Part shown: positions 1-64,000 of the stretch, one piece after another | Position numbering within the stretch: the first letter of the stretch is position 1 | Layout of the letters: every line of letters starts with the position of its first letter | Origin: Chrysomallon squamiferum | Lineage: Eukaryota; Animalia; Mollusca | DNA: 64,000 nt | Reading direction: 5' to 3' | Assembly: GCA_012295275.1 (NCBI GenBank) | Contig: CM022677.1 | Location: 1,860,001 to 1,924,000, forward strand | Translations under genes and position numbers: made by a program | Notes under the pieces: generated by a model | Told to the model about the DNA's origin: nothing | Databases searched by the model: none | The model's input: the letters and a program-made list of their open reading frames with translations, nothing else

Positions 1-1085
1 ATCTGACGTCACTCGCGTGTTTATCAGTGGAGGATTTTAAGAACCAAAAGTACACAAAGCAAAAATAAAACAAGTCGGCCATATTGAAAGTCTATGATAT
101 TTTTATTTTATTATGTTTTAACTATTCCAGTGTTCTTAATTTATTACTAGTAGTAGTAGTAGTAATATCTTTAATACTAGTACTACTATTTCTGTTACTA
201 CCCTAGTAGAGCCATTATTTCTTATTGATATATTTTGCTATTTATTGCTTACTTTATTTCATTTCGTTTTATTTTATTTTAATTTGTATTCATTTATTCT
301 TAGATCGGTGATAGCGGTGATCTACAGCAGTTGACTCGATAGAGAGAAAATAGTCGCTTAAATAAATTCTCCATCAGCAAGTTTAAATTAGAAGGTATTT
401 TAAATTGTTTTCTATTTCAAAAATATCGCATCCTGGTTTGTTTCTTTATTATTTTTTTCTTTCTTTATTAATATTTCTTGTTCTTTAGTGTTTCTTTTTA
501 GATCTGTCACTGACGGATAATTTTGCTGACTTTTCGAGAAGTAAATTGTTATAAATGACCACAAGTACATTGCGATATGAAAATCGTTTCTCCCACAGTG
601 AAATATTTCTTACCTGACTGACCACTCACCTCTGTTTATAATAATAATGATAATAATAATAATTATTTGTGTCTTCGTCATCATCATAGTAATCATTACC
701 ATAACCACAAGGTATTTCTTTTTTATCCTTTATCTATCCGATGTTTTTCTTTCTTTCCTTATCTTTTATTTATTTATTTATTTTTAGATCTCTGATCTCA
801 GTGTTCATTTATTTTTAGTATATAAAAAGTGTTTGTTTAAACAGAAATGTCCATGTCGGTTTAAAAAAATTATTTTGACGTTATTCTTCTTTCTTCTTCT
901 TCTTATTATTATTAAGTTATTGATGTTATATTTTAATCTGATTGATATTTATTTGATTCTTTTTTATTACTTTACTTTTTATTTAGTTTTTGGCCTTGAA
1001 TTATTACAGTTCCATGTGTGATGAGTTTGTTTTTCCATTGTTGTCCCTACTCCATAATAATAATAATAATAATAATAATAATTAG

Positions 1086-1133
<48 letters not shown>

Positions 1134-1153
1134 CCTCTGTTTCTAGTGAAAAC

Positions 1154-1417
1154 ATGGCCACCTCAACTGCAGTCTCAGGTTGGCAGACAGGGAAGAATCT
1201 GAAAGAATGCCTTGAACACGTTTTTCTTACAAGAACTCACACGGACGTCAGATTTTTAGTTGGGGAACATAAAACTGCTGTGGATGCTCATCAGTTAATT
1301 CTGATCATTCGAAGCGAAGTTTTCAGTCAGATGTTGACTGGAGAACTTCGCGAAAAATCAGATATTGTGATACCGGATGTGAAGGCAGACATTTTCGCAG
1401 AGTTTTTAAAGTATGTT

Positions 1418-1485
<68 letters not shown>

Positions 1486-2703
1486 CATGGAAACACACGT
1501 ACGAACACAGTGAGGAAGAGAGACATACAGACAGACAGAACGTTGATAACAATACATTTTTTGTTAGTAATCTAATTATTTTCTAAATAATTAATCTCAC
1601 ATAGTTATCTCACATTTTAAAGTCTTACTCTACTTCTTTCACACAGATATCTTTACACGGATGACGTCGTCCTAACAGGCGACAACGTCACCGATCTGCT
1701 GTATCTATCGAGGAAGTACATCGTCACGACACTGGAAGAACAGTGCGTCAACTATTTGGAGTCGTCGTTGTCGTCACGGAATGCGTGCGTCGTGCTGGAA
1801 CAAGCTCACCTGTTTGATGAACATGATCTAAGGAAAAAAACTCTGGACTTCATTTTGGAAAATGGCGACGAAGTTCTGAAGTCAGATGAAGTCACCGATC
1901 TTTGTCACGAATGTCTGGTTGAGATCGTACGATCAGACGAACTGACAGCAGACGAGAAAAATGTTTTTGAAGCCGCTGTGAAGTGGGCTGACAGCGCGTG
2001 CAGGAAGCAAGGAAGACAGACGAATGAAAAAAACATGCGCGATGCACTGGGAGAGGTCGTGAAGCACGTGCGTTATCCATTACTCGATCAGACGTATTTT
2101 GTAAAACACGTGAAACCCACTCACATACTCACTGACACAGAAGAAAACAAGATTTTGAGACACCTGGTGAGCAGTGATGAAAATGTTTCACCTTTCAACT
2201 CAAACATGAGAACTGCAATGATGAAAACACAGACAATAAACAGGTTTGGTTCGAATGGTCGTCGTATAAGTCCTTACTGGCTATGTACTGGTAAAGAAGA
2301 TGACGCCATTACTTTCTCTGTCAACAAAAACGCTTTACTTCGCGGATTTCAGTTGTACGGTTACTGTGAACCACGAAACTACGACGTCAGCGCCTTCGTC
2401 ACTGACACAAGAACAGACGAAATACTGGACGGGTCTACGCTGACACAGAGATATGAACACGTGTCTGCCGTGTATGACGTCGTGTTCAGACGTCCAGTGA
2501 AGATTACTAAAGACACTGAGTACAGCTTGTTTGTTAATGTTAAGGGAGAACGCACATGGTTTGGAGGTAGAGGTGAATCAAAAATTGTTGTAGACTCTTT
2601 TGTTTGTAGATTTTCTAAGTCACACAAATCTAAACACAGTGACAGAAAACTTAGTACAGATGTGACATACGGACAAATACCTGCTTTGTTATTTTTAGTG
2701 TAA
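1154..2703 (+). CDS. BTB/POZ-BACK-PHR protein (BTBD1/2/3/6-like Cullin-3 adaptor), copy A; exons 1154-1410 and 1647-2703 (437 aa)
   Basis: Exon 1 has BTB motifs (TDVRFLVG..VDAHQLILIIRSEVFSQML). GT donor at 1411 and CAG acceptor ending at 1646 join in frame to give FLK-YLYTDDV. BACK-like segment EKNVFEAAVKWA..VRYPLL is followed by PHR-like W..G..DAITFSV..LRGFQLYG and terminal TYGQIPALLF. An acceptor (ttctag, 1141-1146) upstream of the ATG implies further upstream exons. Confidence 0.92.
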
Positions 2704-3229
2704 AAACAACATCGTTCAAACACTGTCACTTTTAGTCATCACTGTCCTAAGATTTGTATGTATTTATTTATTTGTTTACTTATTGATTTATTGATTTGTT
2801 TATGTTTTTCTGATGACGTCAGACAGCGGTGATGACGTCATAGACAGTTCCTTTGATTTGAAATTTTATAATGGACTGATTTGTGTCAAACAGATACATC
2901 TCATTGCTTTATTATTTATTTATTTATTTATGTATTTATTTATTTATTTAAGTATTTCTAATGTTTGTTGTTTGTATATAAAACGTAATATTATTACCTA
3001 TTTCTTGCTTGATTTGTACTTTTTTATTTCGGTTTAAAATGTATATAAAATAAAATGTAGATAAATTGTATATGTACTTACTTACTGTTGGACATGAAAT
3101 ACAGGAACTGTTATTTGATTTATTTATCAATTTTCTTTCATTCAGATTTATATTAAATATGTTAGTAAATTAGATTATGTTTCGAATTTGTTTGTTTCAT
3201 ATCGTATTTTTATGTATAAAAACAAAATA

Positions 3230-3287
<58 letters not shown>

Positions 3288-3569
3288 TCTCTCTTTATTC
3301 TCTCTCTCTGACTAGAATGTAAAATAAAGATAAAAATATACTTTATAAAAGAGTTTTGAAAATGGGGAGAGATTTCCCAAGCTGACTATAATCTATTATG
3401 AACAAAACTTTGAAAAATCTGGATCTCTCTACTTCGGATATCTGGTGTAAATTCAAGAATAAAATACGATCAATTCAATGCCAACAATTAGGATACTGTA
3501 TGACAAAATACGATCAATTTAATGCCAACAATGACAAATAAGCCCTATGACTAATGGGAGGTATATCAT

Positions 3570-3878
3570 CACTGGTTTTCAACTTTTTATCATACCTTGA
3601 CCCTTATGAGGAACTCAGTATGAGCGAAGACCCCTTTAAAATGTTTGATTCAATAATATGTAGTGTTACCATATTTTCATCAACCAAAGTCAGTACAAAA
3701 GGAATCTATATTCACTATGACGGGTCCCAAACCAATCTACACGTTTTTATTTATTCCTCCTTCCAAGTCAAGTTGAAAAAAACTAAAACATACCATTGCT
3801 CAAGAACGATCTCGCGACCCCCAGAAAAAAGTCTGGCGACCCCTCTGGAGGTCATGACACTTAGGTTGAAAACCTATG
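3570..3878. mobile_element. hAT-type MITE, inverted copy of the element at 49985-50292
   Basis: Terminal inverted repeats cactggttttcaac..gttgaaaacctatg and internal gcgacccc motifs. It is the reverse complement of 49985-50292. No TSD is retained here. Confidence 0.85.
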
Positions 3879-4249
3879 CCCTTTACACAGCTAAATGAAC
3901 AAGAACATTATTAGTCTGTTAACACCTAAGTGAATTCACTCATTTAGAGTAAGTGTCAAAAGCAGAGGTCTATATAAATATGTATGACGCACATATGCTT
4001 TCTTTTATTGAATTCATCGCAAAGCGACCTAAAAAACGGCAAAGTATCGAACTTTCAAATGCCACGCTATTGTCACAAACATAAAATTAAACATCAAATT
4101 ACATACATCGATGTTTTGTTTCTAATACAAAAGCGCTGTTAGCAAAGTACTGTATACAGACCTTGTTAAAGCCATTATGTCATTTATCGTGTGAATCTCA
4201 ATTAAATTAATTTGTATACATGTTTAGAAGAACTGTGTTTATTGTCAAA

Positions 4250-4760
4250 CTCTAATCACAACAGTAAACAATACATTTGACAGAAATAACAAAAGTCCAC
4301 TGATTGATCGCAGAATGTTTTCTGGAGATCGTTGGACAAAATGGAGGCAAACTGCGCACAAGTCTCCCAGTGGTCAGTTCACAGCGTTTGTTCCGCTTGC
4401 CTCGGTAGTACTTCCCAGAGATGTCTCTTCTTTGTACAATGTGGATTGGGTGTACTGACAGGTACAGATACACCTCCCCATACGATAACCCGTCCACGGA
4501 TAAATCTACCATTAATCGAATGTTTGGGTTTGCGTGCCTTTCATTTCGACCGTGCATGTAAGGCAGTTCGAGAGTGAGCAGGCAACATACGAAAAGATGC
4601 CACGTGTCCAGCGACAGATGCACCAGTTCTTATGCTCACCACACCATTCCCGTCTGTGTGAGGATTGTCAAGACAGGTACCACCCTACTGAACAAATGAG
4701 TGATGCGTGTTCAGTTATATGGAAAGTGTTTAAGTGTGTTGATAAACAGACCTGAACCTT
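4250..4760 (-). mobile_element. Degenerate Tc1/mariner transposase remnant
   Basis: Frameshifted minus-strand peptides EWCGEHKNW..RW..GIFS, RVIVWGGVS (4467-4489), IHIVQ..ISGKYYR and GRLVRSLP resemble Tc1 motifs (W..VLFSDE, VMVWGGIS, L+RSMP) and occur in the expected order. Confidence 0.7.
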
Positions 4761-5436
4761 TTTTGCCTGGACGTGCAAAATAACCAGCTGAGCTACAGCA
4801 GCCGGGCCCTGTTGTGTCCTCTTATGTAACATCTAAGAATCATACGTAACTAGTTTGGAAACTTTGGAAAACTGTTCGTTGTGAAGACCGTTCTACTTTT
4901 AGCGTTCTGTAGATTATGTCTGAGCAACAGTTACCCATTACCAGCCTCCGAGGTTCGAGATAAACACCGAATACATTTTCGATCAAACGCTCTGTCAAAG
5001 AAAGTAGTGTTTTTAACAGGCTACGAAACCGTTAATTTTTACTTCTGTCTGAAGAAAACACAACCACGGTAAAAATCTCCAGTTTACGATACTCCAATGG
5101 CAACGATCCCGAAAACATCACAGCAGTTTTAAACGAGAAGAAAATGGGATCCCTTGTCACCATATCACCAGAAACAGCTGGAGATAACTAGAATGTACCG
5201 AGATGAAAGGAACTGTAATTTTACCTATGAGGTCAATGGTTTGATTTTTAAACTGAAGATACCCAGTATCAGCATCTATGTAACCTTCTGGTATTCCTTT
5301 CAACATGAATGAAATTTCAGTATATAACTTTTTAAAACCTTTCGCTTCTGTTAAACTGCCAGAAAAGAAATGTAAAAATATAAAAATAATAATATTTATT
5401 AGTTCTTTATTACTTCTCGATTTTTATTATTACTCC

Positions 5437-5498
<62 letters not shown>

Positions 5499-5854
5499 GT
5501 TCCTAACAGTCGATCTGCTTTATATATCTCTGTCTGTTTATTTATTTGTTTTCATTTTCTAAGGTAAATTAGAATCATAAGCTAGCAGTCGACGTTTTTT
5601 CACTTCGGGTCAAATCAGTGCGTTTGTGATTTTTATCTTACATATATCTTGACAGCGATTTACTTTACTGAACCTAAGAATTCATATTAAATCAAATATG
5701 CACACACACACACACAACATAATTTTTCTTTCTTGCCTGTATGCAAGCATGTATATGTGTGTATATGTATGAGTGAGCATGTGATTTTAATATGAGTTCG
5801 CAAACACATACACACATGTTTGTATGTATTGCTGCATATATGTATGTGTGTATA

Positions 5855-5896
<42 letters not shown>

Positions 5897-6709
5897 GTAG
5901 TCAAGCAGCCGTTATCTCTTCCCCCTCTTCCAGATTCTAAAATTATTACAGACTGCGAAAACATCATGAACATAGTTGAATGTTACTGTTTATAAGAAAA
6001 AGTAATATTCGGGTCTGTATGGCTTATGCGACAACAGAAAATAATCAGAATGTCTAATAGTAAAATTTCCCTGTTGTAACTAATTTTCTGACAGTTCAGT
6101 GATTTAATAAGAGTACAGACCTGATATCAAATATTTCTCTCTCCAACAATCTGCTGACCGCGTGACTGACCCAGATAAAATACTTCTTAAAATAAATCTT
6201 TAACCTTTGTTGTATTCAAGATAACACTAGGTACAGAGGAAACACTTGGTTTAATGGTTTAATGTAATTTAAAATATTTGAAATAAAATTCATTTAATAA
6301 TAATAATAATAATAATTCCTTTATTATCAAATTTTTCTATGTTTGGTATTGTTAATGTCCTGTGTTTCATCTATTTAAATTTCTTTGCTTATGAATAACT
6401 GGATTCTGTACTGAAAGTTGTTCAGCTTGTTATTGAAACACGTGTTAGCGATAAATAATAAAAGCACTGAATCACGTTAACTACCTAACTAAACTGAAAA
6501 CACGTTATCTGTTTTCATAGACTCCACACAGGCAAAATGTATAAACAAGTTAAGAAAAAAGACCATAATAAAAAAATAATTAAAAAATTTCTTCTCGATG
6601 TTCATTTCTCAAAGTTTGCTCCTACCTGCAAGAAAAACACACAAAAACAATAATATTTAAGTAGGTCAAATGACTAAAAAGTAAAATCTATAAAATAACC
6701 TTAATAATA

Positions 6710-7495
6710 GTTTTAGGGTCAGGGTTAGAAATAGACTTTGCATAAGAATTAAAGTTAGGCACTTCTTTAACGTCAGAGTTAGGGCTTAATGTTTGGGTTA
6801 GGGTTCGAGCTCGGGTTATGTAAATTTTAGTGTGAGGTTATGATAATGTGGAAATAATTTTAGGCTCACGATTAGAAGTAACGTTAAGAATCAAGGATCG
6901 GGACTTGAGTAAGATTAGCTTTAGAAGTTCGGCTGTGGTTAGCTTTAGGATGAGGGTTAGGATTAGGATTAGGGTTAGTGTTAGTGTTAGGATTATTCAA
7001 AGTTTATTATGAGTCTTACGATAATCTGCAAAACAGTTTTATGATCAGAGTTAGTATTAGTGTTAGGGATAGAGTCGGGGTTAGGCTTAGGGTTAGGATT
7101 AAGGTTAGGGTTAGGGTTAATTTAGGGTTAGGGTAAGGGTTAAGGTGATGTTTATTTAAAGATTATTATCAGTGTTACGATAATATGCAAAATAATGTTA
7201 GGGTCACCATTAGGAGGAGCGTTAATGTAAAAATCCACGTTGTGGACTTAGTTAGGATTAGGTTTAGAATTTGAGCTAGGGTTAGGTTAGGTTAGGTTAG
7301 GGTTAAGATTAGGGTTATTGTTTGGGTTAGACTTAGTATTACGGTAGTGTGGAAAATAGTTTTAGGTCAGAGTTACAGATAGGGCTCAATGTTAGGGATA
7401 TTGTAAATATTACTATGAATGTTATAATAATAATAAAAATAATTTTAGCATCATCATTAGAAGTAGCCTTTGCGTAAGAATTAAGGTTTGGGGGT
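6710..7495 (+). repeat. Degenerate TTAGGG-like (interstitial telomere-like) tract
   Basis: Many ggttagggttag/ttaggattagg variants, for example at 7078-7145 and 7277-7330. Confidence 0.75.
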
Positions 7496-8454
7496 ACTGG
7501 CATTAAAATTACCTCACGTCATTAGTTTTACACTATCAACAAATTCTACCATGTATAAACAAAATTCTAAGACGAAGATGTTGTAAAAATGAAACTAACT
7601 TCGTCCTTCAGCAAGTATCATATTATTATTTTAGATGTCATAATATGCGACAGTTTTGGCAGCCGGAAAATAACGATGATCCCAAATAAATCTTTCTTTG
7701 AAAAATTATTTAAATTGAGATTGATAAAAACGAATTATCAGATATTTTCTTTTTAGGTGCAGCGTCACGTAATATACCAGACAAACAGAAAGATCCATTT
7801 GCTGTGTTCATCAACCTGTAATTAATTCTCACATTTTCCTGTAAAAACGCTTCTGATAAAATCACCACCACTGTTTATGTGACAAATTTATTATCGAGTG
7901 ATTTTTAACTCGTTACAGTCATGCAGAAACAGTGGTAAGATTTGTGGCCTCTTCCTTATGAAACCGGAAAGTATAATCAGAAATATGGAGGACTTTCTAT
8001 AGCAATATTAAATAACAAATTATGTTCAGAGTTATTAAAGTAATTAATAAAATTAGTTATTTTCGTTGATTTTAACTTTCGTTGTATAAACTGCTCTTCT
8101 GATAACTTGAGAATAAATGACCAAAACGTGACTTTTCTTCTTTTTTAAAAACTTTTTCAGTATATTTTAACCTTGAGATATCCCGTTTATTTTGTAATAG
8201 GAGCACTGTTCATAAACGTGAATTGAGACTGAGAAAAAATTACACTACTGCTAGTAACTAAAGGATAATTACTGTTGTAACTTCATTATAAATTATATTA
8301 TAAATATAATTATTTTATTATTATTTATAACTGATACACACTTGCAGAAACATAATCAAAGATACTTCTGATATTGTGATTATTTTTGTAACATTCGTGA
8401 AATAAACATAACGATAAAGATACAAGCATCAGTAGAACTAAGTTAAAACAGTGG

Positions 8455-8890
8455 GGCAGAGAGTGGATAGAAAGTGGACAGAGAGTGGACAGAGATTGGA
8501 TAGAGAGTGGATGGAGAGTGAATAGAGAGTGGATAGATAGTGGATAGAGAGTGAATAGAGAGTGAATAGAGAGTGAATAGAGATTGGACAGAGAGTGTAT
8601 AGAGAGTGGATAGAGAGTGAATAGAGAGTGGATAGATAGTGGATAGAGAGTGAATAGAGAGTGAATAGAGAGTGAATAGAGATTGGATAGAGAGTGTATA
8701 GAGAGTGGATAGAGAGTGAATAGAGAGTGGATAGAGAGTGGACAGAGAGTGAATAGAGAGTGTATAGAGAGTGGATAGAGAGTGGATAGAGAGTGAATAG
8801 AGAGTGGATAGAGAGTAAATAGAGTGGATAGAGATTGTAAAGAGAGTGAATAGACAGTGGATAGAGAGTGGACAGAGATTGGATAGAGAA
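8455..8890. repeat. 12-bp minisatellite (GAGTGGATAGAG)n and variants
   Basis: Direct reading of the sequence. It generates the spurious SIHSLSTLY ORFs. Confidence 0.95.
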
Positions 8891-9493
8891 TGGGTTCTCG
8901 TTACGATTGCGGACACAAGGGAGTGTCCAACATATTGGATCGCAACGAGTCGGTTCCGATGTTTCGTGCACTTTATCCGCTCCTTGTTGTTTCCGGCACT
9001 TTTCTAGCTCGTTGAAGGTCTCCTAGTCACCACCGGGTCCGTGTTGGCTGCGTCCTGTTTGTTTGTTTGTCCTCTTCTCGGCTGCTGCTGATATTTCTTT
9101 GATCTGTTTTGGTCTTTTTATTGATTGAAAGAATGCTGTGAACACCTGTAACTAAAAAGAATAACATGAGTGTAGTTAACTTATTTACATTTTATTTTAT
9201 TTTATTTTATTTTTCTATTCTAATTAAAAAGATGTTATAAATATTTGCAGCTAAGAATAAGAACGTGAACTTATTTACATTTATTATGTAAAAGAGAAAA
9301 GAAGAAACAAAAAAACCCAACAAAACCGTGTTAGTGTGGTCTGAAAGTAGTGCACGTATAGTTTTGTTTTTAAATATTAATTTGATTGGCTATTCAAATT
9401 GATCCGTCAGTCAGCGGTTCCATCCATAGATCCATCGGCTGTTCAACCGATCAATCTGTAGGTCAATAAATTCATATAACTTTTGTTGTTTTT

Positions 9494-9526
<33 letters not shown>

Positions 9527-9897
9527 GTTTAAAGTTTGTGTTTTGTGTTCAGAATGTATGTTGTTACTGCAGCGAGGACTAACTGTCTGTCTTTCATGTT
9601 TGGTGCCAGGATGTGTTGCAGCGTGAACTCGATTTTTAATGTTCCACAGCTGCAGTTGGGTGATGTGGTGATGTTATGTTTGTATCTGATTGCATTTAAG
9701 TTAGTTGAGTAACCAGTTATGGCTTTGGTGAGATTGGTGTTGTGTAGTTTGTTGGTGAGTGTGATTTTGGGTGTTTTCGTGAGTGGTTTGATGTTCAAGA
9801 GCCATTTGTTTTTTGTGTTGTTCCATTCGTTTTGCCACTGTTTGTCGTAATGTTTGGCAGCGATGAAGACGATTTCATTTATTCTGTAGTGTATACA
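8890..9897 (-). mobile_element. Third, more diverged copy of the RNase H-containing composite repeat
   Basis: 8890-9050 matches the GC-rich module of 14275-14410 and 19750-19890. 9335-9465 matches 13740-13875 inverted. 9529-9895 matches the post-RNase H ORF segment (INEIV..AAKHYDKQWQNEW..CSCG). Confidence 0.85.
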
Positions 9898-10008
9898 CAA
9901 CACGGTCACTCCAAAAAAAAAAAATAATAATAACTAAATAAAAAAAAAAAAAAAAAAAATGAATAAATAAATAAAGAAATAAAGAAATAAATATTAAGAA
10001 AAAATAAT

Positions 10009-10047
<39 letters not shown>

Positions 10048-11439
10048 TGACGAGAGAAAAGGAAAAAAAAACACATCCTTACACGGCTTATCTCCCTCTA
10101 ATAATTCTCGTTTCGTGTAGTCGTCGAAATTACCAGAGAAAAATAATCTCTAAATTCGATGCAAACTTGCCGCCGCCGCCGCCGCCACGTTTGTGTGCTT
10201 GATTCCCAAAACCATTCTATATGGGTAAAACACAACAACAAACACACAGTCATATTCTCGGACAGTCCGTGATCTGATCTCAATACAATCCGGATACAAT
10301 AAGGTAACAACAACAACAAAATCGAAATGAAAATACATTCACCATCGAGCCGTCGTGATCTCGCAATTCAATTTTCCGTTGGAAGATACCTTTTTCAAAC
10401 CGCACGCACGCACGCACGCAAACACACACACACACAGACACAGACACACAGACACAGACACACACACTCAGACACACAGACAGACACACACACAGACACA
10501 CACGCACGCACACATACAGAAACATACACACACACGCAGGCGCGAGAGGAAATAATATACGTACACACACAATCAGATATACACAACACGGTCACTGCAA
10601 AAAAAAAAATAATAATAAATAAATAAAGAAAAAAATAAAAAAATTAAAAAAAAATAAAGAAAGAAATAAAGAAAGAAATATTAGGAAAAATTATATTTAA
10701 AAAAAAAAAAAATAGATATATATATATATATATATATGTGACGAGAGAAAAGGAAAAAAGACATCGGGTTTCATCCGTCCACTGTCACAGCCTTCATTTC
10801 CTTACACGGCTTATCTCCCTCTAATAATTCTCGTTTCGTGTAGTCGTCGAAATTACCAGAGAAAAATAATCTCTAAATTCGATACAAAGTTGCCGCCGCC
10901 GCCACGTTTGTGTGCTTGATTCCAAAAATCATTCTATATGGATTTAGTTTGAACTTGGTGCTGCCAATTTTTTTTTTCTCAACAGGGATCAATACGTTTA
11001 ATAAATGAGTTAGTTTTGCTGCAGTGAACAAAAAAACGCATGCAAGACTGAGTCTACGGCACCGACGCACACTAGGCACACTGTCTATGGAGTGGACTCG
11101 ATCTTCCATTCGTAAAGATGGTTTCGGACCAACTGCAACAACAACAACAACAACAACGTGTCTGATCATTTTATAAATTAAATCGTAATCGTCGTTATTT
11201 TCAATTAAGACAGAATTTAATCATTTTTAATGTTCGAAGAGAACCTGGTCAATTGTAAATGGGTAGGTTATTCGTCAATTGATGAGGCAACTGCCGAATT
11301 GTCCGGCAGTGACTGAAAATTTGAAAGAAAAAGAAAGAAAGAAAAAAAGAAAAAAAAAAAACAAGAAAAAAAAAGACGAACCGACGTCTATTTATCTTCG
11401 TTCTTCTTATTGCGTGCGCTGAATAACGACAACGATAAC

Positions 11440-11480
<41 letters not shown>

Positions 11481-11837
11481 TAATAATAATAATAACAGTA
11501 ATAATAATAAAGAAAAACAACAACAACAATAATAATAATAAAAATAATAATAATAAATGAAAAAAATGGTAAATAAAATAAAATATATAAAACTTTTAAA
11601 AAAAAACATGACAGAAAAAAAAGAAAGAAAGAAAAAAGAAAAAGAATTAACAAAAAATAAAAAATAAAAAAAATAATAAAAGAAAAGAAAAGAAAAATAA
11701 AGAAATAAAAAAAGAAAAATAAAGCGCTGGCAGTATTCGATCTTCTTGTTCTTCTTCTACTCAAAGAAAGAAAGAAAGAAAGCGCCATGCCTGTGTGTGT
11801 GTGTGTGTGTCTGTGCATCTACGGTACTGTACTATAC

Positions 11838-11879
<42 letters not shown>

Positions 11880-12692
11880 AATAATAACTAGTAGTAGTAG
11901 TAGTAGTTGTAGTAGTAGTAGTAGCGGTAATGGTAATAATAGAAAGGTTTCGTAGTTATTCTGTGTTCACGAGTCATTTTGCACGAAATTACCATTATTG
12001 CTGTTGTTGTTGTTGGTGGTGTTGGTGGTGGTGGTGGTGCTTCTACTGCTGCTGTTTTGTTGTTGTTGTGAACAGCATTTCGTCTTTCGTGGTGATGGAC
12101 TGTAAATTGTGTCACTGTCAATAATGTTTTTTTTTGTATTTTTGATTCTTAATTTTTGTGCAGTGTTTAAGGCGAAATTGACATCGGTAGCGAGTACCGA
12201 GACCCAGTTTTCTAACGTTCATCTCGCCGTTGCCATGGGAACCGATCTCAGCTCAGCTCCGTTCGGGTAAACTCGGGTAGGGTCGGGTCGGGTCAGGTCG
12301 GGTCGGGTCGACTGCACTCCACTCGGCGGAAGAAAGAAAAAGAAAAAAGCCGTCTGGCTTCATCCGTCCACTGCCTATTATTAGTACTGTTGTTGTTGTT
12401 GTTTTAATTATTATTATTATTATTATTATTCTTTTAAGTTCATTAGTCACTATTTGGGATAAATGATGAAAATTTTGTAAATAAGCAATGTGAGAATTAA
12501 GCTCAAAGAAAAAGATTTTTACTTATAAAAGTTGAACTTAATAAAAATATAGGTGATGCTCTGTAATGGACCCAGTGTAATTTATACATTCCAGATTTAC
12601 TGGTACCAGCCTTTCCTAGTAATAAAGTATAACAATATTTTGAAAAGTGTGTCTCGGAACTCACTACCGATGTCAGTATCACATTAAGCAGT

Positions 12693-12736
<44 letters not shown>

Positions 12737-13080
12737 AGAAAAAAAAAACAAATAAAAAAATAAAAGAAAAGAATAAATAAACAAACAAATAAATAAATAA
12801 ATAAATACAAAAATAAATTAAATTAAATTAAATTTAAAAAAATAAAATGAAAACATGAGAAAAAGAAATAGTAAAAAATAAAATAATAAAACAAAATAAA
12901 ATAAATAAAATTAAACAAAAATAATAATAATAATAATAAAATTAATAATAAATAAATAAATAAATTAAATAAGTAAATAAATAAATGAATGTATAAATAA
13001 AATAAAAATTGTTAATAATAATATTAATAATAATAATAATAATAATAATAACAACAACAATAACAATAACAATAACAATA

Positions 13081-14540
13081 ACAACAACTCCGAGCTGATC
13101 AAACCCGAAGGTATTTCCCTTCCTCCCGTACGCCGAGCCGAGTGCCTGGAAAGCGTGGCGAACAGGTAAGGAAATAACAACAATAAAGTTCCGTGATCTC
13201 AATACAATCCGGAAGTTCCAGCAGACCAGACCTGCTCAGCAAAATACAACAACTACACGAGGACATACAACACAACAAGAAAGAACTAACCATGGAGTGG
13301 CTCCCAGCACACGTCAGCATCATCGGTAACGAACTTGCCGACCACTACGCCAAAGAGTCACTCAGCATTAAAGACGAAGACATCTGCACAGACATACATT
13401 ACGGAATAAACGAAATTGTCTCCATCGCTGCCAAACATTACGACAAACAATGGCAAAACGAATGCAACAACACCAAAAACAGATGGCACTTAAACATCAA
13501 ACCATTCGCCAAAACACCCAAAATCACACTCGCCAACAAACTACACAACAACAATCTCACCAAAGCCAGAATTGGTTACTCAACCAATCTAAACGCAATT
13601 CGATACAAACATAACATCACCACATCACCCAACTTCAGTTGTGGACTCTCAGAAACCATGAAACACTACTTGTTTCACTGTCCAAATTTTGCCAAGGAAA
13701 GATAAGCACTACGCAACAAACAACAATTATATAAATCTATTGACTTGCGGATTGATTGGTTGAATAGCTGATGGATCTACTGATGGATCGGCTGATTCAC
13801 GGATGAATTTGAATGGCCAATTAAATTAATAATTAAAAAATGATAAACGTACTATACGAACCCACTTTCAGACACTACTAACCCGGTTATGGTGTCTTAT
13901 TTCAATTTAATACTTTTATAATTTAATTAATTGGATTTATTATTCATTTATTTATTTTTATTTTCTTATTTTTTTATTTTTATTTTTTGCTCACTTATTT
14001 ATTTATTATTATTATTATTATTTTTTTTTTTTTCATATTCTTAGTCCTAGCTTCAGGATATATAACATCTTTTAAATTAAAATAAAATGTAAATCAGTTA
14101 ACTACATTTATATTCTTATTTGTTTATAATACCTTTTAAAACAATAAAAAGACCACTGGTAAAAAAAAAAAAAAAAAAATAGAAAACAGGTTTGGACTAC
14201 GTGGACCAGAAGGAAGCAGCCAAAAAGAAACAACAACAGCAGCGAAGAGCAGAACAAGCAGGACGGCAAACAACACGGACCCGGTGATGGCTGAGAGATT
14301 GTGCCGGAGACCACAGGGGGCGAATTGCGGCTGCGAAACACCGGTACCGACTCGTCACGATCCGATATGCTGGACACTACCTTGTGTCCTACAATCGTGG
14401 CGAGAACCAATTCTTTTCCCTACCCAAAACTCTTTTCCGCGACGGACACACCCGCTGACCTGTCAGAAAGCGTGCCCGTCGCAGACGTGCTTCACAACAG
14501 CTTGCTCTGATTAGCACGTTAATTTTTTCCCTATTCCTAT
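13081..14540 (+). mobile_element. Non-LTR-retroelement-derived repeat (RNase H C-terminal part, cysteine motif, GC-rich 3' module); left arm of inverted pair
   Basis: ORF 13193-13705 has WLPAHVSIIGNELADHYAK, typical of non-LTR RNase H, and SCGLSETMKHYLFHCP, the C-terminal Cys/His motif of LINE ORF2. It ends in ttaattttttccctattcctattcc, a simple-repeat tail. Confidence 0.85.
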
Positions 14541-15116
14541 TCCTAGTCACAACATCCAATAAAACATGCATCCTACAAGCTATTAAAAATATAATCATTT
14601 CAAATAGCACCAGTTATTTGTCGTTGCACATGACTAGGTAGGAAACAATTTACGGCGATTGTAAATAAACTCAACGCGATTTCGGTCTGTAGAAAACCTA
14701 AATTAACGGCGATTTCGCTAAGCACGTGCTATAATGTACACGCTGAAAATAAGAACATTCAAGAAAAACATATAGCAAACAAGTTATTAAAAACAGAAAT
14801 ATAATCATATTAAAAGCGACACACCTTTCTAGTTGTACATACGGCAATTTCGGTAGGGTAGAACACGTATTATAATGTACTCGCTGAAAATAAGAACATT
14901 CGAAAAGGAAAAACATTCAACCAAAAAGTTATTAAAAATATAAAAAACATAGAAATATAATCATTTTCAACAACCCCAAATCTTTCTAGCACATTTTAAA
15001 ATTAAAACGCAAGCACACATGTATACACAATATTTTATTAAAAATGATATTTGAAATATTCGACAAATTGACCTTTCTAACTGTACATAAAATCTACTAC
15101 AATTCAAAATTAAATA

Positions 15117-17938
15117 TTATATAGTTAGATCATCCTCAATTAGATCTGCAGCCAGAGCATGAATGCTCATACAGTGGTCTACTGCATCTGCATCCGAGTC
15201 ATTTGCTCCCCAGTAGGCTACAACATATTTCTTACCTTTGCATACATCTTCTCTATCTTTCCATTGTATATTGCTCTTTCTCCATCATCAATCCACGTAT
15301 GGCAAATCATGCTACCCACTGAATTCCCTGATAAAAGTTCACTTACCTTTTCCAATTTATATTCTGAGAGATCCGAGAATTCAACAGAGAGTCTGTCGAT
15401 GTCTACACTTTTCAATCTTCTCTCCAATCTGTTCCTCTCTGTGGTCTCCTTTGCCTGCAGCTTCTGTACTTGTCTCCTGTTTTGTTCTTCTCTCAGATTC
15501 TTCTGCTTGGTACGCCTGTCCTGTCTGTGTTGTTGGCCCATGTGGATCGCCGTTTTAAAAATACGATCTCCTGTCTCCGTGTCTAGGGCATCAAGATAAT
15601 CCACTGTCCTGTTTTTGATGGCCCTCATTTTACATGAGATGTAGCAGAGAGTAGCATTTGGGGAAATCTTCTGTAAGGAACTAAACATCCCCATGATCTC
15701 TTCTGCATCAATGGTATGACATCTGGCCGACCTTGTCTCATCCCTCAGTCTCTCAGTGAGATCGCAGTGGAAGTATATGTTGTACTGCCGTTCAAGGACG
15801 ACAACTGTTTCATACAAACAACTCTTCATCATGTTCGCAAACAGGGAGATGTCTGTAGGTGCTGCTTGGAGCATCTCCAGAGTTGGTTCTTGCAAAATTA
15901 TATGTCCCAAAAAATCTATCTTGCATGACAGAGCGTCTTCAGGGGACTGTGCACTGACTTTCAGTTTGGCAATAACTTGCTTGACAAGCTCAATGCACTG
16001 AATGTGGTTTACTTGTTCTGGGGCAACTGCTGATTGGTAGAACTTGGTCATCCAAGTCCACTAAGCAGTTTCCCAGTAAGTCCAAGCACCTGCATTTCCA
16101 CTTGTGCAGGAACAGACACAAAGTCTGCTAGGATGCTATGCCGTAAACCACCACAAGATACACCCTTCTGCAGAAAACTCGTGAATAAATTATGGAAGCG
16201 AGTGAAAACGCCACATATGTGAAAAAGGATATGTAGGCGGTTACCTCTGTATCTGGGTAAGATCCCACGTGCCAAGTTTTCGTGGTCCAGAAAAATGATG
16301 AAACCACGAGGATCACCCTTGCTATTCATAAACCTCATTTTGTTCATCTGCACGACTATGTTTCCAGCCAAACAGTCTGTCCCTTTAAGTTTCTTTTCTA
16401 TTCTGATTTCTGCTTCACATACCTTTAGAGCAGCAGGAGTTTTTGTTGCAATTGAGTCCAATGGATGCAAATGGCAATTTAATTCATTGAGTGTTTTGCT
16501 CCACGTTTCATTCAGAAGCTGAAATCCAAGGGCATTGCAAATATTATAAATTATTTTTGTTCTTGCAGTTTGATAATCATCCTCATGAAAGTTTGAGTAT
16601 GTTCTAGTAAGTTCTTAATGGAGTCAGATGTGTGCTCATGGTAATCATCAGCAGTCCCACCAGCCAGTTCATCAACTGCAGCAACATAACAGTTCTCTGG
16701 TGTGGCAATGTGGACACTTTCACATGTGTGCCTCCTGTGTTGTGGCATCAAAACCAAGTGTGCAGCTTTTATTCTCAATTACAGCTTCAGCTGCCTGTAA
16801 TTCCGTTATTACTCCAAGTTCCCTTGTCATTGCCTCAGTAGTGGTTCTGTGTGGGATGTCCTTCAGTGGAACACCACACCGTCAAAAACAATTCTGAAGA
16901 AGAACAGGGATATTGCTGGCTGGCACCTGATTAACAATGGCATCAAATACCATCATTCTTAGGTCTGCAGAATAGACCTTTCCATTATATTTTGTCAATT
17001 TTAGTTTACTAACTGACTCATGAAGCTTTTCTTCAAGCAGGATTTTATCTCTCTGGAGATCAATTATCTCCTTTTGTTTTATTTCAAGTTTTATTTTAAG
17101 TTCAGAAATTTTGTTTTTGGCAGAGAGCAGAGTTTCTGATTCATTTTTATTCTTTTTTTCGCTGTGGTACTTTTTCATTTTTCGTGGGGTTTTTTTAAAG
17201 TTCGATCACATTTGAAACGGTACTTTGTTCTTGAAATTTTGCTATCTGTTCCTCTTTCCGTCTGATTGTTTGGTTTAAGAATTTTACATATCCCTTTTTC
17301 TTTTGCTGTACTCTCACATCTCGGATTGCAATGTGTGTAGTCCTTTGAAGCTGTAGCTGTTTTAGTCTCATATTTGTTAAGGAGTTATTTAATAACTTGC
17401 ATGATTGGCAGTTTTTTGTTTGTCTGGTTTTCCTGAGTGGTTTTTTCAATATTGGAATGGCAGGTTCCTCTGAATCTTCTCCCCAGAGTGAACTGCTATC
17501 CAATAGATTGTGTGGTTCTGGGGAAGCAGTAAAGTAGTGTGGGTTGCAACTCGGTCCAGGTTGGGGCTCATCTAGTTTTCCGGGTACATTCTCAAGATTA
17601 CAGCTTACCGTCAATAAAAAAAATTCTGAACAAAAACACATAAATTTGGTAAATTGTACAGCATAAGCCAGATTTCGAAACTTATCGAACTGGTACACAA
17701 CTTTCTTCACTTCAGCAGAAAGTCTCAACACATGGTTAGGAGTTAGTGAAAAATGACTACATAATTCACTAACTGTTGTTGTTCGACTGTTACCACAGCT
17801 AGTGTAAATATAAAGCACGTGTCCTTTCAAAAACTCATCTGTTGCAGGAACTGTGGAACACTTTTCTTGCAGATGCTGTCTACCTAAGCTCGGTTGGTTA
17901 CATCTAATTAGGCACTGTCTCTTGTTATTCAAAGGCAT
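15117..17938 (-). pseudogene. Degenerate DDE transposase with CxxH motif (hAT/P/MULE-like fold)
   Basis: ORFs 17195-18046, 16882-17178, 16551-16778, 16048-16470 and 15218-16051 join across stops and frameshifts. Motifs read are TLGFDATTQE (candidate first D, ~16735-16762), VDELAGGTADDY, LNELNCHLHPLD (CxxH), YRGNRLHILF, HTIDAEEIMGMFS..PNATL (candidate E) and terminal ALAADLIEDDLTI*. Confidence 0.75.
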
Positions 17939-18379
17939 CTTTTGGTTATTCACTGAAAAAAACAAGAAAAGAGCTGAGAAGACAACTGAAATAAGTTTTA
18001 AAAAGTTGAAATTATGAAAGACAATATTACCAAAGTGAAACATCAACTGTGGGTCAAACCAAAAACTGAGAAAAAAAAAATATATATATATGAAAAGAAA
18101 TGCAAAATTTGAATGACCAGTACAAATTAAATCCAGACAGAATACAATAGCAAGTGCTTATTTGATTTGGTGTTTAGAAATTATAATTGTTTGGTCAATT
18201 TTATGATTTTAAAATCCTAAAACATCTTGAGATTTGAGACAATTATGGATGAAAATACCAATATATTGTTAGGAACATATTTGTCCATCATTCTTATGTA
18301 AGATAATTTAAGAAGAATAAGTCAGCATAATCCATTCTCAAACGTAAGTCCTTACACAGGAAGTTTGGTCTGCCATGAC

Positions 18380-18990
18380 ACTTTCACTTCGGCGATCTAA
18401 CGTCGAAATAACCATGCTTGACGAGGTAAAGATTAGAGTTACTAGTTAGCATGCTTGCAGCTGCTTGACAAAATTTCAAAGACAATTAGATAAAAATCTA
18501 ATTATTATGTCCAGCTACTTTTCATTCGTCTCATGTAACCGGTGTTAGTGACTGTAGCATGTTGAACATTCGTAATTTTGAAGAAAAAAACAGAAGCTCA
18601 AACTGGCGATATAATGCCAACAAACCATATTTCACGAGGTTAAAAATTACAATTAAGAGCCTCGAAGCTGCTTTATAAAATTTCAAAGACAATAAGATAA
18701 TAAAACAAATTATTATATCCAGCTTCTTTTCATTCGTGTCACATAACCGGTTTTAGTTATTGTAGCATGTTGAAAATTCCGTAAAAGTTTCACGATGTCG
18801 ATCGAACACCAAAATTACACATAGACCATATTTCACGAGGCGATCATAACAATTGAATGCGTCCAAGCATTTTGATAAAATTTTAAAAACAATAAGATAA
18901 AAAACCAAAGTTAATGTCCACTTACCTTTCGTTTGTGTCACGTAGCTGGTTGTAGTGATTCAAGCGTGTTGAAAATTCGTAATTTTCTAA
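18380..18990. repeat. Three ~200-bp imperfect tandem units upstream of the transposase (subterminal-type repeats)
   Basis: acaat(t/a)agataa..ccagct..ttttcattcgt..taaccgg..tagt..gtagcatgttgaa recurs at ~18482, ~18689 and ~18889. Confidence 0.8.
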
Positions 18991-19206
18991 AAGGCAGCGT
19001 AGACACAGAAAAACTCAACGGAATCAAAATATTCGAAATCGTGAGCACTTATCAATATCCCGTCTGAGTTTGTATACAGAAATCCCAAGTAAAGAATACA
19101 ACACGAGCCAAAGAAAAGCTAACAAACGGCGCCCCCCCCCCCCTCATGCAAAACACGTTTTCAGTGGAACAGCTAATTGGTAAGAAACGACAGCCGCTAA
19201 TCGCAA

Positions 19207-19313
19207 GTATCTGCACATACTAAATATACAGTTACATAGTTAAATCTTACGATTCCACGAGTATCTGCACATACTAAATACATAGTCACATAGTTAAATC
19301 TTACGATTCCACG
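19207..19313. repeat. Two-copy ~54-bp tandem duplication
   Basis: gtatctgcacatactaaata..atagttaaatcttacgattccacga occurs twice. Confidence 0.9.
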
Positions 19314-19614
19314 ATACGTTATCAAAGCAAATAGCGTTGACAAATAATACAAAACTAATTCAGCCCAGTTGGTTACTTGATCTTTCTAAATAATCTTTTA
19401 ATTATTAAAATACGTTATCTTTGTTTTTATAAACGTAAGTACCACAGAATAACACTATGAAAAATTCAACAGTAATAGATTTAGCTATCTTCAATCATTC
19501 AAGATGTATGTTACATATACAAAACATTAAACCATAATTACCATTGTCTGCGTTTTCCTTTGTCTTGTGCCGACAAAGACTCTCAAGAATGGCACTGATC
19601 AAAGAGATCTCGTT

Positions 19615-20750
19615 CAATGGAATGGAATGGAAAAAAATTAACGTGCTAATCAGAGCAAGCTGTTCTGAAGGTCGTCTGCGACGGGCACGCTTTCTGACAG
19701 GTCAGCGGGCGTGTCCGTCGCAGAAAAGAGTTTTGGGTATGGAAAAGAATTGGTTCTCGCCACGATTGCAGGACACAAGGGAGTGTCCAGCATATCGGAT
19801 CGTGACGAGTCGGTACCGATGTTTCGCAGCCGCAATTCGCCCCCTGTGGTCTCCGGCACAATCTCTCAGCCATCACCGGGTCCGTGTTGTTTGCCGTCCT
19901 GGTTGTTCTGCTCTTGGCTGCTGTTGTTGTTTCGTTTTCTGTTTAAAAAAAAAAAAAAGTTTAAAGTTTGTGTTTTGTGTTGAGAATGTAATTTGTTACT
20001 GCAGCGAGGACTAACTGTCTGTCTTTTATGTTTGGTGCCAGGGTGTGTGAACTTAATTTTTAGTTCCTCCAGTGTAGTGCTTTTCTTTCATTGGCAAAAT
20101 TTGGACAGTGAAACAAGTAGTGTTTCATGGTTTCTGAGAGTCCACAACTGAAGTTGGGTGATGTGGTGATGTTATGTTTGTATCGAATTGCGTTTAGATT
20201 GGTTGAGTAACCAATTCTGGCTTTGGTGAGATTGTTGTTGTGTAGTTTGTTGGCGAGTGTGATTTTGGGTGTTTTGGCGAATGGTTTGATGTTTAAGTGC
20301 CATTTGTTTTTGGTGTTGTTCCATTCGTTTTGCCATTGTTTGTCGTAATGTTTGGCAGCGATGGAGACAATTTCGTTTATTCCGTAATGTATGTCTGTGC
20401 AGATGTCTTCGTCTTTAATGCTGAGTGACTCTTTGGCGTAGTTGTCGGCAAGTTCGTTACCGATGATGCCGACGTGTGCTGGGAGCCACTCCATGGTTAG
20501 TTCTTTCTTGTTGTGCTGTATGTCCTCGTGTAGTTCTTGTATTTTGCTGAGCAGGTCTGGTCTGCTGGAACTTCCGGATTGTATTGAGATCACGGAACTT
20601 TATTGTTGTTATTTCCTTACCTGTTTGCCCCGCTCAGCACGCACTCGGCTCGGCGTACGGGAGGAAGGGAAATACTTTCAGGTTTGATCAGTCCGGAGTT
20701 GTTGTTGTTGTTATTGTTGTTGTTGTTATTGTTATTATTGTTATTATTGT
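19615..20750 (-). mobile_element. Non-LTR-derived RNase H repeat; right arm, inverted relative to 13081-14540
   Basis: ORF 20060-20593 is nearly identical to 13193-13705. 19630-19925 is the reverse complement of ~14235-14530. An (AATGG)n tail is at 19616-19630. Confidence 0.9.
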
Positions 20751-20766
20751 AGCAATACGTAACTAC

Positions 20767-20966
20767 NNNNNNNNNNNNNNNNNNNNNNNNNNNNNNNNNN
20801 NNNNNNNNNNNNNNNNNNNNNNNNNNNNNNNNNNNNNNNNNNNNNNNNNNNNNNNNNNNNNNNNNNNNNNNNNNNNNNNNNNNNNNNNNNNNNNNNNNNN
20901 NNNNNNNNNNNNNNNNNNNNNNNNNNNNNNNNNNNNNNNNNNNNNNNNNNNNNNNNNNNNNNNNNN
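20767..20966. other. Assembly gap (200 N)
   Basis: Run of N. Confidence 1.
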
Positions 20967-21290
20967 CTGCTTTTCAACATGAGATCTAAGATCAGCTAAA
21001 TGTCAACAGAACTTTTGTAACATCATGTTTTGTGACAGTGAAAGTATCATTTATTACTTTTATTTTCTCAAAGAAAAAGTGCTTCAGATTCGAGATCAGA
21101 ACGACATTTGACTTCTTCACACGATTAACTGTTCCTTCCCATGACACCTGGTGGAAACCTACCTGAGTTCAATTTATGTTAATGTATGCTAATTTATTCC
21201 TGCCTTAGCAAAATGGTAACACCATGACATACAAAAGCCTTCTGAGACCTTATATTAATTTTACAATTTTGAAACATTATTATTATTATT

Positions 21291-21328
<38 letters not shown>

Positions 21329-22556
21329 TATTATTATTATTATTATTGTTGTTGTTGTTGTTGTTGTTGTTGTTATTATTTTAAATTATCTTGTGTGCTA
21401 TTATATAAGCAGTCGGACACCCACTGAAATACTCGTCTCTGTTAAACACAACTATTCTTGTATAAACGCTACAACTGTTAAAAATACGACTTTCTCAACT
21501 GACCTGTGGTTCAGTCAGGTAGAATGAACAGAAAAACTGAGCAGTGTAAAAATACAAGTTTTAACTCTCTCTGAATACGCGCCACAGCTTCTATTCTTAA
21601 CATGAATGATTTATTTACATAACACTGCGTTTTCTTCACTCACTACACATAAAATGAAGGTAGTCGTCGTTGTATTCTGTTTTTGATATAAATTAAAAAC
21701 GTTTCTCTCCCACGACACGTTGTGTCTGCGTGTGCAATAAATTATAATATTCGACATGAATCGCTTTGATATTGTAAAACATTTCTTAACACTTGTATTA
21801 TGACAAATATCAATATTGAAACCCATAGCTATTTTATTGACAGGAGAAAACTATTCTCACTGCTCTACAGTTTAGAAGTAAACAATATTTTAGAAATACC
21901 TTCTCAAAGACAGTAAAAAAAAAGGATTTTCAATTCATAAGTTTTCTAGCCATGTTGAACTAGAAAGCAAACCTGCCTACAACATTCACTAATAAATAAT
22001 AATTCATGTACTTTTATCACAGAGACAATTATTTATTTATTTACTTACACACATTTTACTTATTTACTTGTTTGTTTATTTGTTTTCATTTTATTATTAT
22101 TTTTTCACTCCAGTATATTTTTAAAACTAATTATCTTATTAAGTACTGATATGTAGTTCTTTCAACTCTTCTCGGTAAATCTAAAGTTACCAAGAAAGAA
22201 TGGTGTGTAAAATCGTGGTATGTTGTGTACTTTTTGTAGTAAGATATGAAAAACTGTTTAGATGATAAAACAATGTAACAAAGTTTAAATTTATTTTACT
22301 ACGACACAATAAAATTTATTTGGATGGAATACAAGAATAATACGAAACAAATTTTATACTTTGATTTAATTGATTTCTTTTTTTTTTTTTTTTCAATCAT
22401 TTGATTTCTTATTCTTTCACTCAAGTTTCATACATCCGTTCCTACAATCAGATTTATGAAAATAATTTATTTTACTTATATAACTTATTATATATATATG
22501 TATTGTTACATTTTATTGTTATTGTCATAACTATTGTTATTATTATTAATAATAAT

Positions 22557-22592
<36 letters not shown>

Positions 22593-23887
22593 TATTTTCT
22601 GTCGAAACTGATTGGGTACAGGGTTATGGTTGGATTATGTTAAGAAATGTGTTAGGATAGTATTAAGTCTAGGGTGATAGTGGGGGAGGTGTTAGGATTA
22701 GGGTTTTGGCTATGGACAGACAGTGAGACGAAATTAATCATAAACTTAATCACAGGCTTAGGTGCACAGATGTAGAGCTAACATTCAGATAAGTAATATC
22801 AGAAACGTTCTTGTATTTAGAGTTAATTCGGGGATAGTATTAGTATTGGTTTAAGGTTAAATATAAAGATAAAATTAGTAATTCCTATAAATATTTTCAT
22901 GTATGAATAATATCCTGTTTGAAAACCATCCTGAATTAACACTACCCTCTACAACTCACCAATCTCTGAAATATGTGGAATTTGATGCTGAAAGAGAAAC
23001 CACTTTGAAACACTCATTAAACTAACTCAACACCCTATGAACCCTCTTTTGGCTTCATCTTACAACCCTCTTTATGTCTGTCATGACCTGTTTTCTACAC
23101 CATTTCTCCCACCTGTAGCGTTCTCTTTATCTATATTGTCAATACACATTTTAACATCGAACCAGACTGCTTCAAAAGCATTACAATAAGAGTGTTCTAA
23201 AAGCCTTTTTATGAATAATGGAACTTATCCTTTTTCTGCTTTTATATCGTTGTGAATAACACCCGAGTATGCTTTTGTGTTTCTCATACAGCAGTGACAC
23301 GCTATTTGTATCTGACCTACATTACAAACAAACGTCACGTGTTAGTTTAACTTGATATACTGGTCATGCAAGCATCGTCAAAGAAATAAAATATGTACAC
23401 GTATATTTAGTGCACTGTAAAATTTATTTCATGTTCTTATTGTTGTTGTTGCTCTTGTTTCTATTATTATTATTATTATTATACAGATTTTATAACTTAC
23501 CTATAAACAATGCAATCTAATAGTACTTAATCTAATCAATTGTTGTAATCAATTTTAAAAACGATTTATGTAAGATGAGTATACATATATCTCGTAGCAC
23601 GATTTCTTTATTTTATTCTGACATTGAAACCTAACAACGTGACACTTGATCTGTGTCGTGTGGAGGTCTGGTGCAGCCCGGGGCCAACTCCTTGATTGTA
23701 ATTCCCAAAGATTCAAGTACAAGGCCTAGCACTGAGAAATAGTATGAGAAAGGAAGATATTTTGAATATGTAAACACAGATGAAACATAAATACTTTATT
23801 CGATTTAAATATAAATCTGGATGCCCGGTGCCAGACCCCCTTCGGCCCTCACCTCTGCTCGCCACTGCACTTGATAACGTGTAAAAT

Positions 23888-24825
23888 ATCTGACGTCACT
23901 CGCGTGTTTATCAGTGGAGGATTTTAAGAACCAAAAGTACACAAAGCAGAAATAAAACAAGTCGGCCATATTGAAAGTCTATGATATTTTTATTTTATTA
24001 TGTTTTAACTATTCCAGTGTTCTTAATTTATTACTAGTAGTAGTAGTAGTAATATCTTTAATACTAGTACTACTATTTCATTTCGTTTTATTTTAATTTA
24101 GTTTGTATTCATTTATTCTTAGATCGGTGATAGCAGTGATCTACAGCAGTTGACTCGATAGAGAGAAAATAGTCGCTTAAATAAATTCTCCATCAGCAAG
24201 TTTAAATTAGAAGGTATTTTAAATTGTTTTCTATTTCAAAAATATCGCATCCTGTTTTTTTTCTTTATTAATATTTCTTGTTCTTTAGTGTTTGTTTTTA
24301 GATCTGTCACTGGCGGATAATTTTGCTGACTTTTCGAGAAGTAAATTGTTATAAATGACCACAAGTACATTGCGATATGAAAATCGTTTCTCCCACAGTG
24401 AAATATTTCTTACCTGACTGACCACTCACCTCTGTTTATAATAATAATTATAATTATAATAATTCTTTGTGTCTTCGTCATCATCATAGTAATCATTACT
24501 ATAACCACAAGGTATTTCTTTTTTATCCTTTATCTATCCGATGTTTTTCTTTCTTTCCTTATTTTTTATTTATTTATTTATTTATTTATTTTTAGATCTC
24601 TGATCTCAGTGTTCAGTAGTAGAGGCGTTAAACAGAAAGTAGTCGGTTTCTAAAAATTATTTTGATTAATTTTTTTTTTTAAAAATTGTTTTTTGTTTTG
24701 GAATTTTTATATGTAAAGGTGTTTGTTTCGGTTTTGGAATATGTCCATCTTACAGGTCTTATGTACACGGAAATTTTATTTGTAAGTTTATATTTAGCAT
24801 GATTATTATAGTTTATTTGATTTTG

Positions 24826-24895
<70 letters not shown>

Positions 24896-25179
24896 CCTCT
24901 GTTTCTAGTGAAAACATGGCCACCTCAACTGCAGTCTCAGGTTGGCAGACAGGGAAGAATCTGGTAGAATGCCTTGAACACGTTTTTCTTACAAGAACTC
25001 ACACGGACGTCAGATTTTTAGTTGGGGAACATAAAACTGCTGTCCATGCTCATCAGTTAATTCTGATCATTCGAAGCGAAGTTTTCAGTCAGATGTTGAC
25101 TGGAGAACTTCGCGAAAAATCAGATATTGTGATACCGGATGTGAAGGGAGACATTTTCGCAGAGTTTTTAAAGTATGTT

Positions 25180-25241
<62 letters not shown>

Positions 25242-26611
25242 CATGGAAACACACGTACGAACACAGTGAGGAAGAGAGACATACAGACAGACAGAAACGT
25301 TGATAACAATACATTTTTTGTTAGTAATCTAATTATTTTCTAAATAATTAATCTCACATAATTATCTCACATTTTAAAGTCTTACTCTACTTCTTTTACA
25401 CAGATATCTTTACACGGATGACGTCGTCCTAACAGGCGACAACGTCACCGATCTGCTGTATCTATCGAGGAAGTACATCGTCACGACACTGGAAGAACAG
25501 TGCGTCAACTATTTGGAGTCGTCGTTGTCGTCACGGAATGCGTGCGTCGTGCTGGAACAAGCTCACCTGTTTGATGAACATGATCTAAGGAAAAAAACTC
25601 TGGACTTCATTTTGGAAAATGGCGACGAAGTTCTGAAGTCAGATGAAGTCACCGATCTTTGTCACGAATGTCTGGTTGAGATCGTACGATCAGACGAACT
25701 GACAGCAGACGAGAAAAATGTTTTTGAAGCCGCCGTGAAGTGGGCTGACAGCGCGTGCAGGAAGCAAGGAAGACAGACGAATGAAAAAAACATGCGCGAT
25801 GCACTGGGAGAGGTCGTGAAGCACGTGCGTTATCCATTACTCGATCAGACGTATTTTGTAAAACACGTGACACCCACTCACATACTCACTGAGGCTGAAG
25901 GATTCAAGATTTTGAGACACCTGGTGAGCAGTGATGAAGATGTTTCACCTTTTAACTCAAACATGAGAACTGCAATGATTCCTAACACACAGATTACAAT
26001 AAACAGGTTTGGTTCGTATGGTTCTGCTATATTAGGTGATTACTGGCCATGTTTTGGTAAAGAAGATGATTCCATTACTTTCTCTGTCAACAAAAACGCT
26101 TTACTTCGCGGATTTCAGTTGTACGGTTACTTTGAACCACAAAACTACGACGTCAGCGCCTTCGTCACTGACACAAGAACAGACGAAATACTGGACGGGT
26201 CTACACTGAGACAGAGATATGAACACGTCGTGTCTGTCGTGTATGACGTCGTGTTCAGACGTCCAGTGAAGATTACTAAAGACACTGAGTACAGCTTGTT
26301 TGTTAATGTTAAGGGAGACTACTCATTGTGTGGATTTAAAGGTAAATCAGAAATTGTTGTAGACTCTTTTGTTTGTAGATTTTCTGAGTCACACAAATCT
26401 AAACACAGTGACAGACAACTTCGTACATGTGTGACATACGGACAAATACCTGCTTTGTTATTTTTAGTGTAAAAACAACATCGTTCAAACACTGTCACTT
26501 TTTGTCATCACTGGCCTAATATTTGTATTTATTTATTTATTTGTTTACTTATTGATTTATTGATTTGTTTATGTTTTTCTGATGACGTCAGACAGCGGTG
26601 ATGACGTCATA
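23888..26611 (+). repeat. Direct duplication of window positions 1-~2841 (BTB gene plus flanks)
   Basis: atctgacgtcactcgcgtgttt occurs at 1 and 23888. Similarity runs through the gene to ..gatgacgtcata (2841/26611), with a divergent stretch in the upstream region (~810-1080 vs ~24615-24830). Confidence 0.95.
24916..26472 (+). CDS. BTB/POZ-BACK-PHR protein, copy B; exons 24916-25172 and 25404-26472 (441 aa)
   Basis: Same exon/intron structure as copy A (GT at 25173, CAG ending 25403). The spliced frame is open throughout and the BTB, BACK and PHR motifs are conserved. Confidence 0.92.
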
Positions 26612-27309
26612 TACACTTGATTTGACAGTTTATGTTTGTGTGCCGGTGTGTGTTTTTTTGTGTCTGTGTGTCATTTTGTGCGAGCGTGTTACTGTTAAAA
26701 CAAAACAAACTCGTTGGAAAATATAATTACTCGTATTTGTTTTTATTAGTTGGTTCCTTACTTATCTCCCTTTCTTAAACTTACAGAATGTTTATTCTAT
26801 TCACCTTTATTTGAAATCTGTGCGAATGTCAAAGCATGAGTGGGTGTGTAACTGAGCTTATGTATGACAAACATCTGTTAGTGTGGGTGTTTATAGATAT
26901 GTGTTTTTGTGTATAGTTTTTGGTGTGTGTCTGTCTATATATGTGTGCGTGTATATATCTGAATGTGTTGGAGTATTTATGTGTATGAATATAAAATATG
27001 TGGATATGTGCGTGTGTATGTACGAATATATGTGGTTGAGACAGTGTATATGTGCATATGTTTTGTATCATAGACTTTTACGTCCCTTATTTTTTTTGTA
27101 TTTAATTCGTGTTTTTATGTATGTGTGAAAGATAATGTATATGTGTATATAAATGAATGTATGTGTGTGAAAGATAGAATACACGTTTATATGTAAGGAT
27201 ATGTGTGTGAAAGACTGTGTACAAAGTTACATGTATGTATGTGAGACATTATGGTCATGAGCTCTAAAGTGAAACAGGAGGGGTATTTTTGTGTGTGTGT
27301 GTGTGTGTC

Positions 27310-27352
<43 letters not shown>

Positions 27353-27559
27353 GAGAGAGAGAGAAGACGGATATAAAACATCTGTGAGTGAAAATTTGTT
27401 TCCTGGGCGCTTTTGTCCGCTTGTGTATTTATTATTATTATTATTATTATCATCATCATCATCATCATCATCATCATTATTATCATTTCATAAACTTTGT
27501 TGTTGTAAAAGAAAATAATTTTTTTTGGTTGTTTATTTTTTATCGGTAACAACAACAAA

Positions 27560-28130
27560 AAGTTCACGAAGAATTGAGACGAAAAATGGCAAACAAAAAT
27601 TTCATTTTCTGTGGCCATGTTCCCGCAGCCATCTTTGTATACAACGATATCGTTAATATGTTCACAGGATGTTCGTGATCTCGAAGTGTCTTGATGAATG
27701 TTATTAACAAACAGTTGTTAACGTCGTCGTTTATTAAAAGTAAGTCGTAACCAAGCGTGATACGCACCGCGCATTCTGCGTACTACATAAAAATCACGTG
27801 CTAATTATCACTAACATCATCCGCTAATGATTATAGTTCCTGTCTGTGACATTTTGGTGCGTGTTTTGAACCATCTTCTTGGTTTCTCAGCCATGTTTAA
27901 TCTGTAAGTGGCTATTATTACAGGTCGAAATTTATGAACTGATTCCGTGTTCATATCGGTAAAATCGTATAGCTGTTGACAAGAGGGTAAACTTCAAGCT
28001 CTGCACGAAAAGAACATCGCGTGAATAGTAAACAAACTAACGACACAGTGATTCGCTTTATTACGACAGACTTCAAACGACTTCGTAACGACAAGTAAAC
28101 GTCTTTTGTTTAACTAAGTCGTCATGTTGA
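27560..28130. promoter_or_regulatory. Candidate CpG-enriched promoter/first-exon region
   Basis: CpG density is locally high in an AT-rich background. YY1-like AAAATGGC (~27583) and GCCATCTTT (~27628) are present, along with a possible micro-exon cagccATGtttaatct|gtaagt near 27894-27909. Confidence 0.35.
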
Positions 28131-28174
28131 CATCTTCAGGAACATGGCCATGAATTAGAATATATAACCGTATA

Positions 28175-28246
<72 letters not shown>

Positions 28247-28397
28247 AAATAATAATGAAAATAATAATAATCATATTAACACACACACACACACACACAT
28301 ACATATATGTGACTGTCCTAGGTTAAGCAATGCATGGTGGTGTCTAAAATACGAATTAAAAAAATGAAGAGGTTAAAAAATAATCCTAAATTTCACC

Positions 28398-28484
<87 letters not shown>

Positions 28485-28547
28485 ACAACATACATTATTT
28501 GTGTTTAACGAAAAAGTAAAACTTACAATGTACAGATTATGTTCCTG

Positions 28548-28602
<55 letters not shown>

Positions 28603-29348
28603 CATTAAAATGAAGGAATTGTTTTCTTTTTAAAAAACCCACTAAAAGTATGAATGAAAGGATTAGTTCAGAGGATAGTATCGTAAATATAAATTTTCCA
28701 TCAGTTAATAGCAATGGAATGTATGAATGAGTTAATGGAAGGGAGATAACTCCTGTACAGCTTATTATGAAGTGCACAAGAGTTATCTGTTGTGGACTTA
28801 TATATATTCAATGAATTAATATTTATTCACAGCTGGATGGTTGACCATATCAATGATTCTTTGCTGCTAACTGGAAAGAGTAGCCCGTGAAGCAAAATGT
28901 TTATATTGGTTCAAGTCAAGTTTCAGGTGAAAACAATTATTTCTTCTAATATTGTCTTTATGTGACAAAAATTCTTAAAACATTTGAGAAAAATATTGTT
29001 TCTTTGAAAAAAAAAAAAAAAAAAAAAAAAACTGAAATTAAAACAACCAATTTTATAAATAAAGATAAAATGTCAGCTAAATCTAGTATTTATATAAAAT
29101 CTAAGTTGACTGTGTACAAAGATAAACTGTCCGCTAAATGTAGTATTTATGTAAAAATTAAGAAGATTGTGTACAAAGATAACACTGATTCTGTTAGAAA
29201 TTTACTTGACATGACTTTTTCTTTGTTTGTTGAGATCTTAAAAATATATAAAACTTTGTTTTAACTGTGGTAAAATGGTTATTGAAAAATGAAGTCTGTC
29301 GGTGTTTTGTTTTTAAGTTTGTCGGTGTTTTGTTTGTTTTTGTTTGTG

Positions 29349-29404
<56 letters not shown>

Positions 29405-29510
29405 TTTTTTTTATTTACATATAATTATAATGACGGATATTAAACAAACGTTGCTAACACCCTAATTTTATTTATTGATGTATTATTATTCTTGTTCTTC
29501 TTCTTCTTCT

Positions 29511-29547
<37 letters not shown>

Positions 29548-29658
29548 TATGGTTTTCTTTATAATGTTCACTTTATTGTTTAAATATTAAGACCACTTAT
29601 TAAAATTTTACTTTAAAGTATGTTATAATTATTTTATTTTATTGTTCACTTAGGAAAT

Positions 29659-35143
<5,485 letters not shown>

Positions 35144-36248
35144 TAAAGGGATAAAAGTCAGTGCTCTTGATTATTTAAATATGAGTTTTGAATATTTCTG
35201 TGGTCCAGGAAGTGACACTTTATTAATAGTTCTAATCTTTATCACTATCTGATGATCTGTTACTTGAACAAATATATTTAACACCATTTTTATTTATAAA
35301 CTTTCAGGTTATGAATCATTTTTCATAATGTGTCTTTTCAGGAGAAGTCTAAAAAACATATTTGTTTTTAAAATGTTTGTAATAATTACAATAACCTAGG
35401 ATTTATTTATAATTTTTGTCATGAAGCATTTTTTTTGTAAAGTAAACAAAAATAGAGGAAAGAAGTATGTGTGAGAACAGAATGTGAAAATCAGTTGATC
35501 TAGATTTCCATGGTTACCCTTTTCACCTGGAAAAAACTAGAACACTGCAGGAACATACAAGCTTATCTTTCAAACCTGGCTACGCGTCTGATGGGTGCTG
35601 AGGATATAAAATAGACTTAATTTTACAGTCCACATGTTCATAACTTGAAACCCTGTACATACGTTTTACTAAGACTCATACTGATTACAGCTTTCTAAGA
35701 TACATAATTATACGCCAGTCCTAAAATAAAATTCGCGTATTTCAATTTTTTTTTTTTTTTATACATTATACGCCTTTATTTCACATTAATTTCAACAAAT
35801 AAAATGAAACAAATAAAAGACCGGAAGCACACTTTCAGTCGTTTGGGTTGTCGGATATTGTGCAAAATAAGCTGACGTCGAAATTTTGAAATTCTTTGAT
35901 TGACGGTCTAGGGGAAGTAACTCTAAATGATAACAGGATACAAAGGTGCTTAAACAAGTTTGTAACTTGAAAAATAATAAGAGAAAACAAAAATAATTGT
36001 CTTTGGATGGAAAGTGAAATGTAGGAGCCAACTTCTGCATGGTATAGTATCTAAGTTTTATACATGTTTTCCACTCATAATGACATTAACTGAATTCTTA
36101 GCAGAGATATTGGACATTTGTTTACATTGTTGTTTCTTAAACTGACTGTCATTAGCCTTTTAATAGAGTGGTTGTTCTTGCTGTTGTTATCAAACTTAAA
36201 GAAGAACGCAGATTACCTTATAATTTTTAATTATTATTATTATCATTG

Positions 36249-36301
<53 letters not shown>

Positions 36302-36559
36302 GTTATTAATATTATGATTAGTATTAGTATTATTTAAATTTGTATCAATAAATAATAATCATCATCATCATCATCATCATGTTTTATTTATCTTTTTTAT
36401 TTTAAACTTTTTTCAGTTTGATCTCTAATTTTATTATTTCTTCATCTTCAGATCTTGTTACTATTTCAGTAATATTTTATTTTATGACATTTTATTATTT
36501 TTCAATCTTTTTTCTATAATTTATTTCTTTAAGTTATTTGCTTTTTATATTTTATTTTA

Positions 36560-36595
<36 letters not shown>

Positions 36596-37163
36596 ATATA
36601 CACACATAATATCTTAATTTTTCTGACTTCTTGTGTTTAATTCTTCTTAATATTCCTGTGTTTATTCATATGTCTTCATATTGTTTTTATTTGTTTTCAT
36701 TTTTGAGTTTTCTTTAAAGCTATTTTATTTATTTTTTAACCTATTTATCATGATTATTGTTTTTTGTTATTTTTCTATGTTGTAATTTCTTCAAAATCTT
36801 CTTTTTCATCTTGTCTGTTCCTCTTGTCTGTATTTATTTTCAATTATTTTAATGATAAGCAAGAGTTTTGTAATATACAGTTTACTTATTATGTTTCAGT
36901 CTCCCAGATTCTGTTCATAGTTTTTATTCTTCTTTCTTTTTTTTGTTTCTTCATATTTTAAATTCTGAATTTTTATTTTTTAATTTTTTTTTTTTTTTAT
37001 TTAATTATTATTATTATTATTATTATTATTATTTTTTTTTTTTTTGATGCTACTGACCACTCATATTCTTGTTAATTTTTCTTTTCAACTGCATCTCCAT
37101 CTTTCTAGTTATTTTTCTACATTCTAATTCAAATTATTTTATTTTATTATTTATTTATTATTA

Positions 37164-37220
<57 letters not shown>

Positions 37221-37874
37221 TTTTTTCTTTTTACAAGCTACTTGTAATTCATTTCAGTATTATATTTCTTCTTCATGTTTCTTCTTATTCAGTTGAGAGC
37301 AGACATTTTTTTTTTTTTGCTCACATTTGCTTTTTCCGATGATCTGAGGTCAGAACTTAGTTACAGCACTTAAGAGATACAAAACTCACATAACAATATT
37401 CCTACATTATTCTCAACAGTGTTCATTGTTTTAATAAAACAAGTTACCTAGTAATATCTCAGAGAATTACTATTTCAGTATATGTTTTTGTTACTAGTGT
37501 AAATGTACTGTCTTCCTGATTCAAAACCTGTTTCCATTGATGACTCCATATTTGTAATGTTTGCCAGTGAAAACACTGTTATTTTGATATGCCTAGCAAA
37601 CCTGAACAACAATGAAGTTTTAAACTTGTATTGTTGTTAGACTCTCAATATATATTTTTTTTTCTGAAAATTACTATTATTAGTGATTTTTTAGAACCAG
37701 TATTATTCTGATAACTTGTTTATTACTATTAGTGTATTTTCAATAGTTACCAATCATTTGAAAAAAAATGTTTATGACATTTGTATTTATATTTGCAACC
37801 ATGTTTTCTCTTAGTTTCAAAGTCTGCCCTCTGTTAATATATATATATATTTTTTTCTATTTTTTATTTCCACA

Positions 37875-39491
37875 GAACTGACATGGGTTTCACATCACTG
37901 AAAATGAAATCGCAGTTGGCACCAACAACATCAGTACCACCATTAGACCTGAGACAAACTGACATCACCACACCAAACACTGAAAACTCAAACTCCTGTG
38001 CCAAGAAACATCCAGACACACTAGAAAAGAAACCAGAAACACCACCACCCATTGCCAGAGGTATTTCAGTAAAAATAATGTCTAAGAAAGAAAATGAACA
38101 AGTTGCTGAAACAACTCTGACAAAAGAAAAGAAATTAGTTTCAAAACTTTCTTCCAGTAAGGGTGACAGCATGGAAGATATGCATCCACAGCCACAGAAA
38201 AAGTTTGATCATGTCTAATCTTCTTGTGAAACTGGATTTTTTGTTGAAAGCAGCCAGACCAAGACTTAAACTGCCACAAGCTTTACCATCTAGTCACTTA
38301 GTCAGAATTTTAAAATCTTTAAAAAATATTCAGGTAAATATGTCTGTAAATATGTCTTAGTCTATCTGACTATTTCTCTTTCTTTCTGCCTCCCTATTTA
38401 TTTATTTTATTTCTCTTTCTTTCTCTATTTGCTTTTCTTTTTGTCTGTGTGCATTTCTTTCCTTGAAAATGTTCAGATAAATATCTGTTTGTCTTTCTGA
38501 GAATCTGTCTATATATATATACCTATATCTCTATCTGTTTGTCTGTGTATATCTTATCTGTCTATATGTTTGTCTGTGTACTTATCTGTTTGTTTGTGTG
38601 TTTCTTTGAGAATCTGTCTATATACCTATGTCTGTACTTAATATATACTTATCTGTGTCTGTGTTATTTCTTTCTGAGAATCTATTTCTTTATGAGAATG
38701 TCTGTAATATATATATCTATGTCTCTACTTAATATATACTTATCTTTATCTGTTTGTACCTGTCTACTTAATATGTACTTATCTGTTTGTGTGTATTTCT
38801 TTATATAATTTCTTATTTGTTCCTAATTAGCAACTTATCTGTTTTTTCTGTTTGTTTTTTTCTTTCTTTTTTTTTTGTTATGATTTTTAACAATTATTGT
38901 CAAAGTTGTAATTTTTTGAAGTTGTATTTTTAAAAAAAAGAAAATATTATATATAATCTTTCTTTAAGTTCTCTTTTGATAATTCTGAATATAAATAGCT
39001 TAAGAACCAGTTTTTTAAATAATTCTAAATTTATTTTTAGTTTTAATTTATTAAAAAATCTTTAAAACTGTTTTTGTAGACAGTTGATTGTTTTTATTTT
39101 ATTTATTTTTATTTTTTTAAATTTTCTATCTATTTTTCTGTTTATTTAAAATATATGTATCATATCTATTCTATAATTTATATATTTTTATTATTTTTAA
39201 TTTATTATTTATTTAAATTATTTTGTACTGAAAATATTATATTGGATATATAACATTGAATAATTTATTATTCTATATTTTATTATTCTATATTTTCATT
39301 TATTTTTCTTTATTTTTGTTTATTTTTATTTATTTGTTTAACTAGGTCTTAAATTTATCAGGAAACAGTTTTGGACCCCAGGCTTTCCGAGCTGTGTGTT
39401 TGGCAATGTGTTCTAACACAACAGTGATCTTCATTAGCCTCAACAAAACAGACACTGAGAGTGCTGTGAGTAATCTTAATTATAACTGTTT

Positions 39492-39528
<37 letters not shown>

Positions 39529-39902
39529 CCAGTTTAAAGAATTCCATATTCATTACATAATGCTTATACCAATAACAAGAAATTATTTTTATATTTATAT
39601 ATGTATAGAGAAAAGAATCTTATTTCGGTATTGTTATTATTATTAATATTATATTGTCACTGTTATTGTTATTATTATTATTATTAATAGTAGTAATTAG
39701 TATATGTAATTGTCAGTATTATCAGTTAGCTACTAATATTACTACTATTATTCTGCTAACAAAAAATAGTTACTAACGGTGACTTTCAACACACTAAAGC
39801 TATTACCAATAATATTATATATCTATTTACCTCTATGTCTGTCACTGCTATTTCTACTATTGTTACTTATACTACAGATGTTATTTTTACCACTTATTAC
39901 AT

Positions 39903-39938
<36 letters not shown>

Positions 39939-40693
39939 TGGTGTCTGCAGTTATTTACTACCTCTATGTGTTGTATCTACTTGTACTATACAACCTAAGC
40001 TAATTCTACCACAGTTATCACTATTACTGTTAATGCTGCGATTACCACTATTACTACTACTAGTATGGTTATTACTAATACTACAAACTATTACCACTAC
40101 TACTACAACTAGTACTGTTTCTACTACTACTACGACTATTACCGCTGTTACTATTACTAGTACTGTTACTACTAATATTACAATTATTACCACTTAGTGC
40201 TACTAGTACTTTACCATTGTTACTACTATTAGTATTAATACTACAACTACGAATTCTGCTGCTGCTGTTACTACTATTACTACTACTACAAATGCTGCTG
40301 CTACTGCTGCTGTTACTACTATTACTACTACTACAACTACTGCTGTGGCAACTACTCAACCACTGTTACTAGTTCTGTTGCTGTTATTACTACAACTACT
40401 ACCATTGTTGATAGTTATTACTACTGTTAAAACATTAATGTGTCATCTACTAACTGCATAACAAATAGATAAGTGTTAACAATTTGTGTTAATAGTTTTT
40501 ACTACTAATACACACAACTTGAGTGTTTTGTTTCTAGATCAAAATGTTGTTGGCAAACAGGAATATTTGGATGTGTCGAGTAATTCTCTAGGAAATGATT
40601 ATTTCTCTCACTGTGTCAGTCCATCTCTTAAAACTCTCAGGTTTTCTTCTTATTATTCATGTCATTTTATTAACTTTTCTTTATCTGCCACTA

Positions 40694-40773
<80 letters not shown>

Positions 40774-41149
40774 ACTGATACTCTCTTACTGTCTTTCTCT
40801 TTTCTCTCTCCTCTAAGAAACCTTAGCTTCAAGAATCTAAATTTATCATTATATATTTTTACAATTTATTAACATTCTTATTTATTTATCTATTTATTTA
40901 TACTGGTTTTATTAATATAAATGTGTATTTCTCTATAATTTCAGAGCTATTTTCTGATAATGTAGATTCTGCACATTGTGAATTATTATTATTATTATTA
41001 TTATTGTTTTTATTTGTTTTTATTACCAGCTGGGATCACTTAATCTTGTATTCAGTTTTTATCTGAATGATGCAAAAGTTAACAACGAAACACTTACAGT
41101 TGATGGTAAATTTAGATTTTAAAAAATATATATATATAAAATATATATA

Positions 41150-41180
<31 letters not shown>

Positions 41181-41486
41181 ATATACATACACACATGTGT
41201 ATTTCATTCTGTAATATCTACATTTGACAAATTTCTCATAATTAGATTTTTCAACTTTTTTTCTTTTTCTGCTGATAGTTATTTGGTTTCTTAATACTGT
41301 TTTTCATTTTTTTCAGATATTACAGATGCCGAGTTCTCTTCAGGAATTAAGTCTGAACTCCAGTTGTTTAACCAACCAGCTGTTTGAGTTTCCATGGAAA
41401 ACTCCTTTCTTTGAAAGATGTGGACATCAGAAATTGTCCTGATCTTTCTGTATCTGTCGTTGACGATTTAGTTAAACTTACTTCAG
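37875..41486 (+). pseudogene. Decayed multi-exon leucine-rich-repeat (RNI-like) gene; candidate exons 37875-38333, 39346-39465, 40538-40640, ~41030-41105, 41317-41486
   Basis: AG/GT-bounded segments translate to LNLSGNSFGPQAFRAVCLAMCSNTTV, EYLDVSSNSLGNDYFS, SSLQELSLNSSCL and (shifted frame) SLKDVDIRNCPDL, all LxxLxLxxN/C-type repeats. In-frame stops (38216) and frameshifts indicate decay. Confidence 0.65.
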
Positions 41487-41644
41487 GTGTTTTAAATTTT
41501 ATAATATTTGAAGAATTATTCTATATATAATCGTAATCTTTCTCTATCTGACATAGACAATTTAGTTAAACAATATGCTAAGAATATCAAAATAAACTTA
41601 TTATTATGAAATAATATATATTCCTGAGAGTGAGTGAGTGTGTG

Positions 41645-41948
41645 AATATCAGCAATAGTGAAAATTGCTATTCTGATCAGATTGTGTGTGTGTGTGTGTG
41701 TGTCTGTAAGTGTATGTGAGTGTACAAGCAATAATGATCAGTTATTCTGATAATAGTATGTATCTGTGTATGTGTGTATATCAGCAATAGTGATAACTGC
41801 TACTCTGATAATAGTGTATGTGTATGTGTGAGTATATGTGTGTGTGTGTGTGTATCACCAATAGTGATACCAGCTACTCTGATAACAGTATGTGTATGTG
41901 TGTTTGAGTGTATCAGCAATAGTGATAATTGCTATTCTGATAATAGTA

Positions 41949-41989
<41 letters not shown>

Positions 41990-42180
41990 TTATATCAGCA
42001 ATCATGATAATTGTTCCTCTGATAATATGTGTGTGTGTGTTTGTGAATGTATCAGCAATAGAGATAATTGCTACTCTGATAATAGTATCTGTGTGTTTGT
42101 GAGTATATCGGGAATAGTGATAATTACTACCTGTTAACAGAGGGGGGGTGTATCAGCAATAGTGATAACTGCTACTCTAA

Positions 42181-42215
<35 letters not shown>

Positions 42216-42430
42216 TGTTTTTCAGCAATATTGATAATTGCTACTCTAGTAATGGTATGTGTGTATGTGTATTTCTGAGTGTATCAGGAATAGTGATAAC
42301 TGCTACTGTGATAATAGTGTGTGTTTGTGTGTGTGAATGTGTGAGCAATAGTGATAACTGCTACTCTAAGAATAACGTGTGTGTGCATGTTCGAGTGTAT
42401 CATCAATACTGAAAATTGCTACTCTGATAA

Positions 42431-42472
<42 letters not shown>

Positions 42473-42515
42473 ATGTATCAGCAGTAACGATAAGTGCTTC
42501 TCTGATAAAAGTGTG
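41645..42515. repeat. Array of ~14 hairpin-forming ~36-bp cores separated by variable (GT)n spacers
   Basis: The core TATCAGCAATAGTGATAA(T/C)TGCTACTCTGATAATAGT recurs from 41647 to ~42510. Confidence 0.92.
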
Positions 42516-42799
42516 TCTGTATAAAAAGGAGTAATAATTAATAACTAGAGAATTCTACAAATAAAAGTTAGGACAAATGTATTGTGTGTTTTTAAAGGAG
42601 ATGAGACTCAGTTGTACAGTGACAATGACTTTATTCTCATAAACTGTAGATTACAGTACAGGGAAGAAAGTATTACAGACATTATAATAAGAAAATTAAA
42701 ATAGAAGTTTAACATGGAGGACATACTCTCAAATGTAGTTCTTATTAACAAATATATTTTTACTGTTAAACAAAATATATTTGGATGTCTCATATATTT

Positions 42800-43579
42800 A
42801 TTTTGTATACCTTTTCTAAGCCTTAGAATGTTTCTGACCTTTTGGGAAAGTTCTTATCTGCAGCACTAGGATTTTGTTGCCTGGCCTTTTCCAGACACAC
42901 TACACACCTACTGTTTGATGTTGCATGGGGAGGCTCTTTCCAACTTGTGAGGTCTGTAATCTCAGAGGTGTTTGTCTGTGTACAGATTCACTTTCACTGG
43001 TAACAGACGGTGATCATTGCCTACACGTTGATGGCAGAGTTTTTCAACAAACACATGGAATGTAAACATTCTTTGCCCCTGGGGATTATGCAACTGATAA
43101 GGCCACACAATTACATATGCATTATATTGCAGCTGATAAAAAAAACTTCATAATAAGACGACGTGGCCATTTCTAATGATGTCTGCCCTAAATAGGCTTT
43201 TTGTCACACCAAACAATTGCTGCTACAGTTCCATTGAACAAATAGTTCAAAATGCCCCTTCTGATTTAACTTTTTGATTTGGTCAGGGTTTTTTTGAAAA
43301 CGTTTGCGATTTGTAAGTGCAGTGCCCACTAGGCAGATTCCTCTCTTTTCCAGCAAAAACTCACACAAATATACATTAGTGTAGAGTCTGTCTGTAAACG
43401 AACAACGTTTCCAGATACACCAAGATTTTCAATGATTTCAGCATCGTTCCTGCGACCTGTATGTACTCTGTATTTGAAATATAGCCATTCTCACTGTCAC
43501 AAGCTATGAAGGTGTTGAAGTACTTTATTGGTTTATCTTTGATATACTATTTTATAGATAGGGAGTTTTTGTCGGAATC
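42800..43579 (-). mobile_element. Degenerate piggyBac transposase remnant, truncated by the gap
   Basis: Minus-strand motifs appear in piggyBac order: YIKDKPIKY, ACDSENGYI (43478-43507), FTDRLYTNV (43372-43398), LLEKRGICLVGTALTNRK and C-terminal RCVVC (~42893-42910). Confidence 0.8.
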
Positions 43580-43779
43580 NNNNNNNNNNNNNNNNNNNNN
43601 NNNNNNNNNNNNNNNNNNNNNNNNNNNNNNNNNNNNNNNNNNNNNNNNNNNNNNNNNNNNNNNNNNNNNNNNNNNNNNNNNNNNNNNNNNNNNNNNNNNN
43701 NNNNNNNNNNNNNNNNNNNNNNNNNNNNNNNNNNNNNNNNNNNNNNNNNNNNNNNNNNNNNNNNNNNNNNNNNNNNNNN
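43580..43779. other. Assembly gap (200 N)
   Basis: Run of N. Confidence 1.
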
Positions 43780-44849
43780 ACGTGATTGAAATTAGATATT
43801 GTACAAGTCACACCACGTATGTCGGTAGATACGTGCAAATGTTTTATTATATACAGTTTGTGTAAACCTGTTAAATACAATTTTAAAAAAGAAAAAAGAA
43901 AAAGAAACAGAAAAAAAGATTTTTATTTTGTTATTACTTGTCAGATATTTATATTTATTTCTCACTCAGTATATCGATGAAAAAGTTATGTTAACAAGTG
44001 TCTGTTATGTAGGTCAGATAAAAATATTGTGTCGGGTGTATTGGCGACAAGAGACGATCGTGAAATATGCAATGTGATGGTGAATCTGAATACATGGGAC
44101 ATTCATGTGTTATGAGTCAGAGCGATCTAAACACAGGTGTGACAAATACCACCTTTATTATGTTTAGTATAAAAACGATAGCTTTGTTCAAATACTAACA
44201 CTTATACTCATCAATGTGGTAATATTGTTTGTTTGTTTATTTGTTTATTTATTTATTTATTTATTTGTTTCACTTTTTAATTTATATGTTGGTATTTTTA
44301 TTTATTTATTTATTTTACTTTCTACAAATGATACAATATAATATATAATACAACAAAAACAAGCTAATATAAAAGTAAAAGTAAATTAATGTGTTAAACT
44401 ACAGAAGTCATTAACAAAAGTATATATTATTGTAAGAAACATAAGAAAACAAAATAGAAAAATAGATCAGAACGAGAACACGCGAATTACATTTTCACTA
44501 AACATATTACAAAATTCACATTAAACAGAATCTTTTTATACGATATAATACCAAATGTTTGTTATTAAGACAAATCATAAATTCTTGTACTGAAAGTATC
44601 TAAGCTCGGTGTCTTTTTTTTTCTTTTTTTCTTTTTTTTTTTTATTAATAGCTAGCATCAATACACTAAAAATATAAAATTGTGGTCTTAAGTTATATTT
44701 TCTTTTCTACAAAATTAAATGCATGAAATCCAGTTGTTGTTAGCAAAAAGAGCTTTTAAAAATAAAACTCCTTTCTTTGCCACTGTCTTATAATAAGCTG
44801 ATTTATTATCAGTTTTAATGTGAACATTATATTATAGCTATTGACGTAG

Positions 44850-46030
44850 TATTTTTATCTTGTCTCTTATGCTTTCACTTTTCTCTAGAAAGTTTGACCA
44901 GATATGTAATACAATTTTACAAAAGGAATTTGTGCGTTTCAACAATTTTGCTTCACTGTAGGCTGACCCTAAATCTAATAGAAGTGAAGCTTTTCATTAT
45001 AAACAGTTACTCGAAAGAGAGGCAATGTCTTGGTAAAATGTATGTCTTTAATCCACGATATCTTTAACGCATTAAAAAGTAACTTAACAATTATTGCTCT
45101 TAAACCACCATTTTGATAATAGTCAAATAATGGGGCAGCGGGTGTTTATTTTTTTCTAGCTATTTTATCAGGTTTTTTATTCCAAATAAACTGAAATTAT
45201 TAAAGAAATGGGTTTCTAATATTTTAAAGAAATAGTTTGTTGGATTTGGCATTGAAGAAAAAAGTAAACAATTTTCGATAAAACTAAACTTTTGATTGCA
45301 GTCATTTTTCTTAGAGGAGACTAAGAACATTTTGACCATTGTTCAAGCAGCCTTTTAACCTCATTCAACTTTGCATTAAAGTTTAATTCTTGTATTTGAT
45401 ATAGATCCGTGGAAAACCGTACCCGAAGTGTTGTGAATTCTGTTTTGATCAGATTGTTTTTATGATTAATTTGGTCTTTCCCTAAGTTTATTATATTTGT
45501 TTGATATGCATTAACTTTAAGACCAGATACATCGATCAAATATTTTGTTTCCACAGATGCTCACAGAGTTTTATCAGACCAACCTAACAGCAACTTGTGT
45601 CGTCGGCGAACTGTGAAAGTTTGAATTCATTGCCGTTGATCTCAATCCTGTATATACGTTTCTTATTTCTTACCAAGAATCTCAACACACAAAACGAAAA
45701 CAGTGAAATAACAGATCTCCTTGTGTATATCCTCTGTCACGTTTTAAGCGTTTAGTAATTAATATATAAACACGATTCCTGTTTATTAGAAAAGGTCGAT
45801 AGCCATGTTTGATTTGAAACTCCGAAGTTAATATAATTGTTGTTGTTTTTGTATTTTTTTTTTTCTACTTCCACGATATTGTATCAAAAGCTTACCAATC
45901 CAAAATCTAAAATTATTTAAGAATAAATTCGAAACGCTAAAGGGAAATAACTCCAGCTGTCTCTCTATGCAAGTGATACAGGAATTATCTCCCATTCTAT
46001 CAGTAAACACTTTTGTTGTCTGCTAAATGA
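44850..46030 (-). mobile_element. Degenerate L1/Tx1-like LINE reverse transcriptase fragment
   Basis: Minus strand reads RGYTQGDLL..CVEIL (RG.RQGDPLS-like), LSQFADDT (45596-45619) and SGLKVN..LEQW (ORF 45321-45554). Confidence 0.8.
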
Positions 46031-46187
46031 AGACTGAAACACGACGTGTTTGTTACTCGACATTTGCTGTGAGTGGTGATCATTAAATAACAGGAGTATT
46101 GTTATTATTATCGTTATTATGATTATCATTATTATTGTTATTATTATTATTGTTATTATTATTATTATTATTGATGTTATTATGATG

Positions 46188-46223
<36 letters not shown>

Positions 46224-46281
46224 GATGTTATTATTCTTCTTCTTCTTCTTATTATTATTATGATTATTATGATTATTATTA

Positions 46282-46313
<32 letters not shown>

Positions 46314-46569
46314 GATGTTATTATGATGATTATTATTATTAATTTACTAATAGGAATTACACTGTATATTAATAAATTGTTGAAACAGAATAAACTGTAT
46401 ATAATATACACCGATATGTTATATTGCTCTTGCACTTCATACTTATGAAAGGTTGATTTAGAAAAAACTAATAACAAACTCAGATGGAAGGCGGAGATCT
46501 GAATACTCAGAGCTCACGAATCTACTTTTATATGTAGCCTCGCAGCTGTATGCGTTGTTGTCTGTGTGT

Positions 46570-46812
46570 CTGTCTCTCTGTGTGTGTAATTTAGAACTGA
46601 GGAATTTAGGATCGAACGCATGGTACTCACTCACTCTGAAGGCGGATGATGTTACCGTTCAGCCATGAAGACAACCTTGAACAGGCTGCCCAATAACCGA
46701 GGTAATCACCGCTTCCCAAAAAGCTCGCCGTATTTTGACTTTCGTATTGTCTGTGTGCATCTGTTTTCCTGGAAACATAGCACTGGCAAGTGTGTATTTA
46801 GAGTTGAATATT
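46570..46812 (-). repeat. Diverged inverted copy of the tRNA-like element at 48441-48797
   Basis: aaccgaggtaatcaccgcttccc (46696-46718) matches gggaagcgatgattacctcggtt (48541-48563) inverted, and gaaggcggatgatgt matches acatcgtccgccttc inverted. Confidence 0.75.
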
Positions 46813-48440
46813 CCATTTCTGTTTGTGTCGTCTGCATAATAATTAAGCAGAGTTAGAGCCAGAAGGTCTTAAGTGCATATATTAATAAGATATTTTTACG
46901 TACTTTTTCTATGTGTACATATTCGAGTGTCTGAGTATGTCTGTCTGTCTGTCCCTCTCTCTGTCTTTCTCTCAGAATGTTATATTTATTTATTTATTTT
47001 ATATTTACTTTTTCAAAAGTAGTAAGTTATTTATGTATAACTTTGTATATATGTGTATAAAAGTTACATTTGATTGTTAATAAATGTTTCATTGTTAGGG
47101 ATAAGGTTAAGATCAGGGCTGGTATAAAATTTATCTTAATATCAGTTATCTTTCAAGATGATTTTATTTTTTTGCCAAATGTTACCAAACTTCTTAAGTC
47201 ATTCCGGTTGTAAAAAATAAATGTGGTTATTATTATTAAAACTTTAAAAGAAGTCTGTTATATTAACATTCATATTCATTGCAGTTTTTTTTCAGTTCGT
47301 TATGTACGTAAAGTATATAATTCACAAATACTATGACCAAAACGAAGACGTTTATAACTTATAAGAATACAAAAGTCTGGTTTTATTTATAAAAATGTAA
47401 ACCATGCCTTATACAGATCAGATATTGCTACACATGAAATATGATTACAACGAAGATAAAGAACTTAGATCATTTAATATGGAGCTGATAGCACTATTTC
47501 ATTTTTCTTCTTCTTCTTCTTCTTCTTCTTCTTATTGTTATTGTTGTTATTATTATTATTATTATTACTATTATTAATATTATTATTATTACTACTACTA
47601 CTACTGAATCTTTATTTATTATTATATTTTAATTCATTTATTTAATTTTATCATTCCAATACATATATCTTTTTATTATAATTTTTATTTATTTCTTTAT
47701 TTATTTATTTAGAAGAGGATTGATACCAGCTCATTACTGTATTTATTCTTTGATCTTATTCTGTTCAAACATGTGGTAGGTCAGATAAATTTTATTTAAG
47801 GGTACACCAACCCTAGCACGTGACAAATACAAAGCGTATTCAACAGCGCAGGCTGCAGGCAAGTTATTTAAACTTTCTTTCTTTTGTGTTTTCTTATTAA
47901 CTGTCTCTCGGTCTTTTCTCTCCATATTCACAGAAGTCTCACATTATTAATTTAAATCTTTATTTAAACTTTCTTTTGTGTTTTCTTATTAACTGTCTCT
48001 CTGTCTTTTCTCTCCAGATTCACAGAAGTCTCACCTTATTAATTTAAATCGTTTGATGTTGCTTTGGTTATTTTTATTTTTTTACTTTTTTTATTTATTT
48101 TTGTATTTATTTACTTACTTACTTACTTACTTATTTCTTTATTTATTGAATTTTTTTTTATATTTCTTTCTTTCTTTCTTTTTTTACATTATTTCTCTCT
48201 CTAATGTATCCATTTGTTTATAATTAGACTGAACGAGTATTAATGATACACAGCATATCTGCAATTATTATGAAATAAATTAGTCAATAATAATAATCCC
48301 TCAAAAAAAAAAAAACAATAGAAAAAAAAAAAACAGAAAAAAAAAATTAAATTTTTTACTTTCATTGATAATTGTTGATAGAATAGAAAACAAACATACA
48401 TAAATACATACATAATACACACACACACATACATACACAT

Positions 48441-48797
48441 AATATTCAAAATCCTAAACTACATACTTGCGAATGCCCAGTTACCCACAAAAAATAGATT
48501 CACGCAGAAATGACGAAAGACAAAGAACGGCGTGCTTCGTGGGAAGCGATGATTACCTCGGTTACTGAGCAACTTGTTTTCAGTTTTCTCGGTGGCCGAA
48601 CAGTTACATCGTCCGCCTTCGGAGCGCGGGTGAATGGGTGTCATACGTTCGAGTCTCGTCAGCGGCATCTGACGGGTTTGTGAGGTCGTGATTGGTCTTT
48701 GTCCTCATGCGCCAGTGCGTTCCCGAATATTGTCTGTGTGCAGAGTCTAATCTGACGTACACAAGACAGAGAATATTCAAAATGCTAAACTACATAC
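48441..48797 (+). mobile_element. tRNA-derived (SINE-like) element with Pol III A/B boxes, bounded by 26-bp direct repeats
   Basis: A-box-like GTGGCCGAACAG (48592) and B-box GTTCGAGTC (48647). The sequence aatattcaaaat(c/g)ctaaactacatac is at 48441 and 48772. Confidence 0.6.
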
Positions 48798-49902
48798 ACA
48801 GTTGAATCTAACAGACCGTAAATACATTTTTAGAGCTGTCACAGAAGAAACCCACAGGACATAATAAAAGTGGTGACGCAGATCTCGTTGCTGATTTCGA
48901 AAGCTTCTCATAAAAGTTGAAGCTTCAGGGCGCCAAAGATTTAGTTCTGCCGATCAGTGATAAAAAGATTATTTTCGAATAAATGAAGGGAGAGAACTCT
49001 ACCGGTACTGTCAAAGAGTTATCTGGTTTAGTTTCGACACTGCAGACGATCGTCGACTGGCGACCTTTCGAATTTACGTCTGCCCGGGTTAAAAAGCTAC
49101 GTTAACATTTCCACTGCGCAAAACGTTTTACGTCCTTTTAAATAAAAATTAAAATTAAAAAAAGAAGAAGTAAAAGAAAAACTGAGACTGAACATCTCTA
49201 CCAGCTACACAAGTCTTTGAACTAACTGGTCAATTTCCGTGCATCAGTGATCAAATAATAATTTAGCAGTAAGAAAGTAAACAGTAATAATAGTAATTTG
49301 CACTGACATCAAGTTTATTTTTAACTATCATACATACAGAATATTTAAACAAAAGATTAAATACTTCTGACAGCTCTGTTTATACTTCATGTTAATAATC
49401 CGATAGCTGTGACAGTTATTCCACCATGAAAGGTTTAAGCACGTATTTCTTTGTAAGAATTTGTAGTCCTGTTCAAGATGTATACAGAGAAATGAGGTGT
49501 GTGTACATTCGACATTTATTTCCAGCAGCCTGAATTCAAAACATAATGATCAGACAAGCTTCCACAGTCTTAAAATACCTGTATTTTCTTATTATTTATT
49601 TATTTTTTTATTTGTTATTATTATTATTATTACTACTACTACTACTACTACTACTACTCTTATACATATATACATACATATACACACATATAATATATAT
49701 ATATTTTTTTATTATTTGTATTTATTTATATCTTTGTTTTTATTATTATTATTACTACTACTACTACTACTACTACTACTCTTATACCTACATACATATA
49801 CACACATATATATATATATTTTTGTATTTGTATTTATTTATATCTTTGTTTTTATTATTATTATCTTTTATTATTTCATTATTATTATTATTATTATTAT
49901 TA

Positions 49903-49942
<40 letters not shown>

Positions 49943-49984
49943 CATTATTATTATTATTAGTCAGTGTTACTACTACAGCTAAAT

Positions 49985-50292
49985 CATAGGTTTTCAACCT
50001 GGGGGTCGCGAACCCCAGAGGGGTCGCCAGACTTTTTTCTGGGGGTCGCGAGATCGTTCTTGAGCAAGGGTATGGTTTAGCTTTTATCAACTTGACTTGG
50101 AAGGAGGAATAAATAAAAACGTGTAGATAGGTTTGGGACCCGTCTCAGTGAATATAGATTCCTTTTGAACTGTCTTTGGTTGATGAAAATATGGTAACCC
50201 TAGGTATTATTGATAAATGTTTTTAAAGGGGTCATCTGTCATATTGAATTGCTCATAAGGCGTCGCGGTATGAAAAAGTCAGAAAACCAGTG
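49985..50292. mobile_element. hAT-family MITE (308 bp) with 8-bp TSD
   Basis: TIRs cataggttttc..gaaaaccagtg. A perfect 8-bp direct repeat AGCTAAAT lies at 49977-49984 and 50293-50300. GGGGGTCGCG subterminal motifs are present. Confidence 0.93.
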
Positions 50293-50760
50293 AGCTAAAT
50301 GGTAAGTACTATAGTTTACTTTTATTTATTTATTTCTTTTTTTCTTTTTTTCATTATTACACACAGAGACACACACCTGAATGTAGGTCTCTTAAATCTT
50401 ATTTCTAAATCCTGTTACTCAAAGTGAATCTTTGCAATAGCGAATACATTAAAAAATATGTATAGACTATGTGTGCACTTCAAAATAAACTGTTGCTATC
50501 GGCTACGAACTTAGCTTTTGCTTCGTGACCGATTTTTGTTTGTTTGTTTGTTTCTTTTTTTTTAATGTAAATTCATACCACGATATGTTCTTGAACCAAC
50601 GTTTATTTACAAAAACTGAGTTATTATTTTACCTGTGAGTAACAAAAGGAATGACGCACCCTATTCGAGTAATAAACAAACAAACAAAAGTAGATTATAA
50701 AGAGCTTTACGGCAGTCGTTTGTCGCAGAATTGATTGAGGACAAACTCGTGTAAAATGTC

Positions 50761-50960
50761 GACAACAAGACTGACGTGTCAGCAGCGTGACGTCACTACG
50801 AACTCGCACAACCAGCTTGCAGCACCCAGACAACAAGACTGACGTGTCAGCAGCGTGACGTCACTACGAACTCGCACAACCAGCTTGCAGCACCCAGACA
50901 ACAAGACTGACGTGTCAGCAGCGTGACGTCACTACGAACTCGCACAAGCAGCCTGCAGTA
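50761..50960. repeat. 68-bp tandem repeat x3, each unit containing the palindrome GTGACGTCAC
   Basis: Units start at 50761, 50829 and 50897. Confidence 0.95.
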
Positions 50961-53057
50961 CACAGAACACTAAACGATCGTTGAACCAGCTGGGTGTCGT
51001 GCCAGAACAAGATGGTTTTTCACGAATTTTGAACAAACATTATTCCAATAAGGAAAACAAAAATAACTTTAAATAAATAAATAACAACAACAAGAGTAAG
51101 AACTGAAAATAATACTACAAAAGTAGTTATTTATGTATTTACATTCTGTTATTACTAATTACAAGCTTAACCGTTTCAAAACTGTAACATGCGGACGACT
51201 GCTGGATCAAAGCTTGTCAGTGGTTCATCAGGTAATTTTCACATAACTGATGTTTGAAATCTTTTCAGTTTTTGTGAATTTAATAGAACTTGTTGCTAAC
51301 ACTTGGAATACAGGCAATGTGGGAATTTTACCTATATTATTATTAATGACAATCTGTGTGTGTGCGTGTGTGTGCGTGTGTGTGTGCATGTTTTATATAT
51401 ATGTAAACGTGACAAAATACTGACATAATATTCCTTTATATGTGATTTTTATATTGTTGTTGTTGTTGTTTTTCTTTCTCTTTTTCTATCGCTAGATAAA
51501 AACCGAGTACTAGTTCAAAAGGGTAACATGCAATCTGTTAATATTCTGTGTGAATATTTTATTACGCTATTATTATTATGGTATGAGTGTTGGATGTACA
51601 AAATAGATAAAAATGGTTGTTTTATTATTTTTCTTTAAGATGTTGTAAGAATTTTTTGATACATAAAGATAATATTAGAAGAAATAATTTTTTTCACATA
51701 AACGTAACCTGAACCAATACTAATATTTTACTTAAACTGATTTTGCTTTGTTTCTTAATTTTGTAGAAAAATATTTTTAATAAATTGAAATATATAATAT
51801 ATATATTTAGTTGTTTTTTTGTTGTTTTTTAAAGTTAAAGAAATAAATTCCATTTCCAAAATGTGACAGTAAAGAATTAGTCCAAATACAAAACACACAA
51901 AGTTCTGTTAGTGAAATAATTAACTCAGACATTATGGAGAAACCATCATGGACAGGAAGGAGTCAATAATTCATTTTTATTTCTGTAGCTGTGGTAATCA
52001 TACATTTAAATCAGCATTTTTATTTTAGCCAACTTTACATGTGTCTTATTCTGTAGCTCAGATTTTTTTAAACACCAGTGAACTGAATATTTCACTTAGG
52101 AAATAATTTCAAGTGAATGTATAAAATCATTGTTAAGGAAAACTATAGTCGAAATTCCAGACGGTGAAATTTGTGAAACTCATTCTTAATTTATCCAGCG
52201 ATAACAAAACACTAATTATTATCCAACATGGAAAGTACATCAATACAGCAGAATACACAGTTATCTGGAAATTTATGTTTTTAAACTTGGCAGTCATAGA
52301 CTACACATTCAGCCTACCATTCAAACAAAATATATTGTTTAAAAACCAACATACTAAAGTTTGATGAATTCCAAAATGGCACCAAAACATCTCACTGATC
52401 TGATCTATGTTGTATAATACAGATTATTTGTAAAACTTAATAACTTGTTTAATTCCAGGAAAATACAGTCAGTTGTGTGGTACACGGCTCGGGGAGGTGA
52501 ATGGCCCAGCTTAACATTCACCTACTGAACTGTAGGGAAATAGGGTACTGTTAAAGATTCACTCGAGTCTGCCACAGGAATCCGCTCCACCTTCTGGGAC
52601 AAAGGGAAGTTGTTCAGCCCACAGTCAAATTAACTGAGTATGCAGGTTAAGGTGATGTAGATATATTTGATTTTTGGGGCCAAAGATGACTTGTGAATTT
52701 TGCCGAGGGGGCTGGTTTATTTAGGGCAGCTAGAGATTGGTACCCTCGACTCTCGGCCACTCTCTGATTTAAAGGTCAGGAGGAGTAAAAGCAGCCAACC
52801 ATGTATGTCAGGTTGCACTGATGAGCCGTGTTCTCTGTCACGAGGTTATTCAGTGTGTCTCCAGCTGGTCCTTGCTTATTAGTTAGTTTTAGTCATCTGC
52901 GGCCAAGTTTTATCCTAAAAGATAAAGGGGTTGGGGGTACTCATGTAGAGGTAAATATAGATGTAAATAGTTCTATATCATAGAAGGTTTGTATATAGTT
53001 AACTGTGTAAATGGAAAAATGTTTACAATGAAGACTAAATAAACACACACATACACA

Positions 53058-53140
<83 letters not shown>

Positions 53141-53302
53141 CTCTCACACACACACACTCACACACACATACACACACACACACACTCACACACACACAGA
53201 GACTCATACACACACACTCACACACACACACACACACATACACACTCTCTCTCTCACACACACACACACTCACACACACATACACACACACACACACACA
53301 CA

Positions 53303-53349
<47 letters not shown>

Positions 53350-54216
53350 ATCATTGGTGGTGGTTTTTGTCTGGGCTTTAGTGACGTATTACCGGTACAT
53401 TTAATGGCTGTATTGAACATCAGTAAGTAACTATGCAGAATGTATAAATATTTACCTCAAAATTGTTTCACAGATTTAACAGTGATGACACCTCTTTTTC
53501 TACACACACAAAACAAACACACATCTTTAACAAATCTCAAATAGAGTAACAAAGTATTTTTACATATCACCCCTGATATACACTTAGTGATTGTATTTTA
53601 GACTTTTGGCAGACAAATCACAACTTCCATTGACAATTTCTATGAATAAAGTACGAGGTTTTTTAAACAAAAGAGTAAAAATTTACCTACTCTAATCCTT
53701 GTATCTCTGAGTAATAAGTAACTTGTCACGACTTGCTGTCTGTGATTAATCTTGGGAGCAAAGGTCACAATGGTTGTACCCTAGCATCGTCCATGACCCT
53801 TGAAGTAGAAAACAAAGAAACAAAACTGAAAATAACATACAGACAAACTAAGACAAGTGAGACAAGTATTCATTTGAAACTGTTTGCTCAAAACACTATC
53901 TACTGTATGTATTTCTCTGAATGCCAGTGTGTGTGTCTGTGTGTGTGTTTGTATGTGTGTGTATCTGTGTGTGCGCGTGTGTGTGTGTGCGTGTGTGTGT
54001 GCGTGTGTGTGTGCGTGTGCGTGCGTGTGTGCATGTGTGTGTGTGCGTGCGTGTGTGCGTGTGTGTGTGTGCGTGCGTGTGTGTGTGTGTGTTTCTAAAT
54101 TTTAATGACATTCGGACAGCCTTTTTCATTTTTTTAAAACAAGTGCATTCATAAACAAAGCCGAACTAGTTAATGTCGTTCTATGGGGGGGGGGGGAAGC
54201 AAGCTACTGAACTACA

Positions 54217-54557
54217 TTTACCTTTAATAACAAACCCGTCACATCAATGATTTACCTTTAACAACAAACCCGCCACATCAATGATTTACCTTTAATAACA
54301 AACCCGCCACATCAATGATTTACCTTTAATAACAAACCCGCCACATCAATGATTTACCTTTAATAACAAACCCGCCACATCAATGATTTACCTTTAATAA
54401 CAAACCCGCCACATCAATGATTTACCTTTAACAACAAACCCGCCACATCAATGATTTACCTTTAATAACAAACCCGCCACATCAATGATTTACCTTTAAT
54501 AACAAACCCGCCACATCAATGATTTACCTTTAACAACAAACCCGCCACATCAATGAT
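54217..54557. repeat. 34-bp minisatellite x10 (TTTACCTTTAATAACAAACCCGCCACATCAATGA)
   Basis: Near-perfect units every 34 bp. Confidence 0.97.
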
Positions 54558-54973
54558 TAAAACTGATGGGTATAATTAACAACTGACAGAAATGAGGTTG
54601 CAATTACCTAAGTGTGGACAATGTCAGAAATGGTGTCAGTGGTTCAAAAATGTTCACAAACAAATATTCAGTGACTGTGCTGGAAATTAAATAGAGAATT
54701 ATATGAGTTTTTTTTGTCCTAATGTTTATAATAATGAAAGTTGATTAATGACAGCGTGTGACGTATTTTAATGTAATTGATTAAGCTTTAAGTTGAATTC
54801 ATTTAACAGACTGTGTGTGTTCTGTTACAAATTTCACTTCTAATACTGTTTTTAAATAAGTATAAAATGAAACTTTAAAACTTGTTCCTGTCTGGAAATG
54901 AAGTTGTGATTAATTAATACTGAATCTCAGCTGTATTTCGTCATATAAGATTTTAGGTCGAATTGTCGCCATT

Positions 54974-55034
<61 letters not shown>

Positions 55035-56371
55035 CATTTGAGATAAAATTTTGTTATTTAACACTAGCAAACAACCTATATCCCAGTTTCTGTTTTATAT
55101 AATAAATTTTTTAATAAAATATTTATTAACATAAATTCTATTTTTAACCAAACCTTTTACACAACCCTAATCCTAACTCTACCGTAACTATAATTAACAT
55201 GCACCACAGGAACGATAACTCGTAACGGCACAAATTACGTCACGGAAAGAAGCCTCCAGACATTTCGTCGATTTAATGGATACAAACGTCACCTAAATGT
55301 TCTTTCCCTGCGTGCTGTGCGTATTTTTTGTTTTTGTTCCTTGTATTTATATTTTGTAAATCATGTTTTGTAAACTGTACCATTGCCAATAAAAATAATT
55401 AAAAAAGTAATAATAAAAAAGTTCTTTTCTGCTGTGTTCTGACAGCTACACAAGTTAATACATTAGTCTTTTAATGAATTATAATTTCAGTTTATTATGC
55501 TCGCATTTGAACAAAAATGATCCTGTTTGAAAAGTTTGATTAAGATGAAAGAGTACATGGAAAGGCGCGCGACACCATCCTTATCTCTATCAGTGTAAAT
55601 CATAAAAAGTTCAGAAAACAGACGAAAAATAGTTGAATTTGGAAGTTTAAGAATTAGATAAAACTAAGCAAGTTTCCCATAAGCTACATTATAAACTTCA
55701 AACTACACAATGTTGAACAAAATGTAGGTGGGATTTCAATATAAAAAATAAAGATTACAAACACAACAACTGGATCATAAAGTAATATTTTCCTTTGTCG
55801 TCATTAAATTGTATAATTTTTTTTTAAAAATTACAGAAAAATAAACCATCATTCTATATACAACAAAATCAGTTTGACGATTCTACATTTATTCATAAAC
55901 TTGATTTTTAAATCATACATTTATCCAGATTTGATTCCTGAATCATACATACAACCTCAGCCTTGACATCTTAATCATAAAAGTCCACAGTCATACAAAT
56001 TAAATATTCCATATAACGTTTTGCAAACACAAACCAAATGATTTTAGAATCATAAACAGACATTTACAAAATTCATTTACAGTCTTTTCTTGACACTGTA
56101 TCTCAATTAAAAAAATATTATGGTTACACCTAGACTAATACTCAAAAATGACAACAGAGCTAAAATCAAAACCACCAAAAAAATATTACAGCTTTACACA
56201 AACACCTTAAAAAATATCTACTTAAAAGAGATATCAAAAATCAAAAGCATAATACAATTAGTAACAGACAAGTTATGTAACCAAGGATTTCATGTAAGAG
56301 AGAACACAGTTCCTGAGAATTCACTTCATTTGTTAAAGTGTGTTTTAAACATTACTATTTCTGTCATTTCA

Positions 56372-57546
56372 AATCTTTAATTTTTAAACCGAGTAATTCG
56401 ACGCTCGATACATGGATCGATAGATCATAACATTACATCATTTCCAGGGCAAACGGGGAAAACCCTGTACAAAAATAACTGTCCAATCAAAATATTTGAT
56501 TTGATCGGTGACATTCGGACTTTTCAAATACGTATAAATATAATAATATGTTATTCTGCTAACCATCAGCGATTTACTAAACCACTAATACTGAAGCGTA
56601 TTAATTCAAAACTCTCCTTTTCTTAGCAATACCACAAATAATAATACTAAATCAAATAGCACCTGTATACATTCTTGCCTGCATCTATTTTTAGATGACG
56701 CTGCAATCGGTAGCTCCGCCCACTTGGCTGAATTCTTGTAACAACTCGCCACTTTTAGACAACATCTGATAGATAAACAGCTCAAGTTTAAATGTTAGTC
56801 ATTGAAGTTTCATAACAGAATAGTTACAAACAAAACAGTGTTGTTACAGCAAATACACAAGTGATTAAAACCCGAGAAAACACCGGTATGTTTTATCGGT
56901 TTCGGTAAAGGATTTCCCAAACATGCACAAGATGGAGAAAAATGTCAGCGCTGAGAACAGAACTGTGGATGTAAGTACTTCAGTACTGACAGTGGTACGA
57001 AGAATGTTTATATCACATCAAGTGTGGAGCTCAGGTAGATCTACGTGTTTTCTCTATAATAAAAGTAAGGGGTGTGTCGGGGATTACGTTTTGACATGTC
57101 TGGAGTCTGGACAGTACCAACAGCCGTATTTAATCCTTCTCAGTTTTGAACAAACATACAGGAGCCATTCCATAGAGTTTAATTATGTGTATTCAGTAAA
57201 ACAATAACAACAGCAATAATAACAACAACGTTTATAAGTTTACCTCTTTGTTATTATTTATGTTTGCTGTTTTTTTTGCTATCATTTTTATTTATTTAAT
57301 TAATTATTTTTTTAATCTATTTTTGTTTGTTTTTTGTTCTTATTTTATTTTTTATTTATTAATCATGAAGAGATTAAATAAACTGGTAAATAAAATTAAA
57401 CTAAGGAACAAACAGATTAGTTCACTTTCATTTTGTACATCACTGCTTTGCAAAATAAAAAATATTTTCGAAATGTTTCTTTTACTAAATCACAAATATT
57501 TTATTTCATTTCATAAAATAAGATAAAATAATAATGAATATATTAA

Positions 57547-57594
<48 letters not shown>

Positions 57595-58836
57595 TTTCTG
57601 TATTTTAAATAATTTACATGTTTAGTAATAGGACATTTATACCTAAAAATTGTGTTGACATATTAAAATCAAACTGCAGTTTCAAAATGTCTGATACTAA
57701 GACAATGTTTATTTTTTAAAAGGTCTGTTTGGAAGGTGGGTAGAAGCTTGTAAAAGTGATTCCTGAGAGCAAAGTCTACGTTTGAGGAACTACTCAAAGC
57801 TCTGTTGATCTGTACCAGAGCAAACCACAGTGTCCTGAGACTTTGAAATAGCCACATATGTCATGAGATAAAGTCTGAAACACACATCACAATTCAGGTT
57901 TGCTTCTGTCACGTAACTGAGTACTCTGATGCACATACAGAAGGAAAGTCTGTCTGCTCTCTGATAGAATTATACGTCAGTGAATCACGTGCTTGTCACG
58001 TGTCCTTGAGCTGACGTCAGCCTGTCCTGTCAACAAGTTCACTAACATTCTGTGCTGTCCATTATGTTGTTTACAGATTCCACGTTATTATTTTTACATC
58101 AGAGAGGCTTTGTCAGGCTTCCCTTTTGTGGCCTGCATCAACTTGATACTGAAGTATTTTGTCAGTTCTAGCAGTGAGCATCATAATCATGTAGCTGTTT
58201 GTCAAAGATGAAGAAGTCATTTGCATTTAGCAGCATTTCCCAAACATGTTGTCTCATTCTTTAGGTGTCCCCTGATGTTTTCTTCTAAGAGTCTTGTGTG
58301 TAAGAGTTGTCTTCAGTTGGAAAGCTTGAGATGAATGATTTAATTACAGCCTTTTCTTCATCTGATCTCGGATGTTTTGTTTTTATTTTGAAATATTTTT
58401 ACATTAATTACAAAATATGTCATGAAAATAAAAACTGTGTGAAGCTGTGTTCATCATAATTAGTAAGTATTGTATCATAGTTATTAATAAGATATATGAT
58501 AGATTTATTTTTATAGTGTCTCTGTTTTATTGACATGAATTTCTGTTGTGGACTCAGTCTTTTAAAGACTGATCATAGGTTCTTTAATGTTTAAGCCATT
58601 CTTCTAATTATTGGCTTTTTAATGTTTAAATATTTATTTTTCATTCTTTCAATATTTTGTTAAAATATTTAAAATCATTTTTGATAATTTATAATTTTAT
58701 TTTTTCAATTTCTTCTTGTTCTTATTATTTTAAAAGTTTAACTACACTTTTTTGTTATTTTATTCTTACTTATACTGTAAACAGAAAGTAGTACTATTAT
58801 ATCATGATTAATATTAGAATTATGCAAGTGCCTGTT

Positions 58837-58896
<60 letters not shown>

Positions 58897-60053
58897 GTAG
58901 TAATAGTAGTAGTAGCAGTAGTAGTAGCAGTCTATGAAGAAATTTTTTATAATTGTAGGTTTTACAGTAATATTCTGTTGACTCAGTCTATGAAGGAATT
59001 TTATATACTTGTATGTTTTTGCAGTAATACTCTAATCTGTTATTGCTCAAATTTTAAAAAATTCAGAGTTAATCACTGAAAATTAAAATTTAGTTATTAT
59101 TATTGTTGTTGTTGTTATTATTATTATTTGGTATTTATTATTCTTGAATATATCATTATTTCTTTCTTTTCTTATTTTTTAACAACTTATCTGTAACTAA
59201 ATGTTTTTCTTGATTCTTGTGTATCTTTTCACCACATATATTTCTCTGTTTCAGGCTAAATCAAAGTTACAAAAATACCTCGTGTGGATCATTTTATCAA
59301 GTTTATGCGGAAGGTCAGAAGTGATAGGAATAGCTGAATCCACTGAAAATTAACTCAAATAGATATGTTTGTACAAAGGTAAGAATTTTGAAATTCTCCA
59401 ACCACAGAACTGAACATATTAGAGCTTCACTGGACCAGTTATTGGACAACATAATTGTCGTTTTAAATTTCTTTAATTTGTAATAAAAAAAAAAAAAAAA
59501 AAAAAAAAAAACAGATAATAGAAATATGAAGAAATAGTATTTGATTAACATCTAGTATTAGTTCAAAACAAACGTGTTACAGCCTTAAATAGAAAATTGC
59601 AAGGTATATAATATTGAATCTTCTATTTACAAAACATATATTTATAAATGATTGAAATAGTTATTATTGCCAGAGTAAATTTAGTTTGAATTACATGCCT
59701 CTAAACTAGGTATAGTAAGTATAGATAGATATATACAGACATACATGTTGAAGGGACAATATTTATTTAAAAATAACATCCAACTACATTTTTTTACATT
59801 TCAGCATTTTGTTGATAAGACTGGACAGTTATTTCCTGACCGATGACTAGCAGATCATTTTACTTCCCACCCACAATCAGCCAGGAAGCCACCTTCAAAA
59901 AGAAGAAGTTAAATATGGCTACTCAAGGGTAGGTTTAATTAGTTTAGCTTTGATTTGAAACATGTGCCAACCTTTTTTTTTTTTCTTACATCTGTTCCAG
60001 TCTTCTTCATGCATAAGTAATCAATTCAAAACTTTCTTTATGAACCACAATCT
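56372..60053 (+). repeat. Copy 2 of the second duplicated block, with a 1.3-kb extra segment and lacking the 3.2-kb segment present in copy 1
   Basis: 56372-56890 matches 29659-30186, 58234-58920 matches 30186-30850, and 58928-60053 matches 34050-35143. Confidence 0.92.
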
Positions 60054-60829
60054 ACAAAAATATTCCACTAAACCAATACCAGGGGACTAATCATTGTACA
60101 ATCTTATTATAGTAAATTTTTTAAAATGCAATACATTTTTTTTCTATTATTACAAATGTGTATCTTTGTAAACAAAGCTTTTAACATTGCTTGTAATATT
60201 TAATTAACAGTTAAATTATTGCTAATTATATTTACTGACAGTACGAAATAAATAGAGAATTGCACAGTACAAGCCAATATGTTGATGTTATTTATTTAAA
60301 TTAATGCTAACTGCTGCATTTTTGCATATTTTAAATGTTAATTTTTTTTTAATTTAATGTTTTTGTGGCCATGTTTTTAATGTGACATGATTAACATAGA
60401 AAACAAGAGATATGCAGTTTTGTATATTTACTGCACTGTTGTTGTTTTTTCAGACAAGAAGCTGTTCTGTGTGTGGAGAATGAAGACTTTGAAGATAATG
60501 TTACCAAAGAAGTAGAGGACAGTTTGATATGTGATCCAGTCAAACACATTCAAATAGTAAGAATAAACATATACAAAATGTGTACACACATGACAATGCA
60601 AACACATTTATTTCCAGACTGCAAGTTTACTTTATATTGTGAGATAAAAAATGGTGATGCACATGTGTATTTTACACACAAACACAGACAGAGAAGAAAA
60701 ATACCTCTCATTTAAAAAGTACATTTATTAGCATAATAATATTAAGTAATAAAATTCAGCACTGAATTCACAGTGGTTTCACTTGTTGAAAATAAATGTC
60801 ACACAATCTGTTTAACACGTTCTGCATAA

Positions 60830-61470
60830 AAACAGAAATAATCCTGTAACAAACAAATCCTTTCTTCTGGACACCACAAATTCACTCAAATCAGCTCCAG
60901 ACACCAGTAGTTGGCCCTGGACTTGAGAATAGCACATGTGGTCCTCTCTCACATGCAGTAAGTCAGTATTTTCAAGATAAAAACTGGGGAAAGCAGAAAA
61001 ACTTTTTCAGAGATCTCTGGCTGAATATGAAGACTCGATTGGTCCAGTTCTTTCCTTTCTCACACACCTGTCTATCAGTTGTAGCATTTAGAACTCAAAA
61101 AGCTGAATTCACAATCAGGTCACATCATGAACATGGTTAGCTGCTTTTTTTTATGTAATGTTCTACACCCTCTTTTCAGTATTCTTGCATAGTTAAATAT
61201 TTTTGTTCTAATTAAAGATAATAAAAATTAGTCTGTGAAACTTTACCTTTTAAAATAGTTAAAAAATTGGGATCAATCGATCGTTCTTTCCACCTTTTAG
61301 CCCAAAGAGAACTGCTGGCCTGATCTTCATTCAACAAACAATGTTTGTTAGTGATTTTAGTGATCTGACCTGCATACTGATCACTAAGAGTCACTATCAG
61401 AGGCTGTATAAACTCGAGATTTCACACACAGTTCCAACATGTTATCTTGCAAAGTTTCTAAAATATTTTG
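60830..61470 (-). pseudogene. Degenerate YqaJ/lambda-exonuclease-like nuclease, probably from a TE accessory gene
   Basis: Minus strand reads EDQASSSLWAKRWKERSI (compare T..Q..S..W...R..RITAS) and DHMCYSQVQGQLLVSGADLSEFVV at 60872-60943 (compare H.YY.QVQGQL..TG...CDFVV). Confidence 0.72.
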
Positions 61471-61999
61471 TCTGAAATAATAAACAACAAAACATTAACA
61501 ATTAATTAAATGTAGTGAAACTGACACATATATACTGTCAGCAGATCTGTTAGAGCAATTTGAAGGAAGTTATTTTGAAGAATTTTTCTCCCTCTGTTTG
61601 CAAGGTAAAACTAACCAATATATATTTATGAAATGATAACATGCATTTAAAGCTTTAATTCACAAAAGGCGTTTTTTTTTATGTTTCAGGGGTTGAACCA
61701 ATGCATTTCTTGTTCTTAGTTGTGGAGAATACAATTCTGAAAACTGATATTAATATGAAGAGGAAGCTAATGGAAAGTCAAAAACAGTATAAATTGTTGT
61801 CCAAACAGAAAACACTTACTTTTTCAGTTGAAGTTGTTGCTCAAGATAAAAAAAATAAAAAAATATAAAACAACTTTTAAAATATTATACTGTGTTTGAT
61901 ACAAAATCATTTTTTGTCATATTTAAATTCCTTGTACCCAAATGTACTATTTTTACATATATTGGGAAAGGGAATATTTCCCTAATAAACAGCTTCTCT

Positions 62000-64000
62000 T
62001 TAGATAACCTGTTATTTCTTACTCTGTGTAAGCTGTTATTTCTTACTCTGTGTAAGCTGTTATTTCTTACTCTGTGTAAGCTGTTATTTCTTACTCTGTG
62101 TAAGCTGCTATTTCTTACTCTGTGTAAGCTGCTATTTCTTACTCTGTGTAAGCTGTTATTTCTTACTCTGTGTAACCTGTTATTTCTTACTCTGTGTAAG
62201 CTGTTATTTCTTACTCTGTGTAAGCTGTTATTTCTTACTCTGTGTAAGCTGTTATTTCTTACTCTTTAGATAACCTGTTATTTCTAACTCTGTGTAACCT
62301 GTTATTTCTTACTCTGTGTAAGCTGTTGTTTCTTACTCTGTGTAAGCTGTTATTTCTTACTCTGTGTAAGCTGTTATTTCTTACTCTGTGTAAGCTGCTA
62401 TTTCTTACTCTGTGTAAGCTGCTATTTCTTACTCTGTGTAAGCTGTTATTTCTTACTCTGTGTAAGCTGTTATTTCTAACTCTGTGTAAGCTGTTATTTC
62501 TTACTCTGTGTAAGCTGTTATTTCTAACTCTGTGTAAGCTGTTATTTCTAACTGTGTAAGCTGTTATTTCTTACTCTGTGTAAGCTGTTATTTCTAACTC
62601 TGTGTAAGCTGTTATTTCTTACTCTGTGTAAGCTGTTATTTCTAACTCTGTGTAAGCTGTTGTTTCTTACTCTGTGTAAGCTGTTATTTCTAACTCTGTG
62701 TAAGCTGTTGTTTCTTACTCTGTGTAAGCTGTTATTTCTTACTCTGTGTAAGCTGTTGTTTCTAACTCTGTGTAAGCTGTTATTTCTTACTCTGTGTAAG
62801 CTGTTGTTTCTTACTCTGTGTAAGCTGTTATTTCTTACTCTGTGTAAGCTGTTGTTTCTAACTCTGTGTAAGCTGTTATTTTTACTCTGTAAGCTGTTAT
62901 TTCTTACTCTGTGTAAGCTGTTATTTCTTACTCTGTGTAACCTGTTATTTCTTACTCTGTGTAAGCTGTTATTTCTTACTCTGTGTAAGCTGCTATTTCT
63001 TACTCTGTGTAAGCTGCTATTTCTTACTCTGTGTAAGCTGTTATTTCTTACTCTGTGTAAGCTGTTATTTCTTACTCTGTGTAACCTGTTATTTCTTACT
63101 CTGTGTAAGCTGCTATTTTTTACCTGTGTAAGCTGTTATTTCTTACTCTGTGTAAGCTGCTATTTCTTACTCTGTGTAAGCTGTTATTTCTTACTCTGTG
63201 TAAGCTGTTATTTCTTACTCTGTGTAAGCTGTTATTTCTTACTCTGTGTAAGCTGTTATTTCTTTCTCTGTGTAAGCTGTTATTTCTTACTCTGTGTAAG
63301 CTGTTATTTCTTACTCTTTAGATAACCTGTTATTTCTTACTCTGTGTAAGCTGTTATTTCTTTCTCTGTGTAACCTGTTATTTCTTACTCTGTGTAAGCT
63401 GTTATTTCTTACTCTTTAGATAACCTGTTATTTCTTACTCTGTGTAAGCTGTTATTTCTTACTCTGTGTAAGCTGTTATTTCTTACTCTGTGTAAGCTGT
63501 TATTTCTTACTCTGTGTAAGCTGTTATTTCTAACTCTGTGTAAGCTGTTATTTCTTACTCTTTGTAAGCTGTTATTTCTTACTCTGTGTAAGCTGTTATT
63601 TCTTACTCTTTGTAAGCTGTTATTTCTTACTCTGTGTAAGCTGTTATTTCTGTTATTTACTCTGTGTAAGCTGTTATTTCTTACTCTGTGTAAGCTGTTA
63701 TTTCTTACTCTTTGTAAGCTGTTATTTCTTACCTGTGTGTTATTTCTGTTATTTCTTACTCTTTGTAAGCTGTTATTTTTACTCTGTGTAAGCTGTTATT
63801 TCTTACTCTGTGTAAGCTGTTATTTCTTACTCTGTGTAAGCTGTTATTTCTTACTCTGTGTAAGCTGTTATTTCTTTCTCTGTGTAAGCTGTTATTTCTT
63901 ACTCTGTGTAAGCTGTTATTTTTACTCTGTGTAAGCTGTTATTTCTTACTCTGTGTAAGCTGTTATTTTACTCTGTGTAAGCTGTTATTTCTAACCTGTG
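62000..64000. repeat. 24-bp satellite (CTGTTATTTCTTACTCTGTGTAAG)n, about 80 units, running off the window
   Basis: Direct reading of the sequence. It produces the spurious LLFLTLCK ORFs. Confidence 0.98.

Follow-up and report, generated by a model that had tools for sequence, protein, structure and literature searches.

Probable selection on three PHR loops in a vent-snail family of likely Cullin-3 adaptors: a possible intracellular recognition repertoire

Two genes of Chrysomallon squamiferum, here called A and B, encode BTB-BACK-PHR proteins that agree residue for residue through one domain and diverge sharply in another, raising the question of what rewrote the divergent part and what that part might bind. 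Both lie on the forward strand of the window (the whole 64-kb stretch of DNA that was analysed). The reading that we favour, at a probability of roughly 55%, is that A and B are sister copies of recent origin, that the large family to which they belong has duplicated repeatedly and likely consists of Cullin-3 substrate adaptors, and that selection likely rewrote three loops of the PHR domain, which would let each copy bind its own protein, probably a foreign one, and target it for degradation.

A duplicated gene pair and its domains

Comparison of the window with itself (blastn) matches positions 1-192 and 255-2869 to 23888-26633, delimiting a duplicated block on the forward strand whose copy A (1..2869) is truncated at the 5' side, where the window begins, and whose copy B (23888..26633) has its start set by that truncation of copy A. 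An assembly gap of 200 N lies between the copies (20767..20966), and tblastn found no third copy or fragment in the 64-kb window. Gene A (1154-1410 + 1647-2703, 437 aa) and gene B (24916-25172 + 25404-26472, 441 aa) are both open frames interrupted by one GT-AG intron, at 1411..1646 in A, where it carries a CA microsatellite, and at 25173..25403 in B. Coding exon 1 (1154..1410 in A; 24916..25172 in B) supplies the N-terminal part of the BTB domain, while exon 2 (1647..2703 in A; 25404..26472 in B) supplies the end of BTB, the BACK domain, a linker, the PHR domain and the stop codon.

The BTB-BACK-PHR architecture of the original prediction is borne out by Pfam domains above their cut-offs in both copies and by a structural match of the PHR. 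BTB (PF00651, cut-off 20.5 bits) reaches 38.8 bits in exon 1 and 21.3/21.6 bits in exon 2, and matches the BTBD6 BTB structure 2vkp; BACK (PF07707) scores 59.5 and 59.3 bits in the two copies and aligns with KLHL11 4ap2 (Z 13.9, rmsd 3.1, 169 aligned); PHR (PF08005) scores 81 and 76 bits. In the predicted structure, an AlphaFold2 model with a pLDDT of 94.6, the best structural match of the PHR is that of BTBD2, 3no8 (Z 22.9, rmsd 1.5, 147 residues aligned). The BTB motif that contacts Cul3 is hydrophobic-x-Glu, and L65-R66-E67 of gene A, within exon 1, aligns at the sequence level only with L-A-E of BTBD6; it is likely that the BTB-BACK part dimerises and binds Cul3. Substrate recruitment by the PHR is the expectation for the C-terminal domain (covered parts of PMC1257465), although the Btbd6 substrate Plzf is recruited via the BTB and not the PHR (covered parts of 10.1101/575910).

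Divergence between the copies is concentrated in PHR loops

Outside their C-terminal part the copies are as close as predicted. In exon 1 one silent codon and 3 replacements separate them, in the intron two substitutions, an indel of 1 nt and a length difference of 3 CA units, and in codons 87-241 (1648..2112 in gene A) a single silent change; the proximal 3' flank is nearly identical (7/147 sites differ) until homology ends near 2869/26633. Non-coding DNA of the duplicated block differs at 21/1090 sites. Compared with that rate, the absence of replacements at 354 sites in codons 87-241 (P = 0.003) marks purifying selection on BACK, where silent sites show no deficit of change relative to the background (P = 0.37). 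Replacement differences in exon 1 run at the non-coding rate (4/200 sites), so only codons 87-241 are shown to be constrained. The claim of a near-invariant scaffold thus stands for this segment but not for exon 1, which lacks clear constraint and in which 9/14 of the listed variants from other copies alter the residue.

From codon 242 to the end, the proteins are separated by 33 substitutions (DNA-guided alignment; 35 by protein-guided alignment) and four 3-nt indels, all in frame, in keeping with the roughly 33 substitutions and 4 extra residues counted earlier, and all five patches quoted then match the sequence as written. The codon changes are clustered (P = 0.00015, 20,000 permutations). 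Placing the hypervariability in the PHR proved right for most changes, but 8/33 fall upstream of it, in the helices and linker of gene A codons 242-282 (2113..2235), where pN (0.093) and pS (0.077) do not differ and dN is not above dS; the PHR itself has 25 variable residues.

Within the PHR, pairwise comparison of these two coding sequences yields replacement changes at 32/357 sites and silent changes at 2/111 (dN/dS 5.2, or 5.7-6.5 with transition weighting; Fisher P = 0.005), an excess that had been predicted and that we regard as very probably the product of positive selection. Silent divergence is not as high as replacement divergence but sits at flank level: PHR dS, at 0.018, equals the non-coding divergence, so greater age alone does not explain how far the domain has diverged.

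The excess is carried by three patches, all of which prove to be loops when the variable residues are mapped on the AlphaFold2 model. Loop 1 covers gene A codons 289-303 (2254..2298; 26017..26064 in gene B; Nd 11, Sd 0), loop 2 covers codons 387-398 (2548..2583; 26317..26352 in gene B; Nd 11, Sd 0) and has more variants in public runs, and loop 3 covers codons 420-427 (2647..2670; 26416..26439 in gene B; Nd 4, Sd 0), which alone is not significant (P = 0.29). Pooled, the loops show 26/80 replacement and 0/25 silent changes (P = 0.0003, with patches drawn on the A-B pair itself), against a pN of 0.022 and a pS of 0.024 in the PHR outside them. Single beta-bridges occur in each of the three loops of the predicted structure and suggest contact; the loops would probably form one binding face. 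Targeted hypermutation of the loops was considered and rejected, given 0/25 silent changes in stretches that have a third of their replacement sites altered, and also given 19 transitions and 26 transversions over codons 242-end.

An expanding family and the possible targets of its loops

The nearest database proteins, among the best 12 named matches, are Gigantopelta aegis paralogues at 47-53% identity, which join A and B in one clade (100/100), with species-specific clades seen. In this tree, rooted at the midpoint only, a 100/100 branch sets 13 canonical rows apart, and orthology to BTBD3/6 or BTBD1/2, BTBD6 included, was rejected, as A and B lie outside both clades and their loop motifs differ. 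That the pair belongs to a large family is upheld by public runs, which hold dozens or more near-identical copies and further loop variants. Contigs placed on copy A number 2254, 1609, 210 and 269 in four runs; each run yields hundreds to thousands of related contigs, a part of which carry deletions or frameshifts, and loop 2 in other copies reads DYSLCGVE, GDSLCGVE or DNSLCGDE (translated by hand). The copy number of 26-98 is a rough lower bound resting on an assumed single-copy baseline. The share of copy A's sampled words is at most 0.54 in every listed run, and runs X10-X15 (at most 0.14) were left out. Contigs of 234 nt (run X9) and 154 nt (run X4) match within codons 87-241 without a difference. 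At least one family member is spliced, as RNA run X4 has, at 1647, a loose end consisting of the last 11 letters of exon 1, a spliced junction; this evidence concerns the family and does not extend to A and B themselves or to gene A's own loops. The family is a lineage-specific expansion with birth and death, and the run data suggest that assembly-based gene counts may understate its size.

The same loops behave differently across relatives. Within three G. aegis paralogue subgroups they vary more than the rest of the PHR (0.55 vs 0.14, 0.38 vs 0.13 and 0.54 vs 0.22), whereas they vary less in six BTBD3/6-like proteins (0.21 vs 0.32, P = 0.04) and in eight BTBD1/2-like proteins (0.25 vs 0.45, P = 0.0009); canonical BTBD1/2 proteins conserve no other part so strongly. 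Canonical rows were picked by two motifs (14/15 matches used, P0097 omitted as non-canonical), and because one of these sits in loop 1 the test was repeated with the motifs omitted: the BTBD1/2 result holds (P = 0.003), while the BTBD3/6 set (P = 0.063) and the three-paralogue Gigantopelta subgroup (P = 0.087) are not significant. Orthologues of four Haliotis species vary at 0/35 patch sites vs 9/155 in BACK; in these abalone members of the clade the loops thus stay constant from species to species, which means that an arms race does not run through the entire clade. A Haliotis rufescens paralogue pair is borderline (P = 0.052); a Biomphalaria trio and one canonical pair are nearly invariant throughout (0/35 patch sites), a Logan trio has zero variation anywhere and is hence uninformative, and 7/10 further clusters are single-member. 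Loops that vary among paralogues and are fixed in canonical and abalone proteins fit a specificity site under diversifying selection rather than a floppy linker or neutral drift, and generic floppy loops were rejected on the canonical and abalone controls. Because the loops stay constant in genes that retain their identity and are rewritten in new copies, they can be flagged as the likely binding site of the PHR, a domain that is poorly understood.

Several other accounts of the pair deserve weight. Selection might be absent altogether, the copies being relaxed or dying duplicates, their BACK regions homogenised by gene conversion, their loops pasted from older paralogues, or their differences artefacts of polishing. 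Consistent with this are the broken family contigs, the near-neutral evolution of exon 1 and the linker, and the fact that B carries the letter of other copies at 12/15 listed PHR variant positions, so that tracts may be shared by conversion. Relaxation, however, predicts a dN/dS near 1 where about 5 is observed, older pasted tracts would carry silent changes where none is seen, the silent divergence of BACK is not depressed, and both frames stay open through the four indels; letters common to A and B and absent in most other copies (e.g. 1557, 1587 and 1694) argue against polishing to a family consensus. For the A-B pair this account is largely refuted and decidedly improbable. A and B could instead be two alleles of a single locus, placed next to each other in the assembly and subject to balancing selection, which would leave the selection signal standing; the gap between the copies, a non-coding divergence of just 2% and a match whose 5' extent is cut by the window edge all allow it. 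We nonetheless consider it rather unlikely, for homology ends about 165 nt past the stop codon, no extended match links the sequences that follow A and B, and tandem clusters of the vent-snail 'BTBD6' family have been reported (covered parts of PMC7736800).

Positive selection by itself does not identify its driver. It could act on internal targets, such as transposon proteins, proteins of germline or genetic conflict, or a widening set of host regulators, a possibility that we rate as unlikely though the most credible of these alternatives. Human BTBD1/2 C-terminal regions bind host TOP1 (in the source as covered), transposable-element families have expanded in G. aegis, and the vent-snail family lacks enrichment among symbiont-organ-high genes: of the 1782 genes with high expression in the G. 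aegis symbiont organ only 2 are BTB-labelled, against 92 rows of this orthologous group in 21,438 genes (P = 0.015 for depletion), so that a symbiont-organ role is not favoured. Stable host targets, however, accompany fixed loops, as in the canonical proteins and abalone orthologues, and a fast-changing partner is needed because a third of loop replacement sites changed and silent sites only at 2%. Pathogens might alternatively hijack the adaptor, copies with altered surfaces evading them, as a paramyxovirus matrix protein co-opts CUL3-BTBD1 to degrade JAK1. The covered parts of that study, though, predict binding adjacent to and outside the canonical substrate site, the changes here hit loops conserved in canonical members, and escape alone leaves dozens of copies unexplained; the probability of this reading is slight. 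Least probable, and very much so, is a role in nervous-system regulation like that of true BTBD6, proposed as speculation in the covered parts of PMC7736800, as the genes lie outside both canonical clades across the 100/100 branch and have lost loop motifs conserved there. Set against these accounts, viral, microbial or other fast-changing non-self cytoplasmic proteins are, in our estimation, an even bet as the targets of the rewritten loops.

Comparison with known adaptor families

The vent-snail expansion itself is known; selection on its PHR loops did not come up in our literature searches. A 'BTBD6' expansion in C. squamiferum and G. aegis, labelled neural or general immune, has been published with 56 and 35 copies in one paper and 5 and 72 in the other (covered parts of PMC7736800; PMC7895826). 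That family shares the architecture of A and B, whose nearest relatives are its G. aegis members, but the covered parts of these papers give counts only, without selection on PHR loops; our literature searches found none for this family, found nothing on PHR loop structure, and met no mention of BTB or PHR in two mollusc immunity papers. With the present results, what had been a curiosity of gene counts with a neural interpretation becomes a recognition system that can be tested, and natural pairs like A and B, whose BACK domains are identical while their loops differ, permit a direct loop-swap test of specificity.

The canonical BBP family (BTBD1, BTBD2, BTBD3 and BTBD6) numbers four to seven copies in metazoan genomes (covered parts of PMC1257465) and resembles A and B in its BTB, BACK and PHR domains and in a PHR fold equal to 3no8. 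Its loops, however, are conserved, whereas A and B invert the pattern, with a fixed framework and hypervariable loops in a separate clade. It is a tentative suggestion that molluscs possess a germline-encoded intracellular recognition repertoire, amplified independently in vent snails and several bivalves, bivalves with 16-37 copies among them. In such a repertoire each genome would encode from tens to hundreds of Cul3 adaptors with three antibody-like variable loops on a PHR scaffold, and every copy would tag its own viral or bacterial proteins for degradation.

Expansions of F-box and MATH-BTB adaptors in nematodes and plants were reportedly described by Thomas in 2006, and if the targets here are foreign, the snail family would give molluscs an intracellular equivalent of the nematode repertoires that uses another domain. 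The defence hypothesis for those expansions is cited as indirect (covered parts of PMC1866355). Like them, the family studied here consists of likely ubiquitin-ligase adaptors expanding by birth and death, with a conserved cullin side and a fast-evolving substrate side, a pattern seen here in the PHR dN/dS above 5 and the replacement-free BACK, in a pairwise comparison only and with exon 1 not clearly constrained. It differs from them in its phylum, in placing the variation on a C-terminal PHR beta-sandwich, and in limiting that variation to three loops.

The gene pair and its surroundings

The two sister BTB-BACK-PHR genes, A (1154-1410 + 1647-2703; 437 aa) and B (24916-25172 + 25404-26472; 441 aa), are open frames of two exons on the plus strand, each carried by a copy of a duplicated block that, by self-comparison of the window, reaches from at least 1.15 kb 5' of the ATG to ~165 nt beyond the stop. 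A 200-N assembly gap lies between the copies, and tblastn found no third gene copy in the 64-kb window. Pfam scores are above the cut-off for BTB, BACK and PHR, and L65-R66-E67 is the alignment counterpart of the BTBD6 L-A-E, presumably the Cul3 contact motif site.

Directly 5' of the ATG lies a splice acceptor, with several pyrimidine-AG and GT motifs further upstream (300-1150), a layout that suggests non-coding 5' exons; within this stretch, ~815-1085 cannot be aligned between the copies. The window has ten perfect TGACGTCA palindromes, which we take to be CRE-like, and six of them fall inside the two gene blocks (4, 2814, 2833, 23891, 26583 and 26602), with 0.55 expected from base composition; each block has one 1.15 kb upstream and two closely 3' of the stop.

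Elsewhere, nested inverted repeats, outer (13038-13712 with 20074-20748; 96% identity, including an RNase H fragment) and inner (14222-14543 with 19619-19938; 95%), flank minus-strand ORFs (15218-18157) that have no Pfam match, one of them similar to an unnamed eukaryotic cluster (0.94, weak recognition); the element as a whole (13038-20748) is likely a transposon. Three segments of 0.5-1.1 kb recur in the same order in 29659-35145 and 56372-60054 (92-94% identity), and a satellite of 24-nt units occupies 62005-64000 (83 copies, 93% matches).

Probable selection on three PHR loops

The original prediction described a near-invariant scaffold ending in a patchily variable PHR domain, and every count behind it was reproduced on recheck; the feature is real. 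Non-coding divergence between the blocks is 21/1090 aligned sites (0.019). In the PHR, taken as the Pfam-defined domain rather than drawn on the A/B differences, silent divergence is 2/111 (0.018) and replacement divergence 32/357 (0.090), giving a dN/dS of 5.2 (Fisher P = 0.005; 5.7-6.5 under transition weighting), with 1.9-2.3 for the whole gene (P = 0.05-0.03 depending on alignment). Since the silent rate of the PHR is about that of the background, the domain is not an older segment spared by conversion.

Three patches, at codons 289-303, 387-398 and 420-427 (2254-2298, 2548-2583 and 2647-2670 in gene A), cover 35 of 155 positions and account for 19 of 25 variable PHR residues, their differences being 26 replacement and 0 silent; because they were defined from the pair itself, their P value is optimistic, a bias that the domain-level test does not share. 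The PHR outside the patches diverges at background. A constrained segment including BACK (codons 87-241) has 0/354 replacements (P = 0.003 vs non-coding), its BACK silent divergence being not under background (P = 0.37), and both exon 1 (4/200 replacements) and the linker at codons 242-282 (pN 0.093, pS 0.077) are indistinguishable from neutral. For a comparison of two sequences the PHR signal is strong, and independent controls back it up.

An AlphaFold2 model of exon 2 only, built from a 98-sequence alignment (pLDDT 94.6, pTM 0.79), best matches the BTBD2 PHR 3no8 (Z 22.9, rmsd 1.5, 147 aligned), followed by the MYCBP2 PHR and then the KLHL11 BACK. All three patches are inter-strand loops in the model, with isolated beta-bridges in or next to each (model residues 211, 214, 303, 306, 334-335, 342). 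Strand alternation, read from the secondary-structure string rather than from coordinates, would place them at the same end of the beta-sandwich.

Relatives and further copies

Named Gigantopelta aegis paralogues make up 17 of the 23 database matches, with 47-53% identity in the top ones. A midpoint-rooted tree of 38 proteins joins A and B with G. aegis genes (100/100) and sets 13 canonical BTBD1/2-like and BTBD3/6-like proteins apart from them (100/100); names confirm three canonical clusters and identify Haliotis, Biomphalaria and bivalve proteins within the divergent relatives. The patches are the most variable part in three G. aegis subgroups (0.55 vs 0.14, 0.38 vs 0.13 and 0.54 vs 0.22, patch vs rest of PHR), whereas in canonical proteins they are the least (BTBD1/2-like 0.25 vs 0.45; BTBD3/6-like 0.21 vs 0.32). 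Because one of the motifs by which canonical proteins were picked lies within loop 1, the test was rerun leaving these motifs out: significance persisted for BTBD1/2 (P = 0.003) and for two of the G. aegis subgroups (P ~1e-5), and BTBD3/6 (P = 0.063) and one G. aegis subgroup (P = 0.087) fell short of it. Orthologues from four Haliotis species vary at 0/35 patch, 9/155 BACK and 4/120 other PHR sites. The loops are thus constant where a gene retains its identity and altered in new copies, as expected for a specificity site.

Nine of 15 listed public runs, all from one organism, contain 0.46-0.54 of copy A's sampled words, and four of them, aligned at ≥80%, yielded 2254, 1609, 210 and 269 contigs fitting copy A. 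Summed depth in run X1 reaches 444,000 in BACK, with minima of 339 at 2263-2273 and 5,731 at 2550-2554, where few contigs are alignable. BACK is matched exactly by one 234-nt contig (X9) and one 154-nt contig (X4, an RNA run). Loop 2 reads ERTWFGGR in A and DYSLCGFK in B, and, translated by hand, DYSLCGVE (X4), GDSLCGVE (X1) and DNSLCGDE (X9) in other copies; among 40 of 265 variants listed, all 15 in the PHR change a residue. A and B have in common letters absent from most copies, which marks them as sisters rather than products of polishing to a family consensus.

In X4, the loose end of a contig corresponds to the join of exon 1 with exon 2, which shows splicing of at least one family member; coverage in X9 includes the intron, and this run may therefore contain DNA. 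Dividing the mean depth of the contigs by an assumed single-copy depth yields 26-98 copies, a rough floor; contig depth does not equal copy number. Summed depth of exon 1 relative to exon 2 is about a tenth or less in X1 and X3 and about a third to half in the runs labelled RNA. Exon 1 may be absent from, or divergent in, many genomic copies, a point on which contig depth is not decisive. In each of X1 and X3, one contig carries TTAGGG telomere-type repeats fused ahead of 2134, possibly a truncated copy adjoining telomeric repeat. Other copies carry close +1/-1 indels at 2010-2018 and 1354-1361, apparently offsetting each other, in which case the reading frame would be preserved.

A candidate adaptor repertoire among known systems

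Neither the family nor its expansion is new; what this analysis adds is the inverted conservation and the selected three-loop site. In a literature search that took in a minority of subscription papers, we found no description of PHR loops under positive selection. In one study, 'BTBD6' copies number 56 in C. squamiferum and 35 in G. aegis, in tandem clusters, with a neural role as speculation (PMC7736800); another includes this family in a list of immune expansions, and its source table has 72 copies for G. aegis, 5 for C. squamiferum and 8-37 for each of six bivalves (PMC7895826). The two sets of counts (56 vs 5 and 35 vs 72) are far apart in both snails, a disagreement to be expected where near-identical copies are collapsed or escape annotation. 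The available G. aegis data list two BTB-labelled genes among 1782 symbiont-organ genes vs 92 group rows genome-wide (P = 0.015 for depletion; PMC7895826), a count by label that differently labelled members would escape.

Most likely, A and B belong to a Cul3 adaptor repertoire in which three PHR loops have diversified, which would alter the targets; that these are foreign is our best guess, at no better than even odds. For the PHR, a role as substrate module is expected (PMC1257465), TOP1 is bound by BTBD1/2 C-terminal regions (PMC3002306), and Plzf is recruited by Btbd6 via BTB (10.1101/575910). A viral protein co-opts CUL3-BTBD1 (PMC13769053), and the nematode defence idea for F-box and MATH-BTB families, cited as indirect (PMC1866355), concerns families whose expansion has been described (10.1101/2022.03.10.483751).
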